A DNA stretch of 64,000 nt from an uncultured Bdellovibrio sp. (GTDB lineage: Bacteria; Bdellovibrionota; Bdellovibrionia; Bdellovibrionales; Bdellovibrionaceae), in assembly GCA_963932905.1 (NCBI GenBank), contig CAWVRN010000011.1, positions 32,001 to 96,000 of the forward strand, in the 5' to 3' direction. The notes beneath the pieces were generated by a model. It was not told the DNA's origin. It made no database searches and was given only the letters and a program-made list of their open reading frames with translations. Below are positions 1 to 64,000 of the stretch, piece after piece; position 1 is the first letter of the stretch, and each line of letters starts with the position of its first letter. A program made the position numbers and the translations under genes.

Positions 1-23
1 GGTGCCAAAAACAATCAACTCGT

Positions 24-122
24 TTCAAAGGAAAGTACTTCAAAGATGGCCGCTCCACCGCCCAAATTGCGGAGGAAACTCTTTCATCGCGATTTGCGGT
101 TAAGGACGCCTTGATCGGTTAA
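24..122 (+). pseudogene. Truncated paralog of the 4110-4628 integrase C-terminal module (HTH part)
   Basis: Manual translation FKGKYFKDGRSTAQIAEETLSSRFAVKDALIG* aligns with LHQKYVLEGCSIAQIAAEILSSREAVRMGLIE of ORF 4110-4628; TAA at 120-122. Confidence 0.75.
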
Positions 123-326
123 GGATCATTTGTGGCTGAACCAAAAATGGGAAAGAAAAGCGCAGTTGAAAACGCGGCTAAAAGATTTGAAAAACCCTAT
201 CGTCAGCCCGTGAGTAAGCGCATCTCTGATTTTTTAAAAGAAGAAGGCAAAAAAAGAACGCCAGCAATCTGAAAATCAAAAAAAGAAAATCGCTCAGCCC
301 ACAAGTTCACGCGATTTGGAAGTCTA

Positions 327-920
327 GTGCCCATCATCGATGAAAAAGTTCCGCTCTATACGAACGTGAATATTCGTTCGGAGTTCATCAATCAAGCTCG
401 CAAGGTTGTTGTTGTTCACGCGCTTCTTGATCTCTTCAGCGACGCTGGTACTGATCTTCCCGTTGAAGTTTACAATAAACTTCGATCCTTAAAAACTAGG
501 TCCGACGGTAAAGAAACTGCTAATCTGCTATTTAAAATTAATGATGATGAAATTGAGCAAATCAGAAATTTGCTAACAAAATATAGTCCAACACCGACGC
601 AAGACCTCTGGGACTGGTTCTGTGAGGACTATTTCAAAGGTAAACTTGCTGCCGAATGGGATTGGGTCGAAAAAGATTTTGGAATCAATTTTTTAACCCT
701 TCGTTATTCTGAAGATTCCGCTCATCTTGAAAATGGACTCAGCTGGAACGACGCCATAGCCATCGTTGAAAAAACAGGTATCGGTTCAGCGGATGCGATG
801 ATCGTGAACCTTCTTACTCAGTCAAAGTATCAGTTTCTTGCCAGCGCCGACTCCGATATCGCCTTTGCGATGAAAAAACTTAGTCTGCGAGATAAGTTTG
901 TCGTTGTTCCTCAAAACTGA
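327..920 (+). CDS. PIN-domain ribonuclease-like protein, probably 5'-truncated
   Basis: C-terminal GIGSADAMI...LASADSDI acidic motifs and TNVNIRSEF; the N-terminal D-T/S-N strand is absent. Confidence 0.6.
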   Translation: MPIIDEKVPLYTNVNIRSEFINQARKVVVVHALLDLFSDAGTDLPVEVYNKLRSLKTRSDGKETANLLFKINDDEIEQIRNLLTKYSPTPTQDLWDWFCEDYFKGKLAAEWDWVEKDFGINFLTLRYSEDSAHLENGLSWNDAIAIVEKTGIGSADAMIVNLLTQSKYQFLASADSDIAFAMKKLSLRDKFVVVPQN

Positions 921-958
921 ATAGTTGCAACGAATTACAATTTTTGGCAATTGTCTAG

Positions 959-985
959 ATTAGGTTAACTGGGGGTTAACCTAAT
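959..985. promoter_or_regulatory. Inverted repeat ATTAGGTTAAC-N5-GTTAACCTAAT, candidate operator
   Basis: Perfect 11-bp inverted repeat just upstream of the HTH gene. Confidence 0.45.
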
Positions 986-1024
986 GGTTAAAAAGCTGTA
1001 TGTAACTTGCATCCTATAGAGCTG

Positions 1025-1858
1025 ATGAGTGCACAAGCTATTTCCCCCAAAGATCAAGTCGTCGAGTTTCTTCGAGGATGCTTAACTGAAAAGATACAAA
1101 AGAATTCTCGATATTCTTCGCGTGCTTTTGCTAGGGACATTGGAGTTAGTCCCGCCTTTGTAAGTATGCTTCTTGCCGGTAAGAAAAAACTCTCTCTAGA
1201 TCGCGCTAAAAAGATAGTTATTGCCCTGGACATGTCAGAACGGCAAAGCAGTCAGTTCTTGCGTGCGGTAGCTTTATCAAGTCTACCATCCGATTCACAT
1301 TCTTCAGAAGATCTAGAGAATCTTTTATTTAATCGACGTGAGCGCAAGGATATTTATGCGATGGAAGTCGACCAATTCAAATTTTTCAGTAATTGGTATA
1401 ATGTAGCTATTTTGGACCTAACGACATGTAGTAATTTTCAATCTGACATTAACTGGATTGCTAATCGCCTTCAAATTTCGCCAATAGTTGTTCAGGATGC
1501 AACAGATAGGTTGCTCCGCTTAGGACTGCTAAAAAAAGAAAAAGGTATTCTGAAAAAAACTAACAAGCACATTGCGATTCCCACCAGTGCGCCGGCCAGT
1601 ACTATCCGAAATTTTCATCAACAAATGATTGAAAAAGCCAAAGACCACCTCAATTCTCAAGAAGCATCCGATTTTATTCGTCGAGATATTTCCAGTATTA
1701 CTTTTTCCATTGATGCTCGTAAAGTTGAAGAAGCTAAAAAATTAATAAATGATTTTAAAAATCAAATGGCCGATTTTTTGACTGAAGGTCAATGTAACGA
1801 TGTTTATCAAATGAATATTCAATTTTTCCCTTTAACAAAAAGCGAGGCGAAAAAATGA
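1025..1858 (+). CDS. TIGR02147/DUF4423 family HTH protein
   Basis: YSSRAFARDIGVSPAFVS HTH, FFSNWYNVAILDL, IRNFHQQM, DVYQMNIQFFPLT; ATG 1025 preferred over TTG 1007. Confidence 0.85.
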   Translation: MSAQAISPKDQVVEFLRGCLTEKIQKNSRYSSRAFARDIGVSPAFVSMLLAGKKKLSLDRAKKIVIALDMSERQSSQFLRAVALSSLPSDSHSSEDLENLLFNRRERKDIYAMEVDQFKFFSNWYNVAILDLTTCSNFQSDINWIANRLQISPIVVQDATDRLLRLGLLKKEKGILKKTNKHIAIPTSAPASTIRNFHQQMIEKAKDHLNSQEASDFIRRDISSITFSIDARKVEEAKKLINDFKNQMADFLTEGQCNDVYQMNIQFFPLTKSEAKK

Positions 1859-3609
1859 GCTTATGGCGATGGATTATTTTTTCTTTAACCTTATTGCTTT
1901 TTTTAAGTTGTTCACCGAAAAAATCTGATCCCGGTGGCCCAGCGGCAGACACCCCACCAGCTCCTGAAGGCGACGGTTCAAAATCTTATGGTGGCAGCAC
2001 TAACATTGGTGGTGGTGGCAATGGACTTGAGGCGGAATGGAAATATATAGCTCAAGAATTAGAAAAAAATCTTCGTCGATTGGTGGTTAGCCATGTTGAT
2101 GCGACCATCTTTAAAAAAATTCGTTCTCAATTACCTGAGCTAATTCAAAAAGCAAAAATCGAATTTAAAGATTACCCTTTGATTTTAGGAACCGAATTAT
2201 CCGATCAGGATAATCCATCTAATTTGAAAACAAATCCGTCAACCCAATGTGAACAAGTGCTTTCAGAGAAAAACCTTGAAAAGGAACGGGACGCAATTAA
2301 CTTTAAGGACTCCGTAAAAATTAAAGTAAGCCGTCAGCGCTTCCAATGTTATGCAACTCAGTCGATGGCCATAAAACGATTAGTCCTGCATGAATATTTA
2401 GGTTTACTGGGCATCTATGAAAAGACCGGTGCTCAAACAGATTACAAAGTCACAAACTTGCTTTTGGCGGAAATGGACAAACTTGATACCGTCGATAGTG
2501 GATTAGAAAAAGTAGAAGTTAAAACGTGCGACGACGTACAAAAAATCGGTTTAGATCCTAAAGACATAAAAGTTACGGATCAGTTTGAACCTTGGGAATT
2601 TCCAGAGAAACGTTGGATTTTGATGAGCGACCTAGATTGTACTTCGTCCCGCCAATGGGATGATGGCCGAGGGTTTAAAGCACGCGTATTAAATGGCGTT
2701 TTTGATGGCAATGGTTTTAAGATATCAAATTTATATTTAGGCCAAAGAAATGAAATCACTGGGCCAACGGCGACCGTTGTCTCTACAAAAATGGGACGAA
2801 TAACTGCCCTTCAACAGCCAGCGCATATGACGGCTTTATTTAGTTATGTGTGTACACGATGCTCGATAGTAAATCTTCAATTAGAAAATGCCGACTTTGT
2901 ATCACAGGCACTACTCGTAGTACAAAATAGCGGTCGTATCTCGAATGTTCGGGTCAGTGGTAAAATTCGAACGGCTGAAGTAACCAAGACTACCTGGGAT
3001 GTGGAGCTCAATGTCATGGCGGGGCTTGTGTCATACAATTACGGCACAATCAAAAACACGTCAGCCGATGTAGATATTTCTAACCCTCGAATTTCAAATG
3101 TTCTGACTTCAATGGGCGGCTTAGTGGGAAATAACTTAGGAATTATCGTTGATTCCTCAGCGACATCAAGAATTATCGGCGAAGGCATTGTCGGTGGGTT
3201 AGTTGGTGATAATCAAGGTGCTATACAAAATAGCAGTGCTAAATCAAATATAACTTCTCGATCGGTATTAATAGTGGGTGGACTTGTTGGCGCAAATCGT
3301 CCAACGGGTTCAATCATAAAATCGTCTTCTACTGGAAAAATTGAAGTGAAAAAATTCGAAAAAGCGCTACCAAGCGCGGGAGTCCTGGAGCCCAGAATTC
3401 CATTCGGCGGATTAGTTGGCGATAACTCTGGCACAGTATCAGAATCTACAGCAAATGTTGAAATTTGTGGAAATTTTTCAGGAATGCCAAAGTTGTATAA
3501 TATGCAGTTAGAAGTCGAGTCGAATCCTTTGGTTACAAGAACCCATGACGGCGGCTCGGTAGTAAACTCGAATGGAAATGGAAAAACTGTGCCTGAATGT
3601 CCAAATTAA
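1855..3609 (+). CDS. GLUG-motif lipoprotein
   Basis: Lipobox FLSC, FDGNGFKISNL, repeated GGLVGxN. Confidence 0.75.
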   Translation: MSLWRWIIFSLTLLLFLSCSPKKSDPGGPAADTPPAPEGDGSKSYGGSTNIGGGGNGLEAEWKYIAQELEKNLRRLVVSHVDATIFKKIRSQLPELIQKAKIEFKDYPLILGTELSDQDNPSNLKTNPSTQCEQVLSEKNLEKERDAINFKDSVKIKVSRQRFQCYATQSMAIKRLVLHEYLGLLGIYEKTGAQTDYKVTNLLLAEMDKLDTVDSGLEKVEVKTCDDVQKIGLDPKDIKVTDQFEPWEFPEKRWILMSDLDCTSSRQWDDGRGFKARVLNGVFDGNGFKISNLYLGQRNEITGPTATVVSTKMGRITALQQPAHMTALFSYVCTRCSIVNLQLENADFVSQALLVVQNSGRISNVRVSGKIRTAEVTKTTWDVELNVMAGLVSYNYGTIKNTSADVDISNPRISNVLTSMGGLVGNNLGIIVDSSATSRIIGEGIVGGLVGDNQGAIQNSSAKSNITSRSVLIVGGLVGANRPTGSIIKSSSTGKIEVKKFEKALPSAGVLEPRIPFGGLVGDNSGTVSESTANVEICGNFSGMPKLYNMQLEVESNPLVTRTHDGGSVVNSNGNGKTVPECPN

Positions 3610-3738
3610 TTGGCATTGTTAACCTGTTGGTAATCACTTAACCTAAATAACGAGGCTAAACGTTTATAATTTTCTCCAATAACGATAAAGTGGCCAAAAC
3701 CATTTATTCACCTGGCTGAGCCGGGTATAGGAGATTTT

Positions 3739-4068
3739 ATGTTTACTAAATTAATTTTGAGTTTATCCCTTGTGACTTCATTTTCTGCGCTAGCGTCAGA
3801 TATATCTAGTTGTGCAACAGCAGCGGGACGAGCCCAACTCGTATCAGAATATGTAAAAGAAGGGGTTGTGCCATCTTGCGGTCCACAGTGTGCTGAAGAT
3901 TTCATTCTATCTCAAGTTTGCGAAATGAAAGTAAAACCAAACTGCCATACTCAAGTGGGAAAAACGTTACTTGTAAAAAATTATGTCGAGTCTGGAAAAC
4001 CGGTCCCAGCTTGCGGTCTGCAATGTGCTCAAGAATTTATTCTCTCCCAAGTGTGTCCTAAGCCGTAA
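3739..4068 (+). CDS. Small secreted Cys-rich protein with internal duplication
   Basis: Signal peptide, RBS AGGAG, two copies of VPxCGxQCAxxFILSQVC. Confidence 0.7.
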   Translation: MFTKLILSLSLVTSFSALASDISSCATAAGRAQLVSEYVKEGVVPSCGPQCAEDFILSQVCEMKVKPNCHTQVGKTLLVKNYVESGKPVPACGLQCAQEFILSQVCPKP

Positions 4069-4109
4069 ACCTAAATTAATCAGTTCTGCGAGGAAAGGGT
4101 CCGTTTTCA

Positions 4110-4628
4110 ATGTTTATTGGGGGGCAATTTAGAAGATTGGCGGGCCAGATCGCGACGGGACGAAAAGTTTCCTCCAAAGCCACAATAGAGGCGCAAGTCA
4201 TTGACACCATTGATATTAATTTTGAGCCACTTTGGAAAGACAAACATTTCCTCCATCAAAAATACGTCCTTGAAGGGTGTTCAATAGCCCAAATTGCGGC
4301 TGAAATACTTTCCTCCAGGGAGGCTGTTCGCATGGGTTTAATTGAATTTGGGATCAAGCGAAAAAAGCGGGGAGAGCCGGGATTGAATCCATCCCAAGCT
4401 CCTTATGGTTTTAGAAAAGTCGAAGGCAAACTGATCACACATCTTGGTGAGCAGCGAGTTATAGAATCGATCAAAAAAATGTCTGAAAGTGGGCTGTCCT
4501 ATCGGACAATATGTGAGTTTTTGACCAGCATAAATGTACCGACGAAAAATCGTGGAAAGAGCTGGCAGCCGGAGATGATTCGTCGGATATTATCTAGATC
4601 TTCGGTGCAAGATATAAAGACTTCATAA
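4110..4628 (+). CDS. HTH + Recombinase (PF07508-like) domain; detached C-terminal module of the serine integrase
   Basis: APYGF...EQRVIESIKKM..SGLSYRTICEFL...VPTKNRGKSWQPEMIRRIL; no catalytic domain; contains the att core in-frame (LAG). Confidence 0.8.
   Translation: MFIGGQFRRLAGQIATGRKVSSKATIEAQVIDTIDINFEPLWKDKHFLHQKYVLEGCSIAQIAAEILSSREAVRMGLIEFGIKRKKRGEPGLNPSQAPYGFRKVEGKLITHLGEQRVIESIKKMSESGLSYRTICEFLTSINVPTKNRGKSWQPEMIRRILSRSSVQDIKTS
4136..4176. repeat. Left attachment junction: core ATTGGCGGG (4136-4144) + arm GACGAAAAGTTTCCTCCA (4159-4176)
   Basis: Core identical to 32102-32110 (tRNA 3' end); arm is the exact reverse complement of 32075-32092. Confidence 0.9.
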
Positions 4629-4776
4629 ATAAAAGTACAATGACCAGAAATGTTTTTTACGCCTTAATCTATTGGTCTAGTTGTGACGTCCTGTTAAAGT
4701 AATTTTATTTAGTCACTGCACCTTTCCACGACTAATTTACCGTTTAAAAAGTAGACGATCTTCCGAAAATCTACTT

Positions 4777-6318
4777 ATGAAAATTGATAAAAATAAAAAT
4801 TACATTTTTTGCGGTGATAACTTAGATTGGCTCCAGCAAGTACCAGATGAATCGGTCGATTTGTGTTACATTGATCCCCCATTTTTTTCTAATAGAAACT
4901 ATGAAGTTATTTGGGGTAACGGATACGAGCTTAGGTCTTTTGGCGATAGATTCGCGGGTGGAATTGGACATTATATTGAATGGATGCGCCCACGAATTGA
5001 GTTGATTCATTCTAAATTGAAAAAAACTGGAAGTATCTTTTTGCATTGTGACTGGCACGCATCTCACAAATTACGTTGTGTTCTCGATGACATATTTGAT
5101 GAAAGTAATTTTAGAAATGAAATAATCTGGAAGAGAAAAAATGGTAGTAACTCAACTGAAGAGGCGCCTCGTACAATGGCAAATGCGACTGATACAATAT
5201 TCTTTTATTCAAAAACAAAAGAATACTTTTTCAAACTCCCTTATGCCGCTTACGAAGAGGCTTATATTGAAAAAACATATAAAAGTAAAGATTCTAATGG
5301 CGATCGCTACACTTCATCCGATTTAAGGTCGCCAAGTCCACGGCCAAACTTAGTGTATAATTATAAAGGTTATAAACCACATCCGAACGGTTGGTCAGTT
5401 GAGTTAGAAAAAATGAAAGAGTTCGATCGACTTGGACTGTTGCTTTTTCCAAAAGATAAGAACGGTAGAATTAGGAAAAAGAATTATCTTAAAGATAGAA
5501 AAGGTGTGCCTTTGACTAATCAATGGTCCGATATTCCATTTTTGCAAGAAAAGTCGCCTGAGAAGTTGGGCTATCCTACGCAGAAACCGGAGGCTCTAAT
5601 TAGAAGAATAATTGAGACTGGTTCAAAAAAGGGTGATGTTGTGCTAGATTGTTTTGGAGGCGGTGGGACCACTGCCAAAGTATGCGCCGATTTAGGTAGA
5701 ACTTTTATTACGGGCGATGTTTCTCCTGTTGCTGTAAAAATTATGTCAGAAAGGCTTTTGTTCGATTGTGAAGGTATTAAATTTGAAACGAAAAACCTTC
5801 CACAGTCTGAAAAAGAATTGAAAAACTTGAACGGTCATCTATTTGCAGAAATCGTATGTGAAGTTATGGGCTGGGAAGTAAACGAAAAGAAATCAGGTGA
5901 CGGCGGTATCGACGGTTGGACTAGTGAGGGACTTCCAATACAAATTAAAAACCATAATACTACGGCAGCAGGCAGACCTGATATACAAAAGTTTTTCGGA
6001 GCACTAGCAAAAGAAAAGAAAAAGACCGGCATTTTTGTAGCTTGGCGTTTTGCAGGTGAAGCATACGAATATATTGCTGATATGAAGCGCGATCACAAAA
6101 TTGAAATCAAGGCGATAGAGTGTTCAAAAATATTTGGTGGACTGCTACTGGATTCTTCAAAAAGTAAAGAAATTGACGAATTGTACTTAGAGCGTAGACC
6201 TAAAGCGTGGGCATCAAATCAAGCCAAAGCAGAAGCGCATAGAAAGACTGTTGAAAAAATTAATGATGCGAAGAATAAAACTAAAAGAAAGAAAAAATCA
6301 GACGCAGAGGTTAGCTAA
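4777..6318 (+). CDS. Beta-class N6/N4 DNA methyltransferase fused to a C-terminal Mrr-like endonuclease domain
   Basis: YIDPPF, YPTQKPE, VLDCFGGGGTT; C-terminal SGDGGIDG...IQIK. Confidence 0.85.
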   Translation: MKIDKNKNYIFCGDNLDWLQQVPDESVDLCYIDPPFFSNRNYEVIWGNGYELRSFGDRFAGGIGHYIEWMRPRIELIHSKLKKTGSIFLHCDWHASHKLRCVLDDIFDESNFRNEIIWKRKNGSNSTEEAPRTMANATDTIFFYSKTKEYFFKLPYAAYEEAYIEKTYKSKDSNGDRYTSSDLRSPSPRPNLVYNYKGYKPHPNGWSVELEKMKEFDRLGLLLFPKDKNGRIRKKNYLKDRKGVPLTNQWSDIPFLQEKSPEKLGYPTQKPEALIRRIIETGSKKGDVVLDCFGGGGTTAKVCADLGRTFITGDVSPVAVKIMSERLLFDCEGIKFETKNLPQSEKELKNLNGHLFAEIVCEVMGWEVNEKKSGDGGIDGWTSEGLPIQIKNHNTTAAGRPDIQKFFGALAKEKKKTGIFVAWRFAGEAYEYIADMKRDHKIEIKAIECSKIFGGLLLDSSKSKEIDELYLERRPKAWASNQAKAEAHRKTVEKINDAKNKTKRKKKSDAEVS

Positions 6319-6565
6319 TTAGCCTTAAATTTGATTCGGAAATACGGGCTTTCTTAAGTGAAGAATTAAGAAGGCCTAAATAAAAATCTAATATTTCTTC
6401 GTACCTAGCAAGCTTTTGAGAGTCCTCGAAAATTTCAGAATTTAAAGAATCGCACTTCATAGAAATTTGTTCTATTTTCTGGTCGATTTGGTGTATTTCT
6501 AAGTTTGTAAGTATATTATTTTGCATTTGAAGTTTGTTGTTAAAAGCAAAAATCCTCCTTATCAA
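6311..6565 (-). CDS. Hypothetical small helical protein
   Basis: 84-aa ORF convergent with the methyltransferase; start uncertain. Confidence 0.35.
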   Translation of the reverse strand: MIRRIFAFNNKLQMQNNILTNLEIHQIDQKIEQISMKCDSLNSEIFEDSQKLARYEEILDFYLGLLNSSLKKARISESNLRLIS

Positions 6566-7746
6566 ATGAATAATACGAATCTGCCTAATACGCAGCGTTA
6601 ACCTATTGAAATTACAAATTCAAAACTGATTGTTGACCTTGAAAAAGTGTAATCAGCCTGGCCTGTAACGCGGCCTAGTTAAGGTGGTATGGAGTCGACC
6701 ACCGGATATAAAAAAACCAAATCGTCTTCAGAGTAGTTTATATATTGTAGGACACAATAGAGTTTGACTGCGAGATTCTGGAAGAGTTTTATAAAGTAGA
6801 TCTGGATCCTTCAGAAGAAGCCAGACCTACCCAGCTTTACGAGCGGCTTTGACCATCTTCGATCCAGCATTTAAACTGTCACATAGGTGATCTTTATAAA
6901 CAGTTACTAAGATTGAAATAAAGTGCTCGGAATATTCAAAATAATGGATAGCGACCCTAGAGTTTGAAATGGGCATTTTGCTAGTCCTCTTTCAATTGAA
7001 CTCACAAAATTGTTTCGGTAATCTTAGCGGTAAGGATGCACTTTTTATTTCTAATGAGTAACTGATTTTTTGAAACTCGTATATTAGTACTCCACATATT
7101 TAACTTCTTAAATAATCCCACTTTGTTAAATTGGCCCTATCATCCTGAAACATTTTCCGTATCTGCTTTGGTGTGGTTGACGGTTTGTAATAGGACCAAT
7201 ATCGCCGATTTGGAAGTCCCATGGGCCAGGCTTAAATGGGCTCGTGCTCAATGAAAATTGACGACTTAAATTGTCGTCGAAATTTGCTCTTGCAAAGAAG
7301 CTTTTCTGAGTGGTCTAATTCGATTTGGAATTGTCCCACGTCCTAATAAACAATGTCGAGAGAGTCCTTCTTAGCCAAATTTGGGTGGAGGCGAGTAAGA
7401 GACTTCTTATCGCCGCGTCTTGGCGAAAACAAAGTGGACAAAAGGGTCTGCAGGTATCTATCATAAGGATTTCCGCTGTGAAAAATTGCAGATGACCTAA
7501 GTCGGCTCGGAATTCTGACGAAGAATCGCCAAAGTCGGTCACACACAGACATGGTAAGTAGAATTTTACTGGGGCAAAAAAATCTAAAAAAACCAGCTAC
7601 TGCCTTGACATAGAGCAATTAAACGTCACATTTTGAGTGGACAGGTTCGCCCTCCGGGGTACTCGCGCTGGAGGGAATTTTATTTTTAAACACCAATCAA
7701 CAACACGCCTATTTACACAAACAGAATATCTCCCAGGTGCCTTCCG

Positions 7747-10700
7747 ATGACTTCATTTCAACGAGGAGTCATTGAGTTAAAGATTGAAGGTATGGAAGGG
7801 GGCCGATTCCAAGAGTTTGTTTTACGCTTTCTGCCTCTTTATAGCCCGTCGTATGATGGAATTGTTCGCAACGGTCATACTGAATTGGGCAAAACAAAAG
7901 CAGGTGTTCCTGATCTCTTGAAAACTCTCGATAATGGCGACCAGATTGGTGCCGAATGCGGAACTGGTGAAGATTACTGGAAACCACCAGAGGACGTGAA
8001 GAAGTATCCCGAATGGAAACCGATTGAAGATGCTGAGAAGTCCATTCAGAAAATGGCAAGACCCGTTGAGATCATCCTCGCATCAAGTCGTCCGATACCA
8101 GCCAACTATCCAAATGTTAAGACAGCAATAATCGACTACTTTGCGAGTAAAACCAATGCTCGAATCATTCTTTTAACTTGTACTGATTTGGCATCGTGGA
8201 TTGAAAGAAATCTGAAGAGAGCTGACATCTTTGAACTTTCTAAAGAGTTTTTCCCCGAGGTGGTCGAAAATCAAACTCTGATAGACGAACGGGACGCTCT
8301 TGCCTCAGTAATCGATTATGGCGACAAGTTTGGATTTCCCACAAAAGATATACTTCAAATTCTCAAAGCATCGGGGATCACGGATCCAGTTCTTCTTGAA
8401 CAGCAAATTGCAACTGAGATTTTCGGTGACGACACGAGATTCAGTTTAGAACATCCTGCCAGCTTTAATGGAATACCCAGATGCTCAAAGCATCTTCCAC
8501 TAATTTTGAACCCCTTTGGCAAAATAGTTCAGCTACTTGGGGTTCCCAAGATAGGCAAGTCCAACCTTTGCTGGGAAGCGATTACCCAGGCAAAGTACAA
8601 GTACAAATGGCTGTCGGTTCCTATTGATGAACAACAGCATACTGATTTTGTAGATGCCCTTCTGATCTTATTATACTCTCAGTTTATTTCTGTTTCCGAA
8701 GCGGTTAAAAAAGTTAAGGCCCTTGTTTCCACAAACGTGAGATTGCAAGAAAAAGAAATATCTCCCCTATATCTCGTGATAGACAACGCTCACTTTCTAA
8801 ACCTGAACCAACTCAAAAGACTAGACTTTGCTTTGAAAGAACTTCGATCACTGAGTCTTCTTTCAAAAATTGCAATCGTATTGATGACAAACAAAAATTT
8901 ATCTCAAGCGGTTTCGTCACTAGACACAGCGGCGGTTGCTCCGGCTTGGACAAGTGAAGAACTCAAGGAACTCATCACTCGAAAGAACCTGTTAGTAAGT
9001 GACCCGAAGCCCGACGAATACTTTGAGCTTCTTCAGTCCCAATGTAACGGCCACCCCTTATTTGCAGTGGCTCTGGCAGGAAAATATAGTGACCGCACCA
9101 AACTGATCTTAAATAAAATTGAGAGCCCAAAAGCTGACGACTCAGAATTATCAAATGAAATAAAATCCGTCCTTTATCAGGATATTTTAACAACCCCTGA
9201 CCAGCAAAATTTTGTTCAACGACTGTCCATTCTAACTGGAAAATCGAGTCAATCTGTTCTTGATGCTCTTAGAAAAGATGTCCAACCACAGATTCACACA
9301 ACCGTATCCAACCTTTCTGAACAAATTGGTCCAGCCGTATTGGAGGGATCTATTGAAGGTGGATTGCAAGTAAGCCCTGCCTTCAAAGAGGTCGCTAACA
9401 AAAAAATTGGCACCACCGAAAAAAATGAAACTTTCATTGCGGCAGCAAATACATTGCTCAAGTTTGAAGGTAAAACTTTATATGCCGATCATTGGATTGA
9501 TGGCATCTTCTACCTAATACTGGCAGACAATATTCCAAAAGCCGCTGCTTCTGCATTGCTCCTTCTAAATGGGATAAGCAACAACGATGAAAATAGAGAG
9601 CTAAATCTTAAATATACGCTTGATAGGTTGTTTTATTTCAAATTCTTAAAGAACAAAACATTAGATGGGATGGACTATCTTACCCTTTGCTCACTTCGAT
9701 TAATGATGGGACATCATCACGCAAGTTTAAACAATTTGAAGGAATCCGCTGAGTACCTCGAAGAAATTGATGTTGAAAAAATACAAAGTATCAAAGTTGA
9801 CTTTGATGGTGTTGAGGAAATGAAGCGATATCTTGTGATGGCTGTGCTGAGCTCCAGAGTCCTTGCCCTTGGCGAAATGAAAGACCCCGTAAAAACACTG
9901 GTCACCTACTTGGACTATCTGTCAAAAGCTCCTCCCGACGGCCCAAAATTTGAAGTGTATGAAATACTTCCGGGCTTAATCACTCGACTTAAAATTGATC
10001 AATTAAGGACCTTTAGTTTTTCAGTTTTAGCTGAACGACTTTATCCTGAGAGACTTTCTGATCTCGTGAAAGTGGCTATATCTATTGGGTATGCAGCTAG
10101 AAATGATGATCTTTTGCAAAAGAATATATTTTCTTTGCGTGTGGACATTCCAAGCAGCAACCTATTTCTGGAGCTTGCTCGTTCATCATTGCTTTCAAAT
10201 ACAGATAAATATCCAGAAGCATTGGGGCTGATTTTAAAAATTGAGAAAAGCATTGCTGATAGAGGCAAAGATCCAAATAAACTGGGTGGAACTTTCTATC
10301 AACATTTTGCTGACACAGTATGGGGAACCAAAGACCATCAAGGTTCGATCGCATACTACAAAAAGTCTTCCGAACTAGAGCCAAACGAGTCTGAGTCATT
10401 TTTAGCTTGGAACCAGTACAAAATCGGTTTTGCGAGTACCGATGAAAACGAAATCATAACCAACTTCACAGAATCGATAGCTAAATTTATCAGTGTTGAA
10501 AATTATGATCAAGGCAGTAGAGCATTGGGGGCTTTAGCGGCCTTTCACATTTCTAAGAAAAACTATGCTGAAGGAATTAAGACTGGATTTCGTTTGGCCG
10601 AATGGTTCCATAAAGATAAGAAATCTGAAGCAGGTCCCTCTTTACGCTTACTACTGGCACAAATGCTTAGATCCAAACACGACATCACGGGAGAGTCACT

Positions 10701-11685
10701 TTCCCATCCAGGCATGAATTTCCCTTTACCGGAAAGACAATTCTATTTAACAATTCAATCTGAAGTGACACCTGAAGCTGGTGGAGTAATTACCTATCAA
10801 GTAATTTCAAACTTTGCAAAAACCGTAGGTGAAAATGGCCTCGCAATAGAAGCGCTAAAAAGTGCAATTTACTCTGATGTCACTGTAGAGATGGATCGAA
10901 ATACGCTAATTATAAATTGGTTCGACCTTTTTGGACTCTTATCTCCAGAGGATTTTAACGAATATGAGGTATCTCTTTTTATAAAAAAATTGTTGCAGTA
11001 TCAGCCGATACCTGCGGCAAAAAATGAAGCAGCCTATATGCAAGGCTTCTTTGTGCCATTTGAAAACAGAGCTAAAAAGGAACCTTCGGTTTGGTCTCCC
11101 ATTCTTTCAAAAGTTGTTGAGATTACTCGAAATATCGTCAGTGACATTGACAGTACCCTGGCGGATAGATGGTCTGCTCGCCTGGATTATTACGAAGGAC
11201 TTTCGTGTCTTCTTTCAGGTGCCTCACATAGGGCTTACAACCTATTTAGACGTGCTTGTAGAGATGCACTTTCAAAGGAAATCTGGGACATAGGAGAAAG
11301 TGCGGCATTTTCAGCTTCATTTGAACTGTGGCAACAGCATCCATCCTTGCTCGATGCTGGAACGGCCAGTTTTGATCTTCTAAAAGTGATTGAAGCGCAA
11401 AGTCCAAACGCAGATAAAATTAGAGTTTTAGGAATCAATCTTTATAAATTTTGGTCTGTCTGTTCCTGGGGCAGATTAAGTACATCCGACTATCAAATAA
11501 AAGATAGGTTATTCGACGGAGCCAAGGTTTTAAAAAGTCACTCTTTTACAGAGGAAGAAGCTAGTCCGGTCATGGTTGCTCTTTTAAAAAAATCATTTGG
11601 TGATTACGATTCAACCAAACCAACAATCAGTTCCAAAAAAATTCCAGATGAAGTTCTTAAAATTCTTGAAAAAGAAAGCCGATGA
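7747..11685 (+). CDS. Avs/STAND-like anti-phage protein: N-terminal PD-(D/E)xK-type nuclease, P-loop NTPase, helical TPR-like C-terminus
   Basis: GGRFQEFV...GKTKAGVPD...AECGT; Walker A GVPKIGKS; Walker B YLVIDNAH; CNGHPL (GxP); long helical C-terminal region. Confidence 0.65.
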   Translation: MTSFQRGVIELKIEGMEGGRFQEFVLRFLPLYSPSYDGIVRNGHTELGKTKAGVPDLLKTLDNGDQIGAECGTGEDYWKPPEDVKKYPEWKPIEDAEKSIQKMARPVEIILASSRPIPANYPNVKTAIIDYFASKTNARIILLTCTDLASWIERNLKRADIFELSKEFFPEVVENQTLIDERDALASVIDYGDKFGFPTKDILQILKASGITDPVLLEQQIATEIFGDDTRFSLEHPASFNGIPRCSKHLPLILNPFGKIVQLLGVPKIGKSNLCWEAITQAKYKYKWLSVPIDEQQHTDFVDALLILLYSQFISVSEAVKKVKALVSTNVRLQEKEISPLYLVIDNAHFLNLNQLKRLDFALKELRSLSLLSKIAIVLMTNKNLSQAVSSLDTAAVAPAWTSEELKELITRKNLLVSDPKPDEYFELLQSQCNGHPLFAVALAGKYSDRTKLILNKIESPKADDSELSNEIKSVLYQDILTTPDQQNFVQRLSILTGKSSQSVLDALRKDVQPQIHTTVSNLSEQIGPAVLEGSIEGGLQVSPAFKEVANKKIGTTEKNETFIAAANTLLKFEGKTLYADHWIDGIFYLILADNIPKAAASALLLLNGISNNDENRELNLKYTLDRLFYFKFLKNKTLDGMDYLTLCSLRLMMGHHHASLNNLKESAEYLEEIDVEKIQSIKVDFDGVEEMKRYLVMAVLSSRVLALGEMKDPVKTLVTYLDYLSKAPPDGPKFEVYEILPGLITRLKIDQLRTFSFSVLAERLYPERLSDLVKVAISIGYAARNDDLLQKNIFSLRVDIPSSNLFLELARSSLLSNTDKYPEALGLILKIEKSIADRGKDPNKLGGTFYQHFADTVWGTKDHQGSIAYYKKSSELEPNESESFLAWNQYKIGFASTDENEIITNFTESIAKFISVENYDQGSRALGALAAFHISKKNYAEGIKTGFRLAEWFHKDKKSEAGPSLRLLLAQMLRSKHDITGESLSHPGMNFPLPERQFYLTIQSEVTPEAGGVITYQVISNFAKTVGENGLAIEALKSAIYSDVTVEMDRNTLIINWFDLFGLLSPEDFNEYEVSLFIKKLLQYQPIPAAKNEAAYMQGFFVPFENRAKKEPSVWSPILSKVVEITRNIVSDIDSTLADRWSARLDYYEGLSCLLSGASHRAYNLFRRACRDALSKEIWDIGESAAFSASFELWQQHPSLLDAGTASFDLLKVIEAQSPNADKIRVLGINLYKFWSVCSWGRLSTSDYQIKDRLFDGAKVLKSHSFTEEEASPVMVALLKKSFGDYDSTKPTISSKKIPDEVLKILEKESR

Positions 11686-11810
11686 AAGTCTTCATGAGAT
11701 ACAGCAACAGCGATCTGGAGTTTGCTAAGGGAGTTGCTACAACGATTAATTCTGGAGTGCGGAATGCCCAAAAAAGTTTCCAATCATATGCTCGTAGGGT
11801 GGAACTATAG
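11682..11810 (+). pseudogene. TIR-domain N-terminal remnant
   Basis: MKVFMRYSNSDLEFAKGVA resembles the TIR start KVFISYSxxDxxFA; ATGA overlap with the upstream stop; ends after 42 aa. Confidence 0.55.
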
Positions 11811-11850
11811 ATATTATTTTCAAGTATTGATTTCCATAAATTTTTGATAA

Positions 11851-12414
11851 TTACTTTTTGATTACGCCCTGATAGTCTAAAAGTAGCTTTTTCATCGGGA
11901 TAAGTACTCTATTTTCTTTCCGAACTTCGGATAGATTCCCAAGATACTCAAAAATACTTCCGCCTTGCTTATTTTCAACAGAAGTTTCATACTTGGAAGT
12001 CGTTGCACCCGTTGTTGGATCTTGTATCTCTAATAAAGAAGGGCATTTTTTAATATCTCCCGTAGCAACAATACCAAATGAAAAAATCCGAATTACCATA
12101 TTTAACTGATTTGAATCAGATGGAAAGTGTCCGGTTGTTTCACATTTTAAATATGTAAACTTCAACTTTGATTTTTGTGACAATTCGTTTCCTCTCTTAT
12201 TTTGTCTTATTACTTCATTTTCTATTGTTTTCTTAATATCTATGTAATCGAAATCGTGATTTGCAATCCCTGTTTTGTCTTCAACTTCGATAACAGCTGA
12301 AATCCCATCCATATATTCAAGATCGGCCACGGCAATTCTTTCCAATCTCGTTGGACCAGTTATTACACATCCACTAACGGACAAAGCCAGAACAATTGAA
12401 AATATTTTTCTCAA
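11851..12414 (-). CDS. Lipoprotein, possible orphan immunity protein
   Basis: TTG start with RBS GGGGAAG; RKIFSIVLALSVSGC lipobox. Confidence 0.6.
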   Translation of the reverse strand: MRKIFSIVLALSVSGCVITGPTRLERIAVADLEYMDGISAVIEVEDKTGIANHDFDYIDIKKTIENEVIRQNKRGNELSQKSKLKFTYLKCETTGHFPSDSNQLNMVIRIFSFGIVATGDIKKCPSLLEIQDPTTGATTSKYETSVENKQGGSIFEYLGNLSEVRKENRVLIPMKKLLLDYQGVIKK

Positions 12415-12561
12415 GTCTTCCCCAATTAAAAAATCATTATCATTCCACCGTATATTATTCCATGGCCCCAAAGAGTTTTTTCATCTTGGGACATTCTTGC
12501 AACCTGCATTTTTCTAATATAACGGTTGAGGTTTTTATTACTAAAGTAATATAGTTTAAGT

Positions 12562-13323
12562 ATGTTTAGCAACTATATTAGAATAGCCGTCTTTCTTATA
12601 TCAGTACTATTTTCAAGCCCTAGTTGGTCTTCTTTGGCTTATAGGTTAGATGATAACCAAGTCAAAATTATGTTTTGGCCTGAAGTAGAACCCAGAAAAT
12701 CTGTTCAAATAGATTTTGAGACTTCTGGTATTGAAGAAAAAGTGAATAGCTCTATAGATGGAACGGAGGTCACCGTAAAAGAACTTCCAACATATGCTAT
12801 TAGCGCAGGAGCCGGTTTACTCAAAGACTTAAGAGGCGGCATACAGTTTGGCCCAACGCGAGTTGTTTTTTTGAATTTTTCTTTAAATTTCAATTTACAA
12901 TACGACCTTTACAAAAATGAATCCTTCTTAGTAGCAGTGGTGGCGATGTATGGAGGCGTACTTTTTCCAGGAGAGCGCTATGGAGGCAAAGCGCTCCTTT
13001 CCATGGAAAAAAACAACTCTATCTACTATTTTAGTGCTGAGCGAATAAAAAGTTCTCGATACTTTCAATATGCTTTCAGAGACGAAGATGCATTTAAGCT
13101 TCATAACAAGCTAGAGTATAATCTGATAAACGATCTTTTTATAGTCGGAGTCAGGTCTTATAAGATAGGCGAACTCTTGGGCAATAATAATACGGCTTTG
13201 GATTTAAGTATTGGAGTCAGCAACGACGTTGATTTGAGTTACCACAACGCACATTACGAACCGGCTAATTTCCATAGAATAAACGGCTATATTTTGTCAG
13301 CGTCTTGGATAATTTTATATTAA
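12562..13323 (+). CDS. Exported protein, possible outer-membrane beta-barrel
   Basis: Signal peptide, amphipathic strands, terminal aromatic residue. Confidence 0.5.
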   Translation: MFSNYIRIAVFLISVLFSSPSWSSLAYRLDDNQVKIMFWPEVEPRKSVQIDFETSGIEEKVNSSIDGTEVTVKELPTYAISAGAGLLKDLRGGIQFGPTRVVFLNFSLNFNLQYDLYKNESFLVAVVAMYGGVLFPGERYGGKALLSMEKNNSIYYFSAERIKSSRYFQYAFRDEDAFKLHNKLEYNLINDLFIVGVRSYKIGELLGNNNTALDLSIGVSNDVDLSYHNAHYEPANFHRINGYILSASWIILY

Positions 13324-13407
13324 AAAAATTCAAAAAACTCACGCATGAAATTGAAAGAGCCTTTTGCAAAGGCCCAAAAATGTTTGAATTCAATATATAT
13401 ACAAAGT

Positions 13408-13842
13408 TTAATATTCTGGTGGTTTCGTTGGCATGTCGTCTTTCTTTAAATCAAAAATAATCAATGAATATAGATAGTCTCGATCGGTTTGAAGCGATTT
13501 GTACTTACTTAGAGTTTCTTCGCTACAGCTGTACAAATCTCCCTTTGCCAAAGGGAAATCTTTGTCTGTCATATGAATATTAAAAATTGCATTGGTGGAA
13601 TCAAACTTGGACCTTGCAATCTCTTTTTTAAGAACATTTATTGCCGCTATGGCAGCATGCTCACTCTTTTTAGAATTTGGAGCATACCAAGTCGATACTG
13701 TTCCAAGCAGCTTGCAGTCGTTGACATCTTTTACTATTATATATTTTGAATCTCTAATAGCGCTACCCATAGAGTTTGCAAACATGTGTCCGCAACCCAC
13801 CGATAGCAGCATAATATAAACGGCAAAAATGGTTTTTTTCAT
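13408..13842 (-). CDS. Lipoprotein, candidate cognate immunity protein for the RHS toxin
   Basis: ATG 13842 with RBS AAGGA, 10 bp after the RHS stop; MKKTIFAVYIMLLSVGC lipobox. Confidence 0.7.
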   Translation of the reverse strand: MKKTIFAVYIMLLSVGCGHMFANSMGSAIRDSKYIIVKDVNDCKLLGTVSTWYAPNSKKSEHAAIAAINVLKKEIARSKFDSTNAIFNIHMTDKDFPLAKGDLYSCSEETLSKYKSLQTDRDYLYSLIIFDLKKDDMPTKPPEY

Positions 13843-13852
13843 TATATCCTTA

Positions 13853-16800
13853 CTATTTGTCAAAAATACTATCGGGTAAGCCAAATACTCTTTCTTTACT
13901 TCCCGTATCCCAATTATACACGTCCGAGAAGAATAGCCAACCAACAATAGCTGTAGTTTCATTTCTAGGGATTCCGATTGCATTGTGAGCAATTTCCCAA
14001 CCCACGTTAATAGCAAAATTCGTAGTTCCTGCGTTTATACCTGTCCCAATCGCATACCCAAGCCCTTGGGCCTCGAGTGGAGGTATGAAGTTCACCCCGA
14101 GAACAAATTGGGTAAATGCTCCCATCGCAAGTGCTACAGCAAAATTCATCACAAAGGTGTTAAGAATATTTTGATTACCTTTTAGGCCTCCAAAAGTTAC
14201 CTGATAGTAAGTAGTAATTGCTGCAGACACCAATGCGAATACCACGAAGAACCAGAACTTTCCAGATGGATCGACTAGATGAGACGGAGAATTTCCCGCA
14301 TACGAATATTTATTGATTAAGCTGTTAGGCATATTGATTTTACCTGGATCTGGATCCTTCTGGAGGAAACGACCCAAGTTCGCGTCATACATCCTTGCTC
14401 TGTAAAAATATAGCCCAGTTTCGCCATCAAATTCACGCCCACTAAAAGTATAGGACGTGTTTATTTTTGGATTTGAAATCACTGAGTTATTTCCGCCGTC
14501 AAATATTCCAACAATTTTTCCGTAAGCGGAATACTGATAAGACTGTATAACGCTTCCACTCAAATCAACGACTTTAGCAATAGAACCAATATTATCCTTA
14601 AGATAAAAATATTTTCCAGCAGAGTATGCAAGATTTGCAGATTGACCAGAACTGGTAATATTTGCGGAAAGTACGTCATCGGTTCTTAAGTTCGAATGCG
14701 TGTAGGTGGCCAATAGATTATTCGAATCATTGTATTCCGCTATTATGCTGTCTCGATCATAAACGTAAGATCGAGAAAACGACTTCGAAGAATCTATATA
14801 GTTGGTAATTTGTTTTTTTAACCTTCTTCCTTGGGGATCGTAAAAATACAGAGCAATCATTTTTACAGAGTTGTCTTGGCCTGAAATCCTCACTTCTTTG
14901 AGTTGATTCATCGAAGTATATAGATAATTGTATTTGTCACCCAAATTGTCTTTGGGGAATTTACCTATTAAATTACCGTTGCTGTCGTGAGTGTAAATAA
15001 ACTGATAGTCTTGCTCAATGATCTTTCTGACCGGCTCATAGATAAAATTACCGGTTTGATCCGAAACTCTATTTCCAATTTCATCATAGGAAAACGATTC
15101 ACTTTGCTGAGAAGAATTCGCTGAAATAAGCTGGCCGTTGGTGTCGTAACCGTAGTCGATGCTGCCAGCAATACTTCGTTTTTGAACAGGGAAATTTCTT
15201 TGATCATAACTTAACTGGCTATAATCAATTGTGCCAGATGAATTTGAATGAACAATATTTTCAAGCGCTCCACCAGAATTATACGTGAAATTTGAAATAG
15301 ATCCGGGGCGCGAAATTCGCGTAATTTTATTGGATAAATCGAAATCAAAATTAAATGTGTCTCCAAACGAATTGGAAACCTGTTTTAATCTATCCGACTG
15401 ATCATATGAAAAAGCTAAACTGATTGGAGCGGACTGCATAGTTTCCATATTTCCATTTTGGTCATATGAATAACTTAAGTTAACTGCGGGATAGGAACCG
15501 AGGCTAGGTTTTCCCGAAACCAAATGGGTAAGTTCTCTACTTTTAGTGTCAAAAGTTTTAGAGATTGTGGAATAATGATTTGAAACTGAGATTGTTTCTC
15601 CTTTGGCCGAATAAGTAAAGATCATTTCATCATCTGGCAATTCAATCTTAGTTATCTGATTCAGTTCGTTTAAGGAATAAGACTTAAAATTCCCGTTAGG
15701 ATCGGTTTCAAATTTTAGATTTCCGTTTTCGTCATAAGTATAAGTATATATTTTCGACCCTGGCTCCGTTTTTTTGGAAAGCAGATCTCTTTCGTTATAC
15801 TCAAAAATGGTTTGGCTATTTTGTGGATCAATTATTTTTGATAGCTTACCAGTGTTAGTATATGTGTATTCGGTAATTTCATTTTTAGGAGAAGTGACTT
15901 GGGTTAACCTGTTAAATTTGTCGTAGCTATATTTGGTAACCTCTTCTGCCGTAGAACTAATTCTCCTAGTTCGCTGAGTAACATTTCCGGCGCTGTCATA
16001 CAGGAACGATACAGATTTACCATCGGCAAACAATATTTTACTTTGATTCCCGTTTGAATCGTATTCATATGTGGTGGTTTCGGTAATATTTCCGGAAATA
16101 GTTCTAGTCGAAGTAATCGGGAGTCCGAAACTGTTGTAAGAAAAAGATCTAAGTTGCGAATTTGGCGCGCTCTCCTGAAGCAAAAGGCCTTTTAAAGAAT
16201 CATACTGTCTATATCTTGTAAAACCTCGTCCGTTAGTGTTCGAAGTAGGCTGGCCGTATTGGTTAAACGTTTGTGACTCCGTGATTCCAGTACCGGAATC
16301 AGACTTTTTCAATAAGTCTTTCGTCACCGGGTCATATTCAAATACAATTTCAGATAGATCCGGGAAGATGATTTTGTTAGTGTATCCATCTAAATCCCGT
16401 TCAATAGAGGTAATTTGACCTTTACCGTCTTTAATTTTAACAATGTTACCGTTGAAATCGCTAGTGACCTCCGAAGTTACTTCTTTAGCGTCAATAATAC
16501 GATCATGGAACTGTGTTGGTCCCTGGCCCTGACTGTTTAAGTTTCCGATATTTTGTCCCGTATAGTTATTTGACATCGAACCACTCAAAACATCATTTAT
16601 TTGTACTGATTTATTTGCCTCGTCTGTTATTGCTGAAAGGCGATTGTATTCATTGTATGAATATTTTTTAGAATTTCCCCGCTGATTTATTTCTTTTGTT
16701 AGAAGGCCTTCGCTATTGTATTCAAAACTTTGACTTGTCCCATCAGGAAAATTCACAGCATTTAAATTTCCGAATGAGTAGCTAAAAGTAGTAGTTCGTC

Positions 16801-19800
16801 CTGCCGGATCTTGGATAGATGAGAGTAAACCGCCAGAATAGTTAAGCTGAGTAATCTGCCCAATTGAATCTCTGATTTCGCTTAAATTTCCGTCTGAATT
16901 ATAGCTGTAAACTAATTGATTTCCAATTCGATCTACAGATTTTGTCTGTTGGCCTTTCAAGTTAAAGTAAGTAACTGTTCCGTTGCGTAGGACACGCGAC
17001 CAACTATTATCGTTATATCTATATAGTACAGAACCATCTTTTGAATTAGGAGAGAAGGCTAGCGTTCCAGTATTTGTATAATTAAAATTTATTTTTCTAA
17101 TTCTGTTGTGACCAGTATCCACAAACACAAGATTTTGATTTGAATCTAACCCAAGATATTTTGGGCTGCACAAGTTTGAATTTAGTGCGGCAACGTTGTC
17201 GTTAACTTGGTTTGTATTGCAGCTTCCAGTTCCCGCAACGGTACTTGCAACTTCAGTGTTTAGGTCAAATCGGACAATTCTATGATTTCCCGTATCTGCA
17301 ACATATAGGTATTGATTAGTTTTATCAAATACCATGTCAGACGGTTGATAAAGCGGCATAGATTTAAATGGAGCTTCGAATACTGCGCCCCCTTGAGCCG
17401 GCGGCACCCCTCCGAAATGAGTCATAAAACCACTTGAATCAACTTTTCGAATATAGCCGTTTTGAGTTAAAATATATAAGTTTCCATTATTATCATAGAC
17501 TGCGCTGACTGGGTGGAAGATTTTTCCCTGCAGTGCAGGTACTCCGTCGCCTTGATCCAAATTACTTCCGTCACCTGCGATGGTAGTTACCGAATTGTTA
17601 ACTAGATCGACTTTTTTGACCATGTTATTGCCAGTGTTAGCAATAACAAGGGTGCCATCTGGCGCAATCGTCAATGAAGACGGATTGAAAATTCCAGAAG
17701 AATTATAAGTTGGGTATTCCCCAAAGGCAATATCTTTAGGATATCCAGAGCAACCACCTTTTGGGCTGCAAAAAACTGAACTACAGTTGTAAGGGCTTAG
17801 TATATGCTTCTCGCATTTATCTCCCGACATTGCTTGGCACTGCAAGTCTATTGAATAGTCTGGCACCGCATTGAAGTCGGGTTGATAGTCTATTACTTGT
17901 CCTGTTGCCCCGATATGTTTTGTAAAGACACCATTTTTAAAACTAAACAAACTGTGCTCGAGTGAATTTACAGCGTAGATATCTCCATTTGAGTTCCTCA
18001 CTATTCCTTTTAGTTGGGCTTGAGACTTATAGGTATAGAATCGATTATTCACAACATCACTTGCGTTTTCGATACAGTCACCAGATTCCAAGGCATTGTA
18101 CGGAATCCCCCCTTCAATTTGCGGTATTTTACCAAGAAGGGAGGGGCTTGGATTTGGTTGACTCAAATCTAACTCAACAAGATAGTTATTTTTTGCAGAG
18201 TCTTTCGATACACCAACAACCTTTGGAAATTTTGAGTAGTCGAAACTATAGTTTGTATCTACGCCCGTATTTGTTGAATTATATAGTGAAGAGATTGTAT
18301 TGTTCACGGCATAAGTGGCCAGCTCTCCAGAAGATTCTTCAATAAGTATTTTATTACTATTTGGACTTAGAATGCTTTGAGTAAGTCCTAAATGCCAGCC
18401 TCTTCCAGCAGATGATTTTACTTTATTCTGAACTAAAATAGGAGAAACTACGTCTGATGGAAAAACCTGATCCAAAACTGAAGACGTCTTTGTAGTTTCG
18501 CTAGTATAGGTAACATTAGATTGATTGTACTCCGCAAATTTAGAATCATAAAAAATTCTAGATGAGGCACGATAGCTTGTCGTAGACCTTAAAATCATGT
18601 TTTTTATTTTAAGTTCAAATCTGGTAAGTGTCGGATAAATTCCTGAAGCTAGATACTCTCCAGTTGAATTATTTTTTAAAGGGACCGCGTACGAAATCAA
18701 CGAGCGATTAGGAATCCCAGTGTAGTTTACAATTCCAGAGCCGAAGCCACCAGTAAAAACAGGGCCAGATAATATAGCACTCGGATCTGCCCCGGGTGTA
18801 TTATAATCCTGAGTCGTATTGTCTATAAATTGAATTGGCCCCGAAGTTAGATTTCCCACAAAAAATTGTGATTTAATCGATTCAGGTTGGTACCACGAAG
18901 TTAAATCCAAAGTGTCCTTCGCTTCAGCGGAAAGAACATATTCATCGTAAGTGTTATAACATCTAATTGTGACCATTAAAAATTTTTCGCAGTATCGCCC
19001 TTTGATGGCTTTGATCTCAGAAGAAGAAGATGAGTTTTCCTTTGAAATTGTGTATTCTTGTTTTGGTACATCTATATAATTCGATACATACGCGGTAGGA
19101 TTCGCCCAGTTACTTTTGTAAATTAAATTTGGAGCAACATCTACACCTAGCGATTTCCAACTAGGAAGGCTAATTTTTGTAGTTAGTGAGCCTTGCGAAA
19201 TGTCAATTCCACCCAGCTTCGGGTTGTCCACGGCTGCCATTATTGGTTTGGCGGGAACTGCATAAATCAGACTAAAATGCGAAATTCCTTCTCCTTCTTT
19301 TGACTTAATTGTACTTCCGTCTTCAGATACCACTGCGGTTCCGTCAACGGACCACGTCCCTTTAGAGCTATCCATTGATAGGATAAACATTTCTACCCCA
19401 GCAGGAAGTTCGTAATCATTTGGAAGTGTAACTGGAACTCTCGTCGAAAATTTGAGGCCTGACGGTTCAAGTGCAATAACGTTCTTCGGAACGATATTTT
19501 GTGGAACCGGAACTGTAGCTTTGTCGGCCTCTATTGCTGCGATATTTATCGCCCCATTGCTTCCTCCGTTCGGGAAGACCGCAGAGTTAGAAGAAATATT
19601 TAATTGTACTCCGGGTGCAGCAGGATTTGTAACTGTTGCTGCTTGGCCGTTAGAAACAATCGTTTCTGATCCGTCTAAATATAATGGAGCCAAAAATATT
19701 GGTCGCTCCAAAACATTTTCCTGGCCAAGACCAATATTGATTTGAATTTTCGTTGCAGAAAACTTTCGATTAGGACCCGTAACAGTCTGAGGAATCGTTG

Positions 19801-21754
19801 AGCCATCAATCGTTAAAGTTTGATCTCCTATGATAGGACTATTAATATTAAAAACTCCAGATCCATCAGTTTGCACCACAATGTTGCTTGAAGAAATCTT
19901 TACTGACGCTCCAGGAAGCGGGTTCCCTTGGGTGTCTTTGACTAAGCCAGATAATCTGGTGATAGTTTGGTAACTAAGTTCGAGAGTGGCCTCTTCGTTG
20001 TTCTGATGATCTTTTACTTTCAAAGTTGCTGTGGAGAATGGAGTAAGCTTTAGTAAAAAACTTCCATCAGAAGCAGATTCACCTGAATCCGAATTAAATC
20101 CCAAAAGCCCAGCACTTACTGAAACGGATACATTGGATCGTAAACTTCCCGCAGCACCGACTATATTTAAATGTTCTCGGTCAGAATTTGGAGAAATACT
20201 AACAAGTTCAGGAATCAAAAGTCTGTTGTCGATATTTATAATAACAGTCGCATTTGCCAAGTTGCCTGCTAAATCTTTCGCGGTGAAATTCAGAGTCTCG
20301 GTTCCATTTTGAGCGGCTACGTAGCTTCCAATAAAAGTTTTTGCGGATGGATCTAGAGAAAGTCGAAGCCCGTTTACCTCTATCTCTTTAAGTGGTTCGT
20401 TGGAAATACCCGAAACTTGAAACATCAATCTGTCTATTCTTCTATTATTTTGTGGCGTGAAATTGGAAAGAAAAGGTGGTGTAGTGTCTTTAATAATACT
20501 CAGGGTTACTGAAATGGACGCATTTCCTGCAATATCTGTACTAACAATTTGAATTTGATTTTCGCCTTCTATTAAAAGGCTTGCTTCAAAGCTAAAGTCT
20601 TTGGCACCCGTTCTTAAGGCATCGACGCCGTTAACTTTAATTATAGAATGAACATCATGTTCTTCCGATATAGTTATTGGAATTGAAATTAAACTCTGGT
20701 TCGTTAATAAGTTTTGCTGGACACCAAAAGAAATTACTGGAGCGATGTTGTCTAGAATTACCGAAAGCGCCAAATTTTGATTTGATACATTTCCCGCTAG
20801 ATCCGTCGATTGAACGGCGACACCATTGGCGCCAGATTGCAAAATGCTTAAATTATAGACGCCGATCTTTCCGCTCTCATCAAGCGAAGCCTGATTTGAA
20901 TTCACAAGAAGCGATTTCAATGCCTCGTTTGAGATCAGCTGGACCGCTTGAGTTTTAGGTAGCGAATTAACATAAATAGGAGCATTCGAAGATAGAGAAA
21001 TATCTGGGTTTGTTTGATCCAAAACCACATTTGAAATAAGTACTGGCGAAGCCGAGTTGTTAAACTGGTCTTGAGATTTGATTTCAATATTATTGTTTCC
21101 ATTTGCAAGATCGAAGGTAAAACTTTTTGCCGTTGACGATTTAATTACGGCCCCATTGATGGAAACTGTGGATGTGACATTGGAAATATCCTGAATTTCC
21201 ACGGCCACCGATTTTTGATTTGTGAATGTGCTACTACGGAGCTGAGTCAGTATCGTCGGCGCTGTAGTGTCCTTCGGAGAAGAAGGGCGATATATTCCAA
21301 GGGTCAAAGACGAAGTAGGCAGTCCTTTATATTTGATAACTAAGGAATTGCTTAGCTCGGGTTTCACAGAGATTGAAACAGCGACTACGTTTCTATTGAA
21401 TGCATTGGCATCGACCACTTTTTTTCCGTTCCAAGTGATTTCTGCGTATTCTACACGAAACAACTCTCTATAGAGAAGGTTGGCGAGATTCTTAAGGCCG
21501 CATGATAATCTTTGAAATAGTCCGCCCGTGCAGACGACATTTTCATGATTCTGGCCATCGGCGTTTTTTATCTTAATTATGAAATCATTTTTGATTGCGT
21601 CTGAAGTGACACCTACTGTCTCGGTAACTTGATTGACCGATTTGAAGGAGCCACGGTAGGTCTTATCTGGAAAGACGTTGACCTGATCGGCGGTGTTTTG
21701 AGCAAAGACGAACTGAGCAAAAAATAGAATAGCGATAGCCGTTAAGCGATACAT
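13853..21754 (-). CDS. Teneurin-like RHS/YD-repeat polymorphic toxin (Ig-like repeats, NHL propeller, YD shell, RHS core, hydrophobic C-terminal domain)
   Basis: Sec signal; NHL motifs (VADTGNHRI); YD repeats; YFYRARMYDANLGRFLQKDP...YSYAGNSPSHLVDPSG. Confidence 0.9.
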   Translation of the reverse strand: MYRLTAIAILFFAQFVFAQNTADQVNVFPDKTYRGSFKSVNQVTETVGVTSDAIKNDFIIKIKNADGQNHENVVCTGGLFQRLSCGLKNLANLLYRELFRVEYAEITWNGKKVVDANAFNRNVVAVSISVKPELSNSLVIKYKGLPTSSLTLGIYRPSSPKDTTAPTILTQLRSSTFTNQKSVAVEIQDISNVTSTVSINGAVIKSSTAKSFTFDLANGNNNIEIKSQDQFNNSASPVLISNVVLDQTNPDISLSSNAPIYVNSLPKTQAVQLISNEALKSLLVNSNQASLDESGKIGVYNLSILQSGANGVAVQSTDLAGNVSNQNLALSVILDNIAPVISFGVQQNLLTNQSLISIPITISEEHDVHSIIKVNGVDALRTGAKDFSFEASLLIEGENQIQIVSTDIAGNASISVTLSIIKDTTPPFLSNFTPQNNRRIDRLMFQVSGISNEPLKEIEVNGLRLSLDPSAKTFIGSYVAAQNGTETLNFTAKDLAGNLANATVIINIDNRLLIPELVSISPNSDREHLNIVGAAGSLRSNVSVSVSAGLLGFNSDSGESASDGSFLLKLTPFSTATLKVKDHQNNEEATLELSYQTITRLSGLVKDTQGNPLPGASVKISSSNIVVQTDGSGVFNINSPIIGDQTLTIDGSTIPQTVTGPNRKFSATKIQINIGLGQENVLERPIFLAPLYLDGSETIVSNGQAATVTNPAAPGVQLNISSNSAVFPNGGSNGAINIAAIEADKATVPVPQNIVPKNVIALEPSGLKFSTRVPVTLPNDYELPAGVEMFILSMDSSKGTWSVDGTAVVSEDGSTIKSKEGEGISHFSLIYAVPAKPIMAAVDNPKLGGIDISQGSLTTKISLPSWKSLGVDVAPNLIYKSNWANPTAYVSNYIDVPKQEYTISKENSSSSSEIKAIKGRYCEKFLMVTIRCYNTYDEYVLSAEAKDTLDLTSWYQPESIKSQFFVGNLTSGPIQFIDNTTQDYNTPGADPSAILSGPVFTGGFGSGIVNYTGIPNRSLISYAVPLKNNSTGEYLASGIYPTLTRFELKIKNMILRSTTSYRASSRIFYDSKFAEYNQSNVTYTSETTKTSSVLDQVFPSDVVSPILVQNKVKSSAGRGWHLGLTQSILSPNSNKILIEESSGELATYAVNNTISSLYNSTNTGVDTNYSFDYSKFPKVVGVSKDSAKNNYLVELDLSQPNPSPSLLGKIPQIEGGIPYNALESGDCIENASDVVNNRFYTYKSQAQLKGIVRNSNGDIYAVNSLEHSLFSFKNGVFTKHIGATGQVIDYQPDFNAVPDYSIDLQCQAMSGDKCEKHILSPYNCSSVFCSPKGGCSGYPKDIAFGEYPTYNSSGIFNPSSLTIAPDGTLVIANTGNNMVKKVDLVNNSVTTIAGDGSNLDQGDGVPALQGKIFHPVSAVYDNNGNLYILTQNGYIRKVDSSGFMTHFGGVPPAQGGAVFEAPFKSMPLYQPSDMVFDKTNQYLYVADTGNHRIVRFDLNTEVASTVAGTGSCNTNQVNDNVAALNSNLCSPKYLGLDSNQNLVFVDTGHNRIRKINFNYTNTGTLAFSPNSKDGSVLYRYNDNSWSRVLRNGTVTYFNLKGQQTKSVDRIGNQLVYSYNSDGNLSEIRDSIGQITQLNYSGGLLSSIQDPAGRTTTFSYSFGNLNAVNFPDGTSQSFEYNSEGLLTKEINQRGNSKKYSYNEYNRLSAITDEANKSVQINDVLSGSMSNNYTGQNIGNLNSQGQGPTQFHDRIIDAKEVTSEVTSDFNGNIVKIKDGKGQITSIERDLDGYTNKIIFPDLSEIVFEYDPVTKDLLKKSDSGTGITESQTFNQYGQPTSNTNGRGFTRYRQYDSLKGLLLQESAPNSQLRSFSYNSFGLPITSTRTISGNITETTTYEYDSNGNQSKILFADGKSVSFLYDSAGNVTQRTRRISSTAEEVTKYSYDKFNRLTQVTSPKNEITEYTYTNTGKLSKIIDPQNSQTIFEYNERDLLSKKTEPGSKIYTYTYDENGNLKFETDPNGNFKSYSLNELNQITKIELPDDEMIFTYSAKGETISVSNHYSTISKTFDTKSRELTHLVSGKPSLGSYPAVNLSYSYDQNGNMETMQSAPISLAFSYDQSDRLKQVSNSFGDTFNFDFDLSNKITRISRPGSISNFTYNSGGALENIVHSNSSGTIDYSQLSYDQRNFPVQKRSIAGSIDYGYDTNGQLISANSSQQSESFSYDEIGNRVSDQTGNFIYEPVRKIIEQDYQFIYTHDSNGNLIGKFPKDNLGDKYNYLYTSMNQLKEVRISGQDNSVKMIALYFYDPQGRRLKKQITNYIDSSKSFSRSYVYDRDSIIAEYNDSNNLLATYTHSNLRTDDVLSANITSSGQSANLAYSAGKYFYLKDNIGSIAKVVDLSGSVIQSYQYSAYGKIVGIFDGGNNSVISNPKINTSYTFSGREFDGETGLYFYRARMYDANLGRFLQKDPDPGKINMPNSLINKYSYAGNSPSHLVDPSGKFWFFVVFALVSAAITTYYQVTFGGLKGNQNILNTFVMNFAVALAMGAFTQFVLGVNFIPPLEAQGLGYAIGTGINAGTTNFAINVGWEIAHNAIGIPRNETTAIVGWLFFSDVYNWDTGSKERVFGLPDSIFDK

Positions 21755-22072
21755 GAGATGGCTCCCCTTAAAATTGGTTCGCTAAAAGTCTCGGTGTTCT
21801 AAATCCAAGACTTAAGGGAAAACAATTTTTATTATATCTAAAAATGAGATTTTAGGCGGTTACCTCGGCGAGCTAAACTAAATTGCTATATCAACTATTA
21901 AACTAGAGTTTGTCATCGCTTCTAATTTGATAAAAGATATCAAATTAGAACACTGGCAACCTTAATAAAAATGAACTTAAGTTTTTATTGTAAGTGTCGA
22001 AAGAATACTTAGGTGAAAACCTTTTACATTCAACGTCTTATCTAGGACACCCATCTTAGATGAGTTTCAAGG

Positions 22073-22094
22073 GGCTCAATCAATTGAGCCTTTT
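22073..22094 (+). terminator. Hairpin with T-tract
   Basis: GGCTCAAT-CA-ATTGAGCC-TTTT. Confidence 0.4.
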
Positions 22095-22143
22095 GTTTTT
22101 TTGAATATCAACTGCCATGAATAAGGTTATCCGCATCTTGTCT

Positions 22144-22683
22144 CTAACGGGAGACATGTTGAAAGATGTTAATCACTCGCGCTGCTAGATCATTCTCTTC
22201 TTCGTTTCTAAAATACTCCAGTAAATCTTCACGGGTTATTAAATCGCCTTCTTCTAAGCCGATTGAAGCGAATAATGAACCAGGAATCAATTTTGTGATT
22301 TTCCAACCTCGATCTTCTTGTCGAATTTCCACCTGTTGTGGAAGTTCAGACCATGCTTGCTCTAAGTCTTCAATATTTTGAGGAGAGAGTGAAATCACAA
22401 TCTTATTTTTAATAATTTTAGAATTTGGTTCAGGTCTAGGCTGAGGTTCAATGGCGACAATAGGGGTGTTAAGATTAGTGACAGAATTTTTAGGAATTGG
22501 ATCGGCAATGAATTTTTCGTTTTTTACAGAAGTTGGCTTTGATTTAATTTGGGGGAGAGCTGCTACTGGGATCTTTCTGGTCGTAACTTCGCTTTCCGTT
22601 TTTTCTCGTTTTCCAATGGAAGGAGAAAAGAAAAAATAGACGACGACGGCTCCGGTAAAAGTTCCTAAAATGAAATTTCGCAT
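22144..22683 (-). CDS. Membrane-anchored protein with GspC-like PDZ fragment
   Basis: N-terminal TM helix; GWKITKLIPGSLFASIGLEEGDLI. Confidence 0.55.
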   Translation of the reverse strand: MRNFILGTFTGAVVVYFFFSPSIGKREKTESEVTTRKIPVAALPQIKSKPTSVKNEKFIADPIPKNSVTNLNTPIVAIEPQPRPEPNSKIIKNKIVISLSPQNIEDLEQAWSELPQQVEIRQEDRGWKITKLIPGSLFASIGLEEGDLITREDLLEYFRNEEENDLAARVINIFQHVSR

Positions 22684-23018
22684 TCTTTTCTCCTAAGCCG
22701 AAGTATAAACTTAATTCAATCAAAAACATGAAATGCCTGCAAGTCTAGATCTTGGATTGAATCCGATTGTGCTTTCGGATAGTCCGCAGTTTCCTGGCCG
22801 ACGACAATTATTTTGGTTCATCTACATATTGACGGCCTTCGACAGCTCTTCTGAAACCCGTTTCAATCTCTTGCTCATTCTGACAAGCGATAAACTCAGT
22901 CCGTAAAATTCGTCGGCGTTGATGTCGCTCTTTTCCATATTTCTAAATAAAGCGGCTAAAGCCGATAGCTCCGCACTCAGTTCCCAGACATAAAGTTCAT
23001 TTTTGCTGATTACCTTCT

Positions 23019-23633
23019 TTGAATCAATGCTGTTGTGTAAGAAGTAAACGAGCTGTAATTGTTAAACTTCCAGGAATTCAAAAAATCGATCGGCGCAGGT
23101 CGGGGCAAATTCCTCCGGCCAGCATGATAAAAGCCATTTTACTATCGGGAGCATCCAACGGTCCTGTTCGAGTGGAAGTCACTGAATCTTTGAGAATTCA
23201 GGGTGAAACTTTGATTCCCGTAGGCGCAACCATGTTTGGATCTGGGCAGTCCACTGAAGAGCGACTAATAATTAGATTTTCAAAAGTCATATTTAAAGAC
23301 GGCAGTTTTGAAGACATTAGTGCACAAGCTGCCGATATTGAGGATAAAACCATCGGTCTTCGTGGATCAAGAGTTGGCAAATACGCAATGAAGTATGCGG
23401 CAGCGGTGGGACTTAATTTTGCCGGAGGTATGGCCGAAGGACTACAAGATCGAGAGGTCGTCGGTCAACAGGTAGTAACAAAGCCAAGTGCTAGAAATAC
23501 CTTACTCAACGGTGCCAGCAAAGCGACTTTAGAAATGGCTAATGATTCGATGACTGAACTTAGAAACAATGCACCCATCATACATATTCCTGTTGGAACT
23601 GAAATCTATGTGATGTTTGAGAGTGGGCTGTAG
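23019..23633 (+). pseudogene. TrbI/VirB10-like C-terminal domain, 5'-truncated
   Basis: IPPASMIKAIL...LIPVGATMFG...ERLIIRF...IHIPVGTEIYVMF; no N-terminal TM anchor or credible start. Confidence 0.65.
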
Positions 23634-23951
23634 GCAATAAACGCAGAGGCTTAAAATTGAATTTACAAATTTTGTAGACAGGACTCGCAACTAGATCGAC
23701 AATTTCTAACCTTTTTTTAGAATAATGTCACTTATTTCCAAAAAAAGTATTCATGTATGGGGATCGTGCTTGTTTGGCAGCGTCCCACTCTGTATGATTG
23801 CAATTCAAAAATCCACAAGTGCCTCCGCGAATAGTGAGTTTGAAGTATTAGAGGCAGCGGACTAAGTTTCAAATTATGTTTTGGAACTCATCGTCAATTT
23901 GAATGACGAAAATAGAGGCCAAATTTACTAGTTTGTTGCTATCATATTTTC

Positions 23952-24908
23952 ATGTCAACATTTGCATTGCAGCTTAAAATCATTCAAAGTCATCCTCGTT
24001 TTAGCATCAATATTTTTTCTGAATTTGAACAAATTGCTGCCGCATATTCCGATGCCGACCTCCTCGAATATTTGCTGCCAATGTTTTGTTTACCTGATAT
24101 GTCGGACCAAGTTATTAAAAACATGGAACTTCAAGAGATGGCAACTAACTCGTGGCTAATGTCTCATAAACCAAAGTTTCTGATTGATTTAAGATTAAGG
24201 CTTTTTACTTCTTCGATAGAGGGGCAATTAAAACTTCTTTTTGATATTTTGTCTGACTGGCTAGTAGCAACTCACTCTGTCACTGCACGAAAGCAGGATA
24301 CGCTAGGAGTGGTATTCAAACATATCGAAACGAATAAAATGTTTTTGCCTCCTAACACATTGGCATACGTCAACGGCTTCAGTAACATTATCGAGATAAG
24401 AAACGCCATTTCACACAACTCTTATCTAATCTGCATTGAAACAGTCCCACTAACACCCAATCAACTGGTTTCAATAATTCAAAGTAAACTGTCAGCTAAG
24501 GCGCTGATAATGTTCAATGCGTTCATAGCAGGAGTTCATCCTACTAACTTAGGTAAAACTTTGAAAATCACAGAGTTGATCGGAAAGGTAATTGGGTTTA
24601 AACCTGATATTTCTGTGCTTGAATCGGTAGACAATAATAAATCAAATGTCGTCTATGAGAATTATCCACCTGGAAAATGGAGACCAATCACGAAAACAAG
24701 TCCAACAATTTCGCTTTCTGATTTAACAAAAGCGCTTAATACATTTGATGAGTTTTCGTTTGCAGCATTTTTTGGATTAATGGCCGAGTTTGACAGGAGA
24801 TTTAAATCTGGTAGTTATTTAGAACGATTTTGCGGATGTAAGGCCGCAAATTATTTGTTAATCGGAACAGTAAATTTTGATTGTTGGTATTGCGGCGCTC
24901 ACAACTAA
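23952..24908 (+). CDS. Hypothetical protein with HEPN-like RxxxxH motif and C-terminal Cys cluster
   Basis: IRNAISH; CGC...CWYCG. Confidence 0.5.
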   Translation: MSTFALQLKIIQSHPRFSINIFSEFEQIAAAYSDADLLEYLLPMFCLPDMSDQVIKNMELQEMATNSWLMSHKPKFLIDLRLRLFTSSIEGQLKLLFDILSDWLVATHSVTARKQDTLGVVFKHIETNKMFLPPNTLAYVNGFSNIIEIRNAISHNSYLICIETVPLTPNQLVSIIQSKLSAKALIMFNAFIAGVHPTNLGKTLKITELIGKVIGFKPDISVLESVDNNKSNVVYENYPPGKWRPITKTSPTISLSDLTKALNTFDEFSFAAFFGLMAEFDRRFKSGSYLERFCGCKAANYLLIGTVNFDCWYCGAHN

Positions 24909-25123
24909 GAATTGCCTATTATTCTTCATCCGCTAGTAGAATAACCTGACCTTATGGGAAATAACGCTGATAATTAAATAAAAGTATCTGATGGAAATAT
25001 TTGCAATTATTTTCTGTCATCGGTATGCACGAAAAGTGTATGCTATGCCTTTAAATCCAAGTACTGAATATTGTAATCAGGTTTCACGACCGCCTAATAT
25101 ATAAACCACAATAGCCTCCCAAA

Positions 25124-26587
25124 ATGAAAAAACAAAACGACCTTCATGAGCGTATTCAAGCGACGCTCAAAAATATTTCGCTACTTCTTGAACCCATCAA
25201 AGAACTGATTCGAGGGATGAAAACCAATACCATTCCCTGGCACATATGCGCGGGTTGGACGGTGGGCTCTGTGTTGGTGCTCTTTTTTAAAATTGATCTA
25301 TTCGTTCTTAGCCATACACGGTTCAGTGGTCTGTACCCTTATCATCCAATCCTTTACAAGATTTATGCTTTTTCTTTTTCGACTTTAGGTTTTTGGGTTT
25401 GGGCCTGGGCCGAGGTCAGAAAGAAAAGAAACAAGCTTAAAATTCTCACTAATGCGTTAAAGAACGCCGGGCTTGAGTCAAAAATTGGCCGTCTTCCCAA
25501 TCTCATTTCAGATTATCCACTCGATCCTTTGACCCGAAAGATGCGTCTTACCAATGCAGGATTTCCGGTCTCAAGTTTTCGTGATCAGTCGAAGTATATT
25601 GAATCTGAACTTGGCGTTTTCATTGACGAGATCAAAGAAAATCGCGAAAGACGTGCTGTCGACATCATCTATTCGCATTTTCCAATGGCAAATGAGGTTT
25701 TGTATTCTCAAAATTCAACTGCACGTTCTTATGAATTTCTAGTAGGACAAACAAGAGCCCATGCAATCACGGCGACACTTCGAGATACGCCGCACTTGCT
25801 CGTGGCCGGACAAACGGGGGGTGGTAAGTCGACATTTCTTCGGCAATTGATCGTGCATCTTTATATTCATGAGAAGGGATGTAAATTTTTACTAATTGAT
25901 CTTAAAGGCGGTCTTGAGTTTTCGATGTTTGAAAATCGTAAGTCATTCGTAGTTGTTCCTCATGTGCTGGCGGCAGTTGAACAGCTTCAACATATTAATA
26001 CTCTACTTGATGAGCGAATGGTTTTCTTAAAAGAAAATCAATGCAAAGACATCGACAGCTATTTCAAAAAAGAAAAGAAGGCCGAAAAGCCTATCAATTT
26101 ATCACGCCAGATCGTGGTCGTTGATGAAGCTGCAGAAATGTTTTTGGCTGGTCATCACGCAAAGTCCATCGAGGTTCAAGCCGCTCGCGCCATCTTGAGT
26201 CGAATTGCGAGGCAAGGTCGAGCAGTTGGTATTCATATAATTGTGGCAACCCAGCGTCCTGATAGTCGATCACTTGATCCTCAGGTTAAAGCCAATCTCA
26301 CAGGTGTTATTTGTTTTCAAATGATGAACGATGCTTCAAGTATCGCGGTCCTAGGAAATGGACGTGCTACGGATCTGCCAAAAATTCCAGGTCGCGCTAT
26401 TTGGAAGAATGGAATCGAAATGATCGAAGTTCAAACTCCGTTTTTGTCTGTCGAAGCGGCAGAGATTCTTCTGGGTGCTCCAGACAATGTGCAGAAAGAT
26501 AAAACAAAAGACAGCCAAGACAATTCCAAATCGGTTTCTTGTTCGAGTGATGCTGACCAAACACTGGATCCATCCCTTACTGAATAA
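25124..26587 (+). CDS. FtsK/SpoIIIE-family ATPase (TcpA-like coupling protein/translocase)
   Basis: 2 TM helices; PHLLVAGQTGGGKS; IDLKGG; VVVDEAAE; GRAVGIHIIVATQRP. Confidence 0.9.
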   Translation: MKKQNDLHERIQATLKNISLLLEPIKELIRGMKTNTIPWHICAGWTVGSVLVLFFKIDLFVLSHTRFSGLYPYHPILYKIYAFSFSTLGFWVWAWAEVRKKRNKLKILTNALKNAGLESKIGRLPNLISDYPLDPLTRKMRLTNAGFPVSSFRDQSKYIESELGVFIDEIKENRERRAVDIIYSHFPMANEVLYSQNSTARSYEFLVGQTRAHAITATLRDTPHLLVAGQTGGGKSTFLRQLIVHLYIHEKGCKFLLIDLKGGLEFSMFENRKSFVVVPHVLAAVEQLQHINTLLDERMVFLKENQCKDIDSYFKKEKKAEKPINLSRQIVVVDEAAEMFLAGHHAKSIEVQAARAILSRIARQGRAVGIHIIVATQRPDSRSLDPQVKANLTGVICFQMMNDASSIAVLGNGRATDLPKIPGRAIWKNGIEMIEVQTPFLSVEAAEILLGAPDNVQKDKTKDSQDNSKSVSCSSDADQTLDPSLTE

Positions 26588-26611
26588 TTTAGGCCGTCGA
26601 AAGGTACTTCA

Positions 26612-27493
26612 ATGAAAAATAAAAAACATTGTGAAATTACTGATCGTGATTACAAACTTCTGAGATTTCTCTGGAAATGGAAAGTAGTTTCAACTAAAGC
26701 CCTTGCAAAAAAGTTTTTCTATGAAGCCAATGCTTTCACAGCATATCGTCGTCTGCTTCACTTAGAAAGTGATGGATTCATTGGTGCCTATCCTGTTGAT
26801 GGACGATTCAATGAAGCGTGGATTTTGAAAGAAAAGGGATTCAAATATATTCTTCCGCATCTTGGAGATTTACAATCGAAGGGGTACAAGTCTGCGAATT
26901 ATCCCCACGACTTCTTGGCGACAGCTTTCCATCTCGGTGATTGGCTAACCCAGCAGCCAGGAAATACTCAAACCTACAGTGAACAGCAACTTCGGTGTTA
27001 TCCTGCGGACCTTTGGCCACCTTGGATACCGCGATCAGCACTGCATAGACCTGATGGGTATTCGGCGTATCAGTCGAGTGAAAAACGAGTCGTTGTTGCG
27101 TTTGAAGCCGAGATCTCACCCAAGGCCAAGAAACGTTATGAAAGAGTCGTTACTTTCTACGATAACCAACCCGGTATTCATTATGTCTTTTGGTTGGTTG
27201 ATTCAAAAGGCACGTTGAATAGTGTTCGACGTAATTTTGAAAAGCTTCAGGTGCGTGAGTGGTCCAAACACCAGTTCATTCTTCTCTCAGAATTTAAACA
27301 GAAAGGCTGGTTGGCTCAGTTTATTGAGGGCAAATCAACAGGTGGAAGCCCTTTTCAGTTTCTTTGTCCGAATCCACACTCAATCCCCCCTCAATCCTCA
27401 CTCAGCTGTGGGACCCTGGCACTTCTCGATTCCCGCAGAAGACCAATCAATTCAACAACCTGCCCCTTCAAGCCAAATGCCCAAAAAGCCTGA
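26612..27493 (+). CDS. Replication-relaxation (Replic_Relax-like) protein
   Basis: ITDRDYKLL winged helix, YPHD, RPDG, AFEAEISPKAKKRY; adjacent to the FtsK gene. Confidence 0.75.
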   Translation: MKNKKHCEITDRDYKLLRFLWKWKVVSTKALAKKFFYEANAFTAYRRLLHLESDGFIGAYPVDGRFNEAWILKEKGFKYILPHLGDLQSKGYKSANYPHDFLATAFHLGDWLTQQPGNTQTYSEQQLRCYPADLWPPWIPRSALHRPDGYSAYQSSEKRVVVAFEAEISPKAKKRYERVVTFYDNQPGIHYVFWLVDSKGTLNSVRRNFEKLQVREWSKHQFILLSEFKQKGWLAQFIEGKSTGGSPFQFLCPNPHSIPPQSSLSCGTLALLDSRRRPINSTTCPFKPNAQKA

Positions 27494-27620
27494 CATACTT
27501 AAGCAGCCTTATAGTCTGCTTGGTCCCGCTAAACCCTATCGCCTCCATATTACCAAACTCACTACCTATTCCTTTTAAAAAATAAAAGTCTCTAAACAAT
27601 TAAACTAAGGAAGTAAAGTT

Positions 27621-28025
27621 ATGGAGTTAAAAGAATTAGCGGCATTATTTGTTCTGCCCCTTTTACATAATGCCTGTTCAACTGCGCCAAAGTCAGTTCT
27701 CACTGGGGCCGTCATTGGTGGAGTGGCGGGCGCGGGTTTGGGCCAATCTCAAAATTCTCAAGCGACCGCCATTGGTGCATTGGTCGGAGCTGGTATTGGA
27801 TCTCTAATTGGTTACTCGGCATTTAACGATAAACAAAAAAAGTCGGTCGTCAATACTAGTGCTAAAAATGAAAACAAAAACGAAAGTACCGAGGATTACA
27901 CACCGTTTATCACAAGGCCTAAAATCAGATCTTATATTGTGCCCGATACCATTGAAGGAAACAAATTTATTAAATCCCACCGAATTTTCATCTTAGACGA
28001 CGCGGGGTCTTGGTCAAAAGACTGA
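27621..28025 (+). CDS. Glycine-zipper lipoprotein, possibly TraV-like
   Basis: Lipobox-like HNAC; GAVIGGVAGAGLG; RPKIRSYIVP. Confidence 0.6.
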   Translation: MELKELAALFVLPLLHNACSTAPKSVLTGAVIGGVAGAGLGQSQNSQATAIGALVGAGIGSLIGYSAFNDKQKKSVVNTSAKNENKNESTEDYTPFITRPKIRSYIVPDTIEGNKFIKSHRIFILDDAGSWSKD

Positions 28026-28086
28026 TTCAGTTTAGCTAGTCAGAATAATTTTTTAAGAGACACGAATTTTTATCAAAGGACAATTC

Positions 28087-29448
28087 GTGAATTTTCAAAC
28101 ACACTTAGGCGACTCACTAGAAATTTTAAAAAAGATTCCCTCAAACTCTGTTGATTCTCTTGTTACTGATCCTCCTGCTGGAATTGGTCTGCTGGGTCTT
28201 GACTGGGATAAGGACAAGGGCGGAAGAAAAGAATGGATCGCATGGCTCACACGGATCATGACCGAGTGCCATCGTATTCTAAAACCCGGTGCTCATGGAT
28301 TTGTCTGGGCTATCCCGCGAACGTCCCACTGGACAGGAGCGGCGTTGGAAGATGCTGGCTTTCAGGTTAAGGATGTCATCACCCATATCTTTGGAAGTGG
28401 CTTTCCTAAAAGTGTTGCAATTGATAAGGCCATCGACCGAGCAAAATACACAAACACAGATGAGCTTTTCAAAGTGACCGATTGGATCAGATCACGACGC
28501 AATGAACTTGGCATCACCAACAAACAGCTCGATGAAATAGCCGGAGTTAAAGGCGGAGCTTGTCATTGGACAGCGAAACTTCCACATCGACAACCACACA
28601 TTCCAACAAAAGAGCGATGGGAAAAATTGGAAGCTGTTTTGGGTCCAGCACCAGATTGGGTGAACGGCATGATCAGGCCTTCCCATGAACTCGGTGAGAA
28701 TTGGTCCAAACGAAACGTTGTTGGGCAGTATAAAAAAGATGCAGGTGGAGTTGGAGGTGTGGCTTTTAAAAGTACACATAACAGTATGACCGAGCCAGTG
28801 TCAGATTTGTCAAAACCATGGCAAGGGTGGGGTACCGCTTTGAAGCCAGCAAGTGAACACTGGATTCTAGTCCAAAAACCAATTTCGGAGCATAATATTG
28901 CGGCCAACATATTAAAGCATAGAGTAGGCGGAATTAATATCGATGATTCTAGAATTCCCACAAAAGAAAAAATACCATCTACATCCAATTTAGATTTTAA
29001 AGACGGCAGGTTTATTTGGGAAACTGGAGAGCGAAGTCAAAACTCTGTTTATCATCAACACCCAAACGGGCGGTTCCCAGCTAATATCATTGTAACTAGA
29101 TCAAACGAACTAAACTGTCCCGCACGGATAATGAATGATCAAAGTGAACTTGAAACTGAGGTCGCAGGATATTTTAAAAATTTCAAACCTGAAGTTCCCT
29201 TCTTTTATAGTAAAAAGCCGAGTAAAGGTGAGCGAGGTGAAAACAATATTCATCCTACAGTAAAACCGCTCAGACTCATGCGGTACTTATGCAAAATGGT
29301 GACCCCTATGGATGGAACCGTGCTTGATCCTTTTATGGGATCGGGTACCACCGGTGTGGCAGCATTATTTGAGAAGTATAGTTTTATCGGAATCGAACGT
29401 GACGAGAATTATTTTAAAATCGCAAGAAATCGTTTAAAAGGAGTTTAA
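28087..29448 (+). CDS. Beta-class DNA methyltransferase with inserted XRE-like HTH
   Basis: VTDPPA, HPTVKP, VLDPFMGSGTT; insert WIRSRRNELGITNKQLDEIAG. Confidence 0.85.
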   Translation: MNFQTHLGDSLEILKKIPSNSVDSLVTDPPAGIGLLGLDWDKDKGGRKEWIAWLTRIMTECHRILKPGAHGFVWAIPRTSHWTGAALEDAGFQVKDVITHIFGSGFPKSVAIDKAIDRAKYTNTDELFKVTDWIRSRRNELGITNKQLDEIAGVKGGACHWTAKLPHRQPHIPTKERWEKLEAVLGPAPDWVNGMIRPSHELGENWSKRNVVGQYKKDAGGVGGVAFKSTHNSMTEPVSDLSKPWQGWGTALKPASEHWILVQKPISEHNIAANILKHRVGGINIDDSRIPTKEKIPSTSNLDFKDGRFIWETGERSQNSVYHQHPNGRFPANIIVTRSNELNCPARIMNDQSELETEVAGYFKNFKPEVPFFYSKKPSKGERGENNIHPTVKPLRLMRYLCKMVTPMDGTVLDPFMGSGTTGVAALFEKYSFIGIERDENYFKIARNRLKGV

Positions 29449-29449
29449 C

Positions 29450-29848
29450 ATGAGCGAAAATGAATTAGAAAAAAAGCCAAACCTGAAATATGAGCATATT
29501 GCCCTATCTGAAACTTCGAGTTTAAAAATTAATAACTGGTTAGATCAGGTCGCGCTAAAGAAAAAAGGTGTTAAGATAACCAGAAAACAATTTGTTAATT
29601 GGTTGATTGAAAAAATGCCTGATAATTTAAGCGGTGGCGATTTAGCATCACTTATTGATCGTTTCTATGACGAAGTGAAATTTTTACGGCATTTATTGCG
29701 CGAGGCAAATCAAGCTAAAGCCGAAGGCAAATCTGAAACCGGATACGAATTCGTGGTTAAAACTAAAAGACAGGAAGTTAAGCGCGAGCTAATTGAAGAC
29801 CAGTCCGAAGGGGATTCTGATCCTGTGTCTGAGTCCACGCTAAGGTAA
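29450..29848 (+). CDS. Hypothetical protein
   Basis: ORF with RBS AGGAG, coupled to the methyltransferase. Confidence 0.65.
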   Translation: MSENELEKKPNLKYEHIALSETSSLKINNWLDQVALKKKGVKITRKQFVNWLIEKMPDNLSGGDLASLIDRFYDEVKFLRHLLREANQAKAEGKSETGYEFVVKTKRQEVKRELIEDQSEGDSDPVSESTLR

Positions 29849-29880
29849 AAAAATCCGTTTTTAGAAAATTAAATCGATAC

Positions 29881-29925
29881 AAATTAAAAGCCCGATGTGC
29901 AGATGCACAAAGGGCTTTTTAATTT
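29881..29925. terminator. Long hairpin (terminator or origin-associated)
   Basis: AAATTAAAAGCCC..TGTGCA-GA-TGCACA..GGGCTTTTTAATTT. Confidence 0.5.
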
Positions 29926-29982
29926 GATCTAAGCATAGCCATTTTAAGATGCACTGGACTCTTTTTCACAGAGAGTTAAATT

Positions 29983-30303
29983 ATGTCTAACGAAGAAATT
30001 TCGGATCTTGGGCGATATTGCAGTAAATGCAGTTCGTTTAAATCTTGGGATCATTTTGATAAAAAGTCGACGGGTATTAATGGAAGGCATAGTAGATGCA
30101 AATCATGTATAAAATTTCAAAAGAAAAAATGGTGGAGAAAGAAGAATACTCGAAAAATTTCATCGCCAGAGGTTTTGATATATTCCAAATCCGATTTAGA
30201 AATTTTAGAAATTCCTCTCATAGGTCAGGAAAAACGAGATTTAGAAAATATTTTCCGTCGCTTGATATTTCAATCTTTGATTTCAGAAAAGGAGAATAAG
30301 TAA
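29983..30303 (+). CDS. Small Zn-finger protein coupled to the integrase
   Basis: CSKC...CKSC; TAATG overlap with the integrase start. Confidence 0.65.
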   Translation: MSNEEISDLGRYCSKCSSFKSWDHFDKKSTGINGRHSRCKSCIKFQKKKWWRKKNTRKISSPEVLIYSKSDLEILEIPLIGQEKRDLENIFRRLIFQSLISEKENK

Positions 30304-32210
30304 TGAATTCAGAATTGTCGCCGATCGTAGGAAAAATGAAAATTGGCTGGGCATTGATTAGGGTGTCGACAAAAAATCAGGCCGAGGTTCAGCATGGATC
30401 GCTTGAACAACAGAGACATATGCTGGAAAGGTGGTCGACTCAGCAAAGTGAAGCTTCTGGCCGTCACTATGAAATTACAAGATTCTTTGAGGAAGATATT
30501 AGTGGTCGCGGAAAGGCCATCCATAAACGAATGGCCTTGATGGAAATAGATCGAGCCATCGAATCTAAAACAATCGATTTTATCGTTTTTGAAAAAGTGG
30601 ATCGGTTAGCTCGAGATATGATCTATAATTTGGGACTTGTAAAAAAGGCCCAGGAATATGGAGTGGAGGTTCACGAGTTTGAATCTGGTCAAATTGATCT
30701 AAGAGATCGTGGTAGTCGGTTAGGTTTTAATATTAAAAATCTCTTAGCCGAAGAATACAGTTTAGACCTTGAAGAAAAAATTACTAAAAAACAGAGGGAA
30801 GCAAGAGTCAATAATGGTAAAGATACGTCAACATGTCCAGTTTTAGGATTGGATGCTCATCCAGCTAAGAGAGGAATGTATGTCGTTAACAAAAACGAGC
30901 AAAAAATCGTAATCGATATTTTTAAGAAATTTGTCGAATGTGGATCTGTCAAAGAAACGTCGAAGTATTGTATTCAAAAAGGATATCGAAATAAAATTCG
31001 TCTTACGAAAGAAAAGGTGGATAAAAACGGAAATATTATTCCACCAAAACAAGTTGGAGGGGAACTGTTAGAACCTAGGCGGGTGCGGTATTTATTAAAC
31101 AATCAAAAAATCCGAGGCTATAGCTTTTTTCAAGATACCTGGAATCAATTCAAAAAAGAACAAAATGAAAAAGGGTTTGTGAGATGGGATTACCCACACG
31201 GACCAGTGGTTCCGTCGGAGTTATATGAGGAAGCTCAGCGCGTTTTGGGGAAGAATCAAAAATTTGATGCTCGAACGCGAGCTAGTGTGTATTTGCTGAC
31301 GGGAATATTGGAATATGAAGATGGGACTAGGTTTTCGGGAGCGGGTGCTGGCGGCAGAAATAGTCATTACGAGTATTATCATTGCCGAAAGCAAAAACTC
31401 CGAATACCAAAAACAAAAGTGGAAAACTTAATTCTAAAAAGAATTAAAGACTATATGAAAAACTCAGAACTGCTGACTAAACTTCTAGCCGATGTAAAAC
31501 CAATGGCTGAAATGGGAATACCATTTTTGAAAGAGGAAATACGGCAGATTAAGCAAAAGATCAATGACAACCGCAAAGTGATTGACGGTTTTACAAATTA
31601 CCTAAGACAGTCGGCGCTGACTGATCCGACCAACCTTGAAAAGGTAATTCGTACGATAAGTATAGAAAGGGATAAAGCCGAGACAGAAACTCAATTTTTA
31701 GAACGCGATTTGGTGAATAAAGAAAATCAACTCCGTGAGTTATCTTCTGAACATCAGGAGAAGGGTCTTCGGGATTACTTGGAACAAGTCTTGGAAAATT
31801 TTGACAACTTAGACGACAATAAAAAAAGGGAAATCATTCATACGATTATTCCTAAAATAGAAGTGGTTCCAAAGAACAAACTGCGCCTTCATATTCGCAC
31901 CGACTTTCGAGGTGATTCCAGAAAATGGAACGACGGCAAACGTAGCGAGTCAAATTTTGGGCATGAGGTAGCCTCCTACCGACCGCCGGTCGGCATGGAA
32001 CAAAGTGGTGGCTCTGATGATTCAGAGGCCGATTTAAATTTATCTGATTTCAGTACAAAAGAGGCTGTCACACCTGGAGGAAACTTTTCGTCTCGGGGAA
32101 AATTGGCGGGGTGGACGGGACTCGAACCCGCGGCCTTCCGCGTGACAGGCGGACGTTATAACCAACTTAACTACCACCCCCGTGGTAAGCTCAAGAAGAA
32201 TTATTTATAA
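30303..32210 (+). CDS. Large serine recombinase (integrase), integrated-state isoform
   Basis: IRVST catalytic Ser, EDISG, DRLAR, recombinase domain, YLLTGIL...YYHC degenerate Zn-ribbon, coiled coil. Confidence 0.92.
   Translation: MNSELSPIVGKMKIGWALIRVSTKNQAEVQHGSLEQQRHMLERWSTQQSEASGRHYEITRFFEEDISGRGKAIHKRMALMEIDRAIESKTIDFIVFEKVDRLARDMIYNLGLVKKAQEYGVEVHEFESGQIDLRDRGSRLGFNIKNLLAEEYSLDLEEKITKKQREARVNNGKDTSTCPVLGLDAHPAKRGMYVVNKNEQKIVIDIFKKFVECGSVKETSKYCIQKGYRNKIRLTKEKVDKNGNIIPPKQVGGELLEPRRVRYLLNNQKIRGYSFFQDTWNQFKKEQNEKGFVRWDYPHGPVVPSELYEEAQRVLGKNQKFDARTRASVYLLTGILEYEDGTRFSGAGAGGRNSHYEYYHCRKQKLRIPKTKVENLILKRIKDYMKNSELLTKLLADVKPMAEMGIPFLKEEIRQIKQKINDNRKVIDGFTNYLRQSALTDPTNLEKVIRTISIERDKAETETQFLERDLVNKENQLRELSSEHQEKGLRDYLEQVLENFDNLDDNKKREIIHTIIPKIEVVPKNKLRLHIRTDFRGDSRKWNDGKRSESNFGHEVASYRPPVGMEQSGGSDDSEADLNLSDFSTKEAVTPGGNFSSRGKLAGWTGLEPAAFRVTGGRYNQLNYHPRGKLKKNYL
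32075..32110. repeat. Right attachment junction: arm TGGAGGAAACTTTTCGTC (32075-32092) + core ATTGGCGGG (32102-32110)
   Basis: Inverted partner of 4159-4176; core overlaps the tRNA CCA end. Confidence 0.9.
32104..32180 (-). tRNA. tRNA-Asp(GTC)
   Basis: 77-nt cloverleaf GGGGTGG...TCCGC-CTGTCAC-GCGGA...TTCGAGT...CCACCCCGCCA. Confidence 0.97.
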
Positions 32211-32485
32211 ACACCTAAGTGTCGGTAATCAACAAAAAAATTGGGGCACCCCTGAGGAATTTCTCAAAATAGTACGTCGGCGGGCCATACACTTGAGTAG
32301 GTACCTAACTAATCCATTAAATAATCAGCATATCAGGTGTTTACCTATCAAAACTGCTGAAAAAACGACCAAACACCAGTCAATTGGGTTTTATACGCGC
32401 CCATTTAATAGGCGGTCAGTTGGACTGGAAAGTGTAACAGATAGTAATAACAGATAACGGGAATAGATAGCTGGGTGGGGGATGA

Positions 32486-33319
32486 GTGAGCCAATATTTT
32501 GCCAGAACATTTTTAGTTCTGTTCGTTGTGCTAATGATGGTCGCTTGCGGTCAACCCGGTCAATTAGGGCTTGAGGCGGCTCAGGTCGGTGAATTAAGTG
32601 TCGCCGATGGTGGCACGGCTCCCGACCCTGTAGTCGAGCAGCAAATTAAAAACTGTCGTTCATTACTGTCATCAGGAAAACTTCAAACTAAGACACAGAC
32701 GATTCGTTTTGAGGACACTCGCACAGAATCAGGTCGCCAAAAAGTGTGTGAATTTTCTCAAGATGAAAACAAGCCCTACAAAGAAAACTTAACAGTACTA
32801 AACGATTATCTTCGTGCTCGTTACACTCAAACTAGCACTATTTCTATTCCCTCTGGCGCCGTTATCTGTGATATGGACATTGAAAGTCCCGAGCAAAATT
32901 TTAACTATGACGATATTTTCTTCCTTTCATTTAACGATCAGATTTTAGCTTCCAATCACAGTAAACAAATCAAAGAAGTTATTGCTGCCGAAAACATTGT
33001 GCATTCGGGAACGGGCCGAAACTTAGCTTTCTACAAATATGATTGGGTCAAAATGCGCAATACTTATTTCCAAAACGAAGTGAACGATTTCTGTTTAGGT
33101 GCAGAACAAGGTTTATCTGAATGTCAGTGGCCTGTGACTCAAGAATTCGGCAAGATCAAACTTAACTTTGATTCCGAAATCCTGACTCGCTTAGGTGCTA
33201 AATCGAAAGACACCAAGCAGGTGTTGTCATTCGTGATCACTGGCGATAATGATCCCGATTCGGACTGCTATCACGAACGTTTAGATCTAAATTTGGAAGT
33301 TAAATACTACGTACCTTAA
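32486..33319 (+). CDS. Hypothetical lipoprotein
   Basis: Lipobox MVAC; several Cys; 277-aa ORF. Confidence 0.7.
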   Translation: MSQYFARTFLVLFVVLMMVACGQPGQLGLEAAQVGELSVADGGTAPDPVVEQQIKNCRSLLSSGKLQTKTQTIRFEDTRTESGRQKVCEFSQDENKPYKENLTVLNDYLRARYTQTSTISIPSGAVICDMDIESPEQNFNYDDIFFLSFNDQILASNHSKQIKEVIAAENIVHSGTGRNLAFYKYDWVKMRNTYFQNEVNDFCLGAEQGLSECQWPVTQEFGKIKLNFDSEILTRLGAKSKDTKQVLSFVITGDNDPDSDCYHERLDLNLEVKYYVP

Positions 33320-33349
33320 TCCTGCATCGGCCCTTTGGGCGGCAGAATA

Positions 33350-34357
33350 TCACCAAAATATAGGTTCTGTTTCTAAGGTAACGCCAAAAACCTCGGCGCA
33401 GGCCTGGCGTACGCAGTCGGCTAGCTTCACCACGTCTTCGCGGCGCCCAGCGCCTAAGTTCACCATCACCAAGGCTTGCTTATCATACATGCTAACTGTA
33501 CCCTGTTGGCGGCCTTTAAAGCCTAATTTATCAATCAATTGCCCTGCCGCCAGTTTGTACTGACCATCGGATTGTAGGTAGGAGACAAGGTCTGGAGTTG
33601 CCTGTTTCAACTGACTCAATTGATGGGCCGTAACAATTGGGTTTTTAAAAAAACTACCGACATTTGGGATCACGTTCACGTCAGGAAGTTTTTTCTGACG
33701 AACCTCGATCACTTTTGCGGCGACATCTTGAGGACGGGCGGGTAGGCCATTAAATGCGTGAGCCAGTTCCGCATAGCTAATCACCGGGTTTGGTTTTTTC
33801 AGTAACTGGAATTCAACTTCCGTGATGAAGAAGTTCTTGTAGGCCGGCGTTTTAAAAACACTATGGCGGTATTCAAACAAGCACTCGCTATTAGACACGG
33901 TTTTGTTTGTCAGAGTTTCAAGATCATAGCCATGTACACGCGAAATAAATTTATTTACCTCAACCCCGTAGGCCCCCACATTCTGAATGGGCGCGCCTCC
34001 CACGGTTCCTGGAATCAGGGCTAAATTCTCTAAACCATATTGATGATTGGAAATCGTCGACATTACAAATTGATGCCAATTCATCCCGGAGGCGCACGCG
34101 ATAGTCACGCTGTCTGGGGTTTCACTGACGATACGTGTGCCTTCTAATTTATTGTGAATCACCACGGCTTCTATTTTTTCAGGTAATATTAAATTAGATC
34201 CGCCGCCTAAAATTCGGATCGGGACGTTCTTGCTTTTTGCGAATTGAGCAATGCTGGCTAGCTCAGAAATATTTTTTATCTCGACGAAATAGCGCGCTAT
34301 CGAGTTAAGCTTAAATGTATTGTGCTGAATTAGATTGAAATCGTTCTGTATGGTCAC
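33350..34357 (-). CDS. murB: UDP-N-acetylmuramate dehydrogenase
   Basis: LGGGSNL, IPGTVGGAPIQNVGAYG, GSFFKNP. Confidence 0.95.
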   Translation of the reverse strand: MTIQNDFNLIQHNTFKLNSIARYFVEIKNISELASIAQFAKSKNVPIRILGGGSNLILPEKIEAVVIHNKLEGTRIVSETPDSVTIACASGMNWHQFVMSTISNHQYGLENLALIPGTVGGAPIQNVGAYGVEVNKFISRVHGYDLETLTNKTVSNSECLFEYRHSVFKTPAYKNFFITEVEFQLLKKPNPVISYAELAHAFNGLPARPQDVAAKVIEVRQKKLPDVNVIPNVGSFFKNPIVTAHQLSQLKQATPDLVSYLQSDGQYKLAAGQLIDKLGFKGRQQGTVSMYDKQALVMVNLGAGRREDVVKLADCVRQACAEVFGVTLETEPIFW

Positions 34358-34417
34358 CCTTCAAGCGTAGCATAGTTTAAAGGGGGGTGGCAACGGGCCA
34401 GCGTGTTTTAGCAGCTG

Positions 34418-35254
34418 CTATTTTTTAACCAATTCGATGCCCGCTTCAGTAACTAGAACAACGCGTTTACTGTATAGACCAGCGAGCGCTGTTTTAAATT
34501 TCTTACGGCTGATTTTAAACATCTCAGCGATTTCTTCTGAAGAACTCTTGTCGTTGATTTTAAGTTTGCCGTTGTTCTGTGCTAGTTTATCTAAAATTAA
34601 GCTGGCGATATCATCAAGAGCATCACCACTAGAGTTTTTCAGAATCAAATCAATCTTGCCATCTGGCCGAATTTTATTGATGTAGGCATCCGTCACAGTG
34701 CCAAGTTTGATATTTTCAAAAACTTCGGAATGATATAACAAACCGTCGAATTCATTGTTCACAACGCATTTATAACCTAGATCAGTTTTAGCATAGACTA
34801 AAATTTTAACTTTCTGATTTAACAACGGCGATGATTCCGGCATGTCTTTTAGGAATCGATTTGTGCGCATCGAAGCAGAAATACGACCTGATTCATCTAG
34901 GTATAAGTAGACTAAGTATTTCTCGCCGACAACAACGTCACGAGTTTGCTGAGTGTAGTGAACAAATAGATCTTTATCTAAACCCCAGTCCATGAACGCG
35001 CCAACGTTTTCGACAGATTTTAATGGCAGGTACGCAAATTCACCCACCATTGCTTTAGGTTGCTGAGTCGTTGCGACCAGGCGGTCTTCAGAATCCAAGT
35101 ACAAGAATACGTCGAGTGGCTCACCCACGGTGAAATCATCGGGAACAAAACGTTTGGGCAATAGGATTTCGCCCAAGTCTTCGCCGTCAAGGAAAAGCCC
35201 GTAAATTGATCGTTTAACAATTTTCAATTGATTCATTTGTCCGATGGTAACCAT
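34418..35254 (-). CDS. cvfB: CvfB family S1 RNA-binding protein
   Basis: FLYLDSEDRLVAT, GAFMDWGLDKDL, C-terminal winged helix ISRKKFK. Confidence 0.88.
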   Translation of the reverse strand: MVTIGQMNQLKIVKRSIYGLFLDGEDLGEILLPKRFVPDDFTVGEPLDVFLYLDSEDRLVATTQQPKAMVGEFAYLPLKSVENVGAFMDWGLDKDLFVHYTQQTRDVVVGEKYLVYLYLDESGRISASMRTNRFLKDMPESSPLLNQKVKILVYAKTDLGYKCVVNNEFDGLLYHSEVFENIKLGTVTDAYINKIRPDGKIDLILKNSSGDALDDIASLILDKLAQNNGKLKINDKSSSEEIAEMFKISRKKFKTALAGLYSKRVVLVTEAGIELVKK

Positions 35255-35324
35255 GAGACACTTATCGAGTTTTACAGCAAATTAAGCAAGGACAATGTCG
35301 AAAAGGAAAAAAAATATAGAGTGG

Positions 35325-36050
35325 CTACTGGAATTCAGCAGCCCACCAGCCTTGTATACTTGCACAAAATCCGCTGCCGATACTGCAGAATACACCACCA
35401 GTATGGCCCTCAGCCCCGCTCATTTTGCGTATTAGCTTGTTCGAGGTTGCGGTACCACCAGCAAACGGTGTCGGCGACATCAAAGGACCGCTAAACAAAT
35501 TAGCATGATTCCATGTATGGCAACGTGTACAGTTTGTAGCAATGAAGGGAGCTACGTTCGCGTTAAAATACGGCTCTGCTTTAGGAGTGTAGGCTACATA
35601 AGTTTTTGGACTTGAAGCGATCAGATATTCGGCCTTGGCTTCGTGGCCGTAAGCGTACATTCGTTGCTGAGTTCCGTTAGCAAATGCTGCTGGCAATTGG
35701 AACGTGAAATAGTGACCAGCCGCTGAACCAACCCCCGTTTCTTTGGCGATAGTTTCGCCCACGTAAGTACCGGTTCCCACCGGACCGTTCGCATAGAAAA
35801 GGACTTTAATAACTTTTGATTTATTTTGTGAATCGTAAGCATAACCATAGGCTTTACCATCAGCATAAACGGCAGAGAAGCTGCCTGACAGCTTACCGCT
35901 AAAGTCTGTGACGAGTTCAGCAGCGGCCTGTTCTGAATTTGATTCTTCTGTGGATTCTTCTTCGCCGCCGGGAGCGCAGTTGTTGAACAACACGGTCGTT
36001 GTAAAAAAAGAAATAATAAGGAATGCGTACCATGATTTACGTGCTTTCAT
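35325..36050 (-). CDS. Lipoprotein with a c-type heme motif
   Basis: FNNC lipobox; CTRCH. Confidence 0.65.
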   Translation of the reverse strand: MKARKSWYAFLIISFFTTTVLFNNCAPGGEEESTEESNSEQAAAELVTDFSGKLSGSFSAVYADGKAYGYAYDSQNKSKVIKVLFYANGPVGTGTYVGETIAKETGVGSAAGHYFTFQLPAAFANGTQQRMYAYGHEAKAEYLIASSPKTYVAYTPKAEPYFNANVAPFIATNCTRCHTWNHANLFSGPLMSPTPFAGGTATSNKLIRKMSGAEGHTGGVFCSIGSGFCASIQGWWAAEFQ

Positions 36051-36148
36051 AGGCCCCCAACTTGCTCTATTAGAATACCTGATTTACAAGGAGTTTGGTC
36101 CATTTAGTTCGTGCCTGTACCACTTTGGTACAGGCTACTTTTATAGCT

Positions 36149-37777
36149 TTACTTCAAGCACGTATACTCGACTTCGTAAGCACCAGGATCTAATTCTTTT
36201 GTGAATTTAATATTCAATCCTTCAACGCTATACGATTGAGCCAATTCGGTGCCATCCTTTTTGATCACAATTGGGAATTGACTCAACGGCTGGCACGCTA
36301 ACGTCAGTGTCTTAAGCAAACGTCTGATCTCATCCGCGATGCCTGCCACCTGAGACGTATAATCCATGTCGCATACATTACCTAGAACTCCACCAGTCAT
36401 ATCCGATATCGTTTTGTAACGTTCACCATAAGAATATCCGTACGTGTTGCGGCAAGCGGTATCACCGGGACGAGTAATGATTGAATTAAAATTGAAACGT
36501 TTTTGTCCATTCCACGACGTGTTGATTAAATTTAGTAAACTCGCGGGATCATTTTTTGACGTATTCGCGGATTCGTCTTCATCGGAAATCAAAACAACAG
36601 ATAACTGGGCCCCGTCGCGGAAGAATGATTTGAAGTCGCTTTCGTTAGCATTGTAGCGTTCGATCGTGCGATATACAGACCGAATACCTTGCTCATTGCC
36701 GGAGCCCGTTTCTGGACGCTGCAACGTTTGGCTTAGTAGGTTTTGCGCCGTTGAAACTGGCATGGATGCATCGATCATTTTCTTACCATTTCCGCCAGTT
36801 AATGGAATCAACCGACCGTCGCCTAAGTTAATATTGCGTGGATCTGTAGTCGTGATCGCAATCTGGTAGTCCAAGCCCTGCAAGATTGACAAGAACTGCG
36901 ACGTGCGTTGGGCCATGCTTTGTTGTTCGTATTCCATAGATCCCGAATTGTCGATTACGAACAGAACGTCGACTTTTTTGTAATTATTAACTGTGATTTT
37001 CTGATTCACTTTTTTGTAAAGTGAATTTACGTTCCAAGTCACTGAACGAGTCGTGACGTTTTGTAAATCGTCCTTCGCGGAAACACTAAACGTATAAATC
37101 CCGACGGGCAACTCGGGTAAGGTAACTTTGTTGTTGCCGTAAAAACATGATTTAGTGATTCCATTTAATGAACAGTTAACCGATACAGATTCCGAACGAC
37201 CATCACGTACATAAAATGAAATATCAACGGCGACACCGACTTCGATACTAGCGGCCGGGTAAGTTTGAAATACGATTTCTGGACCGACGTCATCATGGGT
37301 GATTGATTTGCGATAGCACGTAGATTGGCCGCCTTCCCAATCTTGGAACATCACAGAATAAGTAATCGCAGTGTTGAATTCCGTCAGGTCGACACGTTTT
37401 TGGTCAACATAACTTTCCCATTGGCCATCAACGCAGTTTAGGGTGCGGCCAATTTTAATTTTGGACGGAGCCAATGTTCTAAATGTTAAATCAACATAGG
37501 CCTGATTGGTGTAGAGAGAGTCATTGTTTATTGAAAATCCCTCTTCAAATTCCACGTCGCCTGGGTTTAGCACCGGTGGCGGTAGCGTGTTGGGATCATC
37601 ACTAGGCGGGGTTATCGGGCCATTGTCGTCCACAACAGAAAAATCGACGACGGGAGCAGAATCGCCTGTTGCCTGAGTCACTGATTCTGTAACAGAATCG
37701 TCACTGATTAATTTGCAGGATGTGGTTAGCGTAATCGTCAAGATCGAAAATATGAATAGGCGGCTTATTGAAAACAT
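36149..37777 (-). CDS. vWA-domain lipoprotein
   Basis: TTSC lipobox; VDVLFVIDNSGSM MIDAS; ISDEDE. Confidence 0.8.
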   Translation of the reverse strand: MFSISRLFIFSILTITLTTSCKLISDDSVTESVTQATGDSAPVVDFSVVDDNGPITPPSDDPNTLPPPVLNPGDVEFEEGFSINNDSLYTNQAYVDLTFRTLAPSKIKIGRTLNCVDGQWESYVDQKRVDLTEFNTAITYSVMFQDWEGGQSTCYRKSITHDDVGPEIVFQTYPAASIEVGVAVDISFYVRDGRSESVSVNCSLNGITKSCFYGNNKVTLPELPVGIYTFSVSAKDDLQNVTTRSVTWNVNSLYKKVNQKITVNNYKKVDVLFVIDNSGSMEYEQQSMAQRTSQFLSILQGLDYQIAITTTDPRNINLGDGRLIPLTGGNGKKMIDASMPVSTAQNLLSQTLQRPETGSGNEQGIRSVYRTIERYNANESDFKSFFRDGAQLSVVLISDEDESANTSKNDPASLLNLINTSWNGQKRFNFNSIITRPGDTACRNTYGYSYGERYKTISDMTGGVLGNVCDMDYTSQVAGIADEIRRLLKTLTLACQPLSQFPIVIKKDGTELAQSYSVEGLNIKFTKELDPGAYEVEYTCLK

Positions 37778-37988
37778 GAATCTACTCCTTCAAATTCTGT
37801 TTTTACTTCCGCTTACATTCCGTATTAGGACTGCTCACGAGCAGTCCAGATTCAAATTCTTTGAATCGTCTTTAGACTATCATGGGCCGCTTTGTTTTTA
37901 AAGCCAGCACGGTTATTGGGCGTCAATTTGGGAATTTTAAATTTAACGTAATTTATTTTGACACTTCGAAGAATCGCTAATTGAATGG

Positions 37989-38684
37989 ATGCCAATGAAA
38001 GATTTTTTATGTCCCCAATGTGGCGCCGCTCTTAAGTTTACGACGGCATACGCAGTGTCTACTGTGTGCGAATACTGTCGTTCTTTGGTAGTTCGTCATG
38101 ATTTAAATTTGGAATTGCTAGGAAAAGAAGCAGTCTTGCACGATGAATTAAATCCCTTGCAAGTGGGGACTCGTGGGGTCTTTCAGAAAACTGGATTTTC
38201 CATCATCGGTGGTGTTCGTCTGAATCATCATGAAGGATTTTGGCACGAATGGTTTCTGCAGTTAGATAGCCAAACTCAAAATTCTCGGTACGGCTGGCTT
38301 GCTCAGGCTCAAGGGGAATATCAATTCTTGTTTGAACCAATAGACCTGCCTCGACAGTCCCGCTCGGAATTTAAAGTGGGTACAAAAGTTTCTGTACCCG
38401 ATGAAACAGAACAACGTTTAGTTAAATGGTCTAAGTCTTTGTATCACAATTCTGATGCATTTCGAATTATTGACATACGTACGGCACAGATGACCCATTT
38501 CTTGGGACAACTACCTTGGGCGCCAGAAAAAAATCGCGAACGTACCATGGCGGAACTCGCTTCGGCTGACGATGCCAAACTTACGGTTGAATTTGGGAGT
38601 GATAAAAATCAAATTTATTTCGGACAAGTTTTAAATTTTGAAGATTTTAAATTTCAAAACTTAAAAGAGGTCAAGGGATGGTAA
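37989..38684 (+). CDS. DUF4178 domain protein with Zn-ribbon
   Basis: CPQCGA...CEYCRS; WHEWFL; GWLAQAQG. Confidence 0.75.
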   Translation: MPMKDFLCPQCGAALKFTTAYAVSTVCEYCRSLVVRHDLNLELLGKEAVLHDELNPLQVGTRGVFQKTGFSIIGGVRLNHHEGFWHEWFLQLDSQTQNSRYGWLAQAQGEYQFLFEPIDLPRQSRSEFKVGTKVSVPDETEQRLVKWSKSLYHNSDAFRIIDIRTAQMTHFLGQLPWAPEKNRERTMAELASADDAKLTVEFGSDKNQIYFGQVLNFEDFKFQNLKEVKGW

Positions 38685-39928
38685 AAGCAATCACCTGCCC
38701 ATCGTGCGGCGGCAGCGTTTCCATCAAATTTGCTGAGCAATCGTTAAGCTGCGTTTGCCCGTCCTGTTTGACTGTGATTTCAAATGATAATGAATCTGTG
38801 TCTATTTTAGTTCGCAATCAAAAAAATGTGGCTAAACCCATTATTCCATTGGGACAGCGATTTCATTTTCGTGGTCACGATTGGGAAGTGATCGGTTTTC
38901 TTCTTCGAAGTGATAAAACGGAAGTTTATAAATGGAGCGAATACCTGCTATTCAATCCCTACGTTGGTTATCGTTTTCTAGTTTGCATGGATGGTCATTG
39001 GAGCTATGTCACAAAAACAAAATCGGCACCCAAAGTAGACAAGATTCTTAAGTCGGCAGAATACCTTGGGAACAAGTACAGTCTGTTTCACAAAGGCCAG
39101 GTAAAAACTCTGTTCGTCATGGGTGAGTTCTATTGGCGAGTTAAAGCCAACGAAACCGTTCGCGCTGTTGACTACATTAGGCCGCCTGAAATGTTGTCGC
39201 TAGAAAAAGATTCTGATGAAGAAATCTGGTCCATCGGGGAATATGTTCCTCGTGGTGACATCGAGACTGCTTTCCACCTAAAAGGCCTAATGCCATTAGA
39301 TATGGGGGTTGCACCTCATCAACCATCGCCGCATGGTGAAGATAAAAAAGTCGCTAAGTTTTTTAGTTATTTACTGTGTGCTTTGGTTTTGATTCAGTTG
39401 GGATTTGTTGTCGCCGTCAATAAAGGGGAAGCCTTGAGCGTAGCTTACGCTGTTCGAAATCCCAAAGGGCTGAAATTGACGACACAGTCATTTGAAATTC
39501 TTGATCGACCTGGTTACATCGAATCTGAATTAATCGCCCAGGTTTCTAATGATTGGTTTGAGACCGTCATTGAAGCAGTCGATGAAGAATCGGGTGAAGA
39601 ATACGAATTTGATCAAGGCGTTGAATATTATTGGGGCAGTGATTCCGACGGGGCGTGGACAGAAGGCTCGCAGAAAAGTGATCGGCGTATTGCAAAATTA
39701 CCTCCCGGTAAGTATCACTTGAATATTACAACTGATTCGGGAAGTTCCAATCCTGTGAAATTTGCTGTCACAATTTCTGAAGGCAATATTTCTTGGGGCA
39801 ATTTCTTCTTCGCTATTTTATTGGTTTCCATTTTTCCAATCTATTATTTTATGCGTGCTAAGAGTTTTGAAAAGTCTCGTTGGTCGCAAAGTGATTATTC
39901 GCCGTTTTGGAGTCAGCACGATGATTAA
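38678..39928 (+). CDS. DUF4178 domain membrane protein
   Basis: CPSCGG; WSEYLLFNP; GEFYWRV; two TM helices. Confidence 0.8.
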   Translation: MVKAITCPSCGGSVSIKFAEQSLSCVCPSCLTVISNDNESVSILVRNQKNVAKPIIPLGQRFHFRGHDWEVIGFLLRSDKTEVYKWSEYLLFNPYVGYRFLVCMDGHWSYVTKTKSAPKVDKILKSAEYLGNKYSLFHKGQVKTLFVMGEFYWRVKANETVRAVDYIRPPEMLSLEKDSDEEIWSIGEYVPRGDIETAFHLKGLMPLDMGVAPHQPSPHGEDKKVAKFFSYLLCALVLIQLGFVVAVNKGEALSVAYAVRNPKGLKLTTQSFEILDRPGYIESELIAQVSNDWFETVIEAVDEESGEEYEFDQGVEYYWGSDSDGAWTEGSQKSDRRIAKLPPGKYHLNITTDSGSSNPVKFAVTISEGNISWGNFFFAILLVSIFPIYYFMRAKSFEKSRWSQSDYSPFWSQHDD

Positions 39929-40058
39929 GGGATATTTAGTTTATGGATTTTTAATCGTATTAATTTATTCCTACATAAGCTACGTGGGGATCAGTTACTA
40001 CGATTTTGTTTCAGGAAAAAGTTTTCAACCCGCTGGAAAAACATTTCAGCACAAATAA
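39921..40058 (+). CDS. Small membrane protein
   Basis: 45 aa, single TM helix, within the operon. Confidence 0.5.
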   Translation: MIKGYLVYGFLIVLIYSYISYVGISYYDFVSGKSFQPAGKTFQHK

Positions 40059-40071
40059 AAGGGGAGCCTCT

Positions 40072-40308
40072 ATGGACGCGCCAAACAATATGGAAGTGCT
40101 AATTAATATCAAGTATATCGTAAACGCACTCGTTTTTTCTGTTTTCGGAATTATTGTATTAGTAATTTCATTTTTTGTATTCGACAAAATCACGCCAGGT
40201 AACTTGTGGAAAGAAATAGTGGAAGAAAAAAATGTTGCTCTTGCTATCACAGCTGGTGCGATGGCTTTAGCGATGGCGCAAATTATTGCTAGTGCCATTC
40301 ACGGTTAA
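40072..40308 (+). CDS. DUF350 membrane protein
   Basis: FDKITPGNLWKEIVEEKNVALAI. Confidence 0.85.
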   Translation: MDAPNNMEVLINIKYIVNALVFSVFGIIVLVISFFVFDKITPGNLWKEIVEEKNVALAITAGAMALAMAQIIASAIHG

Positions 40309-40316
40309 GAAAAAAT

Positions 40317-41831
40317 ATGACCTACTTATTGCTGTTTTCCGTTTTTGTGGTGGCCACATGTGGCCTAGTTTACGAATTGATTACGGGTGCCTTAGCCAGT
40401 TATTTACTGGGGGACTCAGTCACGCAGTTTTCAACTATTATCGGAACCTATTTATTTGCAATGGGTGTGGGATCGTATTTTTCAAAATATTTCACACGTA
40501 ATTTGTTGAACGTATTTATTGAAATTGAAATGGTCATCGGACTGATTGGTGGTTTTTCTGCTGCATTTTTGTTTCTATCGTATGAATATGCTGTTTCGTT
40601 TCGATTTATTCTGTACTCGGTGATTTTTATCATTGGCTGTTTTGTGGGGCTTGAAATTCCTTTGCTGATGAGGATTTTAAAAGATCGATTTGAATTCAAA
40701 GATTTAGTTTCAAAAATATTCACCTACGATTATATCGGGGCATTGATTGCTTCGATTTCGTTTCCATTGATATTGGTGCCTTATTTAGGGTTAGTGCGTT
40801 CGTCGTTGTTGTTCGGTATTTTCAACGTTGCCGTGGCCTTGGTTACGATCATTGTCTTTAAATCAGAAGTTAAATCTGAAAGGTACTTGCGAATTAAAGC
40901 CATTGCGACTTTGGTTTTGTTAGTCCTGGCATTTGGTTATTCGGAAAGAATGGTTAGTTTCCTGGAAGTTCAAAATTATCGAGAACGCATCGTTTTTAAA
41001 AAAAATACCGCGTATCAAAAAATCGTGCTGACTCAAACGTCGGGCGAAATGAAATTGTTCTTGAATGGTAATTTGCAATTCAGTTCGAAAGACGAATATC
41101 GGTATCATGAAAGTTTGGTTCATGTCGGGTTGTCTCGGTTGACTAGGCCTAAAAAAGTATTGATTTTGGGCGGTGGCGATGGGCTAGCTGCCAGGGAAGT
41201 ACTTAAGTATCCTTCGGTCGAAAAAATCTTGTTGGTTGATCTGGATTCGCAGATGACCCATTTATTTCGTACAAATACAATCCTTACGGAATTAAATAAG
41301 AACGCTTTGAATGATCCTAAAGTGGAAGTGTTGAATGAGGATGCGTTCGTTTGGGTAAAAAACAATAAGCAAATTTTCGACTTCGTTATCGTTGATTTTC
41401 CGGACCCATCACAATTTGCCCTAGGTAAACTGTATTCTAAAACTTTCTATGGCTATTTGACCTCTACGATCGATGCAGATGGTTTGATTGCCGTCCAAAG
41501 CACATCGCCCTATGTAGCTAAAAACGCTTTTCAAATAATCGTGAATACCTTGAATGATGTAGCTTTGTATACGAAACCCTATCATGTTTACGTACCTTCA
41601 TTTGGTGAGTGGGGTTACGTCCTCGCAGCCAAAGCTCCGATGGATGTTTCGGAAACTAAGTTGGCATTACCTGCGGGGTTACAATTTATTAGCCCAGAAA
41701 TGATTCCGTATTTGTTTCAGTTCAGCAAAGATCTGATCGGTGATTCCAAAGAAGTAAATCGCTTAAATAATCAAATCTTAGTTCGTACATTCGAGCAAGA
41801 ATGGGAACCATTCAGTCACCATGAAAACTGA
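40317..41831 (+). CDS. speE: Membrane-bound polyamine aminopropyltransferase
   Basis: TM region; DEYRYHE; ILGGGDGLAARE; VDFPDP. Confidence 0.88.
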   Translation: MTYLLLFSVFVVATCGLVYELITGALASYLLGDSVTQFSTIIGTYLFAMGVGSYFSKYFTRNLLNVFIEIEMVIGLIGGFSAAFLFLSYEYAVSFRFILYSVIFIIGCFVGLEIPLLMRILKDRFEFKDLVSKIFTYDYIGALIASISFPLILVPYLGLVRSSLLFGIFNVAVALVTIIVFKSEVKSERYLRIKAIATLVLLVLAFGYSERMVSFLEVQNYRERIVFKKNTAYQKIVLTQTSGEMKLFLNGNLQFSSKDEYRYHESLVHVGLSRLTRPKKVLILGGGDGLAAREVLKYPSVEKILLVDLDSQMTHLFRTNTILTELNKNALNDPKVEVLNEDAFVWVKNNKQIFDFVIVDFPDPSQFALGKLYSKTFYGYLTSTIDADGLIAVQSTSPYVAKNAFQIIVNTLNDVALYTKPYHVYVPSFGEWGYVLAAKAPMDVSETKLALPAGLQFISPEMIPYLFQFSKDLIGDSKEVNRLNNQILVRTFEQEWEPFSHHEN

Positions 41832-43449
41832 TCGACGTGAATTTCTTAAATATGGTTTAATTACCTCCACAATTTTCTATGGTGGAATTTTCGGTGTTAA
41901 GCAGTTTAAAAAATATCGCAAACACACTATTAACTATACTGGCCAGTGGGTGAATCAATCAGATCGCGGACACCAGCTGCGAGATGCTTTTAAGCAGACA
42001 ACGACGTCTTCACTTGAAATTCCCACCCTGATTGTGGGTGGTGGAATGACCGGTTTACTGACAGGGTATTACCTGAAGCAGGCGGGATTTAATAATTTTA
42101 AAATTCTAGAAATGAATTCAAATGCGGGCGGAAACTCGGCGTATGGGCAAAATGAGGTTTCTAAATTTCCTTGGGGCGCGCACTACATTCCTTTGCCGAA
42201 TACAGAAAATAAGCAATTGTTAGAATTTTTTAAAGACATGGGGTTGGCATCCAATAAATCACCGGGTGGTGGGCTGGAATTCAACGAGGAATACCTTTGT
42301 CAGGATCCACAAGAGCGATTGTTTATTAAAGGGGAATGGCAGGAAAGTATCTTGCCTATGAAAGGCATCATGAAAGGCGATGAAGACCAGCTAAAGCGAT
42401 TTCATGATTTGGTATACGATTATAAATTTAAAAAGGGTAATGACGGCAAATATGCTTTTACTATTCCGCTGATGGAATCCAGCCAAGATCCGCAGTTTTT
42501 AAAGTTAGACCAAATTTCTTTCGCTGATTTTTTAAAGGATCAGGGATTCACTTCGGAGGTGGTCACTTGGTACATGAACTATTGCACGTTAGATGATTAT
42601 GGCATGGGAATCGATACGGCGTCGGCGTGGTCGGGACTGCACTATTTTTGTTCGCGTAGACCAAACGGGCAATATGACGATCATCAAATCATGACTTGGC
42701 CAGAAGGTAATGGTTGGGTTTTACAAAAATTGACAGAATATCTAAAGGACCATATTCAAACTAATTGCGCAGTGATGAAGATTCGTCCAGAAGGCGACGG
42801 CGTCATCAAATCGCATGTGTTTAATTTTGAAACTAAAGAATTGGCAGAGTGCAAATCAAAATACCTTATCTTTAGTAGTCCACAATTTTTAGCACCGTAC
42901 TTGTTTGAAGATGGGAAAAATCTACCCAATGTGACCAGTGATGACTATTACAGTTGGTTGATTGCCAATGTTACAGTGAAATTGAAACCCGAAGAGTTTC
43001 AAAATTTGCATTGGGACAACGTGCGATATCAATCAAGTAGTTTGGGATACATACATGCTCGCCATCAAGAACTACGTGGCAGCTTCGATGGAACCACAGT
43101 ATTAACACTATATTGGCCTTTGTATGATAAAAACCTAACGGCAACTGAAATAAGAAAGAAAGTATCTGAGTTAGGATGGAAGCAATGGGCGCCGCGAGTA
43201 GAATCGGAATTAGAAGCCATGCACCCTGGAATTTCATCGTTGATTCAATCCATGGATATTAAAATATATGGCCATGCGATGATTGGTCCTCGTGTAGGAA
43301 GAATCAAATCTGTGTTCACGCAGTCGTGGAAGTCTCAGGCTAAACACGGGATATATTTTGCGCATACAGATAATTCGGGAATGTCGTTATTCGAAGAAGC
43401 CCATTACTGGGGACATCGAGTGGCTCAGGAAATTTTAAAGCATGGTTAA
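41821..43449 (+). CDS. Tat-exported FAD-dependent amine oxidase-like oxidoreductase
   Basis: DRREFLK; IVGGGMTG; WGAHY; SLFEEA. Confidence 0.8.
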   Translation: MKTDRREFLKYGLITSTIFYGGIFGVKQFKKYRKHTINYTGQWVNQSDRGHQLRDAFKQTTTSSLEIPTLIVGGGMTGLLTGYYLKQAGFNNFKILEMNSNAGGNSAYGQNEVSKFPWGAHYIPLPNTENKQLLEFFKDMGLASNKSPGGGLEFNEEYLCQDPQERLFIKGEWQESILPMKGIMKGDEDQLKRFHDLVYDYKFKKGNDGKYAFTIPLMESSQDPQFLKLDQISFADFLKDQGFTSEVVTWYMNYCTLDDYGMGIDTASAWSGLHYFCSRRPNGQYDDHQIMTWPEGNGWVLQKLTEYLKDHIQTNCAVMKIRPEGDGVIKSHVFNFETKELAECKSKYLIFSSPQFLAPYLFEDGKNLPNVTSDDYYSWLIANVTVKLKPEEFQNLHWDNVRYQSSSLGYIHARHQELRGSFDGTTVLTLYWPLYDKNLTATEIRKKVSELGWKQWAPRVESELEAMHPGISSLIQSMDIKIYGHAMIGPRVGRIKSVFTQSWKSQAKHGIYFAHTDNSGMSLFEEAHYWGHRVAQEILKHG

Positions 43450-44518
43450 TGTCTGGATACGCAGTCGGAAATTTGATATTGCTTGGATTATCGGTCCCCA
43501 TTTTTATGCTGTGATTTTGGCGTTGTTTATTTATCCGGTCGTAAAAGATGTGCACCTGATGCCGATTTGGGTTTGGTTTACGCTCGTTGTGTGCGTGGAT
43601 GTCGCCCACGTATACTCTACGATATTTCGAGTCTACTTAGATAAAAATGAAAAAAAATTATTTTCGATCCATATTTGGTTAATTCCTCTGACAGTTTGGT
43701 TTTTAGGAGTCTTGCTTTATTCACTGAGTTCCATAGTGTTTTGGCGAGTTTTAGCCTATCTAGCAGTGTTTCATTTTATTCGTCAGCAATATGGATTTTT
43801 TCGCATATACTCTAGATCAGAAGGTCGCACTTCGTGGTTAACGACGGTTTTTAATCGCTACGCGATTTACTATGTGACAGTGATTCCTGTATTGATTTGG
43901 CATTTCTCCGGACCTAAAGAATTTAATTGGTTTATTGACAAAGATTTTCTCTATTTCCCTTCTGATATTTTAGTAGTGGGGTTGACCGCATTGTTAGCTT
44001 TTTTAGTGACGGGTTATATTATTTCTGAATGTGTGCAGACCTATCGGCACAAGCAATTCAACTGGGGCAAGAATGGAATTTATTCAGGAACGCTTCTGGT
44101 TTGGTATTTAGGAATTGTGTATTTTAATAATGACATTATTTTTACTTTAACAAATGTGTTAGCTCATGGAGTGCCGTATTTAGCTTTGATTTGGGTTTAT
44201 AAAAATAAGAATCAATCCAGTTACGAAATTTCTTTTTTTAGACGCCACAGTTTTTTATTTTTTTTAGGCAGTTTAGTTTTTTTTGCCTACGTAGAAGAGT
44301 TCCTATGGGCCAGCTTAGTATGGAAAGAACATCTATCTGTATTCTTCTTACATCGCAGTCACCTGTTTGAGGTAAATCCGGTATTGTTATCTTATATAGT
44401 CCCACTACTAGCGGTACCACAAGGAACTCATTATATTTTGGATGCTTTTATTTGGAAAATTAGAGACAGTAAGCGAAATCAATGGGCGACGCTGCTTACG
44501 GAGGACCCCTATGTCTAA
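43442..44518 (+). CDS. Integral membrane protein with His motifs
   Basis: DVAHV, HFIRQQYG, HYILDAFIW. Confidence 0.7.
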   Translation: MVNVWIRSRKFDIAWIIGPHFYAVILALFIYPVVKDVHLMPIWVWFTLVVCVDVAHVYSTIFRVYLDKNEKKLFSIHIWLIPLTVWFLGVLLYSLSSIVFWRVLAYLAVFHFIRQQYGFFRIYSRSEGRTSWLTTVFNRYAIYYVTVIPVLIWHFSGPKEFNWFIDKDFLYFPSDILVVGLTALLAFLVTGYIISECVQTYRHKQFNWGKNGIYSGTLLVWYLGIVYFNNDIIFTLTNVLAHGVPYLALIWVYKNKNQSSYEISFFRRHSFLFFLGSLVFFAYVEEFLWASLVWKEHLSVFFLHRSHLFEVNPVLLSYIVPLLAVPQGTHYILDAFIWKIRDSKRNQWATLLTEDPYV

Positions 44519-45251
44519 TGAAGAAAAAGTAAATGAGAAAATGGAAAAACTAGATTTGAAACTTCAATTGGTTCAGCAGACCTACATTCAGAAAAAACTT
44601 AAAGCAATTTTAGTTCTTGAGGGTGTTGATGCCGCTGGCAAAGGTGGATTGATTCGTCGTTTGGCCTGGTCGATTGATCCACGAGCATTGAAAGTGTGGC
44701 CTATAGGAGCTCCCAATTCGATAGAAAAAGATATGCACTATATGTGGCGATTTTGGTCAAAATTACCAGGACCCGGCGAAATTTCGGTATTTGATCGTTC
44801 TTGGTATGGTCGGGTTTTAGTTGAAAGTGTCGAAGGTATAACTAAAGGCAATGCCGTCTTGCGAGCCTATCAAGAAATTAATGAATTCGAAAGGTGGATG
44901 ATCGACGACAACGTTCGCATAGTTAAAGTCCTGCTTAAGATCAGCAAGAAAGAACAGTCGCGTCGACTTCTTGAACGTGTAGAAAATCCAGAGAAAAATT
45001 GGAAGTTAACATTTGATGATATTCGTAATCGCAACAAGTGGGACGAATACGCGAAACTATATAAAAAGATGGTAACAAAGACCTCTAAGAAAAACGCAAA
45101 GTGGTTTGTTGTTGAATGCGATGAAAAAGAAGAGGCTCGGGTCATGGCACTTGAACATATCATCAAAGAATTATCACGAGGTGTTTCTGTTAAGCCCGAG
45201 GCTATCTCAGAAAAACTAAAACAAGGTGTTAAAGCACTAAAGAAGAAATAG
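44511..45251 (+). CDS. ppk2: Polyphosphate kinase 2 family protein
   Basis: EGVDAAGKGG, FDRSWYGRVLVE; RBS GGAGG. Confidence 0.9.
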   Translation: MSNEEKVNEKMEKLDLKLQLVQQTYIQKKLKAILVLEGVDAAGKGGLIRRLAWSIDPRALKVWPIGAPNSIEKDMHYMWRFWSKLPGPGEISVFDRSWYGRVLVESVEGITKGNAVLRAYQEINEFERWMIDDNVRIVKVLLKISKKEQSRRLLERVENPEKNWKLTFDDIRNRNKWDEYAKLYKKMVTKTSKKNAKWFVVECDEKEEARVMALEHIIKELSRGVSVKPEAISEKLKQGVKALKKK

Positions 45252-45280
45252 TTTATAAAAAGGGGTCAGATATCAGAATT

Positions 45281-45315
45281 TATACATACACCCTCAATCT
45301 GAGGGCGTATGTATA
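45281..45315. terminator. Hairpin between convergent ppk2 and dps
   Basis: TATACATACACCCTCA-ATC-TGAGGGCGTATGTATA. Confidence 0.6.
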
Positions 45316-45495
45316 AAAGAATTTTTTGAAAACTGTAATTTATTGGCGTTTGCATGCGAAAACGGTGTCAGTTCCTTCGATAGAAATACCAACGAAAGCG
45401 TTACCAGAATCTTTTGAATATTCCACGTAGATAGAATTTAAAGCGTCCATAGATAGCGATAGCAATAGTGCAAATGATAAAACAATTTTCACAAC

Positions 45496-45972
45496 CTATT
45501 TCTCTGCCAATAATGAACGTAACATCCATGCTGTTTTTTCATGAATTTGCAGACGTTGAGTTAATAGATCTAATGTCGCCTCGTCACTGCCAGCTTCAGC
45601 AACTGGAAAAATTGTACGTACAGTTTTAGCTACTGTTTCGTGTCCTTGAAGTAATTGTTTAATCATTTCCTTAGCGGCTAAATGGTCATCCGATTCCGGG
45701 ATAGATGAAAGCTGCGCAAATTTTTTATAAGAACCGGGGGCGTAGCTGCCTAGTGCGCGGATGCGTTCCGCTATTAAATCTAACGCATTCCATAGTTCAG
45801 TGTACTGATCCATGAACATTAAATGAAGAGTGTTGAACATCGGACCTTCTACGTTCCAATGAAAATTATGAGTTTTTAGATATAGGATGTAGCTATCTGC
45901 TAGAAGTTTAGATAGACCATCTACGATTTTTTTACGATCAGCTTCGTTTATTCCGATTTCGATTGTATTCAT
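45496..45972 (-). CDS. dps: Dps ferritin-like protein
   Basis: [33 protein letters not shown]. Confidence 0.95.
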
Positions 45973-46034
45973 TGTTCACTCCTAAATTTTATGGTCCTGA
46001 GTGTAGACAATGAACACAAGGAGAGCAATTAAAA

Positions 46035-47327
46035 CTACGAGCTAAATTCTAAAACAAAAATAACGCCACCGTTACTACCATTTTTAGCAAAGATACGTCC
46101 ATTTTGAAGCTCAGCATAAGTTTTAACAATGGATAACCCAAGACCGAACCCGTCTGGATGGGTTTGCTGCCTTGATTTTGAACTGCGATAGAACGGTTCA
46201 AAAATGTAGGGCAGATCGTCGACCGATATACCGGGTCCGTTATCTTTACATTGGATAACCAGATTTTGCGCATTTCTAAAGTATTCAAACTCAATGAGCA
46301 CTTGTTTATTGCGTGTGTACTTAATCGAATTTTCAATCAGGTTTTTTAAAATGACTTCGGTTAATGTTGGGTCTAGTGGCCAGGTGATCGAATCGTTGCC
46401 TGCAATTTTAATTTCGACGTCGGCGCTTTGATAGTAGTTTTGAAGTGATTTAAATAAATCACTCAGTTTAATGTCTTGTCTTGCTGCTTTAGATTTTTGT
46501 ACGCGGTAGGATTCCAGTAAATCATGTATTAAACGATTCATTATTTGTGAATCTTTCTTTAAAGAGTCCTTTAATTTGGAATCGTCTAATAAATCGATAG
46601 CGACACCCATGCGAGTCAATGGACTGCGCAGTTCATGACTGACGTCACGAAGCAATCTATCTTTCGATAAGATAAATCTTTCTAGCTGGTCTGCCACAAC
46701 ATTGAATCGTTCCAAAATTCCAGAATATCTGCGCTTGTAGCGATCACTTAATCGATAACGTATGTTACCGCTGGCGATCTGTTCGATTCCATAAAGCATA
46801 ATACGAATGGGTTTCATAAAGAAATGGACGGAAACGAATGTCATGATAAAAATAGCCAATAGAAATCCAATCAGTCCTAAAAACGTCATTTGAAATCCTT
46901 TAGGCAAATCATGAGCTTTGATCATCCAGGCTACTCTAGGAGTCAATCCTTCATGTATAGCATAGAAATAACCTTGGCGACGACCCAAGGTAAAGCGGGG
47001 ATAGAGTTCTTCAATTTCAGGTTTTAGTTCATCAATTGTCGGCAGCTGGCTTTGTTGGTGATTGGCTATCTGAACCTTGATTCCGAGTTTTTCCTCTAAC
47101 GCGGAAATCTTGTCGGCAGTGAAATCAGGTCCAACGCTGTTGTGCAAAGATGTTAAATAGAAATCGATATTTTTTTCAACCACACTATGAAAACCACCGG
47201 CGGGACGAAACGAGCGCATTAATAAAAATACGAGTCCACTGGCGACGATCGCCGTCAACAGAAACGAAAAAAATAATCGGATGAATAGAAATGTAGGTCC
47301 ACTTTTTAAACCTTTAAACGTTCTCAT
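46035..47327 (-). CDS. Sensor histidine kinase (CpxA-like)
   Basis: 2 TM, HAMP, VSHELRSPL, DNGPG, GFGLGL. Confidence 0.9.
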   Translation of the reverse strand: MRTFKGLKSGPTFLFIRLFFSFLLTAIVASGLVFLLMRSFRPAGGFHSVVEKNIDFYLTSLHNSVGPDFTADKISALEEKLGIKVQIANHQQSQLPTIDELKPEIEELYPRFTLGRRQGYFYAIHEGLTPRVAWMIKAHDLPKGFQMTFLGLIGFLLAIFIMTFVSVHFFMKPIRIMLYGIEQIASGNIRYRLSDRYKRRYSGILERFNVVADQLERFILSKDRLLRDVSHELRSPLTRMGVAIDLLDDSKLKDSLKKDSQIMNRLIHDLLESYRVQKSKAARQDIKLSDLFKSLQNYYQSADVEIKIAGNDSITWPLDPTLTEVILKNLIENSIKYTRNKQVLIEFEYFRNAQNLVIQCKDNGPGISVDDLPYIFEPFYRSSKSRQQTHPDGFGLGLSIVKTYAELQNGRIFAKNGSNGGVIFVLEFSS

Positions 47328-48013
47328 GTTTCTTCCACCGATCCTAAAAAGCAGTACCCATCACCCCAAACAGTTTTCAAATATTTTGGATTCTTGGCCG
47401 AATCGCCTAGTTTATTACGCAAGCGACTAATAGCTACATCTAAACTGCGACTAATGGCTTCCCAATCAATACCACGCAATTCGTCCATAATGCGATCGCG
47501 GGACATAGTAACGCCAGGATTTAACATAAATAGTTTTAAAATTTCGTATTCATAGGTACTTAAATTTAAATCTTCATTATTTAGGCGAGCCGAGCGATTG
47601 ACGACATCTAATTCTAGTAGCTGCGATTTTAATTTGTAGTGATTTTTTTGCGTCCGTCTTGCTAAACCTTTTGCTCGAGCAACCAGTTCGCGTGGTTCAA
47701 ATGGCTTTGGCAAATAATCTTCTGCACCCATTTCCAGACCGATGACTCGATCCATGACCTCGCCTCGTGCTGTTAACATGATGACAGGAGTTTGGTAAAG
47801 GGCGCGAATTTTTTTGAATGTTTCGAATCCGTCCATTTCGGGAAGCATAATATCAAGAATAATCACTTCAAATTTTTTGTTTTTAAGTAAAGCTAAACCT
47901 TCGCTGGGTTTCATTGCTTGAGTTAAGCTGAGACCGTATTTATTAAAGTAATCTTTAAGAAGATCACCCAAATGAGCGTCGTCATCTATCATTAAAACAG
48001 AAATGGTATCCAT
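47324..48013 (-). CDS. OmpR-family response regulator (CpxR-like)
   Basis: ILDIMLP, DYLPKPF, KTVWGDGY; ATG 48013 preferred. Confidence 0.9.
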   Translation of the reverse strand: MDTISVLMIDDDAHLGDLLKDYFNKYGLSLTQAMKPSEGLALLKNKKFEVIILDIMLPEMDGFETFKKIRALYQTPVIMLTARGEVMDRVIGLEMGAEDYLPKPFEPRELVARAKGLARRTQKNHYKLKSQLLELDVVNRSARLNNEDLNLSTYEYEILKLFMLNPGVTMSRDRIMDELRGIDWEAISRSLDVAISRLRNKLGDSAKNPKYLKTVWGDGYCFLGSVEET

Positions 48014-48175
48014 AAAGCCATTATAAGCTATTTTATCCAAAATGGGAGGCTTGTTACAATTCGTTACAATTTTTAATCTTTCAGAAACCCTTTTGTTTTC
48101 CGAATCCACTATTCTGACTTTATAACAACGACCCTAGGTCAAACAACAGCTAGGGCGTAACTTAAAAAGGAGTTA

Positions 48176-48616
48176 GTGATGTTTGGAAGAAGATTTAAAA
48201 AAAGACGTATTGTGGGGATTGCCATTGCATTGATAGGTATGGGTGCTTTAACGGCGTGTCATTCCCGTTCACCCGAAGCCAAAATAGACCACGTGGCTTC
48301 AAGGGTCGCAAGCAAGCTAGACTTTACTGCTGAACAAAAAGTTCTGTTGGATGATATTGCAAATGAAATAAAAAAAGATATTCAATCAGAAAAAGAGGTT
48401 CGGCAATCGATGAAAAGCGAGTTTAGATCATGGATTTTATCTAGTGAGTTAGACAAAACTAAAGTCAAAGAAACGATTAAATCCAAAATGGATAGAATGG
48501 AGAATCGGGTCGATAAATATTTAGATAAAGTAGCAGCTCTGCATAAGACCCTGAATGCAGAACAAAAGGAAGAATTACTAGGTTTCTTGGATAAATTTGG
48601 ACCACATAACGACTAA
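48176..48616 (+). CDS. Spy/CpxP family periplasmic lipoprotein
   Basis: LTAC lipobox; FTAEQ and LNAEQ (LTxxQ-like); divergent from the two-component pair. Confidence 0.75.
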   Translation: MMFGRRFKKRRIVGIAIALIGMGALTACHSRSPEAKIDHVASRVASKLDFTAEQKVLLDDIANEIKKDIQSEKEVRQSMKSEFRSWILSSELDKTKVKETIKSKMDRMENRVDKYLDKVAALHKTLNAEQKEELLGFLDKFGPHND

Positions 48617-48630
48617 ACAAATTCATCATA

Positions 48631-48666
48631 GGCGAGAGCGTTGAAGCGCTCTCGCCTGACTTTTTT
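48631..48666 (+). terminator. Rho-independent terminator
   Basis: GGCGAGAGCG-TTGAAG-CGCTCTCGCC followed by T-tract. Confidence 0.7.
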
Positions 48667-48843
48667 AATCATTTAAAGTTTCTTGAAAAGAGCTGCGGTC
48701 GTTATAATTTTTTCGCTGCTAACTTTAACTACTTTTTGCGTGTTGAATTCTTGTTCACAGGCACTCATCGCAAAAATTATAACGATTGCAAAAATTCCAT
48801 CACAGAGTAAACCTTTACCAGTTCTCATACGTTTTTTCATGAC

Positions 48844-49344
48844 TCAACTCCAGCGAGGAGATTCAGTCACAAGCTCCTCATCGTAGGCAAAAGCGTCAGA
48901 ATCATGATAGTGCGATTCATAACGTAAGAACAGTTCAGCATCTGTATCAGAATCAAGGTGTCGTTTTAAATAAGGGAACACTTCGTTTTCTTCCTCATCC
49001 AAATGTTGTCCTACAATATCAGCTAAAACTTTAGCGCTGGCGGACCATTCTTGGTTAGTCAGATTTTCAGATAGCATGTCTTCAATTAATTGATCAACAA
49101 TCGCATGTTTGGTTTGTCCTTCATATGCCATGAAGTTTAGGTTTTCATCGTCTTGAGCTTTCATAAAGCTGTACACAACTTTTTCTTCACGTTGAGTGTG
49201 TGAAAGCAATAGTGGCAAAAAACGACCAAAGCAAAGTTGTCTATCAAGTTGGGCAATGTCTGTTTCTTTCAACAGGTTCATTTCTGCTCTTAATTTTTTA
49301 TGGTCAGCTTTGATGGCCTCTACCAATTGCGACGAGAAAAACAT
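48844..49344 (-). CDS. Hemerythrin (HHE) domain protein
   Basis: DH...HTQREEKVVY...H...HLDEEENEVFP; RBS GGAGG. Confidence 0.8.
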   Translation of the reverse strand: MFFSSQLVEAIKADHKKLRAEMNLLKETDIAQLDRQLCFGRFLPLLLSHTQREEKVVYSFMKAQDDENLNFMAYEGQTKHAIVDQLIEDMLSENLTNQEWSASAKVLADIVGQHLDEEENEVFPYLKRHLDSDTDAELFLRYESHYHDSDAFAYDEELVTESPRWS

Positions 49345-49393
49345 AAAACCTCCGTGTTGTTGTTCCTCAGTGAGTCGGTACATATAAGTAATA

Positions 49394-49409
49394 TGCAATG
49401 CAAAGGCCA
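49394..49409 (-). promoter_or_regulatory. sigma54 -24/-12 promoter of the hemerythrin gene
   Basis: Minus strand TGGCCTTTGCATTGCA (GG-N10-GC). Confidence 0.6.
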
Positions 49410-49586
49410 CTCATCTAAAAGAAAATTGTTAAATAAGAGTGAAGCTTTACAAATGTTTTGCCCCACATTAAGGAATTTTGCCCCATAATTTCTGTTTAAA
49501 TTTATATTCTTGTGAGAATCAAAAACAGTGTTTTACCTTTGAAGTATAAGCTTTAAATTGAGGGATTTATTAATAGTAAAAAAACG

Positions 49587-52538
49587 ATGAAACTAATTTG
49601 GAGCAGATTCTTTAAGATTCTGTCCTATTCAAAAAGTCATCGCCGTATATCTGAATGGTGGCAGAATTTGTCGGTCACTAAAAAACTATACGGAATTGTT
49701 GGCGTTATGGCGATGTTGATTGCTAGTGAATTGCTGACGTTGATGTTTGCGATGTCGACGTTGTCGGCAGTGCGTGCGTTTGTGGCTGGAGAAGGTCTTT
49801 GGACAAAAGCGCAAAAAGATGCGATCCATGGACTGTATCAGTATGCTATAAGCGGTGATGAAAAGTTTTTTGATAATTTTAAAGAAAATTTGATCATCAA
49901 TGAAGGCGATCATATTGCTTTGGTAGAAATGTCGAAAGGCAATGAATTTGACCGGCAAGTCGTCCGCAGGGGATTTGTCATGGGCGGCAATCATCCTAAA
50001 GATATCGACGGGATGATTGATTTGTTAACCAAGTACTATTGGATCAGTTATATTGAGGATGCCATAACCGCATGGACCAAGGGCGATAAATTACTAGCTG
50101 AACTCAGAAATTCTGCTGAAGATTTACATCAAGCGATTCAGAAAAAACGACCCAAAGTAAAAGCTCAGGCTCTAAAAAATATCGCTCGAATCAATAGTGA
50201 ATTGACAGACGTAGAAATCAGTTTCTCTAAAGCGCTTGGTGCTGGATCAAGATGGCTAGAAAACATGCTTCTTACCGTGTTATTACTTCTTGTCACCACA
50301 ATCGAAGGGACGGGGCTTTACTTAACCTATCGATTCAGTAAGAACCTAAGTGCGACATTAAAAAACCTGGCTGACACAGCCGCGGAAGTTGGGCGTGGAA
50401 ACTTTTCAAAAATGGCACCGGTGAATTCAAAAGACGAACTGGGGCAAGTCGCCATGGCATTGAATACCATGGCCAATGATTTGAAAGCTAGCGCTTTGAA
50501 GCGCGAACAAAGCGAAGAAGTTCTGCGATCGAGTGAAGAGAAATTCAGACTGCTTGTCGAGGCCGTTAACGAATATGCTATTTATATGTTAGATCCAAAT
50601 GGTATTGTTACCATTTGGAATTCTGGAGCACAAAATATTAAAGGTTACACCGCAGATGAAATTATCGGTAAACACCTTTCTATTTTTTATTCCAAAGAAG
50701 CGCAGGAAGCTCATCAACCGGAGAAGGATTTAGCTCGCGCCAGAACGAATGGCCGATATGAATATGAAGGAATACGCATTCGTAAAGATGGATCCACGTT
50801 CTTAGCCAGTCTGGTGATCACAGCATTGTATGATCGCAATGGTCAATTGAAGGGATACTCTAAGGTCACTCGCGATATTACTGAACGCAAAGAAGCAGAA
50901 CTGCGACTGTATCGACTGAACGAAAGTCTTGAAAGACGTTTTGAATCGCGAACTCGTGAACTGCAAGATCGCGATTATCAAATGCGGATTTTGACAAACG
51001 CATTACCTGTGCTGATTGCACAGATCGATATCAACGAGAAAATTATTTTCTCTAACGAAAAATTTGCTGAATGGGTAAATTGCAATAATCAACATGTTGT
51101 TGGTCAGTCTCTGAAAGATACTGTGGGCAGTGAACGCTACCGTGCTTTAAGTAAATACGTAAAAAGAGTTTTAAGCGGCGAAGTTGTTTCTTACGAGCGA
51201 AGTGAGCGTGTGGCAGGGAATAGTCTTTTTGAAACTTTTTACAACATAACATTTGTTCCAGAGAAAGATTTATTGGGCCGAGTAACTAGTTTTATTTTAG
51301 TCGCCAACGACGTCACGAAATATAAAGAAATCGAAGCAGAATTAAAAAGTGCAAAAGAACAAGCCGATGTCGCGAGTTCTACAAAAAGTGCCTTCTTAGC
51401 AAATATGAGTCACGAAATACGCACCCCACTTGGAGCCATTTTGAGTTTCTCTGAATTATTGCTCGGGCAAGAATTGACCTCGGAAGAACGTGTTCGTGGC
51501 GCCGAAGTAATTAAGCGAAACGGATTTTTATTGTCGAATATCATCAACGACATTTTGGATTTATCAAAAGTCGAAGCCGGTAAATTGGACATCGAACGGG
51601 TAGCTGTTCATTTTGATGAAGTCGTTAGTGAAATTAAATCGCTTTTAAATTTGAAGGCGACCGAGAAAGGAATTCGTTTAACGGTCACCGCTGATGGTGG
51701 AGTACCTGATATCATTATGACGGATCCGCTACGATTAAGACAGATCTTGTTGAACATAGTAGGAAATGCGATCAAGTTCACTCAACAAGGATCCGTCGAA
51801 ATTAAAATCAGTTTGGTGTCTGAAAATTCTGGCGCGCCTAAATTACGATTCCTCGTGAAGGATACCGGTAAAGGCATCAAACCAGAACATGCGAAAAAGT
51901 TATTTGAACCATTTAGTCAGGAAGACGTATCAACCACACGCAAATACGGTGGCACGGGATTGGGATTGGTACTGTCAAAAAAATTGGCGAACAGTTTGGG
52001 CGGTGATGTTGTTTTGCTTTCAAGCAACCCGGATGTCGGCAGTACATTTAGTATCACTATTGATCCCGGTGATTTGAAAAAAGTGTTATTTCAGAACTTT
52101 GAAACGAAGCACATCGATTCAGCACCAATAGTTGACGTGGATGTTGATTTTAGCCAAGTAAAAATTCTTTTGGTAGATGACAGTTTAGACAATCAGCTAA
52201 TTGTTACTCATTTGTTAAGAAAGACGGGCGCTAAAATAGATACGGCTAGCAATGGTCGTGAAGGCGTCGATAAAGCTAAATTGAATAACTACAATATAAT
52301 CCTGATGGATTTACAAATGCCAGTGCTAGATGGTTACGGTGCTATTCAAGAATTGAAAGAGGCTGGATATAAAAAACCAATTATAGCGCTAACGGCGCAC
52401 GCAATGAAAGAAGAACGTGTACGTTGTTTAGAAAATGGATTTGTTGATCATCTAAGTAAGCCTGTAGATCGGCAGCTATTAATAAAAGTTATAGATAAGA
52501 ATACTAAAACTCGCGGCGAAATAAGCGCCACGTTATAG
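49587..52538 (+). CDS. Hybrid sensor kinase (TM-HAMP-PAS-PAS-HisKA-HATPase-REC)
   Basis: [29 protein letters not shown]. Confidence 0.92.
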   Translation: MKLIWSRFFKILSYSKSHRRISEWWQNLSVTKKLYGIVGVMAMLIASELLTLMFAMSTLSAVRAFVAGEGLWTKAQKDAIHGLYQYAISGDEKFFDNFKENLIINEGDHIALVEMSKGNEFDRQVVRRGFVMGGNHPKDIDGMIDLLTKYYWISYIEDAITAWTKGDKLLAELRNSAEDLHQAIQKKRPKVKAQALKNIARINSELTDVEISFSKALGAGSRWLENMLLTVLLLLVTTIEGTGLYLTYRFSKNLSATLKNLADTAAEVGRGNFSKMAPVNSKDELGQVAMALNTMANDLKASALKREQSEEVLRSSEEKFRLLVEAVNEYAIYMLDPNGIVTIWNSGAQNIKGYTADEIIGKHLSIFYSKEAQEAHQPEKDLARARTNGRYEYEGIRIRKDGSTFLASLVITALYDRNGQLKGYSKVTRDITERKEAELRLYRLNESLERRFESRTRELQDRDYQMRILTNALPVLIAQIDINEKIIFSNEKFAEWVNCNNQHVVGQSLKDTVGSERYRALSKYVKRVLSGEVVSYERSERVAGNSLFETFYNITFVPEKDLLGRVTSFILVANDVTKYKEIEAELKSAKEQADVASSTKSAFLANMSHEIRTPLGAILSFSELLLGQELTSEERVRGAEVIKRNGFLLSNIINDILDLSKVEAGKLDIERVAVHFDEVVSEIKSLLNLKATEKGIRLTVTADGGVPDIIMTDPLRLRQILLNIVGNAIKFTQQGSVEIKISLVSENSGAPKLRFLVKDTGKGIKPEHAKKLFEPFSQEDVSTTRKYGGTGLGLVLSKKLANSLGGDVVLLSSNPDVGSTFSITIDPGDLKKVLFQNFETKHIDSAPIVDVDVDFSQVKILLVDDSLDNQLIVTHLLRKTGAKIDTASNGREGVDKAKLNNYNIILMDLQMPVLDGYGAIQELKEAGYKKPIIALTAHAMKEERVRCLENGFVDHLSKPVDRQLLIKVIDKNTKTRGEISATL

Positions 52539-52588
52539 ACTAATTGCCCCGAAAAATTCATAGATGATAATTAAGTGACAAGTGCTTT

Positions 52589-52604
52589 TGGTACTTGGAT
52601 TGCT
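52589..52604 (+). promoter_or_regulatory. sigma54 -24/-12 promoter of the Hpt gene
   Basis: TGGTACTTGGATTGCT (GG-N10-GC). Confidence 0.65.
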
Positions 52605-52640
52605 TCTCTATATTTATTGTAGCTCATGGAGGGGCGAAAT

Positions 52641-52901
52641 ATGAACACTGAATTATTCACCAAGCAAATACCTAAGTTATTTCGACAGATGTACCAAGGT
52701 CTTGAACAATATGATGCCTATGCGATTAAACGTGCGGCACACAATCTGAAAGATAGTTGCTGTTATTTAGAGCTAGACGATGTGGCGCAAGTCTGTCGCG
52801 ATGTCGAAACCAGTGCGAACAAAGGCTTAGAGGGGCAGGCGGATGTTGCTTTGCTGATACAGAAACTAGAACGCGCCTTTTCTATCGAAATATTGAAATA
52901 A
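52641..52901 (+). CDS. Hpt phosphotransfer protein
   Basis: AAHNLKDS; RBS GGAGGGG. Confidence 0.7.
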   Translation: MNTELFTKQIPKLFRQMYQGLEQYDAYAIKRAAHNLKDSCCYLELDDVAQVCRDVETSANKGLEGQADVALLIQKLERAFSIEILK

Positions 52902-52963
52902 GACGACACGAAAAAAGAAAGGAAGTTTTTTTGGAAGGGATTATTTTACTAAGGGAGGACAAT

Positions 52964-53515
52964 ATGTCGTTTTTAAACTTTATACATAAAAGTCCAGAAC
53001 CGACTAGTGCCAATGAGCAAGGGACTGCGGGTAATAGCGGTGCTCCCCAACTTATCAGTGAAGAAGTGAGCGGGGTAAACGACGAATTCAATCAATACAT
53101 GGAATACTACATGGACATGATTAGAATGAAATCAAAAGGAAATGTCCTAATTGTAGAAGATGATGAATTTTGTCGATTTATCATTGAAAACGCAGTTAAA
53201 GAATACAGCAGAGAGATTTCTATTACGACATGTGCATCTGTTGAAAACGCCGTCGAAATTTTGAAAAGCAAACCGTATGACTTAGTCATTTCTGATTACT
53301 ATTTAGAGGGCAGCGGTAATGGACTGGATTTATGTCATCACGTAGGTACGTTTTATCCAAAAACAAAATGCCTAATGATGTCGAGTATGAATTTTCCACA
53401 GTATAAAGAAGTCGTTTCTAAAGCAGGGGCATCACCCGAATTTATGGAAAAACCCATCAAACCATCATTGATAAAAAAATATTTAACTTCGTTTTTTCAG
53501 GATCTGAATCCGTAG
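52964..53515 (+). CDS. Single-domain response regulator
   Basis: IVEDD, ISDYYL, EKP; RBS GGGAGG. Confidence 0.8.
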   Translation: MSFLNFIHKSPEPTSANEQGTAGNSGAPQLISEEVSGVNDEFNQYMEYYMDMIRMKSKGNVLIVEDDEFCRFIIENAVKEYSREISITTCASVENAVEILKSKPYDLVISDYYLEGSGNGLDLCHHVGTFYPKTKCLMMSSMNFPQYKEVVSKAGASPEFMEKPIKPSLIKKYLTSFFQDLNP

Positions 53516-53537
53516 ATAATTTTTCTACAAATTTTTG

Positions 53538-55616
53538 TTAGGTCAGAAAATTATCATTTGATTTCATAGTTTGTTTGCTTTTGCGAACAAGGCGCGCAAC
53601 CAAACTGATCAATTTTTCACTATTTACCGGTTTGGTAAAATGTTCTGTGCAACCGGCATTAAGGCAACGAGTACGTTCTTCCATCAATGCGTGTGCGGTC
53701 AGTGCTACGATGGGAAGTTCAAAACCTCGTTTTCTAAGGATGCGAGTGGCTTCGTAACCATCCAATTTAGGCATTTGAATATCCATTAAAATAATATCAT
53801 AGTTACCTTCAGAGGCCTTGCTAATGCCTTCATAGCCATTGTCTGCAAAATCAACTTTTGCACCCGCAGAATTTAAAAACATACCAATAACCATTTGGTT
53901 ATCAGGAGCATCTTCCACTAAAAGTATGTTAATTCCTTTAAGAGAATTTTCTGTTACCTCCACGTTTTCGAAAGAAATGTCTTCGCGTTCTTGATCAAGG
54001 GATTTAAATCCGTTAACCCAATTACAATAGGGTACTGGACGCGCTTTGATTTGAATTTTAAACGTACTCCCATAATCAGCCTGAGTTGATTCTAACGTTA
54101 CATTGCCGCCCAATGCTTGTGCCAATTTTTTTGATAGTGCCAAACCTAACCCGGTTCCGCCAAACAAGCGGGTAGTTGAACTATCGACTTGAGCAAACGG
54201 TTGGAATAATCGTTCGACTTGATCGTTCTTAATACCGACACCAGAATCTTCGACTGTCATTTCTAAAGTTCCATCCTCTGCCAGTTGATCACCGATCCAA
54301 CGCACACGAACTTGAACCGCTCCTTTTTCAGTAAACTTAATGGCATTGCTTACGATGTTAGTCAGTATTTGGCGTATACGAGTGGGGTCAGATTGAATTT
54401 TTTCAGGAATAAATGTTTCCAGAATAAATTTCAGATCAAGTCTTTTTTCCTCGGTTTTGATCGCAAGAAGTGATTTGATATCGTACAGTAAGTCAGTCAG
54501 GTTAAATTCGATAATTTCAATTTCTAATCGGCCGGCTTCAATTTTTGAAATATCTAAAATTTCATCGATGACATTTAAAAGCTGCTTCCCATTTCGATGA
54601 ATAGTGGAAATGGCATGCTGACGTTCAAACTCATTTTGTTTTGGATTTAATAGTAGTTCCGTAAAGCCAAGAATTGCGCTCATCGGTGTTCTGATTTCGT
54701 GACTCATATTTGCCAAGAAATAAGTTTTTGCCATATTGGCTGAAACGGCTTGTTGTTGTGCTATCACTAGTTTTTCTTCGCTGATCTTTCGATCATGAAT
54801 GTCTGTGCAGGTTCCAACCCACGATACGACTTCGTGGCCTTTTAAATCTGGTACTGCGATAATCCAATGCCAGCGCCATTGGCCGTCGTGACGACGAATG
54901 CGGGATTCGATTTCAAATGCTTTCAGTGTTCCCATCGAACGCATCCAGTTCAGTAAAAAACGACCTAGGTCGTCCGGATGAATAGCACTCTGCCATGCAG
55001 AGCCGATACTTTCACCGTCGGTAAGGCCGGTGTAACGATACCAAACATGATTAAAATAATCCACTGTGCCTTCAACACGTGCTTTCCATACTATGTGTGG
55101 AATTGAATCAGCTAACTTGCGATACTGGCGTAGACTTTCGACTTCGAGTTCCGTTAATTTGAAATATTTTTCACGACGTTCACTTTCTCGGATAATGATG
55201 GATTGCTGCTGTAGCTGTTGATTTTTTAAAAACAGATCTACGAATATTTTCACCTTCGAACGTAAAATATAGGGCTCAAACGGTTTGAAAATATAGTCGA
55301 CTGCACCAGCTTCATAACCGCGGTATATATATTGATCGTCGGTATTGATGGCCGTGACAAAAATAATCGGCGTATCTTTGTGACCGCGATAGTTTTTTCG
55401 CATGAGTTGGGCTGTTTCGAAACCATCCATCTCGGGCATCTGTACGTCTAACAAAATGACGGCAAAGTTATATTTATCAAGCTGGCTTAATGCCTCAGGG
55501 CCGGATTGAGCCAACACCAAATTCAAATTTGGTATATCACGCAGTACGGCCTCCATAGCAATTAGGCCGTCCATTCTGTCGTCAACAAGTAGTATATCCA
55601 CCAAGGCAGGTTTCAT
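53538..55616 (-). CDS. Hybrid kinase REC-PAS-HisKA-HATPase-REC
   Basis: [28 protein letters not shown]. Confidence 0.92.
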   Translation of the reverse strand: MKPALVDILLVDDRMDGLIAMEAVLRDIPNLNLVLAQSGPEALSQLDKYNFAVILLDVQMPEMDGFETAQLMRKNYRGHKDTPIIFVTAINTDDQYIYRGYEAGAVDYIFKPFEPYILRSKVKIFVDLFLKNQQLQQQSIIIRESERREKYFKLTELEVESLRQYRKLADSIPHIVWKARVEGTVDYFNHVWYRYTGLTDGESIGSAWQSAIHPDDLGRFLLNWMRSMGTLKAFEIESRIRRHDGQWRWHWIIAVPDLKGHEVVSWVGTCTDIHDRKISEEKLVIAQQQAVSANMAKTYFLANMSHEIRTPMSAILGFTELLLNPKQNEFERQHAISTIHRNGKQLLNVIDEILDISKIEAGRLEIEIIEFNLTDLLYDIKSLLAIKTEEKRLDLKFILETFIPEKIQSDPTRIRQILTNIVSNAIKFTEKGAVQVRVRWIGDQLAEDGTLEMTVEDSGVGIKNDQVERLFQPFAQVDSSTTRLFGGTGLGLALSKKLAQALGGNVTLESTQADYGSTFKIQIKARPVPYCNWVNGFKSLDQEREDISFENVEVTENSLKGINILLVEDAPDNQMVIGMFLNSAGAKVDFADNGYEGISKASEGNYDIILMDIQMPKLDGYEATRILRKRGFELPIVALTAHALMEERTRCLNAGCTEHFTKPVNSEKLISLVARLVRKSKQTMKSNDNFLT

Positions 55617-55618
55617 TT

Positions 55619-58600
55619 TTATGACTCTTTACTGCTAAGCCATTTATAAATCACAGCGAGTAAATGGTTTTCGTCGACTGGTTTAGTGACGTAGTCAGAC
55701 GCACCAGCTTCTAGACATTTCTCTCTATCACCTTTCATGGCTTTAGCCGTAAGCGAGATGATTGGTAAGTGCTGGAATTTTTCAATTTGTCTAATTTTCT
55801 GGGTAGCTGCTAGTCCATCCATTTCAGGCATCATTGTGTCCATCAAGACCAAGTCTGTTTCAGGATTTTCGACCAAGATATCGACGCCATGTTTACCGTT
55901 TTCCGCATAGATGACTTCGATGCCCCGGTTTTTTAAAATACTAGTTAATGCGAAAACGTTACGAACATCGTCATCAATGACTAAAATTTTGCGACCTGTG
56001 AAATCAGCATCTACGGGCAGTGGATAGTTAGCGCTCTCTAAGGACGCCAGCGCACTGGTCGTTATTTCCGATCCAGTGTATTTTTGAGGCAGGAATAACG
56101 TGAACACGCTACCGTGTCCTGGTTGGCTTTCCACTTCAATAATGCCGCCTAGGAGACGTGCGATTTCGCGACTGATTGTTAGGCCCAATCCTGTGCCTCC
56201 GTATTTCCTGCTTGTCGTGCCGTCTGCTTGTTGGAACGCTTCAAAGATTAGTTTTTGTTTTTCCCGAGGAATACCAATACCAGTGTCAGTCACTCGGAAG
56301 ACAATGGCACTCTTTGCTTTATTTAGTGTATCTAAGGCGAAGTGACGGGTCTTATCGGCTAGTGCGATTTCTAAAGTCACTTGGCCCTTTTCTGTAAATT
56401 TAAATGCGTTCGACAATAGATTTTTCAGAATCTGTTGCAAACGATTTTCATCGGTGTACATCGTTTTAGGTACGTCATCAGCCATTTTAATCGCAAAATT
56501 TAAACCTTTGTGTTCTGCGACCGGTTTAAATGTTTGCTCTAGGTAATCCCGCGCATCTTTGATTTCTACCGCTTTCGGAGTCACTGGCATCTTTCCAGCT
56601 TCCACTTTTGATAGATCCAAGATTTCGTTGATCAATGCTAATAGGTCTTGACCTGCAGAATGTACCGTCGTTGCAAACTTCACTTGTTCCGTACTTAAGT
56701 TTTTCTCGCGATTCTCTGCTAGTGTTTTCGACAAGATTAACAAACTATTAAGTGGTGTACGTAATTCATGCGACATGTTTGCCAAGAATTCTGATTTGTA
56801 CTTCGAAATAAGTGACAGCTGCTCTGCTTTTTCTTCTAATGATCGTGAAGCCAGCTCGACCTCTTGATTCTTAACTTCAAGCAGCTTTGAACGTTCTTCC
56901 AGCTCGGTCGCTTGCGCTTCCAGTTCGGCATTGGAACGTTTTAATTCCTGTAGAAGTTCTTCCGTTCTCATGCTTGACGAAATCATGTTCAAGATAACGC
57001 CGATGGAATCCATCAACTGATCTAGGAACGCAATATAGTTCTGCGAAAACGATCGATTCGAAGCTAATTCGATAACGGCTTTTAATTCGCCCTCGAATAG
57101 AACGGGTAGTACGATGATATTTTTAGGTTTCTCTTCCTGTAAAGAAGACGAAATCATTACGTAATCTTCGGTTGGTTGGCGCAAGATAATGCGTTTTCTT
57201 TCGAATGCACATTGACCGACCAATCCTTCTTTAAATTTATATTTATTAGAAACATTGCGACGTTCTGTGAATGCGTAGCTTGCGATCAAATTTAATGTCG
57301 ATTCATGATTTTCAGAATCAATCATGAAGAATGTTCCATGTTGAGCATCTACCAGGGGAGTCAACTCCGACATGATCAGCTGAGCCACCGAAGTGATACT
57401 GCGCTGACCTTGCATCATGCTCGAGAATTTAGCTAAGTTTGTTTTTAGCCAATCTTGCTCTTTATTTTTCTCGGTTGTATCTTTTAGGTTTCCGATCATT
57501 TGATTCAGATTACCTTTAAGTGCGGCAACCTCGCCTTGCGCTTCTACCGTGATCGATCGAGTTAAGTCACCTTTTGTAACCGCAGTCGAAACTTCCGCGA
57601 TCGCACGAACCTGAGACGTTAAGTTTCCGGCTAGCTGATTCACGTTATCCGTTAAATCTTTCCAAGTACCAGAGGCACCTGGAACTTTTGCTTGTCCACC
57701 CAGTTTACCTTCGATACCCACCTCGCGGGCAACCGTCGTAACCTGATCAGCGAATGTTCGTAGTGTGTCCGTCATCGAATTGATTGTTTCTGCTAGGGCC
57801 GCAACCTCACCCTTTGCTTCCAGAACGAATTTCTGATTCAAGTCACCGTTGGCAACGGCTGTCACGACTTTCACGATACCACGAACTTGTGTGGTTAAGT
57901 TTGTCGCCATGAAATTCACGTTATCCGTTAAATCTTTCCAAGTACCAGAGACACCCGGAACGCGCGCTTGTGCACCCAGTTTACCTTCGATACCCACCTC
58001 GCGGGCAACCGTCGTAACCTGATCAGCGAATGTTCGTAGTGTGTCCGTCATCGAATTGATTGTTTCTGCTAGGGCCGCAACCTCACCCTTTGCTTCCAGA
58101 ACGAATTTCTGATTCAAGTCACCGTTGGCAACGGCTGTCACGACTTTTACGATACCACGAACTTGTGTGGTTAAGTTTGACGCCATGAAATTCACGTTGT
58201 CTGTTAGATCTTTCCATGTGCCGCTGACACCTTTAACTTCCGCTTGTCCGCCCAGTTTCCCTTCAGTACCAACTTCCTTCGCCACACGAGTCACCTCCGC
58301 GGCGAACGAGTTCAGCTGATCCACCATGACGTTGATTGTGTTTTTAAGTTCCAGGATTTCGCCTTTGGCATCAACGGTAATTTTTTGAGATAAGTCGCCA
58401 TTTGCAACAGCAGTGGTAACTTTAGCGATATTACGAACCTGTGCCGTTAAATTTCCAGCTAGACCATTCACGTTGTCTGTTAAATCTTTCCATGTTCCAC
58501 TAACGCCCTTAACATCGGCTTGTCCGCCTAATTTTCCTTCGGTACCAACTTCTTTCGCCACACGAGTCACTTCGGCAGCGAACGAGTTCAACTGATCCAC

Positions 58601-61135
58601 CATGACGTTGATTGTGTTTTTCAGCTCTAGGATTTCGCCTTTGGCATCGACCGTGATTTTCTGAGATAAGTCGCCTTTAGCAACCGCTGTTGTTACTTTA
58701 GCGATATTACGAACTTGATCCGTTAGATTTCCAGCTAGACCATTCACATTGTCTGTTAGATCTTTCCAAGTGCCGCTGACGCCTTTAACATCGGCTTGTC
58801 CGCCCAGTTTCCCTTCAGTACCAACTTCTTTCGCCACACGAGTCACCTCGGCAGCGAATGATGAAAGCTGATCCACCATGACGTTGATGGTGTTTTTTAA
58901 CTCGAAGATCTCGCCTTTAGCATCGACCGTAATTTTTTGAGATAAGTCACCTTTAGCAACCGCTGTTGTTACTTTAGCGATATTACGAACTTGATCTGTT
59001 AAGTTTCCAGCAAGGCCATTTACGTTATCAGTTAAATCTTTCCAAGTCCCACTAACACCTTTTACGTCTGCTTGCCCACCAAGTCGTCCTTCGGTACCAA
59101 CTTCCTTCGCCACACGAGTCACCTCGGCAGCGAACGAGTTCAACTGATCCACCATGACGTTGATAGTATTTTTCAGCTCTAGGATTTCACCTTTAGCATT
59201 TACTGTAATTTTTTGAGATAAGTCACCTTTAGCAACGGCTGTTGTTACTTTAGCGATATTACGAACTTGATCCGTTAAGTTTCCCGCTAGGCCGTTCACA
59301 TTATCAGTTAGATCCTTCCATGTTCCACTAACGCCCTTAACATCGGCTTGTCCGCCCAGTTTTCCTTCGGTACCAACTTCCTTCGCCACACGAGTCACTT
59401 CAGCAGCGAACGAGTTCAGCTGATCCACCATGACGTTGATGGTATTTTTTAATTCAAAGATTTCGCCCTTGGCATCAACCGTAATCTTTTGCGACAAGTC
59501 GCCTTTGGCTACGGCCGTAGTTACCTTCGCAATGTTACGAACCTGATTCGTCAAATTGCCGGCTAGACCATTTACGTTATCAGTTAAATCTTTCCATGTG
59601 CCGCTAACACCTTTAACTTCCGCTTGTCCGCCTAGTTTCCCTTCGGTACCAACTTCCTTCGCCACACGAGTTACTTCGGCGGCGAACGAGTTCAGCTGAT
59701 CCACCATGACGTTGATTGTATTTTTAAGTTCCAGGATTTCGCCTTTGGCATCAACCGTGATTTTCTGAGATAAGTCGCCTTTAGCAACCGCTGTTGTTAC
59801 TTTAGCGATATTACGAACCTGCGCCGTTAGATTTCCAGCTAGACCATTCACATTATCAGTTAGATCCTTCCATGTTCCACTAACGCCTTTAACATCGGCT
59901 TGTCCGCCTAATTTTCCTTCGGTACCAACTTCTTTCGCCACACGAGTTACTTCGGCAGCGAACGAGTTCAGCTGATCCACCATGACGTTGATGGTATTTT
60001 TTAACTCGAAGATCTCGCCTTTAGCATCGACCGTGATTTTCTGAGATAAGTCACCTTTAGCAACCGCTGTTGTTACTTTTGCGATGTTACGAACCTGATT
60101 CGTCAGATTTCCAGCCAGACCATTCACGTTGTCTGTTAAATCTTTCCATGTGCCGCTGACGCCTTTAACATCGGCTTGTCCGCCTAGTTTCCCTTCGGTA
60201 CCAACTTCCTTCGCCACACGAGTTACTTCGGCGGCGAACGAGTTCAGCTGATCCACCATGACGTTGATGGTGTTTTTTAACTCGAAGATTTCACCTTTGG
60301 CATCGACCGTAATTTTTTGCGACAAATCGCCTTTGGCAACGGCAGTGGTCACTTTAGCGATATTACGAACTTGATCTGTTAAGTTTCCGGCAAGGCCATT
60401 TACGTTATCAGTTAAATCGCGCCAGATGCCCGAGGCACCCCGAACGTCGGCCTGTCCACCTAATTTACCCTCGGTGCCGACCTCCTTCGCTACGCGCGCC
60501 ACTTCGGATGTGAACGAGTTTAGTTGATCCACCATAGTGTTCACTGTAGTACCGATTCGAAGGAATTCCCCCTTAACTGTACGACCATCAATTTCAAGTG
60601 ACATCTTTTGCGACAAATCGCCTTTTGCCACAGATGTGATAACACGCGCGACTTCTACCGTGGGCTGCACAAGATCACCAATTAATAAGTTAATAGAATC
60701 AACACCGGATGCCCACGAACCCTTAACGGTTCCCATTGAAACACGCTCGTTCATTTTACCTTCTTGGCCAACCGTAGTTCTTACGCGCAAAAATTCATTC
60801 GCCATATTTTCATTGAGTTCAATGATATCATTTAATACTTCGCCAATTTCAGATATAATTCCTTCTTCTTCAGTCAATGGAACGCGTACGGAGAAATCAC
60901 CACGTCGTACAAGCTTGACTGTGTTTAACAACTGACGAAGTTGTTCGCGTGGAGCCGTAGAATTCGAAGGCATAGGCGTTAGGGGAGGGGCGACGGCTGT
61001 GTTTTCGTTTTCCAAATCAAGGGGATTTAGAGCAAATTGCTTGACCGAGATTTTATTTTTTCCCGATTTCAACTTCGATTTACTCTTTTTTACAATTCTA
61101 GAATTTGCTGGCGAAGCCAATTCTGATTTTTGCAT
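55619..61135 (-). CDS. Poly-HAMP hybrid histidine kinase (HAMP repeats-GAF-HisKA-HATPase-REC), group III/Nik1-like
   Basis: Tandem 92-aa units; [16 protein letters not shown] 61135 with RBS GGAGG. Confidence 0.92.
57500..60700 (-). repeat. 276-bp intragenic tandem repeat, about 11 conserved + 1 degenerate units
   Basis: [17 protein letters not shown] motif recurs at exact 276-bp spacing. Confidence 0.9.
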
Positions 61136-61346
61136 CGATCCTCCAAGAACACTTGTTTTGCGTGTATTTCCTTGAGTAAACAGAAATAAAAATCGCCTGG
61201 CCACAGATTTTATTTTTTGTCATTTTGTTGGGGCAAAATTCCACAACCCCAGTCTATGTTGTTAGAAAAGCTAAATTATTGTGTTTAGTGACATCATGTA
61301 TTCTTGGAAAAACTGGCTGACTAAATTAGTTAAATTTTTGTCAAAA

Positions 61347-61376
61347 AAAACCCAATCGTAAAAACGATTGGGTTTT
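61347..61376 (-). terminator. Rho-independent terminator
   Basis: AAAACCCAATCG-TAAAAA-CGATTGGGTTTT. Confidence 0.65.
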
Positions 61377-61408
61377 AAATACGAAGCTCTATCGATCAGA
61401 GATTTTTG

Positions 61409-61699
61409 TTAAGAGAGGAACCGGTGACTTTTCCACTGATTCATTTCTGACATAATTCCCTGTTGAGCTTTCTGGAACGAATTCAGAAGAGAAAAACCTG
61501 AACTTTCTGATTTAAAGTCTTTACATGACGCATTCACAGAAATGACTGCGTTGTAAGAACCGTCAGGTGTTTGCGCTACTTTGGCCTGAACGTACGAATC
61601 AGAGGGAGCTAATTCGTTGATGATGTTCAGGATATTAGAGCAAACTTGCTGTTCGCTTTTATTCGGAGTGAAGTGTTTATACCTTACTTGATTTTCCAT
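61409..61699 (-). CDS. HPF/RaiA-like small protein
   Basis: Size and alpha/beta pattern; RBS GAGGAGG. Confidence 0.5.
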   Translation of the reverse strand: MENQVRYKHFTPNKSEQQVCSNILNIINELAPSDSYVQAKVAQTPDGSYNAVISVNASCKDFKSESSGFSLLNSFQKAQQGIMSEMNQWKSHRFLS

Positions 61700-61741
61700 G
61701 GTTTCCTCCTCTATTCGTTGAACTTTCTGATGGCTTGTTAT

Positions 61742-62272
61742 TTATACCGCTCGAAATCCCGCAGTTTTACGTGTGATGAAATCGGCGATAGTTGTTAAAA
61801 TTTTATTTAGTGGCTGCGCTTTCGAAACGTGGCCTACGTAATTAAAGTGCTTAGTTTTTCTAAGTTTGCATTCTTCTTGCGCTGTCGAAGAGAACACGAC
61901 AACGGGAACTTCATTTTTATCCCATTCAATCGGTAATCCTGGCTCGTAAGCCATCGCTTGGTCCGCACGAAGTAGCGTTTCTTCACCGTTTAGTACTGGT
62001 AAATTCCAATCTAAAATAATTAGGTCATAATAACCTTCAATCATTTTGTTCATAGCTTCAAATGGATCTGAGGCTACGTCCACTCGGCAAGAGTACATTT
62101 TTTTAAGTCTTAATTGAATGACTTCGCTCATGTCGACGTCATCTTCAATAAGTAAGATTCGTTTTACTTTTCCAGCTACGGCTTGTCTGCGACCGAACAT
62201 TTTTTGGTATGTAGCTTTGAATACTGGCGATTCGAAAAGTTCCTTATTGTAAACCATATCTGCTGTGGACAT
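61742..62272 (-). CDS. Single-domain response regulator
   Basis: LIEDD; ILDWNLP. Confidence 0.8.
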   Translation of the reverse strand: MSTADMVYNKELFESPVFKATYQKMFGRRQAVAGKVKRILLIEDDVDMSEVIQLRLKKMYSCRVDVASDPFEAMNKMIEGYYDLIILDWNLPVLNGEETLLRADQAMAYEPGLPIEWDKNEVPVVVFSSTAQEECKLRKTKHFNYVGHVSKAQPLNKILTTIADFITRKTAGFRAV

Positions 62273-62342
62273 AGTGTTTCCCCCTAGTCTTTTGGTGATA
62301 AGCTTTTGCTCTTAGTTATTTTCTAGTTTCAATAACTAGTAG

Positions 62343-62358
62343 AGCAAAGCATGGGCCA
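62343..62358 (-). promoter_or_regulatory. sigma54 -24/-12 promoter of the response regulator gene
   Basis: Minus strand TGGCCCATGCTTTGCT (GG-N10-GC). Confidence 0.6.
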
Positions 62359-62432
62359 AGTGTGAGGAGTTAAAAAAAATAGCGAACGGAGAGTGTTTAG
62401 GACATAACACCCCAAACTGGGGGAATTATTCC

Positions 62433-62720
62433 CTACAATTCTGTCTTTTGTATATTTGCAACTGCCATACCAAAGTCCTGCACGGCTTTTTTGATCTCTT
62501 CGAGATTCTTTTCTTTGGCGGCTGCTTCCAGCGCAATTCCGATCGGAGACAAAACATCGAAGCCGAATGATTCTGCATTGCCTTTAACTTGATGCCCTAC
62601 TTTTTCTAAGAATGAGTAGTCGCCTGTTTCAATAGCTTTGTTGCATTCCGCGAAATCAGACAAACGGCGTTGAATATAAACAACTTTCATTTCGTGAGGT
62701 ATTTGATTACTAAAAGACAT
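62433..62720 (-). CDS. Hpt phosphotransfer protein
   Basis: GHQVKGNAESFG. Confidence 0.8.
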   Translation of the reverse strand: MSFSNQIPHEMKVVYIQRRLSDFAECNKAIETGDYSFLEKVGHQVKGNAESFGFDVLSPIGIALEAAAKEKNLEEIKKAVQDFGMAVANIQKTEL

Positions 62721-62752
62721 TGTATGCTCCTATGTGTTCCAGCAAATTGGAA

Positions 62753-64000
62753 TCAATGTTCCATTTCTTTAAGTCGTCTGTAAAGTGTTTTTCTGTCGAT
62801 CTGCAAGTCCTTAGCAGTTTTTTCTTTTACCCCCTGATTGATCTCAAGAGCGTAGCTAATATACTTATTGATCAACTCTTCCACTGACAGCAAGCGAGAT
62901 TGTGATATTCTGCTAAAATCAAATGCATTTTCCGTGCTAGTTTCTCGTGTGTCCGCATGATCGATTGGAATCACATCATCAGCTTCAATGCGATCTGTTT
63001 CAGCTAATACTAATGCGCGCTCAATCGAATTTTCAAGTTCGCGTACATTTCCCTTCCACGGGTGCTTGATCAATGCTTCTAAACAATCATTACTAAAATA
63101 TTTGCCACGAATGTTATTCAGCGCCGAGAATTTATTTAAGAAGAATTCGGCCAGGGGAATGATGTCCTCTTTGCGTTCTCTTAAAGGTGGAATCCAAATA
63201 GGGATCACATTTAAACGAAAGAACAAGTCTTCGCGGAAGTTTTTCTTTTCAACTTCTTCACGTAGATTTTTGTGAGTAGCACAAACAATGCGTGCGCGAA
63301 TTGGGCGGTATTGGTTTTCGCCGATACGCTTGATTTTACGTTCCTGAAGTACGCGAAGTAACTTAGCCTGTAGAGACAAGTTTAAATCACCGATTTCATC
63401 TAAGAATAATGTTCCACCATCGGCTTCCTCAAATAAACCGATTTTCTTTTCGGAAGCGCCTGTGAATGAGCCTTTTGCATGACCAAATAATTCCGATTCC
63501 AATAAGTTTTCAGGAATCGAAGCGCAGTTGATAGCAATAAATGGAAGTTTTTTACGAGGCCCTAGCACGTGAATTGTTTTAGCGATGATTTCTTTACCCG
63601 TTCCGCTTTCGCCTGAAATTAACACATTGGAACTTGATTGTGATACTCGGCGAGCTAAATCTAAAGCGTGCTTGATGCCTGGGCTTTTACCAATAACGCC
63701 TTCAAGACTTGTGGTGCCTTCTTGAAGTTTAACTACTGTTTTTAGCGTTTGGTTGTCTTGTTCCACACGAGCTAGGTGTAAAGCACGTTCAACCGATACG
63801 AGTAGTTGCGGGAAATGGATCGGCTTAACAACGAAATCGTAAGCTCCCGCGTGAATAGCTTCGACAGCAACTTCGACTTTTCTGTTGGCAGTTATCAATA
63901 TGATAGGAATTTGATTTCCCAAAGACTTCATTCGTTTTGTAAATTCAATACCAGAGATATTTGGCAAACTAAAATCAGTAACAATAACATCACAGTTTAA
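62753..64000 (-). CDS. NtrC-family sigma54-dependent response regulator (5' end beyond window)
   Basis: [31 protein letters not shown]; Fis-type HTH. Confidence 0.92.

Follow-up and report, generated by a model that had tools for sequence, protein, structure and literature searches.

An uncultured Bdellovibrio sp. carries a serine integrase gene whose reading frame probably runs through its own attP site at a tRNA-Asp gene

The stretch of DNA analysed here (the window, 64,000 nucleotides of an uncultured Bdellovibrio sp.) contains a large serine recombinase (LSR) gene at one end of an integrative element and a short ORF at the other, and both of them read through the same nine-base core, ATTGGCGGG. 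This arrangement raises the question of whether the two frames are parts of one gene, which would be whole on the excised circle and cut when the element integrates. We analysed the boundaries of the element, the two proteins, the rebuilt attP site and the corresponding junctions of related elements.

Region 4136-32110 of the window is an integrative element, inserted at the 3′ end of a tRNA-Asp gene by its own LSR. The core search placed the attL core at 4136..4144 (+), at the junction of host flank and element, and the attR core at 32102..32110 (+), where ATTGGCGGG is the antisense of the tRNA-Asp 3′ end (CCA end). The integration target, tRNA-Asp(gtc), was called at 32104..32180 on the minus strand and is 100% conserved in relatives. 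The nine common bases taken alone are weak evidence for an att pair. Three matches to ATTGGCGGG were present in the window versus 0.38 expected, a number reached in 0 of 100 shuffles, and the third copy, at 2648-2656 (−), is unrelated. The comparison with relatives showed that the similarity of their chromosomes to the window begins at 32099-32104, and that the 'xTGGCGGG + CC...' junction seen at 4136..4144 recurs in many loci after unrelated upstream flanks. The right flank of the element is conserved in G003, G009, G008 and G006, and occupancy of the site varies: in G003 and L019 the tRNA follows a flank that in P0001 is joined to a counterpart of the short ORF. The match could also be fortuitous, in which case the region would not be a mobile element bounded by ATTGGCGGG sites. 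Nine bases are short, the flank comparison with relatives found no unoccupied site within the species, and only one of the nine other genomes of the genus has the left-flank genes; the left flank matched G006 only, where other genes come next, without a tRNA. However, the att pair goes beyond chance because the core coincides with the tRNA 3′ end, similarity breaks there, dyad symmetry is confined to the rebuilt attP and the junction recurs, with the same architecture at five targets. As far as sequence comparison goes, these data already refute a chance match, which we hold to be vanishingly improbable.

Cargo and transfer genes span 4777..29848, between the att sites. They include an N6/N4 methylase-Mrr fusion (4777..6318), a 1312-aa protein without family (7747..11685), a 2632-aa Rhs-repeat protein (13853..21754, minus strand), a TrbI-like protein (23019..23633, E 8.5e-19), an FtsK/SpoIIIE-family ATPase (25124..26587, E 4e-22) and a second methylase (28087..29448). 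Neither a relaxase nor a complete transfer set was recognised among the genes between the att sites, and the element is probably mobilisable or conjugative. A small Cys-rich ORF (29983..30303) gave no tblastn match against all stored loci, so that the similar ORF considered in L085 is unsupported. The promoter and terminator scan of 3600-4800 showed nothing beyond shuffles.

Large serine recombinases recombine attP with attB without host factors. The LSR gene of the element in its integrated form (30303..32210, +), characterised by ORF, Pfam, PHROG, AlphaFold and Foldseek analyses, encodes 635 aa: a folded enzyme at residues ~10-536, a disordered linker at 537-600, the core codons 601-603 and a tail at 604-635. 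Because tRNA-Asp lies on the minus strand, the last 32 codons are antisense tRNA, which supplies most of the tail, plus flank. Pfam matched PF00239 at residues 19-170 (E 1.5e-17) and PF07508 at 198-317 (E 5.3e-8), and PHROG 95 matched residues 12-546 (E 4e-68). R20 and S22, the Arg-x-Ser of the catalytic domain, were invariant across 26 aligned relatives. In the AlphaFold model, a helix at 136-171 is followed by a mixed alpha/beta domain (183-322), strands (336-369), long helices (370-483) and final strands (518-530); residues 537-635 were disordered, with pLDDT about 30. The top Foldseek matches were whole serine integrases (9dxh, E 2.6e-17, 575 columns), and a PDB sequence search with the integrase profile matched catalytic domains only. 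The Pfam zinc-ribbon (PF13408) had no integrase match at E <= 0.01, and cysteines were few. The top full-length relatives have 549-618 aa, and their alignment runs to about residue 530-556. As modelled, the 635-aa form is a whole LSR, with catalytic domain, recombinase domain and a zinc-ribbon-like domain carrying a coiled coil, and the split falls after the complete enzyme, at a domain boundary. The sequence-only reading had described a 635-aa integrase that ends in a 32-aa tail antisense through tRNA-Asp and keeps its full catalytic core when integrated; the tRNA call bears out the former, and the Pfam, PHROG, AlphaFold and Foldseek results the latter.

The short ORF (4110..4628, +), defined by ORF, Pfam, PHROG and predicted fold, encodes 172 aa and is called the module below. 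It comprises a disordered leader across the core (residues 1-36), a three-helix HTH (45-79) and a beta-hairpin with helices (101-171), the last resembling the first half of a recombinase domain. PF07508 matched module residues 114-163 over profile positions 3-51 of 102 (E 2.2e-6), and positions 232-309 of the PHROG 95 profile matched the module with E 8e-10. The nearest solved folds were LSR recombinase domains and paired/Tc3 bipartite DNA-binding domains, all of them weak matches (E 4.5e-3 and worse). We infer that the module binds DNA. BLASTP of the module against the integrase gave no match, so the module did not arise by recent duplication of the recombinase domain within the enzyme, and an IMG/VR scan with the module profile found no relative. 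A GAGGA-like stretch precedes the ATG that opens the module ORF at 4110, and the module might thus also be translated by itself. Stand-alone relatives amount to 69 ORFs of 100-217 aa, and the module was detected in 122 of 384 genomes from the order, where most copies are open frames of 150-200 aa. The start codon, the stand-alone ORFs and this wide occurrence all fit an independent accessory gene, for example a regulator or a directionality factor; the open frame across the core would then be inherited from an old fusion and have no present role.

The core is read as TTG GCG GGx in codons 601-603 of ORF 30303..32210 and in codons 10-12 of ORF 4110..4628, so the shared frame claimed by the sequence-only reading holds in both coordinates and codons. 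Its 27,966-bp circle and 763-aa ORF were reproduced by an in-silico join: 30303-32110 and 4145-4628, joined by script, gave 2292 nt, encoding 763 aa plus a stop. The partial PF07508 match and the fold of the 172-aa ORF agree with the further claim that the excised form would add an HTH and a Recombinase-like domain. The rebuilt attP contains an 18-bp perfect inverted repeat (32075-32092 with 4159-4176). The outer arm on the P side (32075..32092, +) encodes G-G-N-F-S-S of the integrase linker; within the P′ arm (4145..4176, +), the outer repeat arm 4159-4176 encodes G-R-K-V-S-S of the module leader. The dyad score of attP was 26/35, centred in the core, with a shuffle maximum of 21 in 2000, whereas attB, attL and attR scored 15-16/35. 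The predicted dyad centre of the attR core lies between 32108 and 32109, and TCCTC occurs 28 nt from the centre in the P′ arm. When attP was rebuilt for 17 relatives, the best centre fell at the same place in 13, 5 nt past the T of the antisense CCA end; the dyad score exceeded all 200 shuffles in 7 of the 17 and was at background in 8. The motif TCCTC, at 28-33 nt from the dyad centre, was present in nine each of the 17 P and 17 P′ arms, versus 1/17 B arms and 0/17 B′ arms.

Conservation of the frame was examined in resolved elements for which one contig covers both the module end and the end with integrase and tRNA. In 17 of 17 such elements, the two ORFs have open frames and share one phase across the common core; being related, these elements are not independent samples. 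Their targets are tRNA-Asp, Asn, Pro, Ala and a tmRNA-like site (five), making nine target/phase classes, and tRNA-Asp and tRNA-Asn each show all three codon phases. Over the 50 codons before the core, the integrase frame was open in 17/17 and the other frames in 0/34. The count leaves out G324, whose contig ends before the tRNA, and G034C1a, which has the wrong partner and a run of N. G121a, an out-of-frame combination of outer module and tRNA-proximal integrase, was dropped and the order-consistent G121-E1 and G121-E2 were used, a pairing revised after the first test. Single fused ORFs were also present: P0220 with 738 aa, P0085 with 671 aa (cut at the N-terminus) and, in the window's own genus, G005:C32 with 744 aa. 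The last showed no symmetric site at its candidate core, and its contig is without terminal overlap and without a tRNA. Fused full-length proteins are rare: one search gave 2, and another, made with the window's module and directed at longer proteins, gave none among 458 candidates, versus 69 stand-alone modules. Frame conservation in related elements and long fused homologs were among the checks suggested by the sequence-only reading; the first gave 17/17 with covarying codon phase, and the second P0220 and G005:C32. At the level of sequence, these comparisons show that the reading frame across the core is conserved family-wide.

This conservation bears on the accessory-gene explanation. The phase match in 17/17, with three phases at each of two targets, speaks against it, as the linkers flanking the core differ widely in both length and sequence and a merely inherited frame would be lost. 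The integrase frame alone stays open over 50 codons of disordered linker, and four modules have no ATG, GTG or TTG from core to domain. On the other hand, the frames do not match at six contiguous integrase-module junctions (L071, L101, L102/P0112, L131, L133 and L115). In L071, L131 and L133 the integrase and module ORFs are intact, overlapping and out of frame, and in L101 the module begins at the core ATG right after two in-frame stops while the integrase continues in another frame, all as an independent gene would allow. However, dyad symmetry was low (14-16/35) in four of the five out-of-frame junctions tested, as expected for non-cognate arms. The six have the look of hybrid joints between tandem elements; for one of them only (G121) was this origin shown directly. 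Programmed frameshifting was ruled out, since the offsets are both +1 and −1 and the arms are non-symmetric. Given these data, we regard an accessory gene without a functional link to the integrase frame as decidedly unlikely.

Tandem arrays are common among the relatives (G121, G111:C43, G278:C11, L058/L059 and G003:C34), and the window itself contains a decayed, frameshifted second module copy at about 7270..7568 (+), probably the left end of an older tandem element. Because of this copy, the outer module and the integrase may stem from different tandem elements, that of the module being either the older or the newer. In that case the module at 4110 and the integrase at 30303 would not share an element, the true partner of the integrase would be the decayed copy, and the 763-aa join would be a hybrid never made here, with the principle holding in the family. 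Against this, the P and P′ arms pair in a perfect 18-bp inverted repeat with matching phase, whereas hybrid joints elsewhere lack symmetry, and the search of 6318-7270 turned up neither a core nor a remnant of an integrase. Because the arms are nearly identical across the subfamily, however, this repeat does not settle the matter. Altogether, a mixed origin of the two ends appears rather unlikely.

Four groundwater metagenome runs were compared with 29500-34000 as assembled contigs of low depth. The host flank was present at depth 3-9, and pieces of the integrase occurred in X1 only, at depth about 2.5. No attP or empty-site junction of the element appeared in these contigs, and among the loose ends listed none matched the P′ arm or the host's B arm; the tRNA is common to many organisms.

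We therefore consider it likely that attP lies inside the integrase frame, in the linker between LSR and module, that the circle encodes a 763-aa protein and that integration cuts the gene. The circle would give a single protein with a complete LSR, a disordered linker and an HTH/recombinase-domain-like module. Integration would cut this gene in the linker, leaving a 635-aa enzyme with a meaningless tail through the tRNA and, at the opposite end of the element, the module as a leaderless ORF. The sequence-only reading had suggested a directionality or autoregulatory switch. In the scheme that we propose, the long form would be produced from the circle only, and its module may contact the conserved motifs that lie in the outer part of each attP arm, some 28-33 bp from the centre, thus favouring attP binding and integration; the truncated chromosomal form, without arm contact, would be biased to staying integrated. 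The sequence of a natural serine integrase would then report its own DNA state: a circle-only long form would clamp the outer attP arms through a tethered second DNA-binding module and drive integration, which in turn would delete the module and lock the element in. Such a one-gene directionality switch, kept across at least five tRNA-type targets, is a tentative proposal, possible rather than probable.

Their simplicity and one-way action make serine integrases valued tools, and how their direction is set and reversed in nature is under active study. To our knowledge, their natural direction control has so far been explained by separate directionality factors only. If the proposal is true, recombination rewrites the C-terminus of the enzyme and provides a built-in record of 'free' versus 'integrated'. 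Within the family, one enzyme scaffold has been re-aimed at different tRNA ends with the frame across the crossover kept, which is useful for understanding, and perhaps designing, target choice. The principle of an attP inside a gene, so far that of archaeal tyrosine integrases and phage repressors, would thereby reach the serine recombinases of bacteria. We found no published precedent for a serine integrase gene split by its own attP.

Like the phiC31, Bxb1, Listeria A118-type, SPbeta SprA and TP901-1 integrases, the enzyme combines a resolvase domain with the invariant Arg-x-Ser and a recombinase domain; in the model these are followed by a beta-rich domain, into which a long coiled coil is inserted, and by terminal beta strands. 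Its attP is likewise short and dyad-symmetric with a small core. Unlike these integrases, it has attP inside the integrase frame and an extra C-terminal HTH and recombinase-domain-like module after ~100 disordered residues, and its family targets tRNA gene 3′ ends. The ACGGGAC motif of the element lies 6 bp farther from the core in P′ than in B′, recalling the motif shift between attP and attB of serine integrases. In PMC3783163, the zinc-ribbon motif is shifted 5 bp between these sites, and the solved Listeria integrase is described as contacting a 25-bp half-site only. The symmetric part of the element's attP extends about 34 bp from the centre, versus the 25-bp half-site of the Listeria integrase.

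In the SSV1-type tyrosine integrases of archaea (fusellovirus and related), attP lies in the int gene, a tRNA gene serves as target, and integration splits the int gene, which excision restores. The present element shares the attP in the integrase ORF, the tRNA target and the splitting of the gene, but its recombinase is of the serine and not the tyrosine type, and it stays intact, whereas the SSV1-type split cuts the enzyme. Mycobacteriophages BPs and Brujita use integration-dependent immunity, with attP in the 3′ part of a gene and a state-specific C-terminus. For corynephage CyranoPS, the source cited likewise describes integration-dependent immunity, attP in the 3′ part of a gene and isoforms that differ between the free and integrated states (10.64898/2026.10.29.762952). 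In these three phages the repressor changes, a short tail is lost and the integrase is a tyrosine recombinase, whereas here the recombinase itself would gain or lose a DNA-binding module.

Recombination directionality factors (RDFs) bind close to the coiled coil of the integrase and allow attL x attR to recombine. In the engineered phiC31 Int-gp3 and Bxb1 Int-gp47, as presented in PMC5737554, an RDF flexibly linked to the integrase C-terminus, which lies near the coiled coil, changes the site pairs that are recombined. Those fusions are man-made, and their RDFs are unrelated to this module. In Tn4451, with its joint promoters, and in ICEclc, with Pcirc, the circle joint alters integrase expression. 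Those joints act on transcription, whereas the joint described here would change the protein sequence itself.

The core ATTGGCGGG was found on the plus strand at 4136-4144 and 32102-32110, and a third, unrelated copy was found on the minus strand at 2648-2656; these three matches in the window compare with 0.38 expected, and three were reached in 0 of 100 shuffles. In the 635-aa integrase ORF (30303..32210, +) the core makes up codons 601-603 (TTG GCG GGG), and in the 172-aa module ORF (4110..4628, +) codons 10-12. The sole tRNA that ARAGORN detected in the window is tRNA-Asp(gtc) at 32104..32180 (-). This makes the core the antisense of the tRNA-Asp CCA end, and the last 32 integrase codons are antisense tRNA plus flank. 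A scripted join of 30303-32110 to 4145-4628 gave an ORF of 2292 nt that encodes 763 aa, with the circle measuring 27,966 bp; both agree with the values given by the sequence-only reading. Its other values (core, frames, ORF lengths and tail) were all borne out by the ORF, motif and tRNA scans. The gene layout shows that the circle would encode the large serine recombinase (LSR), the linker and the module in one frame, and that integration swaps the module for a junk tail.

Nine bases in common are weak evidence taken alone, and four further results make the case for real att sites. The chromosomes of relatives aligned to the window only rightwards of 32099-32104 (genomes G003 at 78% and G009 at 69%, also G008 and G001), and on the left side the G006 alignment stopped at 4071. 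The rebuilt attP contains an 18-bp perfect inverted repeat, with arms at 32075-32092 and 4159-4176 on either side of the core; about a centre within the core, pairing occurs at 26 of 35 positions, compared with a maximum of 21 in 2000 shuffles and with 15-16 for the rebuilt attB, attL and attR. At 35 genome and 35 metagenome loci with relatives of the 172-aa ORF, the 5′ ends of the module ORFs showed a common 'xTGGCGGG CC...' junction behind unrelated upstream sequence. Site occupancy was variable: an identical flank precedes tRNA-Asp in G003 (locus L002) and in locus L019, and in the related protein P0001 the reading frame of this flank is fused at the core to a module 88% identical to that of the window. 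The att sites are thus real, beyond the nine-base match.

Among the loose ends listed for four metagenome runs, searched as assembled contigs of low depth, neither a circle junction nor an empty-site junction appeared. In L025 (1396-2310, a Bdellovibrio sp. record), a 93%-identical integrase is broken by a transposase-like ORF and its core is joined to non-tRNA sequence, reading ...LAGQMERV. The same joint recurs in protein P0128 and in a contig of metagenome run X2 (loose end at window 32111), and may represent a secondary attachment site. L019 also carries an inverted P′-type arm (7915-8140) about 200 bp upstream of an apparent unoccupied attB beside tRNA-Asp. At 4.1 kb to the left there is a module with an attL-type junction, and the interval contains no integrase.

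The 635-aa protein is a complete LSR. PF00239 covers its residues 19-170 and PF07508 its residues 198-317, and PHROG 95 ('integrase') spanned residues 12-546 (E 4e-68). The best full-length relatives among 1511 matches are 549-618 aa long and aligned to about residue 530-556. In the AlphaFold model, built from 26 sequences and averaging a pLDDT of 77, a catalytic domain, a long helix and a recombinase domain come first; strands then occupy 336-369, long helices run over 370-483 and the terminal strands cover 518-530. The pLDDT falls to about 30 across residues 537-635. The top Foldseek matches were whole serine integrases, 9dxh (E 2.6e-17, 575 columns) and then phiC31, Bxb1 and 4kis. The Pfam zinc-ribbon model found no match in the integrase.

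The 172-aa ORF is a predicted DNA-binding module with a disordered leader (residues 1-36), a three-helix HTH (45-79) and a hairpin plus helices (101-171). The hairpin and helices correspond to the first half of PF07508 and to positions 232-309 of the PHROG 95 profile, in agreement with the second recombinase-like domain proposed by the sequence-only reading. The nearest solved folds were LSR recombinase domains and paired/Tc3 bipartite DNA-binding domains, weakly matched at E 4.5e-3 and worse, and BLASTP of the module against the integrase's own recombinase domain showed no likeness. From the domain anatomy of both ORFs, the crossover point falls within a disordered linker of about 100 residues, with the whole enzyme on one side and the extra module on the other.

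Conservation of the frame was examined in the 384 genomes of the order, where the module profile matched in 122 and LSR relatives were found in 17 at E <= 1e-40 and in 67 at E <= 1e-15. Cases were taken when an integrase running into a tRNA and a same-orientation upstream module lay on one contig, and both ends were compared with a uniform script. The core was the first six antisense bases of the tRNA, the integrase frame was that of the long ORF entering the tRNA, and the module frame was the one in which tblastn aligned the module domain. G324 (contig stopping short of the tRNA) and G034C1a (wrong partner, N run) were left out. The integrase and the module read the core in identical phase, with both frames open, in 17/17 resolved elements, a set in which the first, out-of-frame pairing G121a was replaced by E1 and E2, re-paired post hoc once the result was known, and in which the core position was set by hand for G034C1b and G121-E1. 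The common frame first remarked on in the window is thus retained across the core in related elements. The G121 contig C13 holds two integrases and two modules in series; pairing them in order gives two in-phase elements (E1, TGG CTC; E2, ATG GCT), and the joint between E1 and E2 is out of phase.

At tRNA-Asp, the phase is xTG GCG GG in the window and G187, xxT GGC GGG in G034C3, G063 and G302, and TGG CGG G in G030C8. At tRNA-Asn, it is xTG GCT CA in G053, G007, G111C43 and G121-E2, AAT GGC TC in G098, and TGG CTC in G121-E1. The remaining elements use tRNA-Pro (xxT GGT CG; G226, G227), tRNA-Ala (xTG GTG GA; G278, G279) and a tmRNA-like end (TTT GGT GG; G034C1b). Thus two targets, tRNA-Asp and tRNA-Asn, use all three phases, and the partner ORF follows each time. 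The chance probability of the phase match is about (1/3)^9 = 5e-5 if the nine target/phase classes are taken as independent. As an internal control, the integrase frame was open over the 50 codons upstream of the core in 17/17 elements and the other frames in 0/34; over the 23-45 codons that separate the core from the module domain, the module frame was open in 17/17 and the other frames in 8/34. In four modules, the stretch from core to domain contains no ATG, GTG or TTG, which leaves no possible independent start there. The LSR-linker-module frame is kept by selection, and the att-split integrase gene is a real, conserved feature.

Long fused homologs, a search for which the sequence-only reading had proposed, were also found. 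Single ORFs with LSR and module encode 738 aa in P0220 (PF00239 and a C-terminal PF07508 piece) and 744 aa in G005:C32, from the window's own genus; P0085 (671 aa) has its N-terminus cut off, and G111:C43 has a partial single ORF of 529 aa. In-frame junctions were present in the fragments P0022, P0061 (locus L026) and P0052 and in two arrays (G111:C43, G278:C11), and L026 retains a symmetric attP (26/35, identical centre). Fused full-length proteins numbered two in one search and none in another, and stand-alone module ORFs numbered 69. This rarity is expected if assemblies mostly sample the integrated state, without proving so.

The rival reading, in which the module could be a separate gene, has as its chief evidence six out-of-frame contiguous junctions: L071, L101 (G255:C171), L102 (G030:C96, identical to P0112), L131 (G150:C3), L133 (G111:C4) and L115 (G121). 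In G121 the cause was seen directly, a tandem pair of elements with unlike phases. We infer the same tandem-hybrid cause for the others, because each pairs phases known from separate elements, because the L133 module leader is of the G302 type and its integrase is in a different phase, and because L101, L131, L133 and L115 show no dyad symmetry above background (14-16/35); L071 scored 20, where the highest shuffle reached 19.

Tandem pile-ups of related elements at one tRNA were observed in G121:C13 (L114-L116), G111:C43 (L103, L117), G278:C11 (L124-L126), L058/L059 and G003:C34. Joints between tandem neighbours are integrase-module junctions, in frame only if the neighbours share codon phase. 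In L026 (1-4450, MAG record SG_bin7), the symmetric attP-type site connects a module with a fragment consisting of linker only, and upstream of it there is no body of a serine recombinase; just upstream are a tyrosine-integrase-like ORF (318..1421) and a 349-aa ORF (1631..2680), named by eye.

A decayed, frameshifted second module (FGWR..., ...LGILTKNR...MVSRIL) lies inside the element at about 7270-7568, and no core was recognised next to it. This copy probably marks the left end of an older tandem element, which suggests that 4136-7200 and 7200-32110 were formerly separate tandem elements; the integrase may therefore originally have had a partner other than the outer module (4110..4628). The perfection of the 18-bp repeat and the agreement in phase speak for a cognate outer pair; for the repeat, this argument is weakened by the nearly identical arms of the subfamily.

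Across relatives, 13 of 17 rebuilt attP sites share a best symmetry centre, located 5 nt past the T in the antisense of the CCA end. In seven of the 17 the attP dyad score exceeded all 200 shuffles, and in eight it was at background level. The motif TCCTC occurs 28-33 nt from the centre in 9/17 P arms (integrase side) and 9/17 P′ arms (module side), compared with 1/17 B arms and 0/17 B′ arms, and the one 'B' arm is actually the P arm of G121-E1. PMC3783163 describes DNA contact of the solved Listeria integrase over a 25-bp half-site, with the zinc-ribbon motif 5 bp closer to the centre in attB than in attP. The outer motif conserved here lies more than 25 bp from the centre and has no counterpart in the canonical serine-integrase picture. 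In the window, ACGGGAC lies 10 nt past the core in P′ and 4 nt past it in the tRNA arm (4145-4165 versus 32111-32125); this 6-bp offset resembles the attP/attB zinc-ribbon-motif offset of solved serine integrases, and recurrence of a 7-mer by chance is possible.

Tentatively, and at somewhat less than even probability, we infer that the long (763-aa) form is the enzyme of integration. Its tethered module would bind the outer arm motifs of attP, placed on the TCCTC-type motif beyond 25 bp, and the truncated chromosomal form would make no outer-arm contact, disfavouring P-type half-sites and stabilising the insert. The module ORF at attL may be silent or may be expressed from the flank. By analogy with engineered Int-RDF fusions, where PMC5737554 reports that a C-terminal partner near the coiled coil shifts activity towards attL x attR and away from attP x attB, the module could modulate the coiled coil instead of binding DNA.

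The element, in a MAG assigned to Bdellovibrionota, carries a methylase-Mrr fusion (4777-6318) and a second DNA methylase (28087-29448), a 1312-aa protein without family, a 2632-aa Rhs-repeat protein with NHL and Ig-like parts (13853-21754, -), a TrbI-like protein and an FtsK/SpoIIIE-family ATPase. It looks like an integrative, perhaps mobilisable, element rather than a prophage, and the module profile found nothing in IMG/VR. The Rhs-repeat protein is neighboured by small family-less ORFs (11851-14016), in likeness to a polymorphic-toxin-type locus. A 106-aa Cys-rich ORF (29983-30303) terminates exactly at the integrase start and could encode an accessory factor; its PHROG matches, to endonuclease VII/HNH zinc-finger families, were weak, and it had no relative among the loci compared here. 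On other contigs, the window's own genome also contains a second, distant serine recombinase (G000:C12:20758-22206, 25% identity) and a weak module-like stretch (G000:C17:78476-78685, 29% identity).

Integration-dependent repressor truncation is described for CyranoPS in 10.64898/2026.10.29.762952. A full-text literature search covering few subscription journals found neither a serine integrase whose own reading frame contains attP nor one exchanging its C-terminal domain upon integration. The nearest published ideas are the SSV1-type tyrosine integrases, which are split, the integration-dependent repressor truncation of BPs and CyranoPS, and the engineered Int-RDF fusions.
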